NCBI GenBank assembly: GCA_963826785.1
Contig: CAWGYD010000006.1
Coordinates: forward strand, 704,001-768,000
DNA: 64,000 nucleotides
Direction: 5' to 3'
Origin: an uncultured delta proteobacterium
Lineage (GTDB): Bacteria > Desulfobacterota > Desulfobacteria > Desulfobacterales > Desulfosalsimonadaceae
Part shown: positions 1 through 64,000 of the stretch, one piece after another
How the letters are laid out: each line of letters opens with the position of its first letter
How positions within the stretch are numbered: position 1 is the stretch's first letter
The notes under the pieces: generated by a model
Told to the model about the DNA's origin: nothing
What the model saw: only the letters and a program-made list of their open reading frames with translations
Database searches by the model: none
Position numbers and translations under genes: made by a program

Positions 1-856
1 ATTTTTGCATTTCCTCCTCAGCCTGCTTACGAACGGTGATATCAGTAGAAATGCCGCCTACCGCATATATCCGCCCCTGCGCGTCGCGAAGTGGGAACTT
101 CGTCGTCAACCACGTAATTGAGCGGTCCTTGAGTTGACTGTATTCCTCAAATTCCAGTGATCTTCCCGTCTCGATCGCCTGATGATCATTTTCTTCATGC
201 CAGTCTGCGTCATCCTTGGGCATGAATTCATGCCGTCTCTTGCCGATCATCTGCTCCGGCGTGGAGTTAAACAGATCTGCAAGAGCGGTATTAACCAACA
301 GAAAACGCTCCTCCAGATCGAATGCGTAGATTATAGAGGTTGTGTTGTCGATGATGTTCTGGATCTGCCTGTGGGCTGCGACCAGTGCCTCTTCTGCCTG
401 CTTGCGGGCATGGACATTCACATTGATCCCGACCCATTTCTTTATGGAACCGTCGGGATTTCGCAAGGGAGCGGCCCTCACGCTGGTCCATTGATAGCCT
501 CCATCCGCCTTGCGAAGACGAAATACTTCATGAAAGGGTGTGGCATTGGAAACCGCTTCATGCCATTTACGGCCTGCGAATTCCCGATCTTCGGGATGGA
601 CTGCCTTCATCCAGCCGTCCGTCTCTAATAATTCTTGCAATTCTTGGCCGGTAAAGGTGCGCCAGCTTTCCGAATCCGAAACTGTCATCCCTCTTGGACT
701 GGCTTCCCAGACTGCCATTGCCCAAGGTTCGACCAAAGCACGGAATTTATCAACTTCTTCCTGGTACGCCAGTTCCCTGGCCGCCATTTGCTTCCGCAAC
801 TCATCTAATTCACGGATTAAATCTTGTTTGGATAGACTTTCGTACGGCTTCCTCAT
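1..856 (-). CDS. PAS/PAC-domain sensor protein (runs off the left edge of the window)
   Basis: Manual translation from ATG at 856: MRKPYESLSKQDLIRELDEL...W..AVHPEDRE...DGSIKKWVGINVNVHARKQAEEAL...GGISTDITVRKQAEE, i.e. two PAS/PAC repeats. Absent from the ORF track because it has no stop in the window. Confidence 0.85.
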   Translation of the reverse strand, partial: MRKPYESLSKQDLIRELDELRKQMAARELAYQEEVDKFRALVEPWAMAVWEASPRGMTVSDSESWRTFTGQELQELLETDGWMKAVHPEDREFAGRKWHEAVSNATPFHEVFRLRKADGGYQWTSVRAAPLRNPDGSIKKWVGINVNVHARKQAEEALVAAHRQIQNIIDNTTSIIYAFDLEERFLLVNTALADLFNSTPEQMIGKRRHEFMPKDDADWHEENDHQAIETGRSLEFEEYSQLKDRSITWLTTKFPLRDAQGRIYAVGGISTDITVRKQAEEEMQK

Positions 857-1073
857 AACCCACCCGGTCATCAGTGATCTGGTATTTGTGGCAAACAAGC
901 CACAAGCTGCGATAATCAATATGATAACGATTATACTGGAAGTAAATATCGGGAAATTAATATAGAAGGGGAAAAAATGATTTGCAAGATTTATAATCAC
1001 TTATATTCAATTCAGCCTAAACCGAAAGACGGGAGAGGAAATAGCAGGAAACTTTGTTGTGCACGTGCAAGGA

Positions 1074-1174
1074 GTTGCCACCCGGATCAGTATTCCTATC
1101 GCATGTTCCCCATCAACAATGGGCTTGGCAATCTTCAGCCGGCGAACAACAGGATTACTGCCAAAGCATAGCCG
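1074..1174 (+). repeat. ~100-bp array repeat, copy 1
   Basis: GTTGCCA...CCCCATCAA...TTGGCAATCTTC...GATTACTGCCAAAGCATAGCCG. Confidence 0.85.
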
Positions 1175-1259
1175 CAATCTGCAGCCGCCAAGTTGCATAT
1201 CCTTATGAGCCGAAAAAAGATTCATGCTTTCTACTCAAAGAAGGCGAAATACTAATATA

Positions 1260-1292
1260 AACCGGGGCTGATTTGGTATCGTGCCCCGGTTT
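1260..1292. terminator. Intrinsic terminator-like hairpin downstream of the small minus-strand gene
   Basis: AACCGGGGC...GCCCCGGTT inverted repeat with A/T flanks. Confidence 0.6.
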
Positions 1293-1313
1293 TACAAGTT
1301 TGATATTAATTTT

Positions 1314-1472
1314 CTATTTGCCTTGCGGACCTGGTGATGGCGGAGACGGAAATCCACTGCCATCAGGAATACCATCACCAGAATTTGGTGCAGGACCTCC
1401 TCCCGCGTAAACTGTTCCAACGGAAAAACCAATAAATGCCATCACAACGAGAATTAATGCCCACTTTTTCAT
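1314..1472 (-). CDS. Small secreted Gly/Pro-rich peptide (GPAPNSGDGIPDGSG motif)
   Basis: Signal-peptide-like N-terminus MKKWALILVVMAFIGFSVGTVYA, GGAGG RBS upstream, terminator downstream. Confidence 0.7.
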   Translation of the reverse strand: MKKWALILVVMAFIGFSVGTVYAGGGPAPNSGDGIPDGSGFPSPPSPGPQGK

Positions 1473-1548
1473 ATTGCCCTCCTTCCTTGTGATTGAAATA
1501 ATCAAAAATTATTTTTATGGGTTTTAATCCCCCAATATTTTAAATAGA

Positions 1549-1564
1549 TGCATAAAATTTGCCA
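1549..1564 (-). promoter_or_regulatory. Putative sigma-54 (-24/-12) promoter for the small peptide gene
   Basis: Minus strand TGGCAAATTTTATGCA has GG and GC at the canonical spacing. Confidence 0.5.
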
Positions 1565-1887
1565 AATTTAAACTCAACTTGCGATATTCGTACGGTTTAT
1601 CTCTATAGTTGGATTGATCGAAATACTTCATTGGTAAATTGGCTGGGAATCAGTTCCTGGAAGCGGATCTCGTGAACAAACCTAATATCCCATGCATATA
1701 TAGAAGGGCCGATGGGATCATAGTTAACGATAGTGAAATAAATGCGTATATAAAAATGAACTATTGTGAACTTTTGTATATATATAAATTCAAAATCCAG
1801 CATTTCGGTTTTTTTAAGATTTAAAATAAAAATATTAAAAAATAAGGAAATAAATAGTTAGATATAATGGACCTATAATCGTGATTA

Positions 1888-1903
1888 TGGCATATAAAAT
1901 GCT
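1888..1903 (+). promoter_or_regulatory. Putative sigma-54 (-24/-12) promoter for the lipoprotein gene
   Basis: TGGCATATAAAATGCT has GG and GC at the canonical spacing, about 80 bp before the ORF. Confidence 0.5.
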
Positions 1904-1985
1904 TCGAAAGAAAATTTTGGACTCCGATATGGGTCCAAAATTCAATTTGAACAAGCACTGAATTAGCATTTGAGGATCTAAGCGT

Positions 1986-2441
1986 TTGAACATTCAAAAT
2001 GTAATATCCAAACTAATTTGCATTTTGCTCCTCTTAGCCGTGTTGATGCAACCCTGTTCATGCGGCACATTGTTGTATCCCGAAAGACGCAATTCTAATC
2101 CGCATAACCGGATTCTCCCGGAAGGGCGCCAGATTGATCCAGCGGTAGCGATTATGGACGCTGCCTGCCTGGTCTTCTTTATCGTTCCAGGTTTAATTGC
2201 CTTTGCAGTCGATTTTGCCACGGGTGCGATTTACCTGCCACGAGGGAACCGAAGCGCTCTGATGCTCGATGATAATGAAAATATGGTTGTCTGCGTTGAT
2301 CCTCAAATATTGAATCCTGATGTAATTAAACAAATCATTCGCCAGAAGAAGGGTATTGATGTCGACTTCAAAGATAATCGGATGAAGGCCTACTTGGCCG
2401 AATCAGTTAATTATAATGTGATGTTATACCTAAAGATGTAA
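1986..2441 (+). CDS. Conserved hypothetical lipoprotein / membrane protein
   Basis: Lipobox-like CSC-GTLLYPERR followed by hydrophobic IDPAVAIMD..FFIVPGLIAFAVDFATGAIYLP. Confidence 0.65.
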   Translation: MNIQNVISKLICILLLLAVLMQPCSCGTLLYPERRNSNPHNRILPEGRQIDPAVAIMDAACLVFFIVPGLIAFAVDFATGAIYLPRGNRSALMLDDNENMVVCVDPQILNPDVIKQIIRQKKGIDVDFKDNRMKAYLAESVNYNVMLYLKM

Positions 2442-2562
2442 TGCGGTTTACGCTTTTAATCTTATTCCCTTCTTGGATTTCTCTGAATAATACAACAATT
2501 ATTCTCACCTTAATTCCGCCTGTAACAAGTTCATTAGAGGCCATTTTCACTGATATAACTAA

Positions 2563-4099
2563 CCCTACAACGCTCTTCGCTAAGATAAAACTTGATCAAA
2601 GTCCTTTTTTTGGGGCATATTACATGATAAAACCCCTAAAAGAGGAGGTGCCCCATGCTGCCCGACATGCGACAATCGGATTATCTCTACCCAGTGCCAA
2701 AATTTGATCTCAATCAGGACGATGTCAATCAGTTTACAAATGAATTAAAAGGCTTCCATGAACAATTCGATGACTGTTTTTTCAGGTCAGAGTCAAGAGA
2801 TAATTTTTTTCGGTACATCGCCCGCCAGTTCAGCCAAATAGAGCGAAAATCAATTGAGCCGATCGCCATTGCCATGGAAGGCGGGAAGGTTCGCGCAATG
2901 CAACGCTTTGTCAGTGATGCGCCCTGGGATGATAAAAAATTGATATCTAAGTATCAAATTATGGACGATTTGGGTCATCCGGACAACGATAATGATTTTC
3001 GATGAATCCGGGTTCATCAAAAAAGGTGATGACAGCATTGGCGTCGGCAGGCAATATTGCGGAACCGTCGGCAAAGTCAACAATTGCCAAGTCGGCGTTT
3101 TTGCGGCCTATGCTTCACCATACGGCTATGGGTTGATAGACAAGCAATTATATATTCCACAGCATTGGTTTGACGATGATCACGAAGAGCGAAAGAAATA
3201 AATGCAGACTGCCGGAAAATGTTATATTCCAAACCAAGCCGCACCTGGCTGCCGGCATGCTCAAGCATCTCTATGATGAAAAGACCATTCCTTTCGCTAT
3301 GTGCTGGGCGATTCGGTATCAGGGACAAGTGCGGAATTTATTGCTACAATCGAAAGCATGGTGGGAATGACCTATTTGGTGCAGGTCCCCGAAGATACAT
3401 TATGTTGGGCAAAGCGACCGATCACAATCACAAAAAGTTATTGTTACGGCGGCAAAAAGCAGACGAAGCGTATTCTGTCTGACACATCCGGCGATCCAAT
3501 TAAATTCGAAACATTGGCTTCCGGGATTCATAATTATTTTTGGTATCGGCGCAAAGTGTCGGAGGGAACCAAGGGGCCGATCGAATATGAATTTATGAGA
3601 CGTCGTGTGGTTTTGTCCAACAGAGGGCTTCCGGAAAAGGAAATTTGGTTGTTGGTAAGAAAAATGATGGGCGAGAATTTGCGAAATCTGCTATTATATT
3701 AGCAATGGTTCACAAAGCGTGAAAATGAGCACCTTGATCTGGCTGCGCGGTTTACGCTGGGCCATTGAGCAGTGTGTAGAAAATCCGAAACAAGAGTCCG
3801 GGGATCGACCATTATGAAGTTCGTAAATTTCCTGGATGGCACCATCATATGCTCACATGCATGCTGGCCCATTTATTTATTTTGGCACCTGAAAATCAGG
3901 TTGGGGAAAAAAAAGCACCGTCGCTTACTCTATCGCAGCTTAAGATTTTATTGAACGTACTGCTGCCGTTTAGGATATTTGGCCTTGCTGAATCCATCGA
4001 CCTGGCTCGCTGGATTCAGCGTAAAAATCATAAAGCCTATCTGTCCCACCAGAAACGGAAGCTGATGAGGCAGAATGATAAGTAAGATGTCGTTGTAGG
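2563..4099 (+). mobile_element. IS701-family insertion sequence with frameshifted transposase (2655-4085)
   Basis: Transposase fragments with ERKSIEPIA, DESGFIKKG..SIGVGRQYCGTVGKVNNCQVGV and RWAIEQC motifs; terminal IRs CCTACAACG/CGTTGTAGG; flanking CTAA duplication (2559-2562, 4100-4103) fits the YTAR target. Confidence 0.88.
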
Positions 4100-4103
4100 C
4101 TAA

Positions 4104-4501
4104 GTGAAGACCTATTCACTGATTCTGGTCCTGATTGCCGCCATAATCCCCAATGTAATTGGTTGCGCTCATGTTGATAAAAGAACGAAACCAATTGTTT
4201 ATCATGGAAAAGCTTCATATTATGGCGACTGGCATCAAGGGAAAATAACGGCCAATGGAGAAGTTTTTAACAAGAACAAACTCACCTGCGCCAATAAAAA
4301 AGTGCCTTTTGAAACATATGCCGGGTTACGAATAACTCGAACGACAGAAGTGTCATCGTCAGAGTAAATGACGGGGCCATATATCCGGGGCGGAGAGTGG
4401 ATCTATAATACAGAGCGATGAAGGATTTAGGGGGAGTCAAAGATGGCGTAATAGACGTCCGGGTTGAAATAATTGAGCTTGGTTCATGCATCCACCCATA
4501 G
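4104..4501 (+). pseudogene. RlpA-family (DPBB) lipoprotein, frameshifted
   Basis: GKASYYGDWHQGKITANGEVFNKNKLTCA, then in another frame VIVRVNDGA..IRGRRVDL. Confidence 0.75.
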
Positions 4502-4612
4502 AAGAAAAAAGAGAGCAGAATTTATCGAAATACTATCGAGGCCATTTCTGATCGCACCATCCTTTTTTGGCAGAATCTATTAAATAAATTGAAAAAAGCT
4601 GTTTGAATTGGA

Positions 4613-4712
4613 CCCAAACAATGCAATTTTCTCCCTGCCTTTTCTGTCCAGTAAAATATGGATCTGGCAATCCTCAGCAGGTCAACTTTCGCATTGCTGG
4701 CAGTCACACTTT
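4613..4712 (+). repeat. ~100-bp array repeat, copy 2 (3' end degenerate)
   Basis: GCCTTTTCTGTCCAGTAAAATATGGATCTGGCAATCCTCAG...GCATTGCTGGCAGTCA. Confidence 0.75.
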
Positions 4713-4858
4713 GTGCAATGGGACGATCATGAAAGAAATGTTTATTGCGAGGCAAAAAAGTGCTATCAAAAAAGTGCTTGACTCGTCTATCCGTTCATAC
4801 TTCAGCATGCTCTTGAAAAATACCAATTCTCTTTACAAAATAGAGAAAGGAGCATGCC

Positions 4859-5329
4859 ATGAGTAATGAAAATGCAACACGTGTTGTACAAACCTATGAT
4901 TTCGTATTAAATGCGGGGGCTGAAAACAGATATTTCCACTCCTATGTCCCACCCGGGAATACAAATCAATTAAAACTGGCGCTGCGATCTGATTTACACC
5001 GATTCAGGCGGTGCCGAAAATAATTAACGTTCCGTACGGCTTTCGAAGGGGAAGGCGAACTGATCTGGATCGTAAGCCGTTATGAACCGGACAAGGCAAT
5101 AGAGTTCGTCATTGTCGGCAGCGGCTTGACCTGAACTCGATCCTCGCCTGCTCAGAGAATGGAAACAGCCGCAGCCCGGGTGACACATACGATATAGGAT
5201 TAAAAAATGACGCGGGAAATGCCCTGGTGAAACTCCTGCCTGCGGATTTTACGGAAAATCGCTGGCGGGGGCTGGAAAAAGCTTTGGCATTATCTTCAAA
5301 CCGGCCGGATGCTCTCGACGGGAAAATAA
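4859..5329 (+). pseudogene. Hypothetical protein (possibly SRPBCC-like), multiple frameshifts
   Basis: RBS AAGGAG and ATG; fragments IFPLLCPTREY and WIVSRYEPDKAIEFV in different frames. Confidence 0.45.
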
Positions 5330-5332
5330 CCT

Positions 5333-5886
5333 GTGTATACCATCAGTGAACTTGCCCAAAAATGGGGTCTATCGCGAAGCACCTTGCTTTATTATGAGCG
5401 GTTCGGGTTGCTGGTCGCTTCCATCCGCGAGCGGAATAATTATCGCTGCTATACAGAAAAAGATGCTGCGGTGCTTGAAAAGATCCGCACTTATCGGCAG
5501 GCCGGCCTGAAACTCTGCCGATATCCGGAGGAATTCGATCGGAAAAGCCGGGCTTTCCAGAACTTCTGGAAAAACGCATATCCGAACTGAACAGCGAAGT
5601 CGCTTTACTGCGGGATCAGCAGCGCTTCATCATCTCCTTGCTGAAGCAGCCGGAAATCTTCTCGGAACCACCCGGACGGCATGGGCCAGGACACTGGATT
5701 GGATTAATGAGAAAGGCAGGATTCAGTGATGCAGACATGCTGCGCTGGCACTCCGAATTCGAAAGAAAAACCCCGGACGATCACCAGCAATTTCTGGAAC
5801 GGCTCGGATTATCCTCGAATGAAATCTCCGCGATTCGGATATGGTCCCAATCGGATTCAACTGCGGGTGACAATTCTGGCCCATAA
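5333..5886 (+). pseudogene. MerR-family transcriptional regulator, frameshifted
   Basis: YTISELAQKWGLSRSTLLYYERFGLL..NNYRCY HTH; C-terminal WIGLMRKAGFSDADMLRWHSEFE in another frame. Confidence 0.85.
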
Positions 5887-5918
5887 CACCAAGTAGCCTG
5901 AGCAATAATATTTGATCT

Positions 5919-6017
5919 CTTGTTTACAATTCTGTTCCATCCGCATTTTATCCCCATGAACGTCGGAATTGACAATCCTCGGCATTTCAATGACACATTC
6001 CTGCCAGTCTAAAGCCG
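5919..6017 (+). repeat. ~100-bp array repeat, copy 3
   Basis: CTTG...ATCCGCATTTTATCCCCATGAAC...TTGACAATCCTC...CATTCCTGCCAGTCTAAAGCCG. Confidence 0.85.
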
Positions 6018-6170
6018 CAGTGCTGGCTGGGATATGTATTCAACATATTATTTCTTTTGACAATCACCCCAAAATCTCCCATCCTTTTGTCTGTAGCCTC
6101 TGTAACCTCTGTAGCCTATTAAATAAATGACCTAAATCGCAAAAACTAAATATTTAAAAAGGAGGGGAAA

Positions 6171-6981
6171 ATGAAACTTGAGGTCATTTCAAACTCACCA
6201 GCCACGCCGTGCAAATCTCCACCAATTCTTTTGATACATGGAGCTTGGCACGGAGGGTGGTGCTGGAAAGACAATTTCCTGGATTTTTCGCTGAGAAAGG
6301 CTGGGAAACCCATGCAATGAGTCTCAGAGGCCATGGCCAGAGTGAAGGAGTGAAAAAATTCGCGGGCGGTCTATTGCTGATTATGTTGCGGATGTCAGGA
6401 AAGTCGTCGATAGCTTGAGATGTGAACCTATAATCATCGGCCATTCCATGGGTGGATTTGTAACTCAAAAATATCTGGAAAAGTATTCGGCAGTCGCTGC
6501 GATTCTATTGGCTTCTGTTCCGACCTCCGGGACATTCAAATTCAACATTCGTGTCATAAGACGGCATCCTTTGCTTTGGCTTAAAGCCAACTTAATAATG
6601 AAGCTTTACCCTATTGTGAAGAATCCAATCCACGCCCGAGAGTGGTTCTTCTCCGACTGCATTTCAGATGAGGATTTGGCCAACCACCATTCTCAATTGC
6701 AGGACGAATCATTCCGTTGTGCATTGGACATGCTTATGCTCAATCTCCCAAAACCTCAGTTGATAAAGACGCCAATTGCAGTTTTGGGTGCCGAAAATGA
6801 TGCAATCTTTTCGGTTGAGGAAGTCCAGAAAACAGCTCGGGCTTATGGAGTAGAAGCAAAAATTTTTCCAAATATGGCGCATAACATGATGTCGGAGCCA
6901 GATTGGAAAGATGTTGCAGAATGGATTGCCTGTTGGATTGAATCGATTCCCCTTGAAACGATTTCATCCGAGGTGAGTTAG
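6171..6981 (+). pseudogene. Alpha/beta hydrolase, frameshifted in the 5' part
   Basis: ILLIHGAWHGGWCW, LRGHGQSEG, nucleophile GHSMGG, C-terminal D and H (MAHNMM). Confidence 0.85.
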
Positions 6982-7071
6982 TCACAGTATTCCCCTCTTT
7001 TACACCCCATGAAACTTGAACATGGCAATCCTCAGATGGCTAATTTCCGGATTACTGCCAAAGCATAGCCG
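6971..7071 (+). repeat. ~100-bp array repeat, copy 4 (overlaps the hydrolase stop codon)
   Basis: CCCCATGAAACTTGAACATGGCAATCCTCAG...GATTACTGCCAAAGCATAGCCG. Confidence 0.88.
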
Positions 7072-7098
7072 TAGTGCGCTTTTGGAAAACTGCAAAAT

Positions 7099-8442
7099 TC
7101 AATTTTGGCTAAACACGATTTTTCCGCCTTTGACAACGGTTGCAATATTTTTCGAAGCTGCGATATCCGATAGCGGGTCGCCATCAATTATTGTAAAATC
7201 GGCATATTTACCAGGCTCAATGGTGCCGACGTCATCGGCCATGCCAATAATTTTTGCATTCACCGCGGTTGCTGCCTTCAGGGCTTCGGCGCAGGTAAAT
7301 CCCGCCTGAGTCAAGGCCTTCAACTCTTTCCAGTAACTGCCAAAAAAGCTAAGCCCCGTTCCGCAGCAGTCGGTTCCCACACCCACATTGCCGCCAACCT
7401 TTTTTATCTTCTCAACATTCTTTAACGTGATGGGATATGAGCGTTTAAAAAACTCGCTATCAGGGTAAAATTTTTTTCCATAATCAGGGGGCGGGTAAGG
7501 TGTTTTCAAGAGTTCAGTGACGCCGGAAATGGATTGTTTCAGAGGCTCAGGGAGCATATCTTCTTTTCCCATGGTTTTTAGATACGCTAAAATGTCTTCA
7601 ATCTCGTAAAAATCGGACAGAACTTTAAGCGTAGGTACGATTGCCATATTATTTTTGACGAAACCCTCTATATCGGCCTCAGACAATTCGTCCGTAGCAC
7701 AGTGTTCCAGGGTATTGACCCCCAAAGCGGCCCCTTTCAGGAAGCCTTCACGTTCAAAATGGTGCAGGGCAACCTTTTTGCCCCGCGCCCGTCCCGCTCG
7801 GACAAGGGCTTCAAAACAGGCATCGGAAAGATTAGGTAACTTTCCGTGAAAGAGAAATGAATTTGCCGTAAATTGCGATTGAAAAATCGCACCCATATCC
7901 ATCAGACGGTTGGCTGTTGCCGTTACTTGCTCCGGCGTATTTGGGCGTTCAGCAAACTGTCCTCCTGTGATGAGCGCCTGGACTGGACCGGCCCTGCGCC
8001 ATTTCCGGGACCCCCCCGGGCAGGTGATAAACAAAAGGGAGGTGAGAATCCGTGGTCCATGGCCTACCCCCCATCAATGAGGTCCCGCCATTTTAAAATC
8101 TTTTTCGGAAAAGATGCCACATCTCGAATGGTCGTGACACCATATTTGACGCAGTTTTTGAAATTTTTCGCAAGTTGACGGTTCATCTGGAGAAGCCCCG
8201 GAAGCGTCACTCTCATGATAAAAGGAACTGCGGTAGTGTATGCGGGCGTCGATAAACCCAGGTAGCAGGGGTTTCCCTATGAGATCGATTTTTTGATAGT
8301 TTGATATTGATCGCATGGATTCGGCGTCCTCGATTGCTTCAATGCGTTCTCCAACCACAACAATGATCTTGTTTTCCGTCAGAGCATCGGAGATGCCGTC
8401 AAAAAGATTCAGATTATGAAAAAGCGTTCTTTGCATCGACAT
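7099..8442 (-). pseudogene. Metal-dependent amidohydrolase, frameshifted
   Basis: DLIGKPLLPGFIDARIH, TLEHC, GTDC, AATAVNAKIIG..GTIEPGKYADF..DGDPL across several frames. Confidence 0.85.
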
Positions 8443-8579
8443 ACACCTCCTTGGTAAAAGATTTAAAGAATCATTCGAATGGTTGCATGGCGGCAGAGGG
8501 TCACCTTTCCGAGTAAAAGTCACCGCATTCCTCCAGAACACAAATGAAATTTGTGGTTAGCCCTGTCTGCCCTCCGCAT

Positions 8580-8679
8580 TACGGTGAACCTTACAGCAAT
8601 CCTGCAGATCCCGCCCAGTAAACCATTGATCGGCAATCCTCCACACTCCGATAATGGCATTACTGCTGGGTCATAGCCG
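8580..8679 (+). repeat. ~100-bp array repeat, copy 5
   Basis: GCAATCCTGC...TTGATCGGCAATCCTCC...GGCATTACTGCTGGGTCATAGCCG. Confidence 0.8.
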
Positions 8680-8859
8680 AGTCCTTTACCTGTTTGTATG
8701 TGAATTTCGTGAACCGTTTGAGGATCGATTCCCTCATAGAATTGATCCTTTTATTCCATAATCATTTCATAATCATTTCTTGACACTATAACGCTTCCAG
8801 ATACATAATAAATATTCCTTAGAGCATCTATACCGAAAACAATAAAAGAGGTGCCCATC

Positions 8860-11027
8860 ATGAAAAAGCTTTTTTTGATATTAGCAATAATGAGTTTTAT
8901 GGTCTTTGGCGTTTTCTATTAATAGTTTTGGCCAGGATTTTTTTGTAAAAAGCCAAACACAGCTTCTGCTGGGCATAAATGGGCAGCAGATGAAATCATC
9001 GTCAAGTTTAAACCTGGAGTTGGCAAGCAGGCCATAGACAGAATAAATCAGGGACACGGGGCCTCTGTCATCTCGACCAGTCGATTTGCCGGGATTCAAG
9101 CGGCGGGATTCCTGCACGAAAAGCCGTCAGTGAAATGGTCGAAATATACAAGAAAAATCCAAATGTGGAAAATATGCAGAGCCGAACTTTATTGCCTATG
9201 CATTTATGGCTCCCGGAGATCCTTTATATTCAATATCAAACTGGAATGTCGCAGATCAATATGGAACCGGCATGGGATATCGCTACAGGAACGGGGGTGA
9301 CGGTGGCGGTGATCGATACCGGTGTCGCCTATGAAGACTATCAGGAGGCGGGCGTGCCGATCGGCAGCAGTGGAAAGACCAAACCCGGCGCAACCTTTGC
9401 CCAGCCCCGGATCTGAATTATTGTCTCAATTTACTCAAGGCTATGATTTCGTCAATGAAGATACCCATCCCAATGACGATGAAGGCCACGGCACCCATGT
9501 GACAGGAACCATCGCCCAGAGTAAAACAATGGTTACGGGGTGGCCGGGGTGGTTTTTCGGCAAACATCATGCCCGATCAAAAGTTTTGGACAGCAGTGGC
9601 TCCGGGACTTATGCCGATATCGCGGAAGGCATCGATATGCGGCGACATGGCGCCGGGTCATCAATATGAGCCTGGGCGGAGTTCCGGATCAATTACCCTG
9701 GAACAGGCCGTTGCTTACGCCCATGGCAAAAATGTTGTAATTGTCTGCGCATCCGGAAATGACGGCTCTCAACCTCAGTCAGCTATCCGGCGGCTTACGA
9801 TGCCTACTGCATCGCCGTCGGTGCGACCCGATATGATGGCGCTAAGGCCTATATTCCGAACGGGGGTGCGTCTGGACCTGATGGCGCCGGGCGGTGAATC
9901 AACGTCGATCAGAACTATGACGGAAATCCGGATGGCATCGTCCAGGAAACCTTTGGCACCGATTATCAAACTTTTGGTTTCTACCTCTATCAGGGGACTT
10001 CCATGGCCGCACCCCATGTCAGCGGAGCAGCGGCCTTATTATTCCCCATAGTCCCAATATGACGGCGGATGAAGTCAGGGAAGCATTGCAGTCGACTGCA
10101 ACGGATAAAAGGGAGCGCGGGGTTGGTATCCGGTATATGGATATGGAATCATCAATGTCCATGCCGCCTTGAATTACAATGCGACCCCGAACAATGCCGC
10201 CGGTGGCGGATGCCGGAGGTCCTTATTACAGGAAGGAGTGCGGCCATTTCGTTCGATGGCTCAGGTTCTTCAGACCCGGACGACGACACCTTGACTTACA
10301 GATGGGATTTTGGCGATGGTGCAACGGGTTCGGGGGGTTTCAATCCGGCCCATGCATACGCTGCTGGCGACGATTCCGGTTACACTGATTGTAAACGATG
10401 AAAACAAGTACTCCATTCATCTACCATGGCGAAAATAACGGAAATCAATGACCCACCGGTGGCGGATGCGGGCCCGGACCAGACCGCTTGTGGGTGCCAC
10501 CGTGACCTTTAATGGATCAAACTCCTATGATATCGATGATGGCATTGTCCTTTATGAATGGAATTTTGGGGATGGCAAAACCGGCATGGCATGACCGCAT
10601 CGCACACTTATCCTGCTGCCGGTCGCCTCCGCATTCTTGACGGTAATTAACGCTTGGCGCAACAGATACAGATGAGGTCGTCATCACCGTAACTGAACAA
10701 TCCGCTTCGATGTTCTATATCAAAAACATTGAAGTCACTATGAATCAGGATGCCGGCAAAAACACATTTGTCAAAGCGGTGGCAAACGTCACGGTTCACT
10801 GATGGTGCCGGCGCCCCTCGGTAGCACGACAGTCTATGGGGCTTAAAGCGGGGCAGCTTGACCAGCAGTTCCGAGTCACGGGTGCAGATGGAAAGGTTAC
10901 AGTTCAGTCGGATGAAGTCAAAAAGTGTTAAAAAAGGATCAACCTTTACCTTCACAGTGAACGACCTGGAGGGTCGAGTTGTGCCCCTGATACGAACAAT
11001 GAAACAAGTGATTCAGTAACCTATTAA
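8860..11027 (+). pseudogene. Secreted S8 subtilisin-like serine protease with PKD domains, many frameshifts
   Basis: VAVIDTG, GHGTHVTGTIA and QGTSMAAPHV catalytic motifs; PKD motifs FDGSGSSDPD..YRWDFGDG; signal peptide. Confidence 0.88.
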
Positions 11028-11047
11028 CAAATTCAGTTCTCTTCAAT

Positions 11048-11084
11048 AAAAACCGCTGGGGTTGTCTGCACCTCAGCGGTTTTT
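11048..11084 (+). terminator. Intrinsic terminator
   Basis: AAAAACCGCTG...CAGCGGTTTTT after the protease gene. Confidence 0.8.
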
Positions 11085-11154
11085 ATATTTTCTCAGATTT
11101 GAAAATCAAAACCAAACATCTCAAAGAGCAAAATCTCTCTAAATCCCTGAGCAC

Positions 11155-12705
11155 TGATATGGTTGACAGTTGTCAAGAGAAAAAAGTACTTCCTGCCAAC
11201 TGTTTTTCAGCGGTCCTTGTCGTGGTTATATTCCAAGGCACCCAAAGGGGCGGAACCGATAGCGACGGGAGATCACTCTGATATTCGCGGGTTGGTTACG
11301 GCATGCCTTAGCTTCGTCGCGGAGCTGCCTCGGTCTAGGTCCGCGAAGTCGGCCTTAAGGCTTATCCAATAGTGCTTTCAGGGTTCTCCTGGCCGTGGTT
11401 GCGCCCCTATGGCTGCCTTTAAATGCTTTTTTCGTTTTAAACTTCCTTTATTTGCAAATGCGTCCGTTGTAATGGGTTCTTTGTTATGCCGCTACTGGAG
11501 TTTTGTTTCATTGGCGATCGCCCACATGAAAGCACAAAGTTCTCTTGCGATGGCAGTTACGATGACTTGTTTCACTTTGCCTTTGGCCCATAGGTGCCGG
11601 TAGCGTGAACATAGTCGGAGTTGGGCTTTCCATGCAATGTCGCAAATAGATTGTGGTAAGTCTTCTTGCCGTTTGACGATACCCGGCTGACTCTGGCCGG
11701 CAGCCGGTAGGCCAGGCAGCCTCAACCAATACACGCCGCACATGGCCATTGCCGGTCTTGGTGATCGAGCCGCGCCTGATCTTTTGGCCGCTGGAAGATT
11801 CCGACGGCACCAGGCCCAGGTAGCTCATCAGCTCGGCAGGATTTTCAAATCGTTTCAGGTCGCCGATTTCGGCAATCGTCGTGGCCGCCACGATCATTGA
11901 AACACCGCGCTGCTCTGAAGCGCTTGAACGACCGGAACAGTTGCCATTCGGGCAACAGCTGCAGGATCTGATCGGTTAACCGCTGTACCCGATCTTTGCA
12001 CTGGTTAAGGGTGCCGATATACTCCTGCAGGACGACCTGCTGTGACCGGTGGGGCATCTTAATGTCGGACAGCCAGCGCATATGGGCCTGGCTCCGCGAT
12101 GCCCGGCCCGTATAGCGGATGCCGCTGCGAAGCAAAAAGGCCAGCAGACGCTGTTTGCTTTTTTTCTCATCGCCCTTGGCATCCTCCCGGGCTCGTCAGA
12201 TTCTGACGGCCTCGTCCTCAGCCAGGGGAACGTGAACAGCGGTCAGTTCACCGGCGCGATGCAAGCGGGCAAGCATCAGGGCATCCCGGCGATCGTTTTT
12301 GATCTGCTTGCCACTGGGTTTGGGGATCCTGGAAGGAGCCACTACCGAGCAATCGAAGCCCCGGGAAGTGAGGTGGCGGTAGATCTGGTATCCGCAGGGG
12401 CCGGCCCCATATCCAAAATGCAGCCGGTTGCCTTTGCTGACCAATTTTCGAACCACCTTGTCTATTGATGCAAGGGTGCCGTCTATTTGGCCGTAGTGCA
12501 GGATCTCTCCGTCACAGCCGGTTTTCGCAATGGCGATATCGATGGAATTTTTATGGACGTCCATACCAATAAATGTGCTATTCTCTGTCATGACCTGCCT
12601 CCTTGGTTTTGGCTCTGTGTTGGGTGGTTTAAAATGACTTCCAACATAACCCACGTTTGCAAGGATGGCAGGTCTTTTAATTATCAATGGGTGTGCCAAG
12701 TGTGA
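11155..12705 (-). mobile_element. IS110-family element with frameshifted DEDD recombinase (~11492-12591)
   Basis: FIGMDVHK, KNDRRDA, SYLGLVPSESSSG, GNGHVRRVLVEAAW and AIAREL motifs; TGA at both putative ends (11155-11157, 12703-12705); end positions are inferred. Confidence 0.85.
11200..11410 (-). ncRNA. Candidate bridge/guide RNA in the IS110 downstream non-coding end
   Basis: About 330-bp non-coding segment 3' of the recombinase containing stem-forming TTCGCGGA..CTCCGCGACGAA; IS110-family ends are known to encode such RNAs; boundaries approximate. Confidence 0.45.
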
Positions 12706-12710
12706 GGTCA

Positions 12711-12774
12711 GCGAAATTCATCATGGCCGAGAATGGGCCCTCAAAAGCTCGTCGGAGGCCATGATGAATTTCGC
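12711..12774. repeat. 18-bp perfect inverted repeat with 28-nt loop; loop recurs at 27912-27939
   Basis: GCGAAATTCATCATGGCC / GGCCATGATGAATTTCGC. Confidence 0.85.
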
Positions 12775-12782
12775 GGCTTGTA

Positions 12783-12881
12783 CTTGCCGACACAAATTGC
12801 TCTGCTATCTGTCAACCATTATGTCTAAATCTATCAATCCTTGGCACCCCAAAAACGGCATTACTGCCAGACCCATAGCCG
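12783..12881 (+). repeat. ~100-bp array repeat, copy 6
   Basis: CTTGCC...AATCTATCAATCCTT...GGCATTACTGCCAGACCCATAGCCG. Confidence 0.85.
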
Positions 12882-13123
12882 AAGTGCAGACTCTAAATTC
12901 TGCTAAGAAGGTAGGCTTATTGGATCGGTAACACCTGAATTGATGGGAATGCTTTCGTCTTTGGCCTCTCCGATTATCTCCAATCTCTTGTTAATGGGAG
13001 AGATAGAAAAACCCTTGTGACACCCTTTCTTGTTAAAGATCTAACAATGATTAAAGATTACAGAAAATCCGTACCACAAGATCACAAAGTTTTTGGGTGG
13101 GATAACATCATCATCGGAACGTT

Positions 13124-14350
13124 ATGAGCCAATACAACAATTACCTTAAAGCAGAATTACTCTCCCCACCCCGAACCGCACCCGTGCTGATCTTAATGCG
13201 AAATCCCCCATCGCCCTGACCATCCTTCGGTCTCTGTGCCGCCGCAATGTATCAGTTGATGCACTATTCGGCAGGCAAGGATTTCAGGACAAATACCAAG
13301 TGATCGTCCGGTCCAGCCGGCATATCCGCCGGCAATTTTATTTTTCAGAAGAAGATTACGACGCGGCGTGCTTGGCTGCCTTGACGGCGATAGCAAAAAA
13401 TTATGATCAAAAGGCGGTCCTCAACCCGCTAAGCGACCGGACATGCTGTTTTTGTCTGGTACCGGGAAACACTTTCCCGGCATTATCTTTTACATGTCCC
13501 AGCCCATGACCGTGTTGTCGCACTTCTTAACAAAATCAGGTTTGCCAGACTGGCTGCAAAATACAATTTGCCTATACCCGAAACCTATACCCCGGAATCG
13601 GCTGAAGAGATTGCCAGAATATCAATCATCTGATATATCCTTGCATTCTCAAGCCGGATTGGCGGCAGACGCAGTGGGATGAGATCTTCCGGTCGCAGAA
13701 AGTCGTTGTTTGTCAAGATTCCCGCAATATGTCGCCCATATCGGAAGCGAACAGGAATGGGGATGCGATGTCTGGTTCAGGAAATCATTCCCGGATCGGA
13801 CGATCGGATCTATTGCGTATTCGGCGTGTGGACGAACAGTCCCGGCCATTGGCCGTGCACGTCTGCAAAAAGCTTCGCCAATCTCCGCCCTTGTTCGGCA
13901 ATACGGCCTTGGCCGATCTCTGCATCATCTGGAAGTGGAATCCCTTTATAAAAACATTTGCAATCAGCTGGGGCTGACGGGATATATCAGCATTGAATTC
14001 AAGAAGGACGAACGGAATGGCTGCTTCAAAATGGTTGAGATCACGCCAGCCCGGCCTAATCGCCAGTCGGCATTGCCGTAGCCGCCTGCGTGGACATTCC
14101 CTTTGTCTGGTATCGGTGGCTGGCCCATGCTCCCGTCTCATTTTCCGGCTCCTACAAGACCGGAATCCGATGGGTGAGCGAAGTGATGGATCTGCGATGT
14201 CTGCCGTCATATGTGTGCCGTCACCATACGGAATCTGGGACATCATCGCTTCCTACGCCCGGGTGCGGCAATCAGAAATTCTTTCATTTGGCGATATGGT
14301 ACCCTTTCTCATGTTCCTCGCATATCCATTGATGCGGCTTGCGGGCATAA
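13124..14350 (+). pseudogene. ATP-grasp carboxylate-amine ligase-like protein, many frameshifts
   Basis: LVQEIIPGSDDRIY, KKLRQSPPLFG and GYISIEFKKDERNGCFKMVEI fragments in different frames. Confidence 0.7.
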
Positions 14351-14419
14351 ACTTCGCAACAAGATTCTTTCGAAAAAATTTTCCTGAATTTTTCCAGAAA
14401 TTCTCGCGCAAGGACTTTT

Positions 14420-14519
14420 CTTGCCAGCTGGATCGTAATTCTGTCATTTTTGCCCCACAAAAATTAGATCTGGCAATCTTCTGCCATCCAAAAGCCGAAT
14501 TACTATTTATCCATAGCCG
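14420..14519 (+). repeat. ~100-bp array repeat, copy 7
   Basis: CTTGCCAG...TTAGATCTGGCAATCTTC...AATTACTATTTATCCATAGCCG. Confidence 0.85.
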
Positions 14520-14677
14520 TATTCTCGGCCTCACAACGGCTTTTTTATGATTTAAGTTAATTTGACAGTCCACTAACATGGAATAATGATTGAAACATAA
14601 GTCTCCTTTCGAGTCAAACCGTGCAGTTAGAAATAAATGCCAATCTGAGGTTAAAGGGTGATTCAAAAAGCAATAAG

Positions 14678-15324
14678 ATGGTTCTCTAAAAAAAGTTGTT
14701 ATAGCTGAGGACCATCAATTATTTCGGGAGGCATTGAAGGCGATTCTCTTAGAACGCAAGGACTTGGAAGTAATTGGGACTAATGACGGATTTGCCGCAT
14801 TGCAAATTGTTTCGACAAGCCCTCCCGACCTGTTGCTTCTGGATCTTTCCATGCCGCGCCTGAATGGCATCAGTGTCATAAAGGATGCTAAACGAGTCCA
14901 TCCGGACATTATCATTCTGGTAATTACCATTCATGAATCAAATGGGTATGTGCAGGAAGCATTCGAAGCCGGGGTTAACGGATACTGCATCAAAGATACA
15001 GGAAAGGATGAGTTTCTGATTGCAATCCAAAGTGTACTGAGCGGAAAAACTTACATCAGCCCGGGGGTGGCCGCTAACGTAATGGAAGGTTACCTGAAAG
15101 GGCGAAAACATTTGAAGGAAAGATCTCTCCGGTACGCCCCCACCCGGCGAGAGCGGGAGGTTTTAAAGCTAATTAACGAGGGTTACAAAAGACAGGAAAT
15201 TGTTGATATACTTCATATCAGCCCAAAAACAGTTGAAAAGCACAAATCCAAGTTAATGAAGAAACTCGATATGCATAATGCGAATAGCCCGAGAGAGAAG
15301 ATTGACATCACAGAGGCAATCTGA
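14678..15324 (+). CDS. NarL/LuxR-family response regulator (start region disrupted)
   Basis: VIAEDHQLFRE..PDLLLLDLSMP receiver domain; TRREREVLKLI..ISPKTVEKH LuxR HTH. Confidence 0.88.
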
Positions 15325-15376
15325 GATTACAGCAACCTCAGATTGCTGCTGATACCCATTTTAAGGGAGGAATGAT

Positions 15377-15544
15377 ATGTTGGGCTGGGCACTTACATTT
15401 TTGGTCATTGCCATTATCGCCGGTGTGCTTGGATTCGGAGGAATAGCGGGTACGGCGGCTGGAATCGCCAAAATCCTGTTCCTTATTTTTATCGTGATAT
15501 TCGTGGTTTTCATCATTATCGGCCGGCGTCCGCCGTCTCCCTAA
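15377..15544 (+). CDS. DUF1328 (UPF0391/YtjA-like) small membrane protein
   Basis: Manual translation [63 protein letters not shown]. Confidence 0.9.
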
Positions 15545-15624
15545 TGAATCATAGGTCACCTCTATAAATTTAAATTAATTTAAGAATACTGAATGGCGAT
15601 TAGCTTTTTTAGCTGTGCACAATT

Positions 15625-15723
15625 TTCGCCATTTTGATGAAGCAACCTCGCCTTATTACCCGTGAATCTTGGATCTGGCATCCTCAATTGCGAAGAACCG
15701 AGATTACTGTCGAGGCATAGCCG
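15625..15723 (+). repeat. ~100-bp array repeat, copy 8
   Basis: TTCGCCA...CCCGTGAATCTTGGATCTGGCATCCTC...GATTACTGTCGAGGCATAGCCG. Confidence 0.85.
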
Positions 15724-15760
15724 ATATATGCTTGATGGATAATCCTCTCCCAAAGTTCTA

Positions 15761-16237
15761 TTAGAAGGACTCGAGAAAACGTATACGCAGCAATGCGATG
15801 AAGGCAGTCAGAACCAGCACATAGCTGATTGCATGCCCGAACTCCCAGCGCAGGCGATAGCTTGACCAGTCGGGTGGCAGGGTCGCGGGTGTCCAAGATG
15901 CAAATGCCGCATTTACTGGCGCAACCAGTAAAAAAAGACTACAAGTGCTCCGGTGAGGAACACGCTGCCGTCAGCATCAGGCCCGAAGAATTGAGCGACT
16001 TTTATCTGAAAGAAAGAACAGCATCCAAGCCCCTATGATAGCCATAATCTCGAATGGACCGATAAAGTGCCCCCATCCGCGATATAGATTCTGCTGGACG
16101 GCAAGCCAAAGAGGACCATTGAGGGCTAATTTATTGGGCAATTCCACTACGTGAGCCCCAAGTGCGGTCAAAGTAATGGCAGTACAAAGCAGGCTGATCC
16201 AGTATACGATACGAAAAAGCAAGGTCGTACCTCCCAT
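15761..16237 (-). pseudogene. DUF1772-like membrane protein, frameshifted
   Basis: GAHVVELPNKLAL..QQNLYRGW, then VAPVNAAFASWTPATLPPDWSSYRLRWEFGH in another frame. Confidence 0.65.
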
Positions 16238-16288
16238 CTTCAACTGCCTCTTCTTCAGCATTGCATTGGTTCAAGAGTGAATTGAATA

Positions 16289-16738
16289 TCAATCCGGAAT
16301 TTCGGCTTCGACGAGTTTCGCCAAGAGAGGACAAGCGACTCCTGCCAACCCAAATAGCAAGCCTCCGGAGGAATGGCATCGGGCACGCCTTCCTGCACGA
16401 TGTTCAACTCGGTTCCGACAGACACCTCTTTCAAGGATACGGTCACCTGCATTTCCCCCGGCAAGGTTCGGGTCATCAAATTTGTCCGTGTAGCGGATGC
16501 GTTCATGCGGCACAAGTTCAAGATACTTTCCGCCGAATGAGTGGCTGTTTCCTGTGGTGAAATTCGTGAATGACATCTTGTGCGTGCCGCCGACACTGGG
16601 ATCCAGGTGGTGAACTTTACCGGTGAAACCATTTGGCGGCAGCCATTTGGCCATTGCGTCGGCATCCAGAAACGCCCGATAGATCCTTTCGGGCGTTGCG
16701 CGGAGTACGCGGTGAAGCCGGATGGTGTTCGTTGACAT
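16289..16738 (-). CDS. SRPBCC/AHSA1-like protein (local frameshifts)
   Basis: IRLHRVLRATPERIYRAFLDADAMAKWLPP..GGKYLELVPHERIRYTD; the alternative frame gives GTELNIVQEG..CYLGWQESL. Confidence 0.85.
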   Translation of the reverse strand: MSTNTIRLHRVLRATPERIYRAFLDADAMAKWLPPNGFTGKVHHLDPSVGGTHKMSFTNFTTGNSHSFGGKYLELVPHERIRYTDKFDDPNLAGGNAGDRILERGVCRNRVEHRAGRRARCHSSGGLLFGLAGVACPLLAKLVEAEIPD

Positions 16739-16859
16739 GATTCGAGTTCCTCCATTTTGCCATAGTCCATAAAAGCGGCAGATCAGATCTTTATAATAAT
16801 TTGGTTACTGATTGGAGCATTCTTCAAGGATTGGAGAGCGGTTATACAGGCGAACAATA

Positions 16860-17199
16860 AGCGTTCAGTATTTTAAAGATATGCCGCCACAAAGCGATAT
16901 GACATTTTCATCTGCGGGTGGCGAACGCGTCCTTCACGCTGCGATAGAAATCGGCAAAGATACACTAATGTCTCCGATGCGCCGGAAGGGCAGGATGATA
17001 CCGTAATAATGGGGACCCAGACCCATGTATTCATTCAGCCGGACAGCAAAACAGAAGCCGATGGCATGTTCGCTTTGCTTTCTGACGGTGGTGAAATAAC
17101 AATGCCCATGGCGATCCAATTCTGGGGCGATTACTTCGGCATGTGCATCGACAATTCGGCGTCCGGTGGATGATTAATTACCATGAGGTCGAAAAATAA
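16860..17199 (+). pseudogene. VOC/PhnB-family protein remnant
   Basis: RVLHAAIEIG, QFWGDYFGMCID and GVRWMINY fragments. Confidence 0.6.
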
Positions 17200-17255
17200 A
17201 ACGGCATTGCCTGGCATGCCATCTTATCCCTAATTGGAATTAGGAGGATTAAAAT

Positions 17256-17599
17256 ATGAAATTTTTGTGTCTTGCATATGGCGATGAAGAAGGATGGAAC
17301 TGATTGCCGGAACTCGATATACAGGATGCCCTCACCCAGGATGCGATGATACGGGACAGGGGAATTTCATGTCGGTAGTGCAGCCAAAAGTCACATCTGT
17401 AAGAAACTGGGATATGCAACTGGAAATTACCCGCGAGCCCCATGCCCGATCTGAACTTCCACTCGTGGGGTTTTCGGTGATTGAGGCCGAGAATGTGCGG
17501 GAGGTCGTTGAGCTTGTATCAAATATCCCATGCGCGCTGGCAAGAGGCGTAATCGAAATTTGGCCCTTTTGGGATGTTACCCATCCGACAACCAAATGA
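17256..17599 (+). pseudogene. YciI/DGPF-family protein, frameshifted
   Basis: MKFLCLAYGDE... then LVGFSVIEAENVREVVELVSNIPCA..GVIEIWP. Confidence 0.7.
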
Positions 17600-17625
17600 A
17601 GTTCGGAGACATCCTCTATGGAGAA

Positions 17626-18113
17626 ATGACATGCAAAGCCGGCAAAAATACGATTTGTCTTTGGTACGATGGCGACGCCGAGGAAGCGGCGCGATTTTAC
17701 GCCGAGACATTTCCTGATTCGTCCGTCGGCGCGGTGCACCGCGCGCCAGGAGACTTTCCCTCCGGGAAGAAAGGGGACGTGTTGACGGTCGAGTTCACCG
17801 TGATGGGCATTCCCTGCATCGGACTCAACGGCGGGCCCGGTTCAAGCACAACGAGGCGTTCTCGTTTCAAGTCGCAACCGCCGACCAGGCCGAAACGGAT
17901 CGCTACTGGAACGCGATCGTCGACAACGGTGGCCAGGAGAGCGTATGCGGTTGGTGCAAGGACAAATGGGGCGTGTCTTGGCAGATCACGCCGATCGCCC
18001 TGACAAAAGCGATCACCGATCCCGATCCCGATGTCGCCAAGCGAGCGTTCGACGCGATGATGCAGATGAAAAAGATCGACATCGCTGCAATCGAGGCGGC
18101 AGGTCGCGGTTGA
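17626..18113 (+). pseudogene. VOC-family (3-dmu-9_3-mt/PhnB-like) protein, one frameshift
   Basis: ICLWYDGDAEEAARFYAETFP..GLNGGP, then CGWCKDKWGVSWQITP..MQMKKIDIAAIEAA. Confidence 0.85.
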
Positions 18114-18208
18114 CCAGTGCAGCCAAGATGCCGAACCTCTGCACCTGACCGGCGGGGTAAGTCGCCTTCTTAGCGGTGTCCCGCGGCAGGTGAACTTTGT
18201 CATCCAGA

Positions 18209-18308
18209 CCGCCAACCTTGCCACGAAATGCGTCGCCTTTTAACCCTCCTGAACACTGGACCTGGAACTTCGCAGGCGAATTTCTGGGTTACTGCCAGGC
18301 CATCACCT
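18209..18308 (+). repeat. ~100-bp array repeat, copy 9 (diverged)
   Basis: GCCAACC...CGCCTTTT..CCTGAACACTGGACCTGG...GGTTACTGCCAGGCCATCACC. Confidence 0.7.
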
Positions 18309-18399
18309 AAGTGCTCCCCTAATCAGAATACCTTTCCGCTGCGATATGGCCACCATATGCCAGGGTTAATTTGATATGCCCTGGATACCCTGGTGTGAG

Positions 18400-18728
18400 T
18401 CAGGCATGAGGAAAAATTTTCTGGAATTTCATGGCCAGCCCAAAGTCTCCCGATACTTTAATTTTGCCGGTTGTAAAGGCAAGCATCGGGTTCACCGTGT
18501 TATTAAAAAGGCCAAGCCAGGTTTTATCGGCCATCTTGACAGTAACAGTTGGCGAAACATGAATTCCTTTTTCAATTCTTAATGTCCCATTTGTAATAAT
18601 GATTTGATAGTCTCCACCATCTTCGCCCGATAAATGATATTGCAGTACTGCATTTAGTGCCCAGCATCTTCGTTATCAAAGTCTCTTTCCAATCGTTCTA
18701 TGATCTGACTGACTTTTGTTAATTCCAT
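18400..18728 (-). pseudogene. SCP2 sterol/lipid-binding domain protein, frameshifted
   Basis: LQYHLSGEDGGDYQIII..PTVTVKM..NPMLAFTTGKIKVSGDFGLAMKFQ. Confidence 0.75.
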
Positions 18729-18871
18729 TTTACTTTCCTCCCGGTGTTACGTTGTTTCTTTGATCATGCAATTGAAAACCCCAATAGAAGCATGTTAAAG
18801 CCGTCCATTTTTACCCGAAATGGGGTATGGAACTCCCCGGCGGTTCTTCCGGCCTTTCGTATAATCCGGCT

Positions 18872-19936
18872 TCATAAAATTTCTCCAAAAGCTGAAGGTG
18901 CAATAAATGGCGTTCCAGAGCATGCGGATAATCCCGTTCCATGTAAAGGTTCTTCGGATATTCCGGCCATTTTTTCATAAATCTGTTTCCATAATCCCGA
19001 GCGCATCTGAACATTATGCGCAGACTGCGGCGACTTGGCTCTGTATTCCCGAAGCGCCCGGATATCAATTTTTGCCGGTACGGCGGTCACGTTATCATGG
19101 TTCACTTTGGTAAGGATTTTGCCCTGATAATCGACAATCATGGATTGTCCCCCCAAGAGGGTGTAAGAAGTCTGCTTTTCAACGGTGGTGTAATATGGAG
19201 CGTTGTTCGGGCAAACGAGATAGCATAAATTCTCAAAGGCATGCGATATGGCGGAGGCCTCCCATATTCCCCAGGAAACCAGGGGTTCGGGCCAAGTCGG
19301 ACGGATGATGATTTCCGCCCCATTTACCGCCAGGGCACGAAATGATTCAGAAAAAAATGTTTCAGCACATATTGAAAAACCGATATTTCCAATATCCGTT
19401 TTTGCCACCGGATAGAGTGTTTCCAGTGAACTTCCGTACTTTTCAGTCCATTTTTCCCATATGTCATAGGGGCTTGCCGATCCTTCAACCACCCCGATCA
19501 CGTTTTTGGTGTGCTTCAGGATAATTTCCCCTTTTGGTGAAATCAGGAAGCCCTGGTTCATAAAACGATCTTCTGTAACGTCCGGGTCCACTACTTTTGC
19601 CTGAGCGGCAATGTAGATATCATATTCCTTTGCTTTTCTGGCCAGTTGCGCCGTCTCTTCGCCGGGAATCCGAATCGCAATGTCCCTGCAGTAAGTGGCA
19701 TGATCCATGTGATTCAATTCGTCGTAGAATCCCTGGAGAGATCCTTCCGCCAAGGCAACCAGCTTCACCGCTCCCCCTCCGACAAGATAGGAATTAATGA
19801 ACGCGTTATCGATCAGTTCTATCTGATTTTTCAGGTTTTTCTGGACATCATTCTTATTTGTGCAGCCATACGCCATGGGCTGCAATGCCACCGCAGTATA
19901 GGTGGGATATTCAAGTTTCGATCCTTCATTCATCAT
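18872..19936 (-). CDS. Nitrilase-superfamily carbon-nitrogen hydrolase (C-terminus probably frameshifted)
   Basis: E (ALAEG), K (HTKN), C (SICAE) triad; GGQSMIVDYQG. Confidence 0.85.
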   Translation of the reverse strand: MMNEGSKLEYPTYTAVALQPMAYGCTNKNDVQKNLKNQIELIDNAFINSYLVGGGAVKLVALAEGSLQGFYDELNHMDHATYCRDIAIRIPGEETAQLARKAKEYDIYIAAQAKVVDPDVTEDRFMNQGFLISPKGEIILKHTKNVIGVVEGSASPYDIWEKWTEKYGSSLETLYPVAKTDIGNIGFSICAETFFSESFRALAVNGAEIIIRPTWPEPLVSWGIWEASAISHAFENLCYLVCPNNAPYYTTVEKQTSYTLLGGQSMIVDYQGKILTKVNHDNVTAVPAKIDIRALREYRAKSPQSAHNVQMRSGLWKQIYEKMAGISEEPLHGTGLSACSGTPFIAPSAFGEIL

Positions 19937-20071
19937 ATGACTCCTCCCGGTTTGATTGAAAATTTCAACGCCCGTTTATTTGACAATGAATTATAATCAA
20001 AGTAAATATGGAGGTATCGGCAAATTACGAATATATTTTGACATTCTGCGAAAAATTTCAGGGCGGGCACA

Positions 20072-21109
20072 TTGAGTCGGAAAGGATCATATCAGGCGAC
20101 GGGCTATTATACTGTTTCGGTCGAATATATCCGCCTTGCCATGAATTATGTCGCGCAGACCGGATTCGATCCGGATCGGATATACAAAAAAGCCGGTTTC
20201 GATGCGTCCATCCTGAAAACGCCTGGTGCCCGTATCCCGCTTGATCAATTCAAAGCCATCTGGGACAAATTGGAAGAGGAATTTCCGGACCCGGATCTCG
20301 GTTTGCATGCCGGCGAAACTATATTACATCTCCCGGGTCACATTCTTTTTCTGCTGATGCTAAATGCGCCCACTCTGCGGGACGCCATTGAAAAATTTTG
20401 CAGCTATTTCAATTTAATGGCCGATTTTGCCACGCCTGATTTTCAGATAGGGAGCGATTTTGCAGCCATCTCCATCCAATTTCATCAAAAAGAGTTTCCA
20501 CTCACCCGTAATCTGAACGAAGGAATACTGTCGGCATATGCCTCTGTGCTCAGTCGCATATCAGAAAATAAAATCCGGTTTAAAGGTGTCTACTTCATGC
20601 ATCCCAGTCCAAGGGACACCTCCGAACACCATAGAATTTTTGGAGCCCCCATCTTCTTTGACCAGGCCGAAAACAGGCTTGTTTTTGACAATGAATACCT
20701 GAGCCTGCCGGTTTTACTCTCTAATAATGAGGTTCTTGAGACGCTCGAACGCACTGCCCGAAAACTCCAGGAAAGACTCTACGCAAAAGGACCTTGGAGT
20801 GAGAAGGTTGCCAGACTGATAATTGATATGATGAAGGGGCAAAAGCCTGAAATCGATTTCATCGCAAGGAAATTGGCAGTCAGCCCTCGAAACCTTCAGA
20901 TCCGGCTGAGAGAGGAGGGGGAGACATATCAGCATCTTCTTGATCAAGTCAGAAAAGAGCAGGCCCTGTATTTTTTGGAAAATGAAAATTTATCGATAAG
21001 CGAAATCAGTTTTCTCTTGGGGTATTCCGAGCAAAGTGTTTTTTCCAGGGCTTTCAAGCAATGGGTCGGTTGCACACCCGGACAATACCGCTCCAAACTG
21101 GCGACATAG
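20072..21109 (+). CDS. AraC-family transcriptional regulator
   Basis: APTLRDA N-terminal domain; C-terminal ISEISFLLGYSEQSVFSRAFKQWVGCTPGQYR. Confidence 0.93.
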   Translation: MSRKGSYQATGYYTVSVEYIRLAMNYVAQTGFDPDRIYKKAGFDASILKTPGARIPLDQFKAIWDKLEEEFPDPDLGLHAGETILHLPGHILFLLMLNAPTLRDAIEKFCSYFNLMADFATPDFQIGSDFAAISIQFHQKEFPLTRNLNEGILSAYASVLSRISENKIRFKGVYFMHPSPRDTSEHHRIFGAPIFFDQAENRLVFDNEYLSLPVLLSNNEVLETLERTARKLQERLYAKGPWSEKVARLIIDMMKGQKPEIDFIARKLAVSPRNLQIRLREEGETYQHLLDQVRKEQALYFLENENLSISEISFLLGYSEQSVFSRAFKQWVGCTPGQYRSKLAT

Positions 21110-21210
21110 CTTGCCAACCCCTGTAACAATCCCGCATTTTCTGTCCCATGAACATTTGATCTGGCAATCCTCTGAACACCAAAATCCGCATTGCTGCCAG
21201 TCCATAGCCG
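21110..21210 (+). repeat. ~100-bp array repeat, copy 10 (starts directly after the AraC stop codon)
   Basis: CTTGCCAACCCCTGTAACAATCCCGCATTTTCTGTCCCATGAACATTTGATCTGGCAATCCTC...GCATTGCTGCCAGTCCATAGCCG. Confidence 0.92.
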
Positions 21211-21348
21211 GATGGTTGAGTTAACTTGTATGAATTTCTTCGCCTGCCACATTGTGGCAATTCTCTTGACAAATAAACCCTGTAATTCATAATGACTGTA
21301 AATATCTTATCATGATTAGAAGGTTTCTTTTTTCGATAAATTTTCAAA

Positions 21349-21720
21349 ATGAAGTCAAAATATCTCGCGCTTATATTTCTTATGATTCTGCTTGCCACAC
21401 CGGGAGCAGATTTTTATGCTTTTGACGGGGGCGGCGATACGCATCACCATAACCAGGATGCAGAATCTGACAGGCCAGCGTTCAATTTTGATTTCAATAA
21501 TACGAATGGATGTCACAGCACCCATGCTCACCCGTATATTTTGCCGCCTTCAGATGTGAACCGTCGACCATCTTTGCAGTTGGTTATTGCCAGGCCGTTA
21601 ATCCCCGATATCCAGACTTCCTTGCCCCAAAAAATACCTTCCATATTGAAGCTGCAGACTTTTTCTTTCCACTTGCCTCATGAACTTTCGTTTAAGTCAA
21701 CAACTGCGCTCCTGATTTGA
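21349..21720 (+). CDS. Hypothetical His-containing exported/membrane protein
   Basis: Hydrophobic N-terminus, THHHN and CHSTHAH; lies upstream of a metal transporter. Confidence 0.45.
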   Translation: MKSKYLALIFLMILLATPGADFYAFDGGGDTHHHNQDAESDRPAFNFDFNNTNGCHSTHAHPYILPPSDVNRRPSLQLVIARPLIPDIQTSLPQKIPSILKLQTFSFHLPHELSFKSTTALLI

Positions 21721-22034
21721 TTTCCGCTTGTATAACCACAGCCGAATTTTCTTAGTTCGGGAATTTGCCTTCAAACGGCCGGCGGCTCTGTCAGCCGTAT
21801 AAAGCCTGCCGATAAATATTTGGTTTACGGCTGCCATAGGCGAGCACGCTCAAGATGAAAAATCAGATAAAGGATTGCAGCAGAGAGCGGGGTCATAAAT
21901 CTGCCCCCCTTTTGCAAAACATCGGATTATTTGCCGGTGATTCCTTTATCCATTCAAGTTCTAAAATCGGCAATGACTAAAACAGAAATATTATCGAGTC
22001 AGATTTGAATATATAATAGAAGGACAAATCAATC

Positions 22035-23489
22035 GTGAATAAATCCAAAAGAGTTTATATCGCAACCGGCATATTTATTTCAGGCGCCGCAGTCATGCTG
22101 ATCGAGCTGGTCGGCACGCGAATTATCAGGCCTATTTTCGGTTCAGGTATTTATGTCTGGTCCGCGCTGATTTCAGTTACGCTGGCATCTCTTGCCATCG
22201 GCTACTGGATCGGTGGGCGATTGGCGGATAAAAGGCCGGTTTTTACCACGCTCTACCTTCTGTTTCTTGCCATCGGAGTTGTGATGATACCCGTTCCTTT
22301 TATTTCGGGAAGCATAATGATGCGGTGCTATGCCGCCCTGGGCAGCGTGGGCGGAGGTTTGTGCAGCACCGTTGTGCTGTTTTCAATTCCATTGATACTG
22401 CTTGGGATAGTGCCGCCGACAATGATCCGGCTTCGGGCAACGATCGTTGAAACCATCGGGGCTACCGCAGGGAGCCTTTATGCGATTTCAACTTTCGGCA
22501 GTCTTGCCGGGACATTTTTGACGGGTTTTGTGCTGATTCCAAACATCGGAAATAAGGAAATCTTTCTGTTTTGTGCCAGTATTTTAATTTCGTTCTCCGC
22601 TGTGGGCTGGATCATTTTGGAAAAAAAATTTTCTGCCGCTGCGCTTCTGGTGGTTGCTTTTCTCATCCCATCATCTGCAAAACTGGTGATGGAGCAGAAA
22701 GATGGGCTTATATTTTCAGATCAAAGCCTCTATGGCGCCATTGAAGTGGTTGACAGATATGGAGAAAGATCCCTGTTAATCGACGGCAATACGAATTCTC
22801 ATATCAGCCTGGTGCCCGGCATTGATCCGATTCAATGTGAATATGTCAGAAGGTTTTCACTGCTTCCATTATTCCGGCCCGAAAGCCGTAATGGATTATG
22901 CATCGGCATGGGGGGCGGCCTGATCCCCCGGTTGCTGTCAAGATCAGGCATTGTTTTTGACATTGTTGAAATTGACCCGGTCATCCCCCGGGTTGCCCGC
23001 GATTACTTTGGCGGCCTTCAAAACAATGAAGACGTATTTATCGCGGATGGCAGATATTTTCTAAACACGATTGATCGGCAGTATGATTTTATTGTGGTGG
23101 ACGCATCCAATATTGATCATGTGCCGTTTCATCTATACTCCAAAAATTTTTTCAACGAGGCAGCGGCCAGGCTTTCTCCGGACGGGGTATTTTCCATGAA
23201 CACTTTGGGCACCCCAAATGGCGGTCAGTTCGAAAGCATACAAACAACGCTTTCAGCCGTATTTGCCCATGTGCGTGCGTTCCGGGCCCACACAACCGAA
23301 TCATCCGGAAATGCCGTCTTTTTCGCATCCAATGCACCACTTGAATTGTCACCTGAAAAGGAGGCAGAATACCAAGTTTACGAAGCGCATTTTGAGGAAA
23401 ACGGCATCATCCTGACGGATAACTTCAATCCGATCGATGTGCTGAGCGCCAAAATCGGCCCGGCCGTAAGAGATTATCATCAAAATTAG
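22035..23489 (+). CDS. Fused MFS-like membrane domain / spermidine synthase-like protein
   Basis: Multiple TM helices with GSLYAISTFGSLAGTFLTGF; SAM-binding IGMGGG, VEIDP, ADGR, LTDNFNP. Confidence 0.9.
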   Translation: MNKSKRVYIATGIFISGAAVMLIELVGTRIIRPIFGSGIYVWSALISVTLASLAIGYWIGGRLADKRPVFTTLYLLFLAIGVVMIPVPFISGSIMMRCYAALGSVGGGLCSTVVLFSIPLILLGIVPPTMIRLRATIVETIGATAGSLYAISTFGSLAGTFLTGFVLIPNIGNKEIFLFCASILISFSAVGWIILEKKFSAAALLVVAFLIPSSAKLVMEQKDGLIFSDQSLYGAIEVVDRYGERSLLIDGNTNSHISLVPGIDPIQCEYVRRFSLLPLFRPESRNGLCIGMGGGLIPRLLSRSGIVFDIVEIDPVIPRVARDYFGGLQNNEDVFIADGRYFLNTIDRQYDFIVVDASNIDHVPFHLYSKNFFNEAAARLSPDGVFSMNTLGTPNGGQFESIQTTLSAVFAHVRAFRAHTTESSGNAVFFASNAPLELSPEKEAEYQVYEAHFEENGIILTDNFNPIDVLSAKIGPAVRDYHQN

Positions 23490-23548
23490 CATGATTCCTC
23501 CTCCCGGTATAAACGGCCCTGAAGTGGGAAGGAAACGGGACAGATGAT

Positions 23549-24556
23549 ATGATGGATACAGATCACCATCAAAACGGCCACAATCACAAACACAGCCATG
23601 GCCATACGCATGTTGCCGTTGATCCCTCTGTTCTGACTACCCAAAGAGGGATATGGGCCATCAAGTGGTCGTTTGCCGGACTGTTCGCTACGGCCGCTTT
23701 CCAGATCATTATTGTCGTGTTTTCCGGGAGCGTGGCGCTGCTGGCAGACACGATTCACAACTTTGGCGATGCCGCCACAGCTGTTCCTTTGTGGATTGCC
23801 TTTCGGCTTGCCCGCTTGAAGCCCAATGATCGATTTACCTATGGTTATGGCCGCGTGGAGGACTTGGCGGGCGCGGCAATCGTATTCACCATTCTGTTCA
23901 GCGCAGCTGTGGCAGGGTATGAGTCGATTGATCGTTTTTTTCATCCGCAGACCGTAAAACACCTCTGGGCGGTAATCCTGGCCTCAGTAATCGGATTTAT
24001 CGGCAACGAGGCCGTGGCCCAGTTTCGCATCAAGGTGGGCAAAGAGATCGGCAGCGCTGCTTTGATTGCCGACGGGCATCATGCGCGAGTCGACGGGCTC
24101 ACGAGTCTGGCCGTGCTTTTGGGTGCGGCGGGCATCTGGCTGGGATATCCGAAGGCCGATCCCGTTGTCGGTCTGCTCATTACCCTTGCGATTTTAAGAA
24201 TCGTTTGGGACTCCGGAAAATCCGTCTTCACCCGGATGATCGACGGGGTGGACCCGGAGGTTGTCGATGAAATACGGGAGGCTGTAAGTCTGACACCCGG
24301 TGTAAAAGGCATCTCCGAGGTGCGGGTAAGATGGCTGGGGCACCGGCTTCATGCAGAACTGAATATTTCCGTAAACGCTGAGCTGTCAGTTGCGAAAGGG
24401 CATGAAATCGCCAAAGAAGCGCGGCATGTCCTCCAGCATAAATTGAAATACCTCTCGAATGCCACAATCCATATTGATCCGGTTAATGCTTCGGGTGAAG
24501 CGCATCACCGGATCAATGGGCATGAGCACGATGATTTGCCAGCCCACTCACATTGA
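23549..24556 (+). CDS. Cation diffusion facilitator (CDF) metal transporter
   Basis: His-rich termini, SVALLADTIHNFGD, YGYGRVEDLAG, ADGHHARVD. Confidence 0.93.
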   Translation: MMDTDHHQNGHNHKHSHGHTHVAVDPSVLTTQRGIWAIKWSFAGLFATAAFQIIIVVFSGSVALLADTIHNFGDAATAVPLWIAFRLARLKPNDRFTYGYGRVEDLAGAAIVFTILFSAAVAGYESIDRFFHPQTVKHLWAVILASVIGFIGNEAVAQFRIKVGKEIGSAALIADGHHARVDGLTSLAVLLGAAGIWLGYPKADPVVGLLITLAILRIVWDSGKSVFTRMIDGVDPEVVDEIREAVSLTPGVKGISEVRVRWLGHRLHAELNISVNAELSVAKGHEIAKEARHVLQHKLKYLSNATIHIDPVNASGEAHHRINGHEHDDLPAHSH

Positions 24557-24575
24557 AATTTTCACTTGCAGATTG

Positions 24576-24677
24576 CTTGCCAGTGCCTGGAACAATCCCG
24601 CCTTTTCCCCTCGCATGAATATTTGATCTGGCAATCCTCCGAATGGTAATTTCTGCATTACTGCCAGACCATAGCCG
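24576..24677 (+). repeat. ~100-bp array repeat, copy 11
   Basis: CTTGCCAGTGCCTGGAACAATCCCGCCTTTTCCCCTCGCATGAATATTTGATCTGGCAATCCTC...GCATTACTGCCAGACCATAGCCG. Confidence 0.92.
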
Positions 24678-24784
24678 CATGATGCATCGCGAGTGTTTTG
24701 ATCTTGCGCCTTCATCGTGTTTGGAAAGTTCGCATGAAACGTTGCCTCAGCATATTTTTTGATAAAAAATTTCCTTGCTTGTTT

Positions 24785-24800
24785 GTACCAAAATTGGTAC
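24785..24800. promoter_or_regulatory. Palindromic operator upstream of the TA operon
   Basis: GTACCAAAATTGGTAC, 10 bp before the toxin ATG. Confidence 0.5.
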
Positions 24801-24809
24801 TTATTGTTT

Positions 24810-25160
24810 ATGAATGAATTGAAGAGACTCACTGCCAGATTTTATCGGACAGAATCCGGAGGCGAACCAGTTAGGGAGTGGTTAAGGAAACTTGGCCGGC
24901 CGGATTGCACGCTTATCGGCGAGGACATCATGACAGTGGAGTTCGGTTGGCCTATTGGAATGCTAACATGTAAACCGATGGGAAAAGGGTTGTTTGAGAT
25001 CCGGACCAACCTTCCCGGCAACCGAATTTCCCGAGTCCTATTTTGTGTCAAGGAAGGACAGATGTTTTTGCTTCATGGGTTTATCAAAAAAACTCAAAAA
25101 ACTGAAAAAGCGGATCTGGATTTGGCTTTAAAACGTAAGAATGATTTGGAGGAAAAATAA
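24810..25160 (+). CDS. RelE/ParE-superfamily (Gp49/HigB-like) toxin
   Basis: FYRTESGGEPVREWL..GWPIGM..GLFEIR..LLHGFIKKTQKT. Confidence 0.9.
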   Translation: MNELKRLTARFYRTESGGEPVREWLRKLGRPDCTLIGEDIMTVEFGWPIGMLTCKPMGKGLFEIRTNLPGNRISRVLFCVKEGQMFLLHGFIKKTQKTEKADLDLALKRKNDLEEK

Positions 25161-25162
25161 AC

Positions 25163-25450
25163 ATGAATAACAGGCATATCGGCTCAAAATTTGATGATTT
25201 CCTTCAAGAAGAAGGGATTCAGACTGAGGTGACGACCCGGGCTTTGAAAAAGGTCCTTGCCTGGCAGATCACCGAAACTATGAAAAAAGAGGGACTGAGC
25301 AAAACGAAAATGGCGGCCAGGATGAAAACCAGCCGCTCTGCGTTGGATCGGCTGCTTGATCCGGGAAATACTTCGGTTACACTCCAGACCATGGATCGAG
25401 CCGCTATAGTTTTAGGAAAGAGGCTCCATGTTGAACTTATGGATGCTTAG
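25163..25450 (+). CDS. XRE/HTH antitoxin
   Basis: HIGSKFDDFL..MAARMKTSRSALDRLLDP..SVTLQT; directly follows the toxin. Confidence 0.9.
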   Translation: MNNRHIGSKFDDFLQEEGIQTEVTTRALKKVLAWQITETMKKEGLSKTKMAARMKTSRSALDRLLDPGNTSVTLQTMDRAAIVLGKRLHVELMDA

Positions 25451-25618
25451 GGACCGTAAATACACCGGATTTATTTCCGAACCCCCTCCAATTACGATAA
25501 TCTTTCTATGTGTTCCCCTTCCGTTTTTCTATCTTTCCGCTCATTAGTGAGAACCAATGCGTCGGCCCCGGTTGCACATAACTATTCCGGCAGTATCGCA
25601 ATGCATCCGGGCAGTAAA

Positions 25619-25718
25619 CTTGCCATCCCCTGGCGCAATCCTGCTGCATTTCCCCATGAAACTTTAATCTGACAATCCTCAGCGGGCCAATTTCCGCATT
25701 ACTGGAAGACCATAGCCG
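25619..25718 (+). repeat. ~100-bp array repeat, copy 12 (recombinase-proximal)
   Basis: CTTGCCATCCCCTGGCGCAATCCTGC...CCCCATGAAACTTTAATCTGACAATCCTC...GCATTACTGGAAGACCATAGCCG. Confidence 0.92.
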
Positions 25719-25864
25719 AACTGAACCGCTTCGCGGAAATCAACTCCCCCTGCATCTCTTGCTGCTCCGGCATGAATCATCTTTTCCCCTTCAAGAGATC
25801 ATGATTATACCTTCATAATAAGTAACCGTGCTTTTCTTATAATCTTTCCCAAGGAGGTATTATC

Positions 25865-26728
25865 ATGAGTACCGATTTAAAACAGCAGTTCCTCGACCAT
25901 ATGGCCCTTCATCGCTTCTCCAGGCACACCCAGAAAAATTATATCTTGGCGGTCAAAGGATTGGCCCAATTTTACAATCAAAAGCCTGACACGCTTTCTC
26001 AGGAACAGATTCAGGCGTACCTGCTTTATCTCATACAAGAAAAAAAGCTGGCATGGGGATCAGTCAATAACATGTGCTGCGGCATCTCCTGTTTTTACAA
26101 AAACGTCCTGAAATGGGACGAAATCCAATTAAAAATTCCACCCCGGCCGAGAATCAAGAAACTGCCAACCATCTTGAGCGAGGAAGAAGTTAAGCGGCTG
26201 TTTGATGCCACAAGCAACCTGAAGCATCGAGTTTTTCTCAAAACGGTTTACAGTGCAGGCCTTCGCCTCAGCGAAGCCATTAGCCTGAGGCCGGAGCATG
26301 TCGAAAGTGATCCTTCCAGAATGATGATCCGGGTTGAGCAGGGAAAAGGGAAAAAAGACCGCTATACCATTCTTTCCCATAGCCTGCTTCCGGAACTTCG
26401 AGCCTATTGGCGTAAGTATCGGCCCGGCGAGTGGTTGTTCCCCGGGAAAAGCCCCAATCATATGGGACACAGCGCATCAGATCTATCATAAGGCAAAAAA
26501 AAAGCCGGAATTACCCGGGGCCGGGGCATCCATGCATTAAGACACTCCTTTGCGACCCACCTGCTGTATCATGGCACAGACGTATACACCGTTATGCGCC
26601 TGCTTGGCCATCGATCCCTGAAAACCACCGTAATTTACCTGCACCTTCTGCCGGAACGCATCACCCGGATCAAAAGCCCTCTTGACTATCTCTTCGAAGA
26701 AAGCGAGGGCGGCGATGAAAACCGATAA
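25865..26728 (+). CDS. Tyrosine recombinase/integrase (~285 aa, N-terminal SAM-like domain; two apparent frameshifts near 26460-26505)
   Basis: [18 protein letters not shown], then [28 protein letters not shown]; all catalytic residues present. Confidence 0.92.
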
Positions 26729-27389
26729 GGCAAAATTTGAAATGGCAGATGTGTTTCGTCTTTATGGAGACCTTTTCCGCCAGAACAATCCGGTATCCAA
26801 TGCCCAATTCAAGGTAATGAAACACATCGAAATCTGCCGGACCGCAGCACTCGGAGGACATGTCGAACAATGCAGCAGTTGTGGATTTGAACGCATTGCC
26901 TATAACTCATGCCGGGACCGGCATTGCCCCAAATGCCAAACCCTGGTCAAGGAAAAATGGCTCAATGACCGAAAAGCCGAATTGCTGCCCTGCGGATATT
27001 TTCATCTGGTTTTCACACTGCCCCATGATCTGAATCCGGTGATTCTGTGCAATAAGAAAATCGGCCTGGGCATTTTATTTGCCGCCGTAAATCAGACGCT
27101 GCAGGCTTTTGCTGCAGATCCTCAATGGCGCATTGAAGGGCAACTCGGGTTTATCCTGGTGTTACATACCTGGTCACAAACTCTGATAGATCACTTTCAT
27201 CTGCACTGCCTGATTCCGGCCGGCGCCCTTTCCTTTGAAAAAGACAGATGGATTCCCGCAAAACAGTCGTTTCTATTTCGGGTAAAGTCACTGGCCAAAG
27301 AATTCAGGAAACGATATCTCTCACTATTAAAAACGGCCCACGTTAAAAATGGTCTGATCTTTCCCGGCAATACGGCGAAGTATCGATAA
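26715..27389 (+). pseudogene. IS91-family (Y2 HUH) transposase, C-terminally truncated
   Basis: Zn-binding CRT..GGH..CSSCG..YNSCRDRHCPKCQ, HLVFTLP, LHTW..HFHLH HUH motif; stops before the YxxxY motif; overlaps the integrase stop. Confidence 0.9.
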
Positions 27390-27391
27390 TC

Positions 27392-27913
27392 ATGTTTTGC
27401 GGCATGGTTTTCATTTTAGCTGCGTGTGCCGGCCCCAAGCAGATTATTACCAATCCACTGCGTGAATTAAAAACGGATCGCCCACCTGCCATCATCATCA
27501 AGGATCGGTTTACCTTTTCCTATGAGACGGCCCGGTGCGCAAGCACGCAACAGTTCCTGGTTACGGAATCTCCGTTTACGCTGTCCCCGCCGGATAGAGC
27601 CATCCAAATTGATTTAAAGGCTTTGGTTCCCGCTCAATCCCGGCCAAAAAAGGGCACAATCTTCTCTGTATTCTTCCCTGTTAATTCCTGCGCCATAGAT
27701 CCGGATGAATCAGAAAAGCTTTCCGGTTATATCAATGAAATCAAAAACTATCCCGTCGGCCCCGTGAGCGTCACCGGATATACCTGCTGGCTTGGTCCTT
27801 TGGAATACAACCGGAAACTGGCACTGAACCGGGCCAAGGCAGTTGCTGAGATTCTTCAAAAAGCAGGTATCCGAATCGGGTACCCTGCAAATGGGGTTTT
27901 AGGTCGGAGATGA
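27392..27913 (+). CDS. OmpA-like domain lipoprotein, probably truncated at both ends
   Basis: LAAC lipobox; VTGYTCWLGPLEYNRKLALNRAKAVA. Confidence 0.7.
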   Translation: MFCGMVFILAACAGPKQIITNPLRELKTDRPPAIIIKDRFTFSYETARCASTQQFLVTESPFTLSPPDRAIQIDLKALVPAQSRPKKGTIFSVFFPVNSCAIDPDESEKLSGYINEIKNYPVGPVSVTGYTCWLGPLEYNRKLALNRAKAVAEILQKAGIRIGYPANGVLGRR

Positions 27914-27994
27914 GAATTGGCCCCCAAAAGCTCGTCGGAGCACATGATGTCTCCTGCATATTTTTTGCGCTGAACTTTTTCATTCTTTCATCAT

Positions 27995-28085
27995 ATTTCA
28001 ACGAATGCTGAAATTAACTTTATATTGAAATAAATTGACAAGATGTTAAATTTCACTGTATATTAATTTTCAACGTTTGTTGAAA
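27995..28085 (+). promoter_or_regulatory. Sigma-70 promoter flanked by two TTTCAAC-N4-G(T/C)TGAAA palindromes
   Basis: TTGACA (28035) and TATATT (28059); palindromes at 27995-28014 and 28068-28085. Confidence 0.55.
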
Positions 28086-28097
28086 TGAGGTTATATA

Positions 28098-29168
28098 ATG
28101 AAAAAATATGAAAAAGATCTTGAAAGATCTTCAAAGGCAGCACTCCTCTCCTGTCTCGCAGAAGTTCCGTTTCTCAAAATTATTGATGAGCAATCGGATC
28201 TTCGTGAAGGAAATATTCAGGCTGACCTTGCGGTTAAAATCAGGACGCCGGACAGTACGAGGCAGATCATTGCCGAGATTAAAGGCAGTGGGCAACCGCG
28301 ACTTGCTCGTGAAGCTGTAAACCAGCTGCTTCGGTATAAGGACAGGATCTCAGATGGATATTTTGTATTTATCGCACCTTTCATTTCCCCAAGGGCAGCC
28401 GATATATGCCGGTCTGAAGGCATTGGATACATTGACCTGTCCGGTAATTGTTTGTTATCATTTGATACTATATACATCAACAGGGACGGGAATCCAAATA
28501 AGTATATAGAAAATCGTGAGTTGAAATCTTTGTACTCGCCAAAAGCTGAGCGGATCCTCAGAGTCCTGTTATGCAACCCCGGCAGGAAATGGAAAGTCAA
28601 AGAACTGGCCAATGAAAGTGAAGTCAGCCTGGGCCAGGTTTCAAATGTTAGAAAGATGTTACTGGATCGTGAGTTTGTGTCCGGAGAAAGGGGCGGACTT
28701 AAAATGATCCAGCCGGCCAAGCTGTTGGAGGAATGGGCTGAAAATTACGATTACCGGCGAAACAGAATCCAGGAATATTATTCCTTGAAAAATGTTGCTG
28801 ATATAGAAAGCGCCGTGGCGGCCTACTGTGACAGCAATAAAATCCAATATGCATTAACCGGATTTTCAGGCGCCGCTCGGGTTGCCCCTGGAACCCGATA
28901 CAATAAAGCCATGATATACGTTTATGATTTCATGGGAAATGATGTATCTGAGCTTTTGCTGAAAGAGGTAAAGAGCGGGGGAAACCTCTTATTGCTGACG
29001 CCCTATGATGACGGGGTTTTTTATGGGATATCCGGAATTGATGATGTGCAGATCGCCTCAGATATACAGCTCTTTTTAGATTTGCAAGGATATCGGGGGC
29101 GCGGAGATGAAACGGCCCAAGTGCTTTTTGAAAGAATTTTGAAAAAAAATTGGTATCCAGGTTTGTGA
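28098..29168 (+). CDS. Type IV TA AbiEi-like antitoxin / transcriptional regulator
   Basis: APFISPRAADIC..GYIDLSGN, central wHTH, YALTGFSGA, QLFLDL..RGRGDETA. Confidence 0.75.
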   Translation: MKKYEKDLERSSKAALLSCLAEVPFLKIIDEQSDLREGNIQADLAVKIRTPDSTRQIIAEIKGSGQPRLAREAVNQLLRYKDRISDGYFVFIAPFISPRAADICRSEGIGYIDLSGNCLLSFDTIYINRDGNPNKYIENRELKSLYSPKAERILRVLLCNPGRKWKVKELANESEVSLGQVSNVRKMLLDREFVSGERGGLKMIQPAKLLEEWAENYDYRRNRIQEYYSLKNVADIESAVAAYCDSNKIQYALTGFSGAARVAPGTRYNKAMIYVYDFMGNDVSELLLKEVKSGGNLLLLTPYDDGVFYGISGIDDVQIASDIQLFLDLQGYRGRGDETAQVLFERILKKNWYPGL

Positions 29169-29242
29169 TTAGCCTTCAGTGATCGACTGTTTATTTTTTT
29201 TAAATTGGCTAAAGATATCTGCAATAAAAAAGGTAAATTCGC

Positions 29243-29776
29243 ATGAGAAAAAAATGTTATATTATTGCAGGACCAAATGGCGCCGGGAAAACGACATTTG
29301 CAAATGAATTTCTTCCGCGAGAAGCTGCCTGCCTCAATTTTATTAACGCAGACTTGATTGCAAAAGGCCTTTCCCCTTTTCAGCCTGAAAAAGCGGCAAT
29401 TGCCGCTGGGAAAATTATGATTCACCAAATGAATGATTATATTGCAAAAAGCAAATCATTTGCATTTGAAACAACCCTCAGCGGCAGGAATTTCGCCGGT
29501 AAAATCAGAGATTGGAAGTCCCGAAACTACGAGATTATCATTTATTATTTGAAACTGCCGTCAGTGGAATTGGCAATTGAAAGGGTGAAGTTGAGAGTCG
29601 CTCGGGGCGGGCATAATGTACCGGAACATGTAATCAGGCGCCGGTACAGCAGGAGTTGGGAGAATTTTCAACAGATTTATAAACCACTGGCTGATTCATG
29701 GATTATATTCGATACGTCCGGACAATTACCTGTAATTATCGAAGAGTCGAGGAGTATACATGGAAAAACACAATAG
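29243..29776 (+). CDS. Zeta-toxin-like P-loop ATPase/kinase
   Basis: IAGPNGAGKTT, NADLIA, FAFETTLSG, RVARGGHNVPE..IRRRY. Confidence 0.88.
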   Translation: MRKKCYIIAGPNGAGKTTFANEFLPREAACLNFINADLIAKGLSPFQPEKAAIAAGKIMIHQMNDYIAKSKSFAFETTLSGRNFAGKIRDWKSRNYEIIIYYLKLPSVELAIERVKLRVARGGHNVPEHVIRRRYSRSWENFQQIYKPLADSWIIFDTSGQLPVIIEESRSIHGKTQ

Positions 29777-29960
29777 ATATGCAATATTAGGTCTTAAGGC
29801 ATTACAACGTGCCGCTGACAAGGTGGCTGAGGACGCAAGGAAAAACAATTACAAGATACCAGTTTGGAAAAATGGCCAAATTATTTATGAAATACCGGAA
29901 GTTATCACAATTAGTACATCAATTGCGAATAAGCAGACTAAACAGAAACCCAAGCTTTGA
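29760..29960 (+). CDS. Small hypothetical partner of the zeta-like protein
   Basis: Overlaps the upstream stop; ALQRAADKVAEDAR..IPVWKNGQI. Confidence 0.6.
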   Translation: MEKHNRYAILGLKALQRAADKVAEDARKNNYKIPVWKNGQIIYEIPEVITISTSIANKQTKQKPKL

Positions 29961-30271
29961 TTTGGATGAGTTCAGGGAATTGATTGCTGAGGTCCGGAAA
30001 AATGGAAAACAAGCCGGGCTAAAAAAATCAGATATTAGGGAGGCTATTTTAAAATCCCGAGGCGAAAAGTGAAAACCGAATCTGTTTAAAATTTCTTTAA
30101 TTCCAAAGACATTAATGGATTGCAAAGCTTTATTTAAAAAATTCCGTGCAGCTTTTTCCGAAGTCGCTCCTGAAAGTCCTTTCACCGGAAAAAGTGAAGA
30201 AGAACTCATGAAAATAGCAGAAGATGCCGTTAAAGAAACACGCAAGGCAAAGAAATCAAAAAACGGTCCTT

Positions 30272-30693
30272 CATGAAATCTTGCGATTCCTTCGGCAAGC
30301 AACTCCTTTATCACTTTATTGAGTTGGCCTGAAGTCCGTTTCTGCCCTAACCTGCTTGAAATTTCTGATTTCGAAAGCATCTGTTTTGAAAGCAAATTGA
30401 TCACTCTTGTCCCGTAATAACTCTATCTGTGATTCTAGCTGCGGCTATAGCTGCCCGTTAGCCTGATTCAACAATGGTTTGAAAATTATAAGAACAGAAC
30501 CCCACCGGATCTGCCACTCCGGAAGCGGATTATTGTTCTCTTTGCACCATTCAATAATGTTTAATGTCCCGGTCCCCCATCTTTCAATGATCCCAGCTCG
30601 GTAAAATACGTTTGCAATGATAGGATTCCATGGCCTTGATTCGTGCGGTTTAAACGTCGGTATGGGCCATGCGCACCACTCTTTCAAAATCAA
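30272..30693 (-). pseudogene. RecG-C-terminal-like (HATPase_c_4/wHTH) protein remnant
   Basis: HESRPWNPIIANVFYRAGIIERWGTG and SKSEISSRLGQKRTSGQLNKVI fragments. Confidence 0.7.
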
Positions 30694-30715
30694 TCAAACA
30701 TGCAGGAGGTTGAGG

Positions 30716-31063
30716 TCACCGTGAATGCCCGCATGCATTATCATGTATTGCCTTGGACAAGGCATCCTTTACCCATACATTAATGCTTTTTCCTTTTTTG
30801 CGGGCTTCAATGATGATGCTCTTATGAAGTTCGGGGTCCACACGTACCACAAATTTACCTGAATATGGTCTTTCGGGATCTTCACCACGTTCGGCGCAAA
30901 ATGCCAGGTAGTCGTCAACTGAATCGTGAAAGGCCTGCTTGAGTTCGCTTACGGTTTCACCTTCGAAAGTGATAACATCTCTTAAGTTGATCACTTCACC
31001 GTGAAAAATTTCGTCATCATCGTCAAATTCAACTTTTGCAAAATATCCCTTGTATTCCATCAT
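30716..31063 (-). CDS. hicB: HicB-family antitoxin
   Basis: MEYKGYFAKVEFD..FHGEV..SVDDYL..YSGKFVVRVDPELH. Confidence 0.92.
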   Translation of the reverse strand: MMEYKGYFAKVEFDDDDEIFHGEVINLRDVITFEGETVSELKQAFHDSVDDYLAFCAERGEDPERPYSGKFVVRVDPELHKSIIIEARKKGKSINVWVKDALSKAIHDNACGHSR

Positions 31064-31314
31064 GGTTTTACTCCCGATTCCACCAGGAATCTTCTTACGG
31101 ATCTGACAGAGGCTTTATTGGCTGTCGGGTGAGGGTGGGGCCTGTGAAAAACGGCACGAATCTCATTTAGCACTACCCGTACACGCGAACCTTTACCTTC
31201 AGTAATCTCGGCACCCAGTGCTATGAACAGGCCTTCAATATCATGCCACAGAATATCGGGGCGCTCCGGCTTTTCAAAAATTTTCTGTAACGTCTGCCGC
31301 TGCTTTCTGTTCAT
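31060..31314 (-). CDS. hicA: HicA-family toxin
   Basis: TLQKIFEKP..W.DIEGLFIALG..EGKGSRV..FHRPHP. Confidence 0.9.
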   Translation of the reverse strand: MNRKQRQTLQKIFEKPERPDILWHDIEGLFIALGAEITEGKGSRVRVVLNEIRAVFHRPHPHPTANKASVRSVRRFLVESGVKP

Positions 31315-31445
31315 GCATAAAATGATATCATTTATTAGTATCATGTCAACGAGATTCTTGAAAAAGTCAAATGGTGGACTTTTCACTTGGCTTAACTTGA
31401 CATCTGTGCCAAAAACCCATAATTTTTCATGGGTAAATCGGAATA

Positions 31446-31690
31446 ATGTCAAGGAAACCACGCATGAAGCATGATGAGTTCTTCAGAAGGCACCCCGTTT
31501 TCACAGGCGAGGAGTTGGCGATGCATCTCTCGGCCCATGGTGAGGTAGGGACGCGAGCACAGGAGGCAACGCTGGCTTACTATCGAAAAACCGGTCGGGT
31601 TGTCCGGGTGCGGCGAGGATTATATGCCGTCATCCCGGCAGGAGCTGATCCCGATTCATATCCGGTCGATCCTTTCCTCATAGCCGCAAC
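31446..31690 (+). pseudogene. Type IV TA AbiEi-family antitoxin, N-terminal fragment
   Basis: HPVFTGEEL..LAYYRKTGRVVRVRRGLY..VDPFLIAA, after which the sequence no longer looks family-like. Confidence 0.65.
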
Positions 31691-32010
31691 CCTTTTACTT
31701 TTTGGCCCCACGATGGGGGAACCCTTCACTTTTTTCCTTCTCAAAATTAACGATCTGAGCGGATTCGATTCTGTCCGGTGCGGCTCGAAATCGCCTCAAA
31801 TATTGTTTATAACGGCGGTGACGGATTGATGGACTTGGCTGTCTTTGACGGATACGCCCGCTTATAGACGGCGTTTTAATCAGGCGCGGCCGGGCCGATA
31901 TGCGAGGCACTTGATTCCTTCTTTCAGCAATGTTCTGAGCCTTTGGTCCTCTTTTAAAATTTCGATCAGCACCAATGCTGAATTATCAACACCCTCATCC
32001 GCGTTTCGGG

Positions 32011-32772
32011 TCAGAGTGGTGGGGTGGAAGAACTGCCTTCCTGCCGTTTGAAACTGTCGATCAGGGAATACACCCATGGCCTAAAGGCGATCAACAGGCC
32101 GGTGTTTCGGCTCTGGTCCGCGGGGAGGGTCTTGTCAATCTCGGTAAGGTCATTATATTCCTTGAGCAGGTGGTCGATTTTCTTGAGCATGAGCGCATGG
32201 GCCTTTCCGGAGAGCTTGCCCGTTTCAAACCGCAGCCGCTCGTCCGCCTGGTCGAAGGCCGTGCTTAAAAATTCGTCCTTGATGCGCGCCTCGTGCATCC
32301 GGGTAATGGGCCCGTTTTTCAGCCAGGCGATGTTTTTCTGGGTCAGCAGGCGGACCTTGTTGTCTGGATGCAGTTCGATCAGTTTCATCTTGTCCAATTC
32401 CAGCAGAAACTGGAGGGATTCTTCTTCTGATACCCGGTAGTCCCGGACAATGCTGTCGGGCTCCCGGCCGGTGACCAGCAGGTAAAAAAACACCAGGAGC
32501 TTGGGGTTTTCGGCGAGGGTGCTTTCCTGGGAAATCGTCAGTTGGCTCGGTCCGGCTTCGGCATTCAGGCTGAGTCTGGCCAGTTCATAGAAATTCACAT
32601 CCAGCAGATTGCAGATCTCCTCCAGCCGTTTTACGGAAAATGTCTGTTCGGAAAACAGGCGTTTGACGCTGGCTTCACTCAGGTTCAGTTCCCGGGCCAC
32701 ATGGCGGTAGGTCATTCCCTTGGCTTTGAGGCATTTTTTGATGGTATCGATCAGTTGGGCGGTCTGGCTCAT
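32011..32772 (-). CDS. XRE-family HTH transcriptional regulator
   Basis: LKAKGMTYRHVARELNLSEASVKRLFS. Confidence 0.85.
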   Translation of the reverse strand: MSQTAQLIDTIKKCLKAKGMTYRHVARELNLSEASVKRLFSEQTFSVKRLEEICNLLDVNFYELARLSLNAEAGPSQLTISQESTLAENPKLLVFFYLLVTGREPDSIVRDYRVSEEESLQFLLELDKMKLIELHPDNKVRLLTQKNIAWLKNGPITRMHEARIKDEFLSTAFDQADERLRFETGKLSGKAHALMLKKIDHLLKEYNDLTEIDKTLPADQSRNTGLLIAFRPWVYSLIDSFKRQEGSSSTPPL

Positions 32773-33223
32773 GGTAGATGTTCATCCTTTGAACAGGCGA
32801 TGTACAATGCATGAGGGTTCACTGCCGCGTGGAAAAGAGACGCCAGAGAACCGCCTGCAAAAATATTGTCTTAATTGATCGGGGTTTACAAATTAAAGTC
32901 TCAAACTGGCATGCATATTGTAAAAGAGAACCGGACAAAGGACGATTTTAATACATCGGGTATTATAATGCAATACGTAAAAAATTGGTATTGTGTGGCA
33001 TGCTCTTATATGAGATTTATTCGAACCGAACAGAATCCATCTGGAATCCACAGCGGCTGAACGAAAACCAGGATATCTGGTCAAGAACAAGGAAGGCGAA
33101 AATCTTAACCGAAAAAATATGTAAGGGTATTTTGAGGCGTAAAATTTTGGCCGGATGCAGATATTGAGCAAATAGAGAGTTTTGTTCAGCCACGACATAG
33201 CGCACGAGAAGAAGGGGACAACG

Positions 33224-34162
33224 ATGACCAAGGTAAAAACAGCAGCCGTATTTCCGGGGCAGGGGAGTCAGCGGCCCGGGATGGGCAAGGATTTTTATGA
33301 CAATATCCCGGTCAGCCGGGACACCTATGAAGCGGCCTCCGATGCACTGGGCTGGGATGTGGCGGCCCTTTGCTTCGGAAATGACGAGCGGATCAACCTG
33401 ACCGAATACGCGCAGCCCTGCATCCTGGCCACGGAGATCGCCATGTACCGGGGGCTTCAGGAAATGTACGGTTTCAGTGCGCAATATTTTGGTGGGCACA
33501 GCCTGGGCGAATACACGGCCCTGGTGGCGGCCGGCGCCATGGAGTTTGCGGATGCGCTGAAAACGGTTCAGCTCAGGGGCCGGCTGATGCAGGAAGCTTC
33601 CCCGCCCGGCGCAGGGGCCATGGCCGCAGTGATCACCGAGAACCTGGATGCCCGCATGATCCGAAGGGTGCTCGAAGGCCTCCCCATGGATGTGGCCAAC
33701 ATCAACTCCGCGGACCAGGTGGTGATCAGCGGGCAGGCCGACAGCATCGACATCGCTTCCGACCGGTTGAGAAAAGCAATGGATCCGGAAACACCTATGC
33801 GCATCGTCCCCTTAAATGTGTCCGCACCGTTTCACAGCCGTTTCATGGCCACCATCAGGGAAGCGTTTACCGATATTTTGAATTCAGTTTCTGCACGATT
33901 GGACGCCGACCTGGCCCGGCGCGTGACCTCCAATGTCACCGGCCGGTTCCATTCCGGCAATGTCAAGCAGGTCATCGAGGCGCTGGTCGCCCAGATCAGC
34001 AGCTCCGTCAACTGGCGGGACAACATGCAGGCCCTGTCTTCCAAAGCGGAAAAGATTTATGAAATCGGACCCAACCGGCCGCTCCGCAATTTTTTTACCA
34101 GCATCGGTGTGAACTGCCGGTCCATAACGACCTTATCCGCAGCCATGCGGGAATTCGCATAG
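33224..34162 (+). CDS. fabD: Malonyl-CoA:ACP transacylase
   Basis: FPGQGSQ, GHSLGEY, SAPFHS. Confidence 0.95.
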   Translation: MTKVKTAAVFPGQGSQRPGMGKDFYDNIPVSRDTYEAASDALGWDVAALCFGNDERINLTEYAQPCILATEIAMYRGLQEMYGFSAQYFGGHSLGEYTALVAAGAMEFADALKTVQLRGRLMQEASPPGAGAMAAVITENLDARMIRRVLEGLPMDVANINSADQVVISGQADSIDIASDRLRKAMDPETPMRIVPLNVSAPFHSRFMATIREAFTDILNSVSARLDADLARRVTSNVTGRFHSGNVKQVIEALVAQISSSVNWRDNMQALSSKAEKIYEIGPNRPLRNFFTSIGVNCRSITTLSAAMREFA

Positions 34163-34172
34163 GGAGGATACC

Positions 34173-35108
34173 ATGAACTTTCATCCCGGTTTCTGGTCCA
34201 TCATCATCGGCGGTTCCGGCGGATTCGGGCTGGCCGCTGCCAGAAAGCTTGCGGCCCACGGAATGAACCTGTGCCTGGTGCACCGGGACCGCCGGGCGGT
34301 CATGGCCAAAATTGCGCCGGAATTTGAGAAGCTGCAGACCTTCGGCGTCAAGATCCGCACCTTCAACCTGGACGGGCTTTCCGCCGACGGAAGAACAAGG
34401 GTGCTCGATGCCATGGCCGAAGCGCTCGGGGACACCGGAAAGGTCCGGATGATCCTGCATGCGGTGGCGTTCGGAAATCTGAAGCTGCTGGCGCCCTATG
34501 AAGATGCCGGTGCGGCCGCCCGCGCCCGGAAAAAACTGGCTGCGGAAACCGGCGTATCCGCCGAAGCCCTGCACGACCTCATCGAAAAATCATTTGATGA
34601 GGGCATGGCCGCCCTGCATACCCTGGCCGACCCGCCGGATTACGGGGGCCGACAGTTCCTGGATGAAGAAGATTTTTCCCGCACCATCCATGCCATGGGC
34701 TCCAATGTCGTGGAATGGGTGCAGGACGTGTTTGCCCGAAATCTGTTTGCACCCGACGCCCGGGTGCTCAGCCTCACCAGCCAGGGCAACCGCACGGCCT
34801 GGCGGGGGTATGCCGCGGTGTCCGCCGCAAAGAGCGTCCTGGAGTCGGTCTCCCGGTCCATGGCCGTGGAGTTTGCCCCCTACGGCATCCGTTCAAATGT
34901 CATCCAGGCGGGGGTCACGGACACCGCCGCCCTGCAGGCCATCCCGGGCAGCCGTCAGATCAAGGCCAGCACGGTCTTGAGAAATCCCTTCGGCCGCCTG
35001 ACGACTCCGGAGGATGTGGCCGATGTGATCTATCTGCTCTGTCTGGATGAAGCCGCCTGGATCAATGGCGCCCTGATCTGCGCCGATGGGGGAGAGAGCA
35101 TCGCGTAA
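34173..35108 (+). CDS. SDR, enoyl-ACP reductase (FabL/FabI-like) with an internal insertion
   Basis: GGSGGFG, YAAVSAAK, QAGVTDTAAL, NPFGRLTTPEDVA; fab-cluster context. Confidence 0.8.
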   Translation: MNFHPGFWSIIIGGSGGFGLAAARKLAAHGMNLCLVHRDRRAVMAKIAPEFEKLQTFGVKIRTFNLDGLSADGRTRVLDAMAEALGDTGKVRMILHAVAFGNLKLLAPYEDAGAAARARKKLAAETGVSAEALHDLIEKSFDEGMAALHTLADPPDYGGRQFLDEEDFSRTIHAMGSNVVEWVQDVFARNLFAPDARVLSLTSQGNRTAWRGYAAVSAAKSVLESVSRSMAVEFAPYGIRSNVIQAGVTDTAALQAIPGSRQIKASTVLRNPFGRLTTPEDVADVIYLLCLDEAAWINGALICADGGESIA

Positions 35109-35139
35109 GAAGATTTGATTGCCTCGCAGCATCCGGAGG

Positions 35140-35344
35140 AACACCCCCCTGCGCCCCCCTCAAGGGGGGAATAAAAAGGAGTACCCCTCCTTCGTCCCTT
35201 CAAGGGGAGAATCAAAAGGGGCGGGGAATTGCGTCTTCAAAAAAGCATATTTCACCGCATGGGAAATTCGTCCTAACAACATAAAATAACAAACCAATTT
35301 AAGTGAAGACCAATTCCCCCCTCGAGGGGGGCCGGGGGGGTGTT
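35140..35344. repeat. Inverted pair of C/G-tract REP-like palindromes (with an extra partial copy at ~35182-35212)
   Basis: AACACCCCCCTGCGCCCCCCTCAAGGGGGGAAT ... ATTCCCCCCTCGAGGGGGGCCGGGGGGGTGTT. Confidence 0.85.
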
Positions 35345-35422
35345 TTTCCAAAAATCGGCAAAAAACCGGATGATCGCTTCCCCAAATCCCTGGAAAAGGA
35401 AAATGAATAAAGGACCGCAATT

Positions 35423-36013
35423 ATGAAGTACGCCCAGTTCCGTCAGCAGAACGCCTTTGATTTCGAGCAGCTGCTGGCGTTTTCATACGGCCGGCTCATC
35501 GAAGACCCGCCAGCCGATTTTGATGCCAAGCTGCCGGCCCCGCCGTTTCTGATGATGGACCGGATTTTGTCCATCGATAAAAAAGGAAGCCGTGGCCGGG
35601 TTGTGGCCGAGCAGGATATCCGCCTGGATGCCTGGTATTTCCAGTGCCATTTTCCGGGGGACCCGGTTCAGCCCGGGTGCCTTTGCGTGGATGCCGTCTG
35701 GCAGCTGCTCGGTTTTTACTGTGTCTGGAGTGGCGGCCTGGGCGCAGGCCGTGCCCTGGGATGCGAGGAGATCGTTTTTAACGGTCAGATCCGGCCCCAT
35801 AATAAGGTCGCCCGGTTTGAGGTCGATATCGTCCGGTTCCAGGACCTGAAGCAGGCAGGGACAAGCATCGGGATCGCCGATGGCGCCGTGTTTATCGACA
35901 ACGAACAGATTATGACCATCAAGCGCGCCCGCACCGGCATCTTCAGGGAGATTACCTATAAAGACTATCCGATGCGCTCGCTAAACTCCGTGGGCGGCAT
36001 CAGCGAGAAATGA
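35423..36013 (+). CDS. fabA: 3-hydroxyacyl-ACP dehydratase/isomerase, FabA type
   Basis: LPAPPFLMMDRI, WYFQCHFPGDPVQPGCLCVDAVWQLLGF (His/Asp pair typical of FabA). Confidence 0.88.
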   Translation: MKYAQFRQQNAFDFEQLLAFSYGRLIEDPPADFDAKLPAPPFLMMDRILSIDKKGSRGRVVAEQDIRLDAWYFQCHFPGDPVQPGCLCVDAVWQLLGFYCVWSGGLGAGRALGCEEIVFNGQIRPHNKVARFEVDIVRFQDLKQAGTSIGIADGAVFIDNEQIMTIKRARTGIFREITYKDYPMRSLNSVGGISEK

Positions 36014-36030
36014 AAAACAAGCGGCGGCAG

Positions 36031-36148
36031 AACACCCCCCCTGGCCCCCCTCACAGGTGGGTTTTCCAAATGGAAACAAGCCTGGGGATGGACATCCTAT
36101 CTGACCCTCCCCAACTCATTCCCCCCTCGAGGGGGGCAGGGGGGTGTT
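36031..36148. repeat. Inverted pair of C/G-tract REP-like palindromes
   Basis: AACACCCCCCCTGGCCCCCCTCA ... ATTCCCCCCTCGAGGGGGGCAGGGGGGTGTT. Confidence 0.85.
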
Positions 36149-36197
36149 TCGTTGCCGCGAGTCGATAAAAATCCAATCCGGTCATGTGAGGTTTTAA

Positions 36198-36938
36198 ATG
36201 AATGCTACAAAAGAAAAACCCGTTGCCATCGTCACCGGCGGCGCCAAGGGGATCGGCGCGGCCTGCTGCCGGGCATTGTCCGAAAAGGGATTTACGGTGG
36301 GCATCCACTTTAACAGCAGCGCAACGCCCGCAGAGAAACTTCTTGCGGCCATCGGCGGCAACGGCTTTCTGCTCCAGGCGGACCTGGCCGATCCGGACCC
36401 GGTGGACCGGATGGTGCGTGAAATCAAGGCGCAGGCCGGCCGGGTGGATGTGCTGATCAACAATGCCGGCATGTGCATCAATGACATGATCCTGACCATG
36501 AAGATCGAGTCGTTCGATGCCCAGCGCACCGTGCTGCGGGGGGCCTGGTACCTGACCAAGAAAATCCTGCGCACCTTCATGCTCCGCCAGTCCCAGGGCC
36601 GGATCATCAACATCTCCAGCGTGGTGGGGCACACCGGCAATGCCGGCCAGATCCCCTATTCCATGGAAAAAGCAGCCATGGACGCCATGACCAAATCATT
36701 GGCCCGGGAACTTGCCGGTCGGAATATCCTGGTGAACTCCGTGGCCCCCGGTTTTATCGACACGGACATGACCGCCGAACTCCCGGAGGATATCCGGGCG
36801 GGAATTCTTCAGAGCATCCCCCTGGGCCGCATGGGCACCCCGGAGGAAGTGGCCGAGGTGGTGGGATTTCTGGCCGAGTGCGGCAGCTACATCAACGGCA
36901 GCGTTCTTCATGTCAACGGGGGAATGTATGGCGGCTGA
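36198..36938 (+). CDS. fabG: 3-oxoacyl-ACP reductase
   Basis: TGGAKGIG, NNAG, NISSVVG..GNAGQ..YSMEK, VAPGFIDTDMT. Confidence 0.92.
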   Translation: MNATKEKPVAIVTGGAKGIGAACCRALSEKGFTVGIHFNSSATPAEKLLAAIGGNGFLLQADLADPDPVDRMVREIKAQAGRVDVLINNAGMCINDMILTMKIESFDAQRTVLRGAWYLTKKILRTFMLRQSQGRIINISSVVGHTGNAGQIPYSMEKAAMDAMTKSLARELAGRNILVNSVAPGFIDTDMTAELPEDIRAGILQSIPLGRMGTPEEVAEVVGFLAECGSYINGSVLHVNGGMYGG

Positions 36939-37413
36939 TCAAAATATCGTTCAACAGGTGCTCGGCCTGGTTCCCCAGCAGCCGCCCTTTCGGTTCATTG
37001 ACGAGATTTTTGAAATCGATGAGCAGTCGATCACCGCAGGCTATCGATTCAGAAAAGACGAATCCTTTTATCCGGGCCATTTTCCGGGAAACCCCATCAC
37101 GCCCGGGGTGATCCTGGTCGAAACCATGGCCCAGACCGGCGTGGTCGCCCTGGGAATTTACCTGCTCCTGCGCCAGGGGCTTCCCGTCGAGGAAATCCGG
37201 CGGATTACCATGCTGTTTTCTTTTGCCGATGCCGTGGAGTTTACCGGGATCGTGCTGCCGGGCGAAAGCGTGGTCATTTCCGGAGAAAAACAGTACCTGC
37301 GCAAGGGAAATCTGAAAACAAAATGCAATATCCGGCGGGAGAACGGGGAGGCCGTGTGCAGCGCCACACTGACCGGCACCGGGATTATCAAATCCGCCAA
37401 GGAGTCGACATGA
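36928..37413 (+). CDS. fabZ: 3-hydroxyacyl-ACP dehydratase, FabZ type
   Basis: PQQPPFRFID, GHFPGNPITPGVILVETMAQ (His/Glu pair). Confidence 0.85.
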   Translation: MAADQNIVQQVLGLVPQQPPFRFIDEIFEIDEQSITAGYRFRKDESFYPGHFPGNPITPGVILVETMAQTGVVALGIYLLLRQGLPVEEIRRITMLFSFADAVEFTGIVLPGESVVISGEKQYLRKGNLKTKCNIRRENGEAVCSATLTGTGIIKSAKEST

Positions 37414-38681
37414 ATCAAAAACGAGTGGTTATCACCGGGATGGGGGTGGTCAGCCCCAACGGATGCGGACTGGATCAGTTTGAAAGCGCCCTGCGGGAAG
37501 GCCGGTCCGGCATCACCTTGATCCCGAAGCTGGAAAAACTCAACTTCGCCTGCCGGATCGGCGGAGTGCCCGGGGTGCTCAATGCCGCCGATTACGGCTT
37601 TAACGAGTCATTTCAGGCCTGCATGAACGACAATATCGGGTATGCGTCCGTGGCGGCCATGGAGGCCTGGCGCGACGCTGGCCTGGCCGTTGCCGGAGAG
37701 GACGGCGAAACCGACTGGGATTCGGGAACCATTTTCGGCTGCGGCATCTGCGGCATGGATACCATCGCCCAGATCATTCCCCTGGTCGATTCCGGAAAGG
37801 TCCGCCGCCTGGGATCCCAGGTGGTGGAGCGGGTGATGGGCAGCGGCATCAGCGCGCATATTGCCGGCCTGCTGGGGCTCGGAAACCAGGTGACCACCAA
37901 TTCATCGGCCTGCAGCACCGGAACCGAGGCGATCATCGATGCGGCCTTGCGCATCCGGGCGGGGCTTGCCCGGCGGATGGTGGCCGGCGGCGCAGAAGGG
38001 GCGTCTCCCTACAACTGGGGCGGCTTCGATTCCATGAGGGTGCTTTCCCGCAAGTTCAACGACGCCCCGGAAAAGGGTTCGCGGCCCATGAGCGCATCGG
38101 CCGGCGGCTTTGTGCCGGGTGCCGGGGCCGGCGCCCTGGTCCTGGAAGATCTGGAGACGGCGCAAAAACGCGGCGCCCGGATTTACGCGGAAATCAAGGG
38201 GGCGATGGTCAACTGCGGCGGGCAGCGCGGCGGCGGCTCCATGACCGCCCCGAACCCCGAAGGGGTGCGGCGCTGCATCCGGGGGGCATTGCATGACGCC
38301 GGGATCGGGGCAAAGGACATCGATCTGATCAGCGGGCATCTGACCGCAACCTTTGCGGACCCGCACGAGGTGATCAACTGGTCCGCGGCGCTGGACCGGG
38401 GACCGGACCGGTTTCCCCGTATCAACTCCACCAAATCGATGATTGGCCATTGCCTCGGCGCGGCCGGGGCCATCGAGACCGTGGCCGCCGTACTCGAACT
38501 TCACCGCGGATTTATCCATCCGTCCATCAACTGTGAAGATATCCACCCGGAAATCGAAGCGTTTAGCCATTGCGTCCCGCAAAAGCGCATGGATGCTCCG
38601 GAACTTAAAATCGCGGCCAAGGCCAGTTTCGGCTTCGGCGATGTCAACAGCTGTCTTATTTTAAAGAAGTGGGAAAGGTGA
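37410..38681 (+). CDS. Beta-ketoacyl-ACP synthase (FabF/FabB-like)
   Basis: VVITGMG, SACSTG, SGHLTAT, STKSMIGH, SFGFG. Confidence 0.92.
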   Translation: MNQKRVVITGMGVVSPNGCGLDQFESALREGRSGITLIPKLEKLNFACRIGGVPGVLNAADYGFNESFQACMNDNIGYASVAAMEAWRDAGLAVAGEDGETDWDSGTIFGCGICGMDTIAQIIPLVDSGKVRRLGSQVVERVMGSGISAHIAGLLGLGNQVTTNSSACSTGTEAIIDAALRIRAGLARRMVAGGAEGASPYNWGGFDSMRVLSRKFNDAPEKGSRPMSASAGGFVPGAGAGALVLEDLETAQKRGARIYAEIKGAMVNCGGQRGGGSMTAPNPEGVRRCIRGALHDAGIGAKDIDLISGHLTATFADPHEVINWSAALDRGPDRFPRINSTKSMIGHCLGAAGAIETVAAVLELHRGFIHPSINCEDIHPEIEAFSHCVPQKRMDAPELKIAAKASFGFGDVNSCLILKKWER

Positions 38682-38715
38682 CCGGGCCGGGTTTCATATA
38701 CGTGCCCCTTGGTAA

Positions 38716-38750
38716 AATCCCCCCCGCACCCCCTTTACGAAAGGGGGGAG
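38716..38750. repeat. Related C/G-tract REP-like palindrome
   Basis: AATCCCCCCCGCACCCCCTTTACGAAAGGGGGGAG. Confidence 0.7.
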
Positions 38751-38816
38751 AAATAGCAACACCAAAACGACTGAAGGTATATGGTTAAACAATTCAGAAT
38801 AAAGGAGTAACAACAG

Positions 38817-39074
38817 ATGGATACCAATGAAATCTTTGAAAAAGTAATCGAAATCATCCGGGCCTATGTCAAGGAACCGGAACGGCTGGAGAACGTGACC
38901 ATGGAAACCTCCATTATCAACGATCTTAAAGTCAACTCCGCCCGGCTGGTGGATATCATCATCAATTCCGAAGATGTTTTCGACATCGAGATCGATGACG
39001 ATGATGCCGACCAGATCCGGACCATCGGCGATGCGGTGCGGGTCGTCGAGCGCAAGAAGGTGGCGGCCCGGTAG
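38817..39074 (+). CDS. Acyl carrier protein (NSA variant of the DSL motif)
   Basis: DLKVNSARLVDIII..EDVFDIEIDD..IRTIGDAV. Confidence 0.9.
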   Translation: MDTNEIFEKVIEIIRAYVKEPERLENVTMETSIINDLKVNSARLVDIIINSEDVFDIEIDDDDADQIRTIGDAVRVVERKKVAAR

Positions 39075-39075
39075 C

Positions 39076-39816
39076 ATGGAGACGAAATCCCGCCGTTCCC
39101 TGCGTTTCCAGTATGCCATGGGGCGGGCGGCGGTCTTTATCGCCGCCCCCCTGGTTTTTCTGGCCATGAAAATCGCCGGATACCGGATCCGGGATCTGCG
39201 GCAGGTCCGGCAAAGGGTTCAAAAACTGATGGAGGGGCATCGGGGGCCCTGGCTGATCTGCGCCAATCATCTCACCCTGATCGATTCGGTGATCCTGGCC
39301 TATGCCATGTTCCCGGGATACCGCTACATGTTTCGCTATCAGCTGATGCCGTGGAACCTGCCGGAAAAGATGAACTTCAACCGCAGCAAGGCGGTCCGCA
39401 CGGCCTGCTACCTGAGCAAATGCATCCCGGTGGTGCGCGGCGGAGACCGCGGCGAGGTCAAAGCCACCCTGGAAAAGTGCGCTTTTTTGCTGTCTAAAGG
39501 CGAAAGCCTGATGATCTTTCCGGAAGGCACCCGGTCCAGAAGCGGGCGGGTCAATACCCGTGACTACCCCTACGGGGTGGGCCGCATGATCACCACCACT
39601 CCCGGCTGCCGGGTGATGTGCATTTATCTTCGGGGCGACGGACAGACCACCTACAGCAATTTTCCGAAATACCGGGAGAAATTTGATGTGCAGGTGGCGG
39701 AATGCCGGCCAAAGACCGCCTTCAGGGGGTTAAAAGCCCACCGGGAGTGTACCCGCCAGGTGATTTTGCAGCTTGCCGAAATGGAAAAGAATTATTTTGA
39801 ATCCCATCGGCAATGA
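39076..39816 (+). CDS. PlsC-like lysophospholipid acyltransferase
   Basis: NHLTLID (HX4D) and FPEGTRS. Confidence 0.9.
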   Translation: METKSRRSLRFQYAMGRAAVFIAAPLVFLAMKIAGYRIRDLRQVRQRVQKLMEGHRGPWLICANHLTLIDSVILAYAMFPGYRYMFRYQLMPWNLPEKMNFNRSKAVRTACYLSKCIPVVRGGDRGEVKATLEKCAFLLSKGESLMIFPEGTRSRSGRVNTRDYPYGVGRMITTTPGCRVMCIYLRGDGQTTYSNFPKYREKFDVQVAECRPKTAFRGLKAHRECTRQVILQLAEMEKNYFESHRQ

Positions 39817-40531
39817 CATCGTGGATGTAAAAGCGCCCGGAGCCGCGGGTAAAAGCGGGGATGTTCGCTTCCTGCGCCGGGTCCTTGGCCCTGATGAACA
39901 GCGGGCGGTGGCCGCCTCGGAAAATCCCGACCGGCTCCTGTGGGCATTCTGGGCCGCCAAGGAATCCGCCTACAAGGCCATCAGCAAAACTTTTCCGGGT
40001 ATCATATCCTCCCCCCTGCGCTATCCGGTCAACCTGGGTTTGCCGGATGCCGCAGGCGTCGTAAACGGAACGGTGCAAACCCCATGCGGTCCGGTGGCGG
40101 TGCGGATCCATCTGACTAAAGACCATGTTCACGGGATCGGGATGGTACAAGGATCAAAAAACCTGGATGATGTCGAGTGGGCCCTTGCGCAAATCCCGGC
40201 GGGTGAAATCGGCAGCCGATCAATATCTGAAACGGAATCTCAAATCGTGCGGAGGCTGGCCGGGCTGGGGATTGCAAAGCTCACAGGCCGCCCTTTCGAA
40301 GATATAGACATTATCCGGCAAAAATCACCCCTCGGTCCGGGACCGCCGGTTATCCGCTGCAAGGGCAAACCAATAGACATGGACATCAGTCTCAGCCATG
40401 ACGGTCGGTTCGTGGCCTGGGCGCTTTTATCGGGATTAGCTTCAATTCGGGGAGTACAACGTCATCGCATTAAAATCGGTACGCAGGGACACCCCCTGGC
40501 CCCCCTCGAGGGGGGAATAGTTAAATGCTAA
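39797..40531 (+). CDS. 4'-phosphopantetheinyl transferase
   Basis: IGNDIVD, WAAKESAYKA, ISLSHDG. Confidence 0.9.
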   Translation: MNPIGNDIVDVKAPGAAGKSGDVRFLRRVLGPDEQRAVAASENPDRLLWAFWAAKESAYKAISKTFPGIISSPLRYPVNLGLPDAAGVVNGTVQTPCGPVAVRIHLTKDHVHGIGMVQGSKNLDDVEWALAQIPAGEIGSRSISETESQIVRRLAGLGIAKLTGRPFEDIDIIRQKSPLGPGPPVIRCKGKPIDMDISLSHDGRFVAWALLSGLASIRGVQRHRIKIGTQGHPLAPLEGGIVKC

Positions 40532-40648
40532 TAATGTTAGGAATGGGGGAAGGTCCTCATTCATGCAATCTGTAATTCAATAGCCCAGCCCACCCTCCCC
40601 CCGCAAGCCCCAGCCCAATCCCCCCTTGAGGGGGGCAAGGGGGGTGTC
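40488..40648. repeat. Inverted pair of C/G-tract REP-like palindromes (left arm inside the PPTase 3' end)
   Basis: GACACCCCCTGGCCCCCCTCGAGGGGGGAAT ... AATCCCCCCTTGAGGGGGGCAAGGGGGGTGTC. Confidence 0.85.
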
Positions 40649-40686
40649 GGACAGTTGGGCAGCCAATCATATCCAAGGAAGATAAA

Positions 40687-41826
40687 ATGCCTGAAATTTC
40701 AAAACCTGCGGTGGTCATCAGCGGAACGGGACTGTGGACGCCGGAAAATGTGGTCACCAATGACGAACTGGTGGACAGCTACAATGCCTGGGCACAAAAA
40801 TTCAATGCCGATCATGCTGTGGCCATTGCAGCGGGAAAGATGGAGGAAAAGCCGCTGTCCAGTGCGCGGTTTGTGGAAAAGGCCTCCGGGATCAAGTCTC
40901 GTTATGTATATGTGAAAGAGGGGATATTAGACATTGACCGCATGTGCCCCAAGTTCCCCGAGCGCTCGGAATCGGAACTCAGCCAGCAGGCGGAAATCGC
41001 TCTTTGCGCCGCACGCGAAGCCATGGCCGACGCCGGGAAAGTCGCCGAAGACATCGATGCGGTTATTGTGTCGTGCGCCTATACCCAGCGGGCCTATCCG
41101 GCCATTGCCATCGAAGTGCAGGATGCTCTGGGGATCGAGGGGTTCGGCTATGACATGCTGATGGCCTGCTCGGCCGCCACTTTCGGGCTGCACCGGGCCT
41201 GTGACAGCATCATGGCCGGATCGGCACGGTGCGTTCTGGCCATCAACCCGGAACTGGTCACGCCCCAGGTCAATTATTGCGACCGGGATTCTCATTTCAT
41301 TTTCGGGGACGTGGCCACCGCGGTCATCCTGGAGCGGGCGGAGACCGCAGCGCCCGGCAAAAACGGCTGGGAGGTCCTGGGCACCCGCGCCATGACGAAG
41401 TTTTCCAGCAATATCCGGTCGAATTTCGGGCATATTTCCCGGGCCACCGACGCCGATCCCTATGGGTGGGACAAGCTGTTTCACCAGGCCGGCCGCAAGG
41501 TGTTCGAAGAGGTCAGCCCCATTGCCGCAAGCCACATCCGCGACCATCTTTTAAGCCTTGCTATCGATCCGGGCCGGGTCCGGCGGTTCTGGCTCCACCA
41601 GGCCAACCTGAACATGAACCGGATGGTGACCCGGCACCTGCTGGGCGAAGAGGCCGGCGAAGACCTGATCCCCACCATCCTGGACCGATACGCCAACACC
41701 GCCTCGGCCGGGTCGATCATCGCCTTCCACCTGCACCGGGCAGACCTTGCGTCCGGGGATGTCGGGGTAATCTGCTCCTTTGGCGCCGGCTATTCCGTGG
41801 GCAGCCTGGTGGTGCGAAAAATGTAG
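40687..41826 (+). CDS. Beta-ketoacyl-ACP synthase III, long (PA3286-like) form
   Basis: ACSAATF, FIFGD, WLHQAN, ANTASAGS, CSFGAGYS; N-terminal NDELVDSYN..FVEKASGIKSR. Confidence 0.88.
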   Translation: MPEISKPAVVISGTGLWTPENVVTNDELVDSYNAWAQKFNADHAVAIAAGKMEEKPLSSARFVEKASGIKSRYVYVKEGILDIDRMCPKFPERSESELSQQAEIALCAAREAMADAGKVAEDIDAVIVSCAYTQRAYPAIAIEVQDALGIEGFGYDMLMACSAATFGLHRACDSIMAGSARCVLAINPELVTPQVNYCDRDSHFIFGDVATAVILERAETAAPGKNGWEVLGTRAMTKFSSNIRSNFGHISRATDADPYGWDKLFHQAGRKVFEEVSPIAASHIRDHLLSLAIDPGRVRRFWLHQANLNMNRMVTRHLLGEEAGEDLIPTILDRYANTASAGSIIAFHLHRADLASGDVGVICSFGAGYSVGSLVVRKM

Positions 41827-41827
41827 A

Positions 41828-41862
41828 AACGATAGGGAAGCCTTAATGGCTTCCCTATCGTT
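41828..41862. terminator. Hairpin between convergent genes
   Basis: 15-bp perfect IR AACGATAGGGAAGCC / GGCTTCCCTATCGTT. Confidence 0.8.
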
Positions 41863-41884
41863 GAGTATCGAGTCAATATGCAGG

Positions 41885-43126
41885 TCACGGACATGCCACC
41901 GGGTCTGCGCAGTCTTCACATTCTAGGTTGATCCAGTCCCCGCCTTTGCCCGGAACGGCAAAGTGCTGCTTGGTCATCTCCCGGACCCATTCGGCAAAGG
42001 GCATGCCGGCCGAATCCTCGGTGTAGAACTGGGGGCTCATCATGATGGTATGATAATCTCCTGCGGCAATATAATAGCGGTAGTTGGACGTCGCTGCGGC
42101 CGTACCGTAGACCATGTCGATCATCCGGCTGTGCCAGTCACACCAGACCGGGGTGTAGTTATTCCATTCCTCCACCTGCGGCACCCAGCTCAAGGGAGGC
42201 GGATAGGTGCTGTATTTGCCGATGGTCAGCATGACATTGTAGAAAAAAGTCTGGTTCCAGTCCCAGGCAGTGGTGAACTGCGCCAGTCGGCTGTTTTTAT
42301 AATAGTCGGCAAGATCGATGTAGATATCTTCCATGGTGAGGGAAGGATCATATCCATTCTCGAGTCCCGGCACCCACGTCGGCATCTGAATATCCCATTT
42401 GTAGATCGCCTCCGTCTGGAAATAGTTTTCCACCACACCGTTGGCGGCATCTCCCAGCACATGGACACCGGATCGGGGAAAGGCCTCCTTTATGAATGGA
42501 AATGACAGGATGGCGCCGTATCCCCCCGCACTCGAACCGGTGACGAAGATTTTTTCGGGGCCGGAAAAATTATCCTCTATCCATTGGAGCACCACCTGGA
42601 AGTTGACGAACCCCCGGTGCCGGATGGTGACCGGCGCAAACTGGGGACCGTATATGGCCAGGTTGTCCGGGTAGCCATAATCATTGGCGCCCCAGTGAAC
42701 GTCACCCGTGCAGTAGGGGATATAGACGAAATACCAGTCTTTGAACGGGTTGTCGGGATTATCGGTGTCGAAAATTCCCCTTCCCGTCAGGTCGGAAAAT
42801 GCGGACAGATCCGGGACTTCTTCATAATAGGTATGGGCGTACAGGCAGTTTTTGCTGTCCCAGCAGGCACCGCCGCCCTGGAAGTAGACCACCAGGCGGT
42901 TTTGTTTGCCGCCTTTGACGAAAAAGGAAAATTCGGGATCGCAGTCCGGGCAGGCGGCGCATGAAGGCGCAAGCCCGTTGTATTGAAAATCGGGATACAG
43001 GTCTGCCGGAAACAATTCAATAAATTCATCGGGAAGCTTCGGCATGGCGGAGGGCGGTGCGGCATTGACGCCGGATACGGCTGCAATCAGCGAGATGATG
43101 CAAATCAAAAATAAATACCGTTTCAT
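41885..43126 (-). CDS. Secreted pectinacetylesterase/Notum-family hydrolase
   Basis: Signal peptide; YFQGGGACW, PYCTGDVHWG, GSSAGGYG. Confidence 0.85.
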   Translation of the reverse strand: MKRYLFLICIISLIAAVSGVNAAPPSAMPKLPDEFIELFPADLYPDFQYNGLAPSCAACPDCDPEFSFFVKGGKQNRLVVYFQGGGACWDSKNCLYAHTYYEEVPDLSAFSDLTGRGIFDTDNPDNPFKDWYFVYIPYCTGDVHWGANDYGYPDNLAIYGPQFAPVTIRHRGFVNFQVVLQWIEDNFSGPEKIFVTGSSAGGYGAILSFPFIKEAFPRSGVHVLGDAANGVVENYFQTEAIYKWDIQMPTWVPGLENGYDPSLTMEDIYIDLADYYKNSRLAQFTTAWDWNQTFFYNVMLTIGKYSTYPPPLSWVPQVEEWNNYTPVWCDWHSRMIDMVYGTAAATSNYRYYIAAGDYHTIMMSPQFYTEDSAGMPFAEWVREMTKQHFAVPGKGGDWINLECEDCADPVACP

Positions 43127-43249
43127 GGTGTTTCTCCTGTCGCTTTGAATGGGGTGGACGTTTCACGAAGGGTGAACATCTTTTCGGGTTTCTGCGGGCA
43201 TCCGCAGAAACCCGAAAATGCCAAATTTCAGTATTTCCTTCATGGCAGC

Positions 43250-44629
43250 TCAGGCGATATAAACCGTTTTGATGTTGGTAAATTCCCGGATGCCGACGGC
43301 CGCCAACTCCCGGCCGTAGCCGGAGATCCCGATGCCGCCGAAGGGGAGCCGGGGGTCGGATTTGACAAAGGAATTGACAAACACGCTGCCGGCATGAATG
43401 TGGTTTCGTGCGGCGTCTTCGCCGGTTTCCGGATTTTGGGTGAATACGGCCCCGCCCAGCCCGTAAGCGGTGTCATTGGCGATGCGGATGGCATCTTTGG
43501 CATCCCTGGCCCGGATGACGGCGGCCACCGGCCCGAACACTTCCTCTTCGTAGGCCGGCATACCCGGGACCACGTCCGCCAGCACGGTGGGCGGGTAGTA
43601 GAATCCATCCTCCTCGGGCATTTCGCCGCCCAGCAGGAGCCTGGCGCCTTTTTCTGTGCTCTTTTTCACCTGTCGATGCAGGTTGTCTCTCAGGTCGGCG
43701 CGGGCCTGGGGACCCAGATCCGGATTCTGGCCCGGATCGCCCATGGTTTTGCTCCCCAGTAGTTCGACCATCCTTCGGGTAAATTCATCGTATATTTCAT
43801 CGACCGCGATAAAGCGTTTTGCGGCGATGCAGCTCTGGCCGCTATTTAGCAGCCTGGAGTTCACGCAGATTTCGACGGTTTTGCCCAAATCCGCATCCTG
43901 AAGGATTACATAGGGGTCGCTCCCGCCCAGTTCCAGCACGGTTTTCTTGAGCACCGCGCCGGCCTGGGCGGCGACCGCTCTTCCCGCTCCCGTGCTCCCG
44001 GTCAGGGTCACCGCCTTGACCGCGGGGTGCTCGATTACTTGCTTCGATTTTTCCCGGGTGATGAGAAGGGTGCGGAACAGCCCTTCGGGAAATCCCGCGT
44101 CTGCAAATATTTTCTCGATTTCCAGCGCGCACCCGGTGACATTTTCCGCATGCTTGAGCACCGCAGCGTTTCCGGCCATGAGGGTGGGCGCGGCAAACCG
44201 GAACACCTGCCAGAAAGGGTAGTTCCAGGGCATGACGGCATAGACGACCCCTATGGGCGCATAATGCACATAGCTTTTGGCCGCATCGGTTTTAATGATT
44301 TCATCTTCAAGAAAGGGCCGGGCATGGCCGGCAAAATAGTCGCACACCCAGGCGCATTTTTCCGCTTCGGCCTTTCCCTGGGACAATGGTTTGCCCATCT
44401 CGTCTGCCATCAGACGGCTGTAAAATTCCGCCCGGTCGTTAAGGATGCGGGCGGCGTTTTTCATTCTTTGCGCGCGGGTCTCAAAATCAAGCCCCATCCA
44501 GTCTTTTCCTGCGGCATCAGCGCGCTGCAGAATGCGATCTATTTCGGCATCGCTGATTTCATCATATTTCCGGATCAGTCTGCCGGTGGCGGGATTGATC
44601 GACTGCAGTTGTGTCCCTTGCCCATTCAT
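43250..44629 (-). CDS. NAD(P)-dependent succinate-semialdehyde dehydrogenase-like ALDH
   Basis: MPWNYPFWQ, LTGS, LELGGSD, NSGQSCIAAKR, EEVFGP, SGYGRE. Confidence 0.92.
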   Translation of the reverse strand: MNGQGTQLQSINPATGRLIRKYDEISDAEIDRILQRADAAGKDWMGLDFETRAQRMKNAARILNDRAEFYSRLMADEMGKPLSQGKAEAEKCAWVCDYFAGHARPFLEDEIIKTDAAKSYVHYAPIGVVYAVMPWNYPFWQVFRFAAPTLMAGNAAVLKHAENVTGCALEIEKIFADAGFPEGLFRTLLITREKSKQVIEHPAVKAVTLTGSTGAGRAVAAQAGAVLKKTVLELGGSDPYVILQDADLGKTVEICVNSRLLNSGQSCIAAKRFIAVDEIYDEFTRRMVELLGSKTMGDPGQNPDLGPQARADLRDNLHRQVKKSTEKGARLLLGGEMPEEDGFYYPPTVLADVVPGMPAYEEEVFGPVAAVIRARDAKDAIRIANDTAYGLGGAVFTQNPETGEDAARNHIHAGSVFVNSFVKSDPRLPFGGIGISGYGRELAAVGIREFTNIKTVYIA

Positions 44630-44887
44630 GTTGAATCCTTTCATTGTCGAATATTTGCTGTTCAATAAGACTATGGCTGATTTTTCTGAAAAACAAATTC
44701 TTCCAGCCTGACCCCCGGGGACAACAAAGCACCCGGTTGAGGATCCCCGGTGATCTGCTTTCAGCGGCTTTAGATATGAATAGTTGATAATATTCATATT
44801 TTTGACATATCAAAGGCTCAGGCTTACTCTTTTTTATATGTCCTTTTAAGATTCTCAACCAAACCGCTACAGATGGAGGGCCGATAG

Positions 44888-45262
44888 ATGCTGAAAATGA
44901 TAAAAAACATTTTTATCGCGATATCTGTTTTGCTGCTGGCCGGTGCCTGCGCACCCGTGAAGGTGCCGCCCCAGAAGATCGCGAAAGTGGAAACCGCCAT
45001 CAGCCGGGCAGAGGACAGCACTGCCGTCACGTATGCCCCGCTTCAACTCAGGCTGGCCGAAGACAAGTTTCAGCAGGCGAAAACCATGATGGATAAAGGC
45101 AAAAACCAGGAGGCCAATCGCCTTCTGGATGAAGCCCTGGTGGATGCCCAACTTGCCGAAGCCCGATCCCGCTCCGAAAAGGAAAAAATTGAGGCCTCAA
45201 AAATGAGAGACAGTATCGACGCCCTGCGCCGGGAAATAAAGCGGCAAAATCAAACCCCATAA
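44888..45262 (+). CDS. DUF4398-like lipoprotein
   Basis: LAGAC lipobox; YAPLQLRLAEDKF..ALVDAQLAEAR; paired with OmpA. Confidence 0.85.
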   Translation: MLKMIKNIFIAISVLLLAGACAPVKVPPQKIAKVETAISRAEDSTAVTYAPLQLRLAEDKFQQAKTMMDKGKNQEANRLLDEALVDAQLAEARSRSEKEKIEASKMRDSIDALRREIKRQNQTP

Positions 45263-45290
45263 TTGCTTCACATCAAGGAGGAATCAGGTC

Positions 45291-46340
45291 ATGCGTAACC
45301 TTCATCTTATCGAAAAATTGGCGGTGTGGCTGATTTCGGCCGCATTTATCGCCTCCCTTGGGAGCGGGTGTGCCGGCACCCAGCCGTTTCCGCCGCTGGA
45401 ACAGGCCCAGAATACGTATTCACGGGCAAAGTCCGATCCGGATGTTGAAGCCTATGCGCCTGTCGCGCTTTACGAGGCAAAAGAGGCACTGGATAAAGCC
45501 GAATCCGCCGGCAATAAGACGGCCAAGACGCACCTGAGCTATCTGGCGGAAAAAAAGGCCCAGATCGCCATCGCCGAAGCGGAGCGAAAGAAAGCGGAAA
45601 AGGAAATCAGCAATCTGCAGCAGGAAAAAGAAAATATCATTCTTGAATCGCGCCGCGTGGAAACGGAACAGGCCCGGCAACTGGCGGCCAGAAATGCCAT
45701 GGAAGCCCAGGCGGCCCGTGAAGATGCCATCCGCCTGAAACAGGCGGCGGAGAACCGGTCCCGTGAAGCCGAACAAGCCCGGCAGGAGGCCCTCCGCATG
45801 AAGCAGCAGGCCGAAGCGGCCATGCAGCGAAGCGGCCAGCTGGAAAGCGAACTATCCGAACTCAAAGCCAGAAGAACCGACCGCGGAATCGTGCTCACGC
45901 TGGGTGATGTGCTGTTTGCATTGAACCAGGCGGAACTCACCGCCGGCGCGACCCGCACCATCGACAAGCTCGCCCAGTTCCTGAAGAATCACCCGGACCG
46001 GACGGTGAAAATCGAAGGGCACACGGACAACACCGGCAGCGACCAGTACAACCAGTACCTGTCCGAGCAGCGGGCCCTGGCAGTGAAAACCGCCTTGCTG
46101 CAGCGGGGCATCAGCGCAGATCGGATGACCACCCGGGGATATGGGGAACAAAACCCCATTGCCCCCAATGACACCGCACTCGGCCGCCAGCAGAACCGCA
46201 GGGTGGAGATCATCATTTCCGAGGACAACCAGGCGCCGGCCGCCTCGCCTTCAACCCCGCAGGCACAGCCTCAGCAGCCTTCAATGCAGCAGGCACCTCA
46301 GCAGCAGCCATCTTCACAGCCGTCTGAGCCCCAAGGGTGA
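45291..46340 (+). CDS. OmpA-family lipoprotein with coiled coil
   Basis: LGDVLF, IEGHTDNTGS..NQYLSEQRA, NRRVEI. Confidence 0.92.
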   Translation: MRNLHLIEKLAVWLISAAFIASLGSGCAGTQPFPPLEQAQNTYSRAKSDPDVEAYAPVALYEAKEALDKAESAGNKTAKTHLSYLAEKKAQIAIAEAERKKAEKEISNLQQEKENIILESRRVETEQARQLAARNAMEAQAAREDAIRLKQAAENRSREAEQARQEALRMKQQAEAAMQRSGQLESELSELKARRTDRGIVLTLGDVLFALNQAELTAGATRTIDKLAQFLKNHPDRTVKIEGHTDNTGSDQYNQYLSEQRALAVKTALLQRGISADRMTTRGYGEQNPIAPNDTALGRQQNRRVEIIISEDNQAPAASPSTPQAQPQQPSMQQAPQQQPSSQPSEPQG

Positions 46341-46734
46341 TCCGGACCGGAGAAGTATCCGGATTTGCGCTCATCAGTCTTTCCCCGGCAGCGGAATTTC
46401 CCGCTGCCGGGGGTACATGCCTTCCCGATTCCAAAAACCGATCTGGTTTCCTGCCGCTCCCCTTTCCCCGGTTCGATTGCAAATACCTGTAGTTTCCCTA
46501 TGCCGCCTTTTTGGGCCGCGCAATCCGTTTAAACCCATCAGGACAGATGCGGCGGGCACCCGGAGGCATCCGGCGCCACGGATTTGTGCCTTCCTGGGTT
46601 TTCACCACCTTTGCGGGCCGCCCACATTTTATGTTGACATGATAATCCGATTTCAGATAGTGATGTAAACTTTTACACATATGCTTATTAAACAATTGTA
46701 ATGGATCAAGTTTCATTCATAAAGGAACCCGCCC

Positions 46735-48318
46735 ATGAAAGTACTGATCAGCGATGCACTCGGCGAATCCGGCGTCCGGATACTCCAGGCCGAGGAAGGA
46801 ATCGAAGTGGACGTCAAAACCGGCCTGCCGCCGGAGGAATTGAAGAAGATCATCGGCGAATATGACGGCCTGGTGATCCGGAGCGCCACCAAAGTCACCG
46901 CCGACCTGCTGGAAGCCGCCCCCAAACTGAAAGTGGTGGGCCGGGCCGGTATCGGTCTGGACAATGTGGATATTCCGGCGGCCACCAAGAAAGGGGTGGT
47001 GGTCATGAACACCCCGGGCGGCAATGTGGTCACCACCGCGGAGCATGCCATCGCCATGATGATGGCGGCCACCCGGAATATCGCCCTGGGAACGGCCACC
47101 CTGAAGAACGGCAAATGGGAAAAGAAAAAGCTCCAGGGCCGCGAAATCATGGATAAGACCCTGGGGGTCATCGGGTTCGGCAAGATCGGCTCGGTGGTGG
47201 CGGATCGGGCCAGGGGCCTGAAAATGCGGGTGGTGGTATACGACCCGGTGGTCCAGCCCGATGTCATCGAGAAGCAGCGCTTCGAATGCGTTTCCCTGGA
47301 CACCCTCTACAAGGAAGCGGACTACATCACCATTCATGTTCCCAAAAACCAGAATACCCTGGGGATGATCAACGCGGAAGCTTTTGCCAAAATGAAGGAC
47401 GGGGTGATCATCATCAACTGCGCCCGGGGCGGCATCATCGATGAAAGCGCCCTCTATGATGCCCTGACCTCCGGCAAGGTGGCCCACGCGGCCCTGGACG
47501 TGTTTGAAACCGAACCCACGCCGGCGGACCATCCCCTGTTGAAACTGGACAATATCACCCTGACCCCCCACCTGGGCGCCTCCACCCTGGAAGCCCAGAC
47601 CAACGTGGCCGAGGCGGTGACCCGCCAGATCATCCAGTATCTCAAGTACGACAACATCATCAATGCCGTCAATGTACCGGCGGTATCCGGCGATCTGCTC
47701 AAAAAGCTGCAGCCCTTCCTGCTCCTGGCAGACCGGATGGGCTCCATGCAGGGCCAGTTTGCCGATGCGCAGCTCAAGGAAATCCAGATCGAATATCGGG
47801 GTGATTTCGGGGATATGGACATGACCCCCGTCACCACGGCATTCATCAAGGGATTGATGGATTACCTGGTCAAGGAAGGGGTGAATGCGGTCAACGCGCC
47901 CATGCTGGCCAAGGAAATGGGGGTCAAAATATCTGAGTCCAAAAGCACCGAGACCGCCGAGTTTTTGAACCTGATCAGCACCCGGCTGATTACCACCCAG
48001 TGCGAGTGCGTGATCTCCGGCACGGTCTTCTCCAGGACCGACGCCCGGATCGTGCGCATCGATGATTTCCGGATCGAGATCATTCCCCAGGGGCACCTGG
48101 CGCTGATCCACAACCTGGACGAACCCGGGGTCATCGGCAGCATCGGCCGGATCCTGGGAGAGCATCGCCTCAACATCTCCCGGATGCAGGTGGGAAGAGA
48201 GGTCGGCAAGGAAAACAACGTGGTCCTGATCCGCACCGACACACCCATCGGGGAAGCGGCCTTAAAAGACCTGCTGGCATTGCCCAAGATCAAATCGGTA
48301 AAGCTGCTGGAACTCTAA
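46735..48318 (+). CDS. serA: D-3-phosphoglycerate dehydrogenase
   Basis: GRAGIGLDNVD, GFGKIG, NCARGG, TPHLGAST, C-terminal ACT domain. Confidence 0.96.
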   Translation: MKVLISDALGESGVRILQAEEGIEVDVKTGLPPEELKKIIGEYDGLVIRSATKVTADLLEAAPKLKVVGRAGIGLDNVDIPAATKKGVVVMNTPGGNVVTTAEHAIAMMMAATRNIALGTATLKNGKWEKKKLQGREIMDKTLGVIGFGKIGSVVADRARGLKMRVVVYDPVVQPDVIEKQRFECVSLDTLYKEADYITIHVPKNQNTLGMINAEAFAKMKDGVIIINCARGGIIDESALYDALTSGKVAHAALDVFETEPTPADHPLLKLDNITLTPHLGASTLEAQTNVAEAVTRQIIQYLKYDNIINAVNVPAVSGDLLKKLQPFLLLADRMGSMQGQFADAQLKEIQIEYRGDFGDMDMTPVTTAFIKGLMDYLVKEGVNAVNAPMLAKEMGVKISESKSTETAEFLNLISTRLITTQCECVISGTVFSRTDARIVRIDDFRIEIIPQGHLALIHNLDEPGVIGSIGRILGEHRLNISRMQVGREVGKENNVVLIRTDTPIGEAALKDLLALPKIKSVKLLEL

Positions 48319-48341
48319 CAGATTACATACCCACGCCTCAC

Positions 48342-48388
48342 ATGAATCCCGGCCTGCAAGTCCCTTGCAGGGCGGGATTCATTTTTTT
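48342..48388 (+). terminator. Intrinsic terminator
   Basis: ATGAATCCCG..CCTGCAAG / CTTGCAGG..CGGGATTCAT followed by a T-tract. Confidence 0.85.
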
Positions 48389-48521
48389 CAAATGTCGTAA
48401 ATCCTGCTTTTTCTCCGTCCCTGCATTAAATCGACACGTTTGTCGATGGGTGCGGCCGATTGTCGAATCCAATACCTGCCTCTTTAGATCAACTCATTGA
48501 AATTCAATATAATTTTTAATT

Positions 48522-48537
48522 TGGCACAGACATTGAA
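48522..48537 (+). promoter_or_regulatory. Possible sigma-54 promoter, with upstream palindrome ATCGACA..TGTCGAT (~48430-48447)
   Basis: TGGCACAGACATTGAA (imperfect -12 element). Confidence 0.4.
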
Positions 48538-48593
48538 TAAACAGATTGTAAATGCCGGCAACTGAATTTTAATGATTCTTAAAAGGAGAATGT

Positions 48594-49133
48594 ATGATGA
48601 TGAAAAAGCAGGTAGGTCTTTTTGTGATGGTTTCTGTTCTGGTGTTTGGACTGGGCACGGGCCTGGGCTGGGCGGCGGCCCCGAATGCAAAAGAAGGCTC
48701 CGGCGGGTTGGTGCTGGCCGGAAACGGCCATGGGCCCGGGGATGGCTCTGGAAATGGGGGAAGCGGACCCGGGGACGGCACCGGCAACGGCTCCGGAGAC
48801 TGCGGCTTGGAGCGGCCGGATGCGGGTGCTGCCGGCTGGCTTTTGGCAATGCGTGGTGAAAATCGCGGAACAAAGTCCGCTCAGAAGGGCAGCCGCGGTC
48901 AGAATAGCCGTCTTTCGACATCCGGTCTTTCGACATCCGGCCCGCAGGTGCAGCAAAATCGTCTGCAGACGCATAAAAGAACCCAGACCCCGACTCAAAC
49001 CCGGCCCTCCGGCGGATATGGACCCGGAGACGGCACCGGCAATGGCGGGGTCGGCCCCCGGGACGGCACCGGAAACGGTCCGGGAGACTGCACACAGACG
49101 CAGCCGGTTTCTGATACCGGATCGACCCGCTGA
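48594..49133 (+). CDS. Secreted Gly-rich protein with duplicated GPGDG(S/T)GNG...GDC block
   Basis: RBS AAGGAG, signal peptide, downstream terminator. Confidence 0.7.
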   Translation: MMMKKQVGLFVMVSVLVFGLGTGLGWAAAPNAKEGSGGLVLAGNGHGPGDGSGNGGSGPGDGTGNGSGDCGLERPDAGAAGWLLAMRGENRGTKSAQKGSRGQNSRLSTSGLSTSGPQVQQNRLQTHKRTQTPTQTRPSGGYGPGDGTGNGGVGPRDGTGNGPGDCTQTQPVSDTGSTR

Positions 49134-49164
49134 TTATTAATAGAACAACTTCCAGCATTTAAAT

Positions 49165-49202
49165 ACGGCACAGGTGGCTTTTATCAGAGCCACCTGTGCC
49201 GT
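49165..49202. terminator. Hairpin terminator between convergent genes
   Basis: ACGGCACAGGTGGCT / AGCCACCTGTGCCGT. Confidence 0.8.
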
Positions 49203-49303
49203 GATTATTTTGATCAGGCCCGAGAGTCCTCCTATTTTACCTCGCCGACGTTCCTCCGGCCCGCGGTATCGAGCCTGGGCCTGCAAAGCACACCCCGGAG
49301 CGG

Positions 49304-50539
49304 TCAATTTTTAAAAGACGCCTGGAAATGCCCGAGTTCAAGCCTGGACCGGCCGTCCACCAGGGCGTTTCGCTGGTAGGCGCGCAGGCCGAAAAAGGGA
49401 AGCGCCGCCAGGATGTGGTCGAAAATATCGGCTTGTATGGCTTCGTAGCTGACCCATCGGGTATCGCTGGCAAAGCAGTAGATCTCGACCGGCAGCCCCT
49501 TTTCTGCGGCAGGGGCCAAGTGCCGGACCATCAGGGTCTTGTCCTGGCTGACGTGGGGATGGCGCTTCAGGTAAGCCTCCACATACGCCCGGAAGGTCCC
49601 CAGGTTGGTCAGCCGCCGGCCATTTAACGGATTGTCCGGCGATATGCCCTTTTCCCGGTGGCAGCGGCCGATCTCCTCGGTTTTCGCCTCGAGATAGGGC
49701 CTGAGCAGATCGACATCCATCAGCCGCTCGATGGCTTCGGGCTCCAGGTGGGCCACGCTGGTCTGATCGATCAGGACCGCGCGCTTGATCCTGCGGCAGC
49801 CGGTTTCGAACATCCCCCGCCAGTTGCGGAAAGAATTGTCGAGGAATTTGTGTGTGGGGATGGAGACAATCGTGTTGTCGAAGTTCTTGACCTTCACCGT
49901 GTGCAGGGACATGTCGATCACGTTTCCGTCGGCGCTGAAGGCCGGCATTTCGATCCAGTCGTCCTGCCGGATCAGGTCGTAGCTGGCGATCTGGATGCTG
50001 GCCACAAAGGACAGCAGGGTATCCTTGAAGATCAGCAGGATAATGGCCGTCAGGGCGCCGATTCCGCTGACCAGACCCCAGGGGGACCGGTCGATGAGCA
50101 GCGCGACCACGAATATTGCGCCGATAATGGACAAAAAGAGCTTGATCAGCTGGGACCAGCCCTTGATGGGCCATTTCACCGGAAGGGGCAGGGAATTATA
50201 AACCGCCACCAGCGTGTCGATGAGGCCGTTTAAAATGGAGATCACCACCAGGCACAGATAGATGAGGATCAGCCGGGAAAGAAAGGAAAATACATCCGGA
50301 ACGAGGGCAAGGCCGTAGTGGAAGATCAGGGCCGGCAACAGGAGCAGGATCCGGTCCAGCACCTTGTATTGGCCCAGGTAATCGTCCCAGGTGAAGCGGG
50401 TGCGCTTGATGAACCCGTGGAAGACCGGCAGGATCCATTTTTTGGAGCAAAAATATCCCAAAACGGATATCCCGGTCAGCCCGGCAAGCTTTAAAAAGTC
50501 AATGACATATGGATGGCTGAAAATATCCTGAATTTCCAT
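49304..50539 (-). CDS. MscS-family (YbdG-like) mechanosensitive channel
   Basis: FKDTLLSFVASIQ, DWIEMP, NFDNTIVSIP, NWRGM, RRIKR, TNLGTFRAY. Confidence 0.93.
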   Translation of the reverse strand: MEIQDIFSHPYVIDFLKLAGLTGISVLGYFCSKKWILPVFHGFIKRTRFTWDDYLGQYKVLDRILLLLPALIFHYGLALVPDVFSFLSRLILIYLCLVVISILNGLIDTLVAVYNSLPLPVKWPIKGWSQLIKLFLSIIGAIFVVALLIDRSPWGLVSGIGALTAIILLIFKDTLLSFVASIQIASYDLIRQDDWIEMPAFSADGNVIDMSLHTVKVKNFDNTIVSIPTHKFLDNSFRNWRGMFETGCRRIKRAVLIDQTSVAHLEPEAIERLMDVDLLRPYLEAKTEEIGRCHREKGISPDNPLNGRRLTNLGTFRAYVEAYLKRHPHVSQDKTLMVRHLAPAAEKGLPVEIYCFASDTRWVSYEAIQADIFDHILAALPFFGLRAYQRNALVDGRSRLELGHFQASFKN

Positions 50540-50654
50540 TTTTTCTCCCGGTCATGAATTGGCATCGAATACAATGCCTTCTATAACCCAAAACCCGGGC
50601 GAAGGCCACCCCTGAAACGGAATTTTCCGCAAATGGCGAAAAGTGTTTTGAAAA

Positions 50655-51149
50655 TCAAGACAATGCGATGCGTTGGACCGTCGGGCCGGCGGTGTCCACG
50701 AAGCAGAACCCGGGATCGCCGTCTTTTCCCAGGATTTCCCCCGGATTGAGGAGAAGGGTGGTGCCTGATGTGAGGCTTGCATGCTGGTGGGAATGGCCGA
50801 AGCAGACCAGGTCGTATTTTCCGGTGGCGGCAAGCCCCTCGGCTACGGGCCATTCATGGGTGAAGGCGATTTTAAAGCCACCGGCATCGATTTCGCCGAT
50901 GAGGGGATAAATGGTGATCCGGCCTTTGCTGGCATGCGCCGCCCGGGTCAGCAGGTAGTGATCCCCGTCATTGTTGCCGAACACGCAGTGGACGGGAACG
51001 CCGGCATCCAGCAGCTGCTTGAGTGAAAACGGGGCCACGATGTCCCCGCAGTGGATAATCATTTCCGCTTTTTCATCCCTGATTCGATCCAGTGCTTTCG
51101 ACAGGTTCCAGATGTTGTCATGGGAGTCGCTCATCACCGCAATTTTCAT
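50655..51149 (-). CDS. Metallophosphoesterase (YfcE-like)
   Basis: SDSHDN, HCGD, GNND, GHSH, NPGE. Confidence 0.92.
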   Translation of the reverse strand: MKIAVMSDSHDNIWNLSKALDRIRDEKAEMIIHCGDIVAPFSLKQLLDAGVPVHCVFGNNDGDHYLLTRAAHASKGRITIYPLIGEIDAGGFKIAFTHEWPVAEGLAATGKYDLVCFGHSHQHASLTSGTTLLLNPGEILGKDGDPGFCFVDTAGPTVQRIALS

Positions 51150-51175
51150 AGGGTTTCTCCTTTGGGGTTTACGTT

Positions 51176-54100
51176 TTAGTGCAGCAGCACCCGGCGGTTT
51201 TCCAAAAGGTGCCGGATCTGCCGGGAGAGTTCGGATATCTTGAGGGGTTTGATCATGACGCCGTCGATTGTCGCAGATTCGGTGCCGGATGAAGCCAGGC
51301 GGTCACTGAACCCGGTGCACAGGAGTACGGGAATGTCGGGGCGGATGGCTTTGATGCGTCCGGCCAGCTGATCCCCCTTCATTCCCGGCATGGTCAGATC
51401 GGTGATGACCAGGTCGAATCGGCGGGGATTGTCTTCAAACAGGGTCAACGCTTCCACGCTGCTGGTCCTTCCCGTCACCCGGTATCCCAGGTGCTCGAGA
51501 ATGTTCTTCTGCATGTCGACGATGACTTCCTCATCATCGACGACCAGTATGTTTTCATGGCCTTCGAGCGCCGTATCAGGGGGTTGGTCATCCGCGGGAC
51601 GGATAAGGGTCGGCATGCAGGGCAGATCGATCCTTACGGTTGTCCCCATTCCGGGCTCGCTGGTGACCTGGATATCGCCATGGAGGCTCTTGACAATGCC
51701 GTGGACCACCGAAAGGCCCAAACCGGTGCCTTTTGAAGCATCCTTGGTGGTGAAATAGGGATCGAAAATCCGGCCCATGTTCCCGGGCTCGATGCCGGTG
51801 CCCGTATCGGATACGGTCAGCCGTACATGATCGCCGGCCGGGCGGTGCTCGTCTGCGATCGCCTCGGGATCGATAAAGACATTTTCCAGTTTGATGGTCA
51901 GCGTGCCCCCGGCCTCTTCCATGGCATGAAAGGCGTTGGTGATCAGGTTCATCACCACCTGGTGCACCTGGGTGGGGTCTGCCATCACCGCCTTGCAGTC
52001 CCTGCAGATATCCTGCACCACGTGAATGGTCTTGGGCAGGGTGGACCGGATCAGGCTTAAGATCTCCTTGATGATGAACTGGATTTTGAGCGGCTTGCGG
52101 TCCGGCTCGGACTGCCGGCTGAAAAACATGATCTGCTGGATCAGGTCCCTGGCGCGCCGGGTGCCGTTGACGATTTCCCCCACATACTTCTGCGCGCTCG
52201 AATCGGGGGGGAGATTGGCCTGGAGCAGTTCCGCATATCCCATGATCGGCGACAGTATGTTGTTGAAGTCATGTGCGATGCCTCCGGCCAGCAGGCCGAT
52301 GGTCTCCAGTTTCTGGGCCTGCCTCAGCTGGGCTTCGGCATCCTTCTTCTGCTGCTCGGCCGCCTTGATGTCGGTGATGTCCGTTCCGGAGGACAGGGTG
52401 CCCATGGGCCTGCCCTCAGGATCATGCAGCAGGCTGTTGTACCAGCGGACCAGTCTTTTTTTGCCGCCCCGGGTGAGGACAGAATTTTCGACAAACCCGG
52501 AAGGCGCTGTCTGACCGGCCATCATTTTTTCAAATAAGCCCCGGATGCGCTCCCGCTCGTCCTCCGCCAAAAAACCATCGAACCAGTTTCTGCCCAGGAT
52601 CTCGGATTCCTCCACCTCCAGGATGTTGCATCCCTCGCGGTTGATCAGGGTGATCTCTCCTTTGGCATTGATGGCCAGAAAAATGACGCGGGCGATGTCG
52701 AGATAGCGCTGGGCCTTGTCCCGTTCCCGTATCAGCCCGGCTTCCGCGATTTTTCGGCCCGTGATGTCCACGCCGACTACCCAGGAGGTCCAACCCCGGA
52801 TGGGCACCTTATCGGCGATGTTCGTCCACGAGACCGTGCGCCGTGCGCCGTCCTTGCGGGTGATGGTGGTCTCGAAATCCTTGAAATCATTGCCCCGGGT
52901 GCGCCATGTCTCCTCTATGGCCTTAAATTCGCCCGGATCGGGGTGCAGCAGCCGCAGTGCATCGGAGCGGCCGAGAAATTCCCTGGCGGAATACCCGGTG
53001 GTGGCGTAAAATTCGACATTGCAGTAGGTGGGCCGCCGGTCCGGACCAAAGGCGACGATCAGCACGGGCATGTTGTCCACCAGCATCCGGAACCGTTCTT
53101 CGCTTTCCCGCAGCGACTGCTCCCCTGCTTCGCGCGCCGCCACCATCTGGTTGGCAAATTCTCCGATTTCCTTGAACTCCTTGAAATCCAGTTCATCCGT
53201 ATTGATCCGGGCAAATGAATCCGTGCTTTTCTGGAAGAAAGCGGTAAACGTATTGATGCTTTTCTGGATCCGCCGGGAAAAGAGGTACGTGATCAGCAGG
53301 GTCATCAGGGCAAAGGAAATAAACAGCGCCAATATGAAAAAAAGCCTGCTTTTGACCAGATCCCTGAATTCGGCCAGTTTTTCTGCAACACCCGCCTCCA
53401 TTTCATTCAAGGCGACGCCGTTGCTGACGATCCATTTCCATTCCGGAAAGGAATTCACGAAGGCCAGGTTATGGATGGGCTGCTCTTTACCTGGCTGCGG
53501 CCACTGATAGGTGAGATAACCGCCATCGGGTTTCAGCCCCTGGCGCAGCATCGATTCGTACGCGGCCATTTTTTCGGGCTGTGATGCGAACAGCTGATGA
53601 AAGTTCCGGCCGACAAACTCCGGGTTGGTGTGAAAGACGATGTTCCCCTGGTAGTCGAGAATAATAATGTGTCCGTATTGTGAAGAGTCGATGGCGGAGA
53701 TCCGGTCGATGGCTTCCGCCTTGAATTTCTTCGCCACATCATCATAGTATAGCCCGGTGCCGATGAACCAGTTGAATGGCTTGAAATATTTAATAAAGGC
53801 AATTTTCAGGTGGTTGGTTCCCTTCGTGTTCGGCTTGGTCCACCGGTACTCGTAAAATCCCTCCCCCTGTGTCCTTGCGATTTCAATCATGTCCCGGATG
53901 ACGTACCGGCCCTGAAAGTCCTTCATTTTCAGAAGATTCTGCTGTTCCAGCTCCGGGTGATCGGCAAACAGCTGCTCCACCCCGTTTAAATCCGTTGCAA
54001 AATAGTAGTCCTGGCCGTTATTGAACCGCATGGCCCGCAACGTTTCCCGGACCATGTTCTCTATGTCCCTCCGATCCATCTTTTCTTTGTATTGGTCGTA

Positions 54101-54394
54101 CAGGTGGCTGGCGACGGAATAGGCTTCATAAACCCTGTTCTTGGCTTCTTTTCTGATCTGGACATGCGACTGGGCGTTCTTGAACTCCAGGTAGGTAATT
54201 ATATTATGATTTTCGGCATGAATGGCCTTTTTCTGATCTTCGATGTATTCTTTTCGGATGTAGGCGGTTTCGGACAGGGATTTTCGGTATTCCGGATAGA
54301 TCCAGAAAAAGGCGATCAGCAGGCTCAGCGCCAGCAGGATTATCAGTGAAAAGGTGTAATTGATTCGGGCGATGCGCCTGTTTTTAAGCCACAT
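51176..54394 (-). CDS. Hybrid sensor histidine kinase (Cache, PAS, HisKA, HATPase, receiver)
   Basis: Cache motifs (YRWTKP..WFIGTG), two PAS, AHDFNNIL, GTGLGL, VITDLTMP. Confidence 0.94.
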   Translation of the reverse strand: MWLKNRRIARINYTFSLIILLALSLLIAFFWIYPEYRKSLSETAYIRKEYIEDQKKAIHAENHNIITYLEFKNAQSHVQIRKEAKNRVYEAYSVASHLYDQYKEKMDRRDIENMVRETLRAMRFNNGQDYYFATDLNGVEQLFADHPELEQQNLLKMKDFQGRYVIRDMIEIARTQGEGFYEYRWTKPNTKGTNHLKIAFIKYFKPFNWFIGTGLYYDDVAKKFKAEAIDRISAIDSSQYGHIIILDYQGNIVFHTNPEFVGRNFHQLFASQPEKMAAYESMLRQGLKPDGGYLTYQWPQPGKEQPIHNLAFVNSFPEWKWIVSNGVALNEMEAGVAEKLAEFRDLVKSRLFFILALFISFALMTLLITYLFSRRIQKSINTFTAFFQKSTDSFARINTDELDFKEFKEIGEFANQMVAAREAGEQSLRESEERFRMLVDNMPVLIVAFGPDRRPTYCNVEFYATTGYSAREFLGRSDALRLLHPDPGEFKAIEETWRTRGNDFKDFETTITRKDGARRTVSWTNIADKVPIRGWTSWVVGVDITGRKIAEAGLIRERDKAQRYLDIARVIFLAINAKGEITLINREGCNILEVEESEILGRNWFDGFLAEDERERIRGLFEKMMAGQTAPSGFVENSVLTRGGKKRLVRWYNSLLHDPEGRPMGTLSSGTDITDIKAAEQQKKDAEAQLRQAQKLETIGLLAGGIAHDFNNILSPIMGYAELLQANLPPDSSAQKYVGEIVNGTRRARDLIQQIMFFSRQSEPDRKPLKIQFIIKEILSLIRSTLPKTIHVVQDICRDCKAVMADPTQVHQVVMNLITNAFHAMEEAGGTLTIKLENVFIDPEAIADEHRPAGDHVRLTVSDTGTGIEPGNMGRIFDPYFTTKDASKGTGLGLSVVHGIVKSLHGDIQVTSEPGMGTTVRIDLPCMPTLIRPADDQPPDTALEGHENILVVDDEEVIVDMQKNILEHLGYRVTGRTSSVEALTLFEDNPRRFDLVITDLTMPGMKGDQLAGRIKAIRPDIPVLLCTGFSDRLASSGTESATIDGVMIKPLKISELSRQIRHLLENRRVLLH

Positions 54395-54601
54395 GGGGAT
54401 TTGCCTGCCAATATAAAATGAACCGGCAATGTTCGTATATGGATACAGGCTGCCGGAAAAGAACCGTGCGGAAAATATGAAATGGCCGAATGAAATACAG
54501 GCCTTTTTCGGCAAACTGGCCAAACACGACTTTGAACCATATAATAATAAGACCGTGATGCGGTAAAGCAATTTGACCCTATTTACAAGCGATTCGAGAT
54601 T

Positions 54602-55501
54602 ATGGAGCAGGAAGGCGCAAAAACTGGGGGGTATGCAGCTTCGGATCGGGGCCGGCATCTTCTGGGTGCCGCGTGCGTATTCGCATCGGCGTTTTTCTTC
54701 TATTTGGCCACCGCGGTGATCCGGTGGGGGCGGGCCGAAGTCGATATCCACCCCTCATTTTACGCCTTCTTTCGTTTTCTGCTGGGATTTGTCTTCATCT
54801 GCATGGTTTTGAAAGTGCGGGGGCAGAAACTGGCGCCCAGGCGGTACGACCTGCTGGTGGGCCGGGCCGTGTTCAACTGCCTTGCGGTGTTTTGCTTCTA
54901 CCAGGCGGTGGCCCTCACGTCACTGGCGGAAGGCAATATCCTGAACATGACCTACCCGATTTTTCTGACGGTGCTGTCCTGGTTCATCCTCAAGGATCAG
55001 CGGGATTTGATGGCCATTGTCATGGTGGCGGTGGCCATTGCCGGGGTCTGGCTGATCCTGTCGCCCGAGGAGATGCAGCCGGGGCTCAACAACCTGTGGG
55101 GGGTGGCATCGGGCGTAACCGCGGCATTTGCCATCCTGTATCTCAACATCAGCCGGCAGTACCACGACAGTGAAACCATCCTGTTTTTCATGTTCGGGCT
55201 GGGAACCATCCTGATGTATGCCTTTTTCCACCGTTGGATTTTTCTGCCCGATTCGAGGGAACTTTACTACCTGGTCATCTGCGGCCTTTACGGGATCGGG
55301 GGGCAGTACCTGCTCACCATCGGGTTCCGCTATGTCACGGCGGTGGAGGGAGGGGTGATTTCTTCCACCCGTATCCTTCTGGCCGCCGTTCTGGGCCCGG
55401 TCATCGCATCCGACCCGGCCCTGCCGCTCTCCGGCTGGATCGGCGCCCTGCTGATCTTTGCGGCCAACATTTACCTGACCCTGCGGGCGCGCAATAATTG
55501 A
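54602..55501 (+). CDS. DMT/EamA-family transporter
   Basis: About 10 hydrophobic helices in two repeats. Confidence 0.85.
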   Translation: MEQEGAKTGGYAASDRGRHLLGAACVFASAFFFYLATAVIRWGRAEVDIHPSFYAFFRFLLGFVFICMVLKVRGQKLAPRRYDLLVGRAVFNCLAVFCFYQAVALTSLAEGNILNMTYPIFLTVLSWFILKDQRDLMAIVMVAVAIAGVWLILSPEEMQPGLNNLWGVASGVTAAFAILYLNISRQYHDSETILFFMFGLGTILMYAFFHRWIFLPDSRELYYLVICGLYGIGGQYLLTIGFRYVTAVEGGVISSTRILLAAVLGPVIASDPALPLSGWIGALLIFAANIYLTLRARNN

Positions 55502-55529
55502 TGTGGGGGAGTTATGCAATAGAGAACTG

Positions 55530-55559
55530 AATCCCCCCTTGAGGGGGGCAGGGGGGTGT
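55530..55559. repeat. Single C/G-tract REP-like palindrome
   Basis: AATCCCCCCTTGAGGGGGGCAGGGGGGTGT. Confidence 0.85.
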
Positions 55560-55639
55560 GCCGCCGGTGACTGTTTAAAGTTCCTTACTGCAAAACCACT
55601 GTACGGATGGGTACGATGCTGTCATAGGGGCGATTGAAA

Positions 55640-58078
55640 TTACATGAGAAAAAAGGGATCTACGTCGATCCCCACCTGCACCTGCCGGTCCGCCCGGGTG
55701 ATATTGTGGTCGGACATCAGTTTCCGGACGAAGCGGTGAAGTGTTTCGGTATGGCCGGATTTGAGCAGGATCTGCCAACGGAAGCGGTTGGCGATTTTGG
55801 GCACGGGCGCTTCGATGGGCCCCAGGATGTCGATGCGGGAGTGGGCCTGGGGGTCTTCGGCCTTGATTTTCAGGCACCATTCGCCCATTGCCTGGGCGAA
55901 CCGGCGGGTCGCGCCCGCATCCTTTCCCGAGATCTTGAGCTGGATCATGCGGGAAAACGGGGGATAGGAAAAATCCTTCCGGATGCGGATCTCCTGGCTG
56001 TAGAAGGATTTGTAATCCTGCTTCCGGGCTGCCTGGATGCTGAAGTGGTCCGGATTATAAGTCTGAAGGATCACCCGTCCGGGCGCTTGACCGCGCCCGG
56101 CCCGGCCCGCCACCTGGGCCAGGACCTGGAAGGTGAGTTCACCGGCCCGGAAATCGGGAAAGCTCAGCGACAGGTCCGCGCAGATGATCCCCACCAGGGT
56201 GATGTGGGGAAAGTCGTGCCCCTTGGCCACCATCTGGGTGCCCACCAGAATATCGATTTCCCGGCGGCGCAAGCCTTTTAAGATTTTCACCATGGCGCCT
56301 TTCCGGGTGACGGTGTCCCGGTCCATGCGCGCAATCCGGGCATCGGGGAAAAGTTTTCCGACCGCATCCTCGATTTTTTCAGTTCCCATTCCCAGCTGCT
56401 TGATGGCGCCGGAGCCGCACACGGGGCACTGTCCGGCGGCAGGCAGGCTGAACCCGCACAGGTGACACTTGTAGGCATTGGCCTTCTGGTGCAGGGTCAG
56501 GGTGATCTCGCAGTTTCTGCATTTGATCGGATTTCCGCAGTTCGCGCATACCGGGTAGCTGGCATACCCCCGCCGGTTGAGAAACAGGAGCACCTGTTCG
56601 CCCCGGTCCAGGGTCTCTCTCATGGCGGCCTGGAGGTCGGCGGTGATGAACCGGTGCACTCCCCGGTAATCCTGGTGCAGCCGCAGGTCCACCATCTGGA
56701 TTTCGGGAAGGGTCTGGCTGTGGATGCGCCGGGTGAGGTTCAAGGGGTGAAATTTGCGGCATCCCATGTTGTAGACGGACTGCATCGACGGGGTGGCCGA
56801 TCCCAGCAGGGCCACGGCCCCTTCCTGCCGGGCGCGGATGACGGCCATGTCCCGTGCATTGTAGCGGAAGCGGCTTTCCTGCTTATACGAGGTGTCGTGC
56901 TCTTCATCCACGATGATCAGGCCGATATCGGACAGGGGGGCGAAAATGGCCGATCGGGCGCCGATGGCGATGCGGCACTCCTGGTTGATGATGCGGCGCC
57001 ACTGGTCATAGCGTTCCCCGGCGGAAAGCCCGGAGTGCAGAACGGCGATGCAGTCGCCGAAGCGCGCCCGGAAGCGCCGTTCAATTTCCGATATCAGGGC
57101 GATTTCCGGGACCAGCACCAGGGCGGATCGTCCCCGCTCCAGCGCTGCTGCGGCAAGCCGCATGTAGACTTCCGTCTTTCCGCTGCCGGTCACCCCGGCC
57201 AGCAGAAAGGTTTTAAATTCGCGCCCCAGGGACTGCAGCACCTCGGCAACCGCCCCGGCCTGTTCTTCGGTCAGTTCGGGCGGGGTGTCCGGCTCGATGG
57301 ATTCGCCGAAGGGGTCCCGGTACACCGGTCTTTCGGATAGCAAGACAAAACCCTTTTTCTCCAGGGACCGGATCAGGGAAGCGGCCCGGGGTTCGATGGA
57401 TTTGAGGCTGCTCACCGGCATCTCGCCCGACTCCCGGAGTTCGTCCATGATCCGGCGTTTTTCAGGGGAGAGCCCGTCTTCGGGGACGGCAGCGCCGGAA
57501 AGGGCCGCCCATCGCTCCGTCTTGGTCCGGGTGACCGGCTTTTTGATTTCCCGGCAACGGATCAGCAGGCCTTCTTTTTCCATCCGGCAGATCAGCGTAT
57601 GGGAGACCGGACGGTCGAGATGCCGGGAAAGATCCACCATGCGCAAGGCCTGGTCGGCAATCCGGCACAACACGGATTGGTCCGCCGAGTTTTCAGGGAT
57701 TTTGCAAAGGGCCTGCCTGCCGGCATCCGTGATATGCAGGGTGATGTACTCATCGACATTGATGCCGCCGGGGAGCGCTTCCTTGATGACCTCGCCCAGG
57801 GGGTGGAGGTAGTAATCGGCCATCCAGCGAAACAGCGGAACCATGGCCGCCGGAAAAAGGGGCGCCTCATCGATGATCTCGGCGATGGGCTTGATCCCCG
57901 GGGTATCCGGTTTGTTTACCCCGGCCAGGATGTATCCGGTCACTTTACGGCTGCCCAGGGGCACGAGCACCCGCTTTCCGATCTCCACAAATGGCTGAAG
58001 ATGTTCCGGTACGGAATAGGTGTAGGTATTGTACAGCGGAAGCGGGACGGCCGCTTCGATAAAGGCAAACTCGGTCAT
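55640..58078 (-). CDS. priA: Primosomal protein N'
   Basis: GVTGSGKTEVY, DEEHD, LNRRGY, Cys-rich Zn region, GTQMVAKG, QVAGRAGR. Confidence 0.96.
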   Translation of the reverse strand: MTEFAFIEAAVPLPLYNTYTYSVPEHLQPFVEIGKRVLVPLGSRKVTGYILAGVNKPDTPGIKPIAEIIDEAPLFPAAMVPLFRWMADYYLHPLGEVIKEALPGGINVDEYITLHITDAGRQALCKIPENSADQSVLCRIADQALRMVDLSRHLDRPVSHTLICRMEKEGLLIRCREIKKPVTRTKTERWAALSGAAVPEDGLSPEKRRIMDELRESGEMPVSSLKSIEPRAASLIRSLEKKGFVLLSERPVYRDPFGESIEPDTPPELTEEQAGAVAEVLQSLGREFKTFLLAGVTGSGKTEVYMRLAAAALERGRSALVLVPEIALISEIERRFRARFGDCIAVLHSGLSAGERYDQWRRIINQECRIAIGARSAIFAPLSDIGLIIVDEEHDTSYKQESRFRYNARDMAVIRARQEGAVALLGSATPSMQSVYNMGCRKFHPLNLTRRIHSQTLPEIQMVDLRLHQDYRGVHRFITADLQAAMRETLDRGEQVLLFLNRRGYASYPVCANCGNPIKCRNCEITLTLHQKANAYKCHLCGFSLPAAGQCPVCGSGAIKQLGMGTEKIEDAVGKLFPDARIARMDRDTVTRKGAMVKILKGLRRREIDILVGTQMVAKGHDFPHITLVGIICADLSLSFPDFRAGELTFQVLAQVAGRAGRGQAPGRVILQTYNPDHFSIQAARKQDYKSFYSQEIRIRKDFSYPPFSRMIQLKISGKDAGATRRFAQAMGEWCLKIKAEDPQAHSRIDILGPIEAPVPKIANRFRWQILLKSGHTETLHRFVRKLMSDHNITRADRQVQVGIDVDPFFLM

Positions 58079-58252
58079 ATGGCATCAGTAGATGATCTTT
58101 GAAAAAGATTCAACACAAGATGTTTTGCCTGCCCCGTTGGCGGCCGCATTTGAAAATTGGATGGATTGAGTATTGCAATCTGAATCCGATGATGTAAAAT
58201 AACCTTATTCAGAAAAAGAGTGAACGTTCGCTATTAAAAGGATGTTTTGATA

Positions 58253-59227
58253 ATGACACCCGAAGAAATCTATCCCAACCTGTTTCGCATCCAGATTCCC
58301 CTGCCGGAAAGCCCTTTAAAGTCCCTGAATGCATATCTCATCCGGGGCAATCCCCGCAGCCTGCTGGTGGACACCGGTTTGAACCGGGAGGAATGCAGAA
58401 TTGCCATGATGGAGGGGCTCCAAGCCATCGGCATCGACCTGGAGTCCTTGGATATTTTTATCACCCACCTTCATGCGGACCATTTCGGGCTGGTGGCCAA
58501 ACTTGCCACGGCGGGGACGAAAATTTATTTCAACCGGCCGGATTCGGAGCTGATCGAAAACTGGCAGGGATTTGAACCGATGATCGCCTATGGCGCCAGA
58601 AACGGGTTTCCGGAGCAGATGCTCCGGGATGCGCTCAACCAGCACCCCGGGTTTAAATACGGCTCCAAGTGGGTGCCGTTTCTGAGCATGATCAACGACG
58701 ACGATGTGCTCCAGATCGGTGATTACCGGTTCTCCTGCATCCAGACGCCGGGGCATACCCGGGGTCATACCTGCCTCTATGAGCCCGCCAGGCGGTTTCT
58801 CATCGCCGGCGACCATCTGCTTGACGACATCACCCCCAATATCCAGTGCTGGACCGAGGACGACGACCCCCTCAAAAGCTACATGGAAAGCCTGGACAAG
58901 GTGCGGCCCCTGGCAGTGGACCGGGTCCTGCCGGGGCACCGGCGGCTTTTTAACAATTACCGGGAGCGCATCGATGAGTTAAAATCCCATCATGAGCACC
59001 GGCTGGAGGAGGTAATGGATATCCTGACGGCCGATGCGCCCAAAAGCGCCTTTGAAACCGCCGCCAAAATGACCTGGGACATCAAGGCGGATTCCTGGGA
59101 GGATTTCCCCGTGGCCCAGAAGTGGTTTGCCACGGGCGAGGCCATCTCCCACCTGCGGTACCTGGAAAATCAAAACCGCATCCGCCGTGAAAAAACAGAG
59201 CCGGTGATCGCGTTCGCGCCGGCATGA
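58253..59227 (+). CDS. MBL-fold metallo-hydrolase
   Basis: THLHADHFG, TPGHT, GDH, PGH. Confidence 0.9.
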   Translation: MTPEEIYPNLFRIQIPLPESPLKSLNAYLIRGNPRSLLVDTGLNREECRIAMMEGLQAIGIDLESLDIFITHLHADHFGLVAKLATAGTKIYFNRPDSELIENWQGFEPMIAYGARNGFPEQMLRDALNQHPGFKYGSKWVPFLSMINDDDVLQIGDYRFSCIQTPGHTRGHTCLYEPARRFLIAGDHLLDDITPNIQCWTEDDDPLKSYMESLDKVRPLAVDRVLPGHRRLFNNYRERIDELKSHHEHRLEEVMDILTADAPKSAFETAAKMTWDIKADSWEDFPVAQKWFATGEAISHLRYLENQNRIRREKTEPVIAFAPA

Positions 59228-59286
59228 TACGATGCCATCAAGGCGAAATGAAGAAGAATATTAATTGACTTAGATGGATTAATCTT

Positions 59287-59985
59287 ATGCACGATGTCAT
59301 TCAACTGGCGCTGGAACGCGCCTCTTCATCTTTGTCGGAATACGAATCCAAGCGGCTGATCGCCAGTTACGGCATTCCGGTCACGCGTGAACATCTGTCC
59401 AAAAGCGCCGATGAAGCCGTGGCCTTCGCTCGGAAGATCGGCTACCCCGTGGCCGTGAAAGCCTGCGGCCCGGAACTGATGCACAAGAGCGGCACCGGGG
59501 TGATGGCCTTGCACCTGACATCCGACGAGCAGGTGCGGAAGGCCTTTAATCGCGTCCAGGCTGCGGCCCGTGTCGAACTCGACGGGGTGCTGATCCAGGA
59601 AATGGCTGCGGGCAGCCGGGAACTGGTCCTGGGACTGAGCCGTGAGCCCCAGTTCGGCCCCTGCGTCATGCTGGGGCTGGGGGGCGTGATGACCGAAATT
59701 TTAGATGATGCGGTGATCCGGGTGGCGCCATTCGATCGGGCCGAAGCCGAAGACATGCTCGACCAGCTCAGATCCAGTACGCTTTTGCAGACATTTCGGG
59801 GGGAAGCCGCAGCGGACCGGAAGGTCATCTGTGACTGCCTGATGGCACTTGGCACCATCGGGCTGGAAAACCCGGCGGTCCGGGAGATCGACATCAATCC
59901 CCTGATCATCGGCCCGACCGGCAGCGTCCGGGCGGTGGATGCCCTGGTCATCCTGGAAGGAGGCAGACATGCCGGTATCAATTAA
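59287..59985 (+). CDS. ADP-forming acyl-CoA synthetase beta (ATP-grasp) subunit
   Basis: LSEYESK, GYPVAVK, HKS, FGPCVMLGLGG, EIDINPL. Confidence 0.9.
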   Translation: MHDVIQLALERASSSLSEYESKRLIASYGIPVTREHLSKSADEAVAFARKIGYPVAVKACGPELMHKSGTGVMALHLTSDEQVRKAFNRVQAAARVELDGVLIQEMAAGSRELVLGLSREPQFGPCVMLGLGGVMTEILDDAVIRVAPFDRAEAEDMLDQLRSSTLLQTFRGEAAADRKVICDCLMALGTIGLENPAVREIDINPLIIGPTGSVRAVDALVILEGGRHAGIN

Positions 59986-61444
59986 ACAAAGTCCGCTGTA
60001 TCTGATCGCCAATCCCGGAAGTGTGACCATCTTCGGAGCGTCCAACCGTTTTACCTCCATGGGGACCAACGTGCTTTCCTCCATCCAGGCGATGGGGTTT
60101 GCGGGGGCGATTTACCCGGTTCATCCTTCTGAAGAGACGGTCAAAGGGCTCAAGGCGTACCCGTCTGCGGCCGATTTGCCGGTCATACCGGATCTGGCCA
60201 TCATCGTTCTGCCCACCGGGGTGGTCCCCGAAGCCCTGGAAGCATGCGGGAAAAAAGGAATCCGCCACGTCATCGTGGTTTCCGGCGGGTTCAAGGAGGT
60301 GGGTGGAGACGGCGTGTCCCTGGAAAAAAAGATACTGGCCATCGCCCGCCATTACGGCATCCGGTTTTTGGGGCCTAACTGCATCGGCGTGGCCAATCCC
60401 CACCACCGGTTCAACGCCACTTTTCTCCCCTGTGAGCAGGGGCCCGGATTCATCGGAATGGCATCCCAGAGCGGGAGCTTCATCACCCAGATGTTCGACT
60501 ACCTGAAACGATTCGGCCTGGGGTTTTCAACCGGGTTTTCCGTGGGCAACGAGGCGGACATCGACCTGGTGGACTGTCTGGAATACCTGGGCGCCTGTCC
60601 CCGGACCCGGGTGATCGGCATGTATATCGAGACCATCCGGCGGGGCCGGGAATTCATCGACATGGCCCGCTCCATCGTACCCCACAAGCCAATTGTCGCC
60701 TATTACGTGGGCGGTTCCGAGGCGGGGCGGAAGGCAACCTATTCCCATACGGGGGCGCTTTCCGGACCGGATCGGCTCTATGACGGCGTTTTCCGCCAGA
60801 GCGGCATCATCCGCGCCTATTCCATCGAGGAGTTGTTCGATTTCTGCTGGTCCCTGGGCGCATGCCCCGTCCCGGCGGGCAACCGGGTGATCGTGCAGAC
60901 CCATTCCGGCGGACCCGGTGCGGTAGCGGCCGACGTATGCAGCCGGGAAGGGCTGAGGCTCAATCCGGTTTCAACCAAAACCCGGAAGCGCCTGGCGCCC
61001 TATGTCCCCCTGACCGGGAGCGTCACCAACCCGGTAGACATTACCTTTTCCAAGAACAGCCTCGATTACTTCATCAAAATTCCTGAAATTCTTCTGGAAG
61101 ACGGGGATACCGATGCCCTGCTGATCTATTTTCTCATGTCCGAGCAGGGGGTGCTCCGGGCCATGGAGGCCTTCGGGCTTTCCGGTGAAAAAGCGGCGGC
61201 GGAATCCGAAAAATTCATCAAGGATCAGGCGGCCGCCATCATCGACATGATCCGGCGGCACAAGAAGCCCTGCATCGGATTTTCATTCTACAACCGGGAA
61301 AATCAATTCATCCGCATGCTTCAGGACAATGGCATCGCGGTGCTCCCTTCCCCGTCCCGGGCCGCCCGGGCCCTGGGGGCCATGGTCCGCTACACCCGGC
61401 TGAGAAACAAGATCACCTCCGGAGATCCCCAGCTGGCGGCCTGA
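59969..61444 (+). CDS. ADP-forming acyl-CoA synthetase alpha (CoA-binding) subunit
   Basis: GPNCIG, SQSG, SVGNEAD, SHTGAL (phospho-His), NPVD. Confidence 0.9.
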   Translation: MPVSIKQSPLYLIANPGSVTIFGASNRFTSMGTNVLSSIQAMGFAGAIYPVHPSEETVKGLKAYPSAADLPVIPDLAIIVLPTGVVPEALEACGKKGIRHVIVVSGGFKEVGGDGVSLEKKILAIARHYGIRFLGPNCIGVANPHHRFNATFLPCEQGPGFIGMASQSGSFITQMFDYLKRFGLGFSTGFSVGNEADIDLVDCLEYLGACPRTRVIGMYIETIRRGREFIDMARSIVPHKPIVAYYVGGSEAGRKATYSHTGALSGPDRLYDGVFRQSGIIRAYSIEELFDFCWSLGACPVPAGNRVIVQTHSGGPGAVAADVCSREGLRLNPVSTKTRKRLAPYVPLTGSVTNPVDITFSKNSLDYFIKIPEILLEDGDTDALLIYFLMSEQGVLRAMEAFGLSGEKAAAESEKFIKDQAAAIIDMIRRHKKPCIGFSFYNRENQFIRMLQDNGIAVLPSPSRAARALGAMVRYTRLRNKITSGDPQLAA

Positions 61445-61530
61445 CCGCTTTTTCGCAAAGCACGCAAAGAGAGATTGGGGGCTTTGCGGCTTTTGCGGGT
61501 AACATTCTTTTACCGGGCATGCCGGGGAAA

Positions 61531-62814
61531 TTATTTCCGCTGGTCGATGGGCACGTAGGGCATTTCATTATTCCCCATGTAGATCTGCCGGGGGCGGCAC
61601 AGCTTCTGCTCCGGGTCGTCCAGGTTTTCCTTCCACTGGGCGATCCAGCCGGGCAGGCGGCCGATGGCGAACATGACGGTGAACATATTGGTGGGGATGC
61701 CCATGGCCCGCATGACGATTCCGCTGTAAAAATCGACATTCGGATACAGGTTGTGGTCGATGAAATAAGGGTCGCTCAATGCCACTTCCTCCAGGCGCTT
61801 GGCGATTTCCAGCTTGGGATCATCGACTTTCATCTTGGCCAGCACCTTGTGGCAGACCTCCTTCATGATCTTGGCCCGGGGGTCATAGGTCTTGTAGACC
61901 CGGTGGCCGAACCCCATCAGCCGGAAGGGATCGGCCTTGTCCTTGGCCCGGCGCACCACTTCATCGATGCTCAGCCCTTCCTTTTCGATCCGCGTCAGCA
62001 TTTCGATCACGGCCTGGTTGGCCCCGCCGTGCAGCGGCCCCCACAGGGCGCTGATCCCCGCCGACAGGGAGGCATAGATGTTGGCCAGCCCGCTTCCCAC
62101 GGTTCTCACCGTGGCCGTGGAGCAGTTCTGCTCGTGGTCTGCGTGCAGAATCCAGAAAACATTCAGTGCTTTGACCAGGTCGCTGTCCACCTCATAGGGT
62201 TTGACCGGGCTGTCGAACATCATGTTTAGAAAATTGGCGCAGTAGGTGTACTGGGGCAGGGGGTAGATGACCTTGTGCCCCATTGAGATCTTGTAGGACA
62301 TGGCCGCCATGGTCCGGACCTTGGACAGCAGCCGCAAAAAGGTCCGTTCGAATCCCTCGTCCGTATCGATGAGTTCGGGGTAGAAACTTCTCAGCGCGTT
62401 GACCATGGCAGACAGAATGCCCATGGGGTGGGAGCCCCGGGGAAAGCTCTGATAGAAGATCTGCATGTCTTCATGGACCAGGGAATGATCGTTCAGCATC
62501 ACGCTGGTACGGGTCAGTTCCTCCCGGCTGGGAAGCTTGCCGTTGATGAGAAGGTAGCTTGTTTCCACAAATGAGGAGTGTGCGGCCAGCTGCTCGATGG
62601 GGATGCCCCGGTAGCGCAGAATTCCTTTTTCCCCGTCCATGAAGGTGATGGCGCTCTTGCAGCATCCGGTGTCTGCGTAGCCGGGGTCATAGGTGATATA
62701 CCCGGTGGACGGCCGCAGGGCACGGATGTCGATCGCTTTTTCGCCTTCCGATCCGGTGATGATGGGAAGCTCAAGGGTTTTTCCGTCTACTGTCAGGGTG
62801 GCAAATTCGCTCAT
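61531..62814 (-). CDS. gltA: Citrate synthase (type II)
   Basis: HADHEQNCST, GPLHGGAN, GFGHRVY, YPNVDFYSG. Confidence 0.96.
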   Translation of the reverse strand: MSEFATLTVDGKTLELPIITGSEGEKAIDIRALRPSTGYITYDPGYADTGCCKSAITFMDGEKGILRYRGIPIEQLAAHSSFVETSYLLINGKLPSREELTRTSVMLNDHSLVHEDMQIFYQSFPRGSHPMGILSAMVNALRSFYPELIDTDEGFERTFLRLLSKVRTMAAMSYKISMGHKVIYPLPQYTYCANFLNMMFDSPVKPYEVDSDLVKALNVFWILHADHEQNCSTATVRTVGSGLANIYASLSAGISALWGPLHGGANQAVIEMLTRIEKEGLSIDEVVRRAKDKADPFRLMGFGHRVYKTYDPRAKIMKEVCHKVLAKMKVDDPKLEIAKRLEEVALSDPYFIDHNLYPNVDFYSGIVMRAMGIPTNMFTVMFAIGRLPGWIAQWKENLDDPEQKLCRPRQIYMGNNEMPYVPIDQRK

Positions 62815-63019
62815 GATCATGTCCTTTTGACCAAAAAATTTCTGGATGCCAGTATCGCATTGCGCGCCTAAATTTTATTTGTGGATAATTGACGATAGTT
62901 GTTTATCATCAAAGAAAAAAAATGGCCACATTATCCGCAGTCGGCAAACCGGTCAAGAAATAAGTCGGTTTTTGATTTTGGAAGTCTTCGGAAAACAGGG
63001 GCAGGAAAGTCCGCGTAAA

Positions 63020-64000
63020 TCAGTTGGTGCGGGATTTGGCGCCCATGGGCCGGGATGTCTCCAGCATCTCCCGGGCATGCTCCCGGGTGGCCGCGGTGAT
63101 GTCGGCGCCGCCGATCATGCGGGCGGTTTCCTCCAGGCGCCGGCCGCTGTCCAGCAGGAAAATGCGGGTGCAGGTGCGGCCCTGTTCCACCTGTTTTTCA
63201 ATCTTGAAATGGTGATGGGCGAATTTGGCGATCTGGGCCTGGTGGGTGATGCAGATCACCTGTGACCAGGCGGACAACGCGGCCAGTTTGAGGCCCACCA
63301 CCTCGGCGACTTCCCCTCCGATGCCGGCGTCCACTTCATCGAATATGAGAGTGGCGGTGGCGTCCCTGCCCGCCATGATCGACTTGATGGCCAGGACCAC
63401 CCGGGAGAGTTCCCCCCCCGAGGCGATGGCGGACAGCGGCTTGACCGCTTCCCCCACGTTGGGGGCGATCAGGAAACGAACCTGTTCCGCACCGGTTTCG
63501 GAAAGCGGCCGGCCGTCGGCAACCAGGTATTCGGAGGCCTGGCGGATGCGATGGGGTTCAAAAGCCACATCCATTCGGGTATGGGGCATTTTCAGCAACC
63601 CGAGTTCTTCTTCGATCCGCCGGGTCAGGTCTGTTGCGGCCTCACGCCGCTTCTGGCTCAGGTCCTCACACAAACTTCTCAGTTCCTGATGTTTTTGTTC
63701 GAGCCGATGCTTCAGCTCGGCAATCTTGTCGGACAGGTTTTCAAGGGCCTCCAGCTGGCATCGGATGTCGGTCAGGTAGTCGGATACTGCCGCAAGGGAG
63801 CCGCCGTACTTGCGTTGAAGCCGGTTTAAACAATCGATCCGGGCTTCGATTTCTTCAATCCGCAGTTCATCAAACTCGATTCTATCCGCATAGGCGCGCA
63901 GTTTTGAGGACACATCCTCGATCTTAAACGCCGCATCCGCCAGTTCCGCATGGTCACCTGACAGGTCCTGATCGATCCGGGCGGCCTTTTCCAGCTCCTT
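63020..64000 (-). CDS. recN: DNA repair protein RecN (5' part outside the window)
   Basis: ASGGELSR, LIFDEVDAGIGG, ITHQAQIA. Confidence 0.95.
   Translation of the reverse strand, partial: KELEKAARIDQDLSGDHAELADAAFKIEDVSSKLRAYADRIEFDELRIEEIEARIDCLNRLQRKYGGSLAAVSDYLTDIRCQLEALENLSDKIAELKHRLEQKHQELRSLCEDLSQKRREAATDLTRRIEEELGLLKMPHTRMDVAFEPHRIRQASEYLVADGRPLSETGAEQVRFLIAPNVGEAVKPLSAIASGGELSRVVLAIKSIMAGRDATATLIFDEVDAGIGGEVAEVVGLKLAALSAWSQVICITHQAQIAKFAHHHFKIEKQVEQGRTCTRIFLLDSGRRLEETARMIGGADITAATREHAREMLETSRPMGAKSRTN

Follow-up and report, generated by a model that had tools for sequence, protein, structure and literature searches.

The textbook way for bacteria to gather and rearrange gene cassettes is the integron, and dif modules rely on the XerCD enzymes of their host. 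When integrative elements accrete in tandem at one att site, arrays likewise arise near tRNA genes, with units added at a conserved core. PMC13141974 describes the dif modules of Acinetobacter (pdif, XerC/XerD) as modules of two kinds, delimited by alternating inverted sites and moving where spacers match; two adjacent modules may be excised together, the cargo includes toxin–antitoxin and stress genes, and some modules are 'empty'. For integrons, PMC8618304 describes a unidirectional tandem array of unrelated accessory genes, a tyrosine recombinase, crossover at the 3′ end of a site borne by each unit, and clusters devoid of the enzyme. The tyrosine recombinases of IS91 elements are placed by 10.1101/542381 in the Integron-like subgroup without the IntI insertion.

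The array of ~101-bp repeats analysed here works like dif modules and integrons but does not qualify as either. With dif modules it has in common alternating inverted sites, two module kinds, toxin–antitoxin and stress cargo, and empty modules, together with probable movement between matching sites and joint excision of neighbouring modules; the alternating site orientation that gives two module kinds is established for the ATAGCCG family only. However, its sites are built on two fixed 7-bp centres and not on XerC/XerD arms with varied 6-bp spacers, one of its module kinds is a fixed linker of ~90 bp or a recombinase gene, and it appears to have a dedicated enzyme and is chromosomal, whereas dif modules reside on Rep_3 plasmids. 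With integrons it shares co-oriented tandem mobile units of unrelated accessory genes, a probable crossover point at the 3′ end of the site that the unit carries, a tyrosine recombinase and enzyme-less clusters. In contrast to integrons, it lacks a folded attC and the attC end motifs; its candidate enzyme, YR-A, has no IntI insertion and falls well short of the IntI cut-off; the YR-A gene lies within a split site, whereas the integron integrase stands beside attI and Pc; and its cargo comprises several genes that face either way and bring their own regulators, instead of consisting mostly of single promoterless co-oriented ORFs. Unlike the products of tandem accretion, the units carry no integrase of their own and the core is not a tRNA end. 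Indeed, no duplicate of either tRNA 3′ end was found within the 100 kb of C6 690–790 kb, and a reading of the sites as tRNA-end att sites was rejected. An IS91 element with a tyrosine recombinase adjoins the array but is not tied to its sites. Archaeal XerA is the nearest solved sequence and fold to YR-A, but YR-A falls below the XerA cut-off and is patchily distributed. No description of such a system was found in the literature searched, which lay mostly outside subscription journals.

Anatomy and extent of the repeats

A preliminary description of the window, that is, the whole 64,000-nucleotide stretch of DNA analysed, had listed 12 repeats. All were recovered at the same positions, every copy on the + strand (Table 1). 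Their mean pairwise identity is 58% (range 47–79%), and a profile built from them scores 46–91 bits per copy in the genome, against a best score of 7.8 bits on the reversed genome. A model made only from the sites of relatives (59 sites) recovers 10 of the 12 copies at E<=0.03, missing those at 5919 and 18209. As had been described, the profile finds no further copy in the window beyond 25718, the AraC stop directly precedes the L centre of site 10, and the hydrolase ORF ends inside copy 4, at 6981. The suspected continuation to the left is borne out by two full sites and by a split site around the recombinase gene; in full, the array comprises 14 sites over 30 kb and starts near tRNA-Lys/Glu. 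The genome total is 24 sites, ten of them outside the array. Scatter through the genome had been named as a point against a gene-capture platform and is in part borne out: single sites and small clusters do occur elsewhere, with orientations that differ between clusters, but the arrays themselves are co-oriented.

Table 1. Features of the array and its surroundings in genome G000. Coordinates without prefix are window positions; window position 1 corresponds to C6:704001.
Feature	Position	Strand	Remark
tRNA-Lys and tRNA-Glu	C6:696207-696376	+	left of window
Full site	C6:699625-699731	+	left of window
BrnT pair	between the C6:699625-699731 site and the C6:700310-700373 part-site	+	left of window
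Left part of split site	C6:700310-700373	+	
YR-A, small XerA-like tyrosine recombinase	C6:700440-701275	+	candidate enzyme
Right part of split site	C6:701319-701376	+	
Desaturase cargo	between the C6:701319-701376 part-site and the C6:702705 site	+	
Full site	C6:702705-702804	+	left of window
PAS/kinase/response-regulator cargo module, end	1..1073	-	begins left of window
Site 1	1074..1174	+	
Site 2	4613..4713	+	both centres decayed
Site 3	5919..6017	+	L end decayed
Site 4	6971..7071	+	L end lost under hydrolase stop
Site 5	8580..8679	+	L end decayed
IS110-family element	11152..12828	-	copies on C4 and C10; end occupies left part of site 6
Site 6	12829..12881	+	right half only
Site 7	14420..14519	+	
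Site 8	15625..15723	+	
Site 9	18209..18308	+	decayed
Cargo: carbon-nitrogen hydrolase (-), divergent AraC regulator (+)	18309..21109		AraC stop ends at 21109
Site 10	21110..21210	+	best-scoring copy; L centre 21110-21116, R centre 21204-21210
Cargo: small ORF, spermidine-synthase-domain membrane protein, cation efflux protein	21211..24575	+	
Site 11	24576..24677	+	
Mobile unit: Gp49/RelE-like gene, HTH partner, site 12	24669..25718	+	duplication
Site 12	25619..25718	+	last of array
IS91-family element	25719..27382	+	passenger; left end exactly at R centre of site 12
Phage-integrase-family gene of IS91-family element	25865-~26720	+	frameshifted
IS91 transposase	from 26715	+	cut short

Comparison of the aligned sites establishes, at the level of sequence, that each repeat comprises two core sites, inverted relative to each other, whose 7-bp centres differ and are each near-invariant. 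The L core reads outer arm, CTTGCCA, inner arm; the R core reads inner arm, ATAGCCG, outer arm. The two cores lie 94 bp apart, and the L–R distance is 93–95 in 71/82 sites. When L arms are compared with reverse-complemented R arms, the outer profiles correlate at 0.90 and the inner ones at 0.68 when aligned at shift 0; other shifts yield 0.18 at best, and the centres give -0.17. Across 74 non-redundant sites, the centre columns are 88–100% conserved; counting against a reading as composite recombinase sites, only 11 of them have an exact TG in the outer L arm. Since each repeat holds two inverted cores, the array alternates two kinds of block, comparable to the C and D dif modules. Co-orientation is consistent, loci with several sites being one-stranded in 26/26 cases among the family genomes and in 29/31 of a larger set. 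The repeats are thus real and look like pairs of back-to-back recombination sites separating swappable gene blocks, the cargo being multi-gene, with its own regulators and genes in both orientations.

The other classes of repeat that were considered do not fit. The spacing of 1.0–4.2 kb is not that of CRISPR-type short repeats with 30–50-nt spacers. In agreement with the preliminary description, RYYYAAC occurs in 0/12 copies on the + strand and GTTRRRY in one of 12, outside the repeat, and no Rfam match was obtained. No consensus pairs emerged from 19 or 72 aligned sites, nor any run of four complementary columns, and 15/16 single-site folds lay within 1.3 SD of shuffles. A hairpin or structured-RNA reading is ruled out by this lack of a consensus fold, of helix-like covariation and of an Rfam match. 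The array in this genome may be decaying. The ends of copies 2, 3, 4, 5 and 9 have degenerated, and frameshifts appear to interrupt many of the cargo genes on the left-hand side. In copy 6 as originally drawn, the leftmost ~46 nt (12783–12828) are the end of the IS110-family element, identical in the copy of that element on contig C4.

Breakpoints and the movement of modules

That the repeats are module junctions, as had been proposed, is supported by an exact centre-to-centre duplicate and by sharp homology breaks in relatives. The unit at 24669–25718 has a second copy at C6:3158-4207 (-), 99.6% identical over 1041 bp with four mismatches; the matching stretch runs from within the R centre of site 11 to that of site 12. 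G027 has a further R-to-R duplicate (919 bp, 93% identity). Breakpoints were compared over 146 unique sites, in pairs that are not independent. Where pairs share a linker and differ in the start of the cargo, identity ends 0–2 nt past the R centre (7/7 pairs); with the same cargo start and different linkers it is lost 7 and 9 nt to the left of the point where the centre ends (2/2 pairs, a third having been dropped as an indel artefact). At the other end, a shared linker followed leftwards into different cargo ends loses identity 0–1 nt left of the L centre in 8/10 pairs, and the one pair with the same cargo end and different linkers breaks at the L centre. Crossovers at L are less clean than those at R because near-identical linkers (92–97% identity) often differ in ~7 nt just inside the L centre. 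Taken as sequence comparisons, these data show duplication of whole units from centre to centre, with breakpoints at both centres, and the breaks lie where crossover within matching centres would place them. The window cargo at 18309–25718 was not found in five relatives, in a search run without a positive control.

Alternatively, the repeat may have arisen by internal deletion as a miniature version of an autonomous L–recombinase–R element that inserts itself, much as a MITE does, with a preference for accessory DNA, so that modules would move only as composites between neighbouring copies. The repeat does correspond to the two flanks of YR-A minus the gene, linkers that are almost identical can have unlike neighbours on both sides (C1:864567 and C1:875443), and sites are also dispersed, ten lying outside the array here and up to 52 sister sites in many clusters of G080. 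However, a freely inserting element should take one centre from its target, whereas both centres are near-invariant; the clusters are one-stranded at 26/26 and 22/23 loci; whole units move from centre to centre, leaving the upstream linker behind; and the outer arms, which are conserved, form part of the cargo side. We therefore consider self-insertion unlikely. It is hardly credible that the repeat is a regulatory element, an operator or promoter block spread with accessory genes. Its intergenic position, the presence of part of it in front of YR-A and its repeated short motifs, which could bind a regulator, would fit such a role, yet the genes on both sides face either way, homology breaks at the centres with base precision, and a promoter/terminator scan around YR-A gave results at chance level.

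The candidate recombinase and its relatives

The gene for YR-A lies 3.5 kb to the left of the window, with an L half of a site on one side and an R half on the other. This location, as judged from sequence, recurs in its clade (support 0.945, with the copy of this genome inside): the L part lies upstream in 10/11 other members and the R part downstream in 10/11. The catalytic R, K, H-x-x-R, H and Y are invariant across 48 homologues. The nearest structures are those of XerA, although YR-A reaches only 110.9 bits against the XerA family (cut-off 220) and 43.7 bits on TIGR02249 (cut-off 265). From the catalytic R motif to H-x-x-R it counts 81 residues, compared with 94 in the two Xer-type proteins of the genome and >123 in the genome's own IntI. 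The gene contains a conserved A-run, here seven A at C6:700496-700502; with a further break near C6:701005, this copy appears to be broken. YR-A occurs in 22/301 genomes of the phylum, a patchy and not a housekeeping distribution, and none of 72,556 plasmids matched it at E<=1e-30. Its wider family comprises 4,745 clusters at E<=1e-40.

The preliminary description had instead, by implication, tied the repeats to the neighbouring integrase and IS91-like transposase, as sites recombined or nicked by that pair. While its account of co-oriented, non-attC module junctions continuing to the left stands, this link is not supported. No site was found in 80 loci (934 kb) around relatives of the integrase, and of 13 site-bearing relatives examined only two have the transposase, against seven with YR-A. 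The same counts speak against nicking by the pair and led to the rejection of an oriIS reading, which the initial CTTG and a CCATAG-like motif behind the transposase of a relative had suggested. The sites neither end the transposase element nor travel with it, and the same left end of the element lies in unrelated DNA in 18/26 close relatives. The pair is a passenger. The notion that the adjacent transposase and integrase use the repeat as an oriIS- or terIS-like end for rolling-circle capture is thus largely refuted and highly improbable, despite the fact that the repeat starts with CTTG, the IS91 target according to PMC13181058, and that the element adjoins the R centre both here and in G005.

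A further possibility is that the repeats are true recombination sites worked in trans by a host enzyme, either XerC/XerD or the integron integrase on C5, YR-A being mere cargo. Two Xer-type genes are present in the genome, together with an integron integrase that exceeds its family cut-off, the layout mirrors that of dif modules, and a YR-A match is absent from 12/23 site-bearing relatives, mostly fragmented assemblies. However, the 28-bp pattern of XerC arm, 6-bp spacer and XerD arm matches at three places, all on C5 and none at a site, which led to the rejection of a dif reading, and the site consensus does not agree with Table 1 of PMC13141974; there is no hairpin for IntI; and YR-A lies inside a site and not in a cargo slot, its clade tracking the centre sequence. 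This makes a host enzyme a quite improbable agent, and the XerA-like YR-A is likely to be the enzyme that acts on the sites.

The tracking of site type by enzyme clade emerges from a FastTree phylogeny of 45 proteins (74 hits were dropped: 54 partial, 12 duplicate, 4 with short flanks and 4 with stops), read together with the sites around each gene. Motif labels misplaced four tips of the distant clade, which carry both GCTGTCA and, later, ATAGCC. The nine sister-clade members have neither the L part upstream nor the R part downstream; the sister clade goes with a sister site, TTATCGA, likewise in co-oriented clusters, and a model seeded from the DNA behind its enzymes finds up to 52 copies per genome. 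The sister-site model matches 14/14 genomes of genus g3, 0/7 of g10 and 3/16 of g6, against 0/14, 7/7 and 12/16 for the ATAGCCG model. Elsewhere in the order, the latter matches only two of a further 150 genomes, with no more than 26 candidates per genome being scored. Because the genera are kin, this co-variation represents two or three events and not dozens. At the sister centre, too, homology breaks in 6/6 informative pairs. Single-sequence searches found co-oriented flank copies for only two of nine distant homologues (51–63%); in the complete genome G106, which carries such a homologue, they found none, whether near the gene or far from it.

A model for the exchange of cargo

Taken together, these observations make it probable that the repeats serve as composite sites on which YR-A, a small tyrosine recombinase dedicated to them, acts, with like-with-like exchange of cargo. 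The inner block (L..R) would be an empty linker of ~90 bp or the recombinase gene itself, and the outer block (R..L) 1–4 kb of cargo with its own promoters and genes in either orientation. YR-A would recombine double-stranded sites with matching centres, R with R and L with L, not L with R. Because it would pair only matching centres, one cargo plus one linker would leave as a circle and could re-insert at another R or L centre; a double crossover would exchange the cargo alone. A -1 slip on the A-run may hold enzyme levels low; in the main text of PMC3711429, on conserved frameshifts, neither 'integrase' nor 'recombinase' occurs. Chance sequences resembling the centres might seed new arrays near tRNA islands.

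We lean, if only slightly, towards the broader view that this is a third kind of cassette platform beside integrons and dif modules: thousands of small, frameshift-controlled XerA-like recombinases in Desulfobacterota, each between two unlike core sites, with empty L–R linkers as docking points, multi-gene cargo exchanged by paired like-with-like crossovers, and clade-specific centres. If so, a separate system with its own enzyme escapes attC-based tools; it would account for the hypervariable islands of sulfate reducers from sediment and constitute a new natural pool of accessory modules, as well as a natural form of cassette exchange. Enzyme clades seem to use different 7-bp centres, and so large a family could therefore supply compact, mutually independent recombinase–site pairs, which would bring a built-in design for two-site exchange.

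A repeat with two inverted core sites

The twelve repeats that the preliminary description had placed on the + strand of the window are real and lie where it put them. Their pairwise identity is 47–79% (mean 58%); a profile of the 12 copies gives 46–91 bits per copy in the genome, against a best score of 7.8 bits on the reversed genome, and 10 of the 12 are recovered by a model trained solely on 59 sites from relatives. The left 46 nt of the sixth copy are the end of an IS110-family element. This end replaces the left half of the site, and the missing half is absent from the other side of the element. As had been proposed, no attC end motif pair is present in the repeats. They have no Rfam match, and neither consensus nor single-sequence folding revealed a common fold among the aligned sites.

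Each ~101-bp site comprises two inverted core sites, L (centre CTTGCCA, left) and R (centre ATAGCCG, right). The inner stretch from L to R is termed the linker, and the gene block from R to the next L the cargo. Over 74 non-redundant sites the two 7-column centres are 88–100% conserved; the spacing between them is 93–95 nt in 71 of 82 sites. The arms of L are inverted copies of those of R, with a profile correlation of 0.90 for the outer and 0.68 for the inner arms that drops to 0.18 or less once the profiles are shifted; the centres show no such relation (−0.17). In a set of 146 unique sites, neighbours that otherwise match lose their homology at the R centre in 7/7 and 2/2 pairs, and no more than 1 nt from the L centre in 8/10 pairs plus one reciprocal pair; the pairs are related rather than independent, and one indel artefact was excluded. 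Taken with what is generally known of tyrosine recombinases, the conservation, arms and breakpoints suggest that the centres serve as 7-bp spacers for strand exchange.

One unit of the array is present again at the beginning of the same contig, C6 (99.6% identity over 1041 bp). Upstream, the repeats of this pair are unlike until CCATAGCCG, and the downstream DNA is unlike from the first base past the next CCATAGCCG. What moved is thus a cargo and the repeat that follows it, with the cut at the R centre. Another genome (G027) carries a duplicated 919-bp unit with the same two ends. A regulatory role for the repeat seems extremely improbable. Cargo ends of 120–130 bp, 88% identical, also recur just upstream of sites at different loci.

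Of the 57 other genomes in the family, 23 have matches to the ATAGCCG model, as do 2 in a sample of 150 from the order. A test for co-oriented arrays in relatives had been suggested, and all 26 multi-site loci retrieved from family genomes are one-stranded (29/31 in a larger set). Sites in relatives and on contig C1 (loci L139, L156, L160, L163 and L007) often lie within a few kb of tRNA or tmRNA genes.

A candidate recombinase and the rival readings

A scan for all tyrosine recombinases found YR-A, left of the window, with the left 64 positions of a site upstream of the gene and the right part downstream. Elsewhere in its clade, metagenome loci absent from training included, the left part lies upstream of the gene in 10/11 and the right part downstream in 10/11 members. 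Neither part flanks the nine sister-clade genes, behind which TTATCGA is found. A model seeded from the sister-clade flanks finds 3–52 copies in 14/14 genomes of genus g3 and in 0/7 of g10, mirroring the distribution of the ATAGCCG model across genera. Sister sites are one-stranded at 22/23 multi-site loci and break at the TTATCGA centre in 6/6 pairs; a distant clade has GCTGTCA in the same position. This agreement of enzyme clade and site type represents few independent events.

The best reading, which we consider rather probable on these sequence comparisons, is that YR-A recombines like with like. Joining L with L or R with R centres would move cargo and linker, two crossovers would swap the cargo, and the YR-A gene itself would be the filling of one linker. 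Against YR-A, a match is missing in 12 of 23 site-bearing relatives, and distant homologues have co-oriented flank copies in only 2/9, with none in the complete genome G106. There is some small likelihood that the repeat is a self-mobile miniature element. Action in trans by a host Xer or IntI is less likely still. The genome has a true integron integrase on contig C5, a gene frameshifted in the assembly and with no sites near it, and a second, partial one on C8.

YR-A is an arm-less tyrosine recombinase of two domains. Profile, sequence and fold (the last computed on P0043, an in-frame homologue; pLDDT 80.6) all place it closest to XerA, and the IntI insertion is absent. Its start ORF and main ORF lie in different frames on either side of a run of A. 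Runs of 6–9 A occur there in 55 of 60 distinct 5′ regions, one of the 55 lying close to the ribosome-binding site. The joined product, of 278 aa, is seen in natural homologues that are in frame. We infer a programmed −1 slip at the A-run. The family comprises 4,745 clusters (E ≤ 1e-40); of 301 genomes sampled across the phylum, 22 carry it.

The preliminary description had tied the repeats to a neighbouring gene pair, one of the phage-integrase family and the other an IS91 transposase, both broken. This was not borne out: no sites occur in 80 loci around relatives of the pair, and of 13 site-bearing relatives examined, 2 had the transposase. Here and in genome G005, the left end of the pair begins at the base directly following the R centre, and the same left end lies in unrelated DNA in 18/26 close relatives; that the repeats are IS91 ends is accordingly very unlikely. 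The two elements, from two genera, are 76% identical, and their start may reflect either an old insertion common to both or a target preference. Related elements (L010, L011, L013) have inverted ends, left GAACTGAACC and right GGTTCAGTTC or similar, unlike classical IS91 (PMC13181058), and some of this group are followed by a long hairpin.

Relation to known systems

The array resembles an integron array in appearance (PMC8618304). The closest in working are Acinetobacter dif modules, whose sites alternate in inverted orientation, whose spacers have to match and which are released two at a time (PMC13141974). In the site and enzyme tests that define dif modules and integrons, this system matches neither. 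No published description of such a system was found in the literature searched, and no such subgroup is named in the part of a recombinase classification (10.1101/542381) consulted. It is probably a distinct gene-cassette system, to which this locus contributes the ~101-bp site family, the map of its two inverted cores, the breakpoints at the centres of both L and R, and the enzyme–site mirror between sister clades.

Extent, cargo and condition of the array

As had been suspected, the array reaches left of the window, which spans C6:704001-768000. It holds 14 of the 24 sites of the genome; the other ten are spread over C1, C2, C3 and C6, singly or in small clusters. At 7.7 kb to the left of the window, tRNA-Lys and tRNA-Glu mark the start of the island; just after tRNA-Glu lies a C-terminal remnant of a tyrosine recombinase, followed by a DDE transposase gene.

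Coordinates of features (window positions unless prefixed by locus or contig)
Feature	Position	Further position
Array of 14 sites	C6:699625 to 729718	
YR-A gene	C6:700440-701275	
Tyrosine recombinase remnant	L001:12420-12760	
Left modules	1175-18308	
IS110-family element	11152-12828	
Right modules	18309-25718	
Shared cargo end	24446-24569	C3:161957-162087
Duplicated unit	24669-25718	start of C6
Shared cargo end	25454-25573	C1:864446-864565
Start of IS91-family element	25719	G005:C80, L135:1654
Integrase and IS91 pair	25865-27389	
Toxin–antitoxin-type cluster	28098-31829	
REP-like palindromes	35134-40646	55525
135-bp dispersed repeat	C3:168317-168452	~30 other places
Integron integrases	C5:189246	C8:211754 (partial)

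Cargo lengths between sites are 1.0–4.2 kb, with genes in both orientations and of unrelated types: a BrnT pair, desaturase, kinase/regulator, MerR, hydrolases, subtilase, LuxR regulator, carbon–nitrogen hydrolase with AraC, cation efflux and a Gp49/HTH pair. The GC content of the left 32 kb is below that of the core half. ORFs left of 18308 are often broken, through either decay or assembly error; to the right of it they are intact, as are the core genes. Frameshifts are many in the left modules and the recombinase, with none such in the right modules or core genes, and site quality shows the same trend.

To the right of the array, a toxin–antitoxin-type cluster (AbiEi, zeta-like, HicAB) is without any site. 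REP-like CCCCCCTCGAGGGGGG palindromes lie between core fatty-acid genes, and a self-complementary, MITE-like 135-bp repeat, unrelated to the array sites, is dispersed through the genome at 95–100% identity.

Follow-up and report, generated by a model that had tools for sequence, protein, structure and literature searches.

The window analysed here, the whole stretch of 64,000 nucleotides at C6:704001-768000 of the source genome (labelled G000), contains an array of short repeats which ends directly in front of a gene pair encoding a tyrosine recombinase and an IS91-type transposase. Does this pair build the array, or did it arrive there on its own account? A sequence-only reading of the locus had proposed the pair as the enzymatic engine of the array. 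We consider that it is probably not, as homologues of the pair have two ends of their own and move without the repeat. With a probability of about 0.7, judged from sequence comparison, two systems meet at position 25718: a cassette array which would be served by a small nested recombinase, and an independent integrase/IS91 element which targets crossover points.

The gene pair behind the last repeat

The following features were found at the end of the array:

25619..25717, + strand: last junction repeat, ~100 bp, with CTTGCC at its start and CATAGCC at its end; crossover just 5' of G25718
25718..25737, + strand: left end of the integrase/IS91 element, terIS-like, with GAAC and a small palindrome
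25865..26728, + strand: IS91-associated tyrosine recombinase, broken (TAA at 26489-26491), without the IntI insertion
26495..26503, + strand: A9 run (A_AAA_AAG), candidate programmed frameshift site, common to many homologues
26715..27389, + strand: IS91 (Y2 HUH) transposase, truncated, with HUH kept and YxxxY gone
27392..27913, + strand: OmpA-domain ORF outside the element, joined to the truncation point of the transposase

Much of the first description of this region held. The repeat is the last of 12 copies in the window and ends 146 bp before the recombinase ATG at 25865, and the two ORFs do overlap, by 14 nt (transposase ATG at 26715, recombinase stop at 26726-26728). The second gene is an IS91-family transposase with Zn_Tnp_IS91 (PF14319) and Y2_Tnp (PF04986) domains, scoring 250.7 bits against the NCBIfam IS91 model NF033538 (cut-off 125). 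The recombinase has Phage_int_SAM_4 and Phage_integrase domains; however, the length of ~285 aa originally given to it is a read-through, because the TAA ends the ORF at 208 aa, short of HALRH and the catalytic Tyr. Compared with the relative L003, a net shortfall of 8 nt sets this TAA at 26489, ahead of the A9 run. The transposase has 224 aa vs 393 aa in the 86%-identical L002 and ends before YLGRY. YxxxY represents the two catalytic tyrosines of IS91-type transposases, which are Y258/Y262 in L002.

The small indels around the integrase may be assembly errors, since 14-16 gap openings separate the IS701 and IS110 copies of the window from those elsewhere; unlike these IS copies, the module adjoining the integrase is gap-free relative to its own copy. 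Reads from one run (0.07 share) cover just 27286-27319 and 27422-27676, and neither break. The truncation of the transposase is structural. As assembled, the window copy is a damaged mobile element with both genes broken here. Behind the truncated transposase, 38 bp at 27912-27949 match the end of the IS110 element (12729-12766) with 89% identity and are probably, from this similarity, an IS-end remnant. An AbiEi-like regulator and a Zeta-toxin/AAA-like ORF follow at 28098-29776, with the low-GC island extending past the last repeat.

The repeats delimit a cassette-like array

All 12 repeats in the window, each of ~100 bp, are on the + strand within 1074-25717, a stretch which is lower in GC. 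The eleven copies upstream of the last repeat are:

1074..1173, + strand: first junction repeat in the window, with the array start ~4.4 kb further upstream
4620..4712, + strand: junction repeat, 3' end degenerate, limits approximate
5920..6016, + strand: junction repeat, degenerate, 5' start approximate
6985..7070, + strand: junction repeat without its 5' part
8580..8678, + strand: junction repeat, 5' start approximate
12783..12880, + strand: junction repeat with an IS110-family element ending within its 5' part
14420..14518, + strand: junction repeat
15625..15722, + strand: junction repeat
18217..18307, + strand: junction repeat, degenerate
21110..21209, + strand: junction repeat
24576..24676, + strand: junction repeat

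Three further sites of the same array lie upstream of the window, and in the whole of G000 we found 27 repeat sites by profile and 26 by covariance model. The exact repeat pattern had 10 matches in this genome vs 0 for the reversed control, so the repeat is beyond chance. The strict pattern was also present in 32 metagenome contigs, many of which have additional copies, and the covariance model matched 39 of 58 genomes of the family. No match to the strict pattern was found in the 389 same-order genomes outside the family, where an exact pattern would miss diverged forms. The repeat does not correspond to a known RNA, as no Rfam match was found in the scanned part of the window (1-32000). Two mobile elements lie within the array, a DDE transposase element at 2560-4108 and an IS110-family element at 11152-12828, both with genome copies at ~95.5%; the match of the latter stops inside the repeat at 12783, in its 5' part. 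The housekeeping part of the window contains GC-rich REP-like palindromic repeats in both orientations (35134-36147, 40482-40646 and 55525-55562), which are unrelated to the array repeat.

The last module of the array is present twice in the genome:

24677..25717, + strand: toxin-antitoxin module (Gp49-like and HTH) plus its terminal repeat, duplicated elsewhere

Over 1042 bp this module and its repeat are 99.6% identical, without gaps, to G000:C6:4199-3158, where a repeat copy identical to 25619-25717 terminates the module at G000:C6:3158. The copy has a different repeat before it and a different gene after it, and both boundaries are CATAGCC/G. In addition, two near-identical repeats on C1 differ in their neighbours on both sides. 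The array is a genuine cassette-like system, as had been supposed, with a module that recurs and is cut exactly at the junctions. As in integrons, co-oriented sites (12/12 in the window) separate mobile modules.

Modules begin with an arm of the consensus GCATGGTGCAC, matched by 38 of 61 module starts, and close with the inverse of this arm. The inverted arms of starts and ends pair above random background (118 vs a mean of 99.2). However, there was no pairing specific to the two ends of a given module (118 vs 120.7 when shuffled, p = 0.70, 23 modules). In an alignment of 53 repeats, we found 0 consensus pairs on either strand and a mean z of ~−0.36, with 5 and 7 of the 53 repeats on the two strands having a z below −2. 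As a conserved hairpin is lacking on both strands of the repeat, nothing indicates a single-stranded substrate; folding rules out an attC-like hairpin and argues against the earlier idea that the HUH enzyme generates single-stranded modules from the repeats. The core boxes of attC are RYYYAAC and GTTRRRY, and both were absent from the 53 aligned repeats.

These results bear on another possibility, namely that the true integron integrase of G000 acts in trans on the array as on an unusual cluster of attC sites. This genome does have an IntI above the NCBIfam cut-off (336 vs 265 bits) with attC-like cassettes at C5, and in one metagenome locus (L108) an attC-like site lies directly behind the repeat. 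However, a repeat which lacks the two boxes, the hairpin and module-specific end pairing makes this explanation very improbable. The IntI gene (above the TIGR02249 cut-off, frameshifted) was found with an attC-like site and cassette genes at L115:3150-4975, equivalent to G000:C5:189150-190975, and a second IntI fragment at C8:211754-212191.

The gene pair is an element with its own two ends

A transposase search gave 68 homologous loci, in most of which an integrase gene is directly upstream of the transposase gene. Many of the homologue contigs are 2.3-3.5 kb, which is near the size of the element (~2.6 kb). Across the 68 loci, 44 left ends were located, 36 of these with at least 100 bp upstream. 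They begin with GAACTGAACCGC or a variant, have variable upstream flanks and correspond to G25718 in the window. In the accessible text of PMC13181058, terIS is described as a palindrome with an adjoining tetranucleotide, which is GTTC in IS801 and IS1294; the left end at 25718 consists of GAAC and a palindrome, both conserved in homologues.

On the 3' side of the transposase, three features are common to the homologues: a motif, the left end repeated in inverted orientation and a long hairpin. The 42 right ends fold with a mean z of −1.95 on the top strand and −2.07 on the bottom strand, and 19 and 20 of the 42 are below −2. The two bases 5' of the left end are the complement of the right-end box at 42 of 56 positions vs 24.1 when shuffled, counted over 28 elements with both ends, which are related and not independent. 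Without the GTT elements the count was 28/42 vs 19.2 (p = 0.0014; 21 elements, kin and likewise not independent). The foot of the right-end hairpin is shown by covariation and folding to pair with the element's own left end once circularised, which follows the logic of an integron cassette. On comparison of the homologues, the pair is shown to be a self-contained IS91-type insertion sequence with two ends of its own.

The right end of the element is absent from the window. We considered whether the repeat could itself be the element's oriIS or right end, and rejected this because the right end is a different one in the closest intact relatives and its profile finds nothing in G000 (best E 1.4). 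Tandem integrase/IS91 copies were observed at L005:2900-2939 and L022:211-5400; in L005, the 37 bp behind the right end are the same as the 37 bp before the left end, an arrangement like that of a circle or tandem with a captured flank.

The element lies at crossover points

The sequence-only reading had made the presence of the repeat beside homologous gene pairs the test of its proposal. The repeat profile matched two of the 68 loci (L002 and L054, both from one genome, G061) and none of the others, which is an undercount because many loci are short. What did stand was that the position of the pair relative to the repeat is not accidental. Both the window element and L054 start at the crossover of the R junction, which in the window is 25718 (p = 5e−6, the floor of the test), and the repeat at L054 differs in sequence. 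In L003, the 32-nt flank scores as the other end of the repeat (L junction), in reverse (p = 4.5e−5). The module-start arm was found in the right flanks of L001, L002 and L003, which have 83-86% transposase identity; these are 3 of 42 right flanks, against a background of 2.4%, with about six flanks cut at contig ends or out of register. The right flanks of L027 (83%) and L004 (81%) did not contain the arm.

Other elements lie at other sites. Fifteen of the 44 left ends are preceded by GTT and seven by GCAA, and attC-like palindromes could be seen by eye before the GTT left ends of L038 and L067. Taken from these flanks, the element looks like a parasite of cassette crossover points, and its link to the repeat is best read as target choice. 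It should be noted that the junction-seeking elements are few and belong to a single family, and shared ancestry may contribute to the pattern.

Such ancestry would be the whole explanation if there were no targeting: the array's recombinase would have taken up the element a single time, owing to the likeness of its left end to module starts, or the element would have inserted at an ordinary tetranucleotide, and the junction cases would be inherited. Every junction case with a recognisable repeat does belong to a single family, GAACTG at the left end is compatible with the loose module-start pattern G-N-A-N-TG and a junction was not seen for most homologues. We nevertheless regard this as unlikely, as the window, L054, L003 and L002 together include both junction types, both orientations and differently sequenced repeats, and a sister clade is found on GTT crossover points (15/44).

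At L108:2350-140 (minus strand), the repeat is followed by an attC-like site and then by a distant integrase/IS91 pair (36% and 29% identity) with an A9 break. This is not a second integrase/IS91 pair behind the repeat, as the attC-like site intervenes and the pair begins after GTT, and it indicates that two cassette systems can be joined.

The IS91-associated integrase and its A9 run

Alignment with IntI1 confirmed the earlier observation that the recombinase in the window lacks the IntI-specific insertion. Its kinship to IntI and Xer proteins, for which the sequence-only reading had proposed a phylogeny, was examined in a quick tree of 56 proteins, from which L007 and L018 were left out (no 230-aa frame) and 3 of 12 "other" picks were lost as duplicates; several of the IS91-integrase rows consist of the pre-slip part alone. 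In this tree the window integrase belongs to a group of 17 IS91 integrases (support 83, with an inner 14-row clade at 96) which is sister to the 7 IntI proteins, with a joint support of 94. The intact homologue L001 scored 175.9 on TIGR02249, below the cut-off of 265. This agrees with the available part of 10.1101/542381, where an "Integron-like" subgroup of IS91 recombinases groups with IntI without having its insertion; in the part of PMC7790495 which could be consulted, the IntI insertion is tied to single-strand recombination.

An A8-9 run was found in 32 of the 51 homologous integrase genes which have both ends. Of these genes, 27 have a −1 break at the run, 3 are labelled +1 and 2 have an in-frame stop. 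Sixteen of the 51 are single ORFs, none with a run of at least 8, and 3 are broken otherwise. The IS91 integrases therefore have a conserved slippery sequence at a conserved frame break, as expected of a programmed frameshift, and A_AAA_AAG and A9 are both given as known slippage motifs in the accessible text of PMC3711429. From this conservation we infer slippage at the A9 site of the integrase.

A nested recombinase is the stronger candidate for building the array

A family search of G000 revealed a different recombinase near the start of the array, ~3.5 kb upstream of the window:

G000:C6:700440-701275: nested tyrosine recombinase

Together with the repeat halves which enclose it, this gene occupies G000:C6:700312-701376 (L069:14313-15377), 3.7-2.6 kb upstream of the window. 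As the recombinase gene stands between repeat halves, the plain repeat resembles a miniature form of that element without its recombinase. Homologues were found in 22 of the 58 family genomes, with enclosing repeat halves in many relatives, which argues against the IS91 pair as the engine. Of the 11 loci with an N-terminus in the genera g1/g6/g10, 9 had the 5' half of the repeat immediately before the gene, with two weak matches (12.2 and 8.5 bits) among the nine; L126 and L143 had no match. In 10 loci, 65-72 nt separate the 5' half from the ATG, and in 7 loci the crossover motif follows 99-102 nt past the stop; in G000 this motif downstream of the nested gene is visible by eye and was missed by the pattern. 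In genera g3/g5, none of the 9 nested loci matched this repeat profile upstream, and the downstream flank of the recombinase seeds co-oriented arrays of a longer, diverged repeat. Such diverged-repeat arrays around the same recombinase family were observed at L153-L158 (G447, G014, G446 and G036). At L086:9679, L094:5014, L119:1464 and L070:8155 (strand-wise), the DNA behind a 5' half of the repeat is not the nested recombinase, and these inserts may use the same internal repeat position.

The nested recombinase has a slippery motif near codon 18 in all 20 loci checked, and the G000 gene has a second frameshift besides this conserved slip. It scored 68.5 and 60.2 bits against Xer cut-offs of 329.6 and 335, was far below the IntI cut-off too, and in the quick tree formed its own clade apart from IntI, XerC/D and the IS91 integrases; the XerC/D of G000 lie elsewhere. 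None was found in viral contigs, plasmids gave distant matches alone (26-35% identity in the best 10 of 373) and the protein atlas gave matches to generic integrase clusters alone. Genome G015 (99% complete) has 16 repeat matches and a nested recombinase with an open catalytic frame of 262 codons past the slip, and no Y2_Tnp match was found in it.

Co-occurrence at the genome level does not discriminate between the two candidates. Of the 30 family genomes with at least 3 repeat matches, the nested recombinase is present in 13 and an IS91 transposase in 12, compared to 9 and 9 of the other 28 and to 7 and 6 of the 8 richest genomes. The 17 repeat-bearing genomes (at least 3 matches) without a nested-recombinase match by this query are mostly fragmented; G035, with 18 repeat matches and 82% completeness, had no match with this query.

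Could the IS91 transposase and/or the integrase still excise and insert modules, alone or alongside the nested recombinase? The element begins exactly at the crossover in two genomes, and its closest relatives are on junctions, so the enzymes of the pair probably recognise the junction. The CATAGCC at the 3' end of the repeat also resembles a motif conserved 3' of homologue transposases (AATCCCCATAG), module starts have G-N-A like the GAAC of the element, and the clade of the pair is present in 4 of the 8 genomes with at least 16 repeat matches. Set against this, the pair has different ends of its own with the repeat profile in just 2 of 68 loci, the repeat has neither a hairpin nor module-specific end pairing, the arrays of G015 exist with no IS91 transposase match in that genome and both genes of the pair are broken in the window. 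Module movement by the pair is, on balance, unlikely. By sequence and gene context, the small nested recombinase is more likely than the pair to build the array, and the pair may recognise the junction, so that it might have a minor role in moving modules.

A model of the locus

According to the reading in which an array and an independent element meet at 25718, the array would consist of unrelated gene modules set apart by a ~100-bp junction element, with strand exchange occurring at both ends of that element. The cognate enzyme would be the Xer-like tyrosine recombinase, a small protein whose gene has a slippery site close to its start, and it would exchange strands at the arms, probably as double-stranded DNA. 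For the integrase/IS91 element, the HUH transposase would make a single-stranded circle, as reported for IS91 itself in the accessible text of PMC13181058, and the IntI-like integrase, lacking the IntI insertion, would insert this circle at the crossover points of other systems. In the clade of the window element, the integrase would be made at a low level via the A9 slip. The closest clade is predicted to target array junctions and a sister clade the GTT sites of attC/attI, and the window copy would have landed at the last junction and then broken.

A broader picture, which we put forward tentatively and at somewhat less than even odds, is that this sulfate-reducer family has integron-independent cassettes, strung into arrays by a double-stranded junction element of ~100 bp which derives from a tiny recoded tyrosine-recombinase element, and that the integrase/IS91 elements are cassette mimics which integrate at the crossovers of these arrays and of integrons. 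If true, this would explain what the IS91-associated integrase does and would provide a living model for a step before IntI, in the form of a recombinase which is sister to IntI and has no I2 insertion. Specific substrates for tests in the enzyme group nearest to the integron integrases are provided by the covariation of the ends, the rule of target choice and the slip at A9. The array points to a route for gathering accessory genes which rules for integron detection (IntI and attC) would overlook, and the locus illustrates that a mobile pair at the end of an array can be a parasite and not its engine.

Comparison with known systems

The recombinase/IS91 gene pair is already a known kind. A full-text literature search, with most subscription journals and ISfinder outside its coverage, found no paper on this array, on the targeting of non-attC junctions or on an A9 slip in these integrases, and IS91 elements with an integrase did not come up in the accessible parts of PMC5009743, PMC10288648, PMC7923331 and PMC8876359. 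The pair has also been annotated on plasmids of Clostridium. The nearest described elements are of the ISShvi3 type, in which, according to the available text, a recombinase which groups with IntI and lacks its insertion is followed by an overlapping IS91 transposase. ISShvi3 adjoins an attC site and forms a cassette-like structure, as described in the accessible part of PMC9229058. The elements studied here differ in three features which were not found in the accessible parts of 10.1101/542381 and PMC9229058: the closest clade is on junctions of a non-integron array, the right end covaries with the left, and a conserved A9 frameshift splits the recombinase.

Like IS91, IS801, IS1294 and ISCR, the element has a Y2 HUH transposase and a GAAC left end (GTTC on the other strand) with a palindrome, as far as these are described in the accessible text of PMC13181058, and a target duplication was not evident in the inspected flanks. 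It differs from them in having an upstream recombinase instead of orf121 and a long attC-like right-end hairpin. In comparison with IS91 and ISCR, there was no sign that the window copy had mobilised adjacent modules.

The array resembles integrons (IntI, attI and attC) and CALINs in its one-way unrelated modules, its toxin-antitoxin cassettes, a crossover position that is constant within the repeated site and its location in a low-GC island. However, it has no IntI, attC boxes or hairpin, its multi-gene modules occur in either orientation, each end of the site serves as a crossover point and the candidate recombinase is inside a site. The element itself, as a selfish seeker of cassette recombination sites, is comparable to the IS1111-attC elements and group IIC-attC introns described in the available part of PMC9229058. 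These use other enzymes, whereas the element here inserts at the crossover and has a junction other than attC among its targets.
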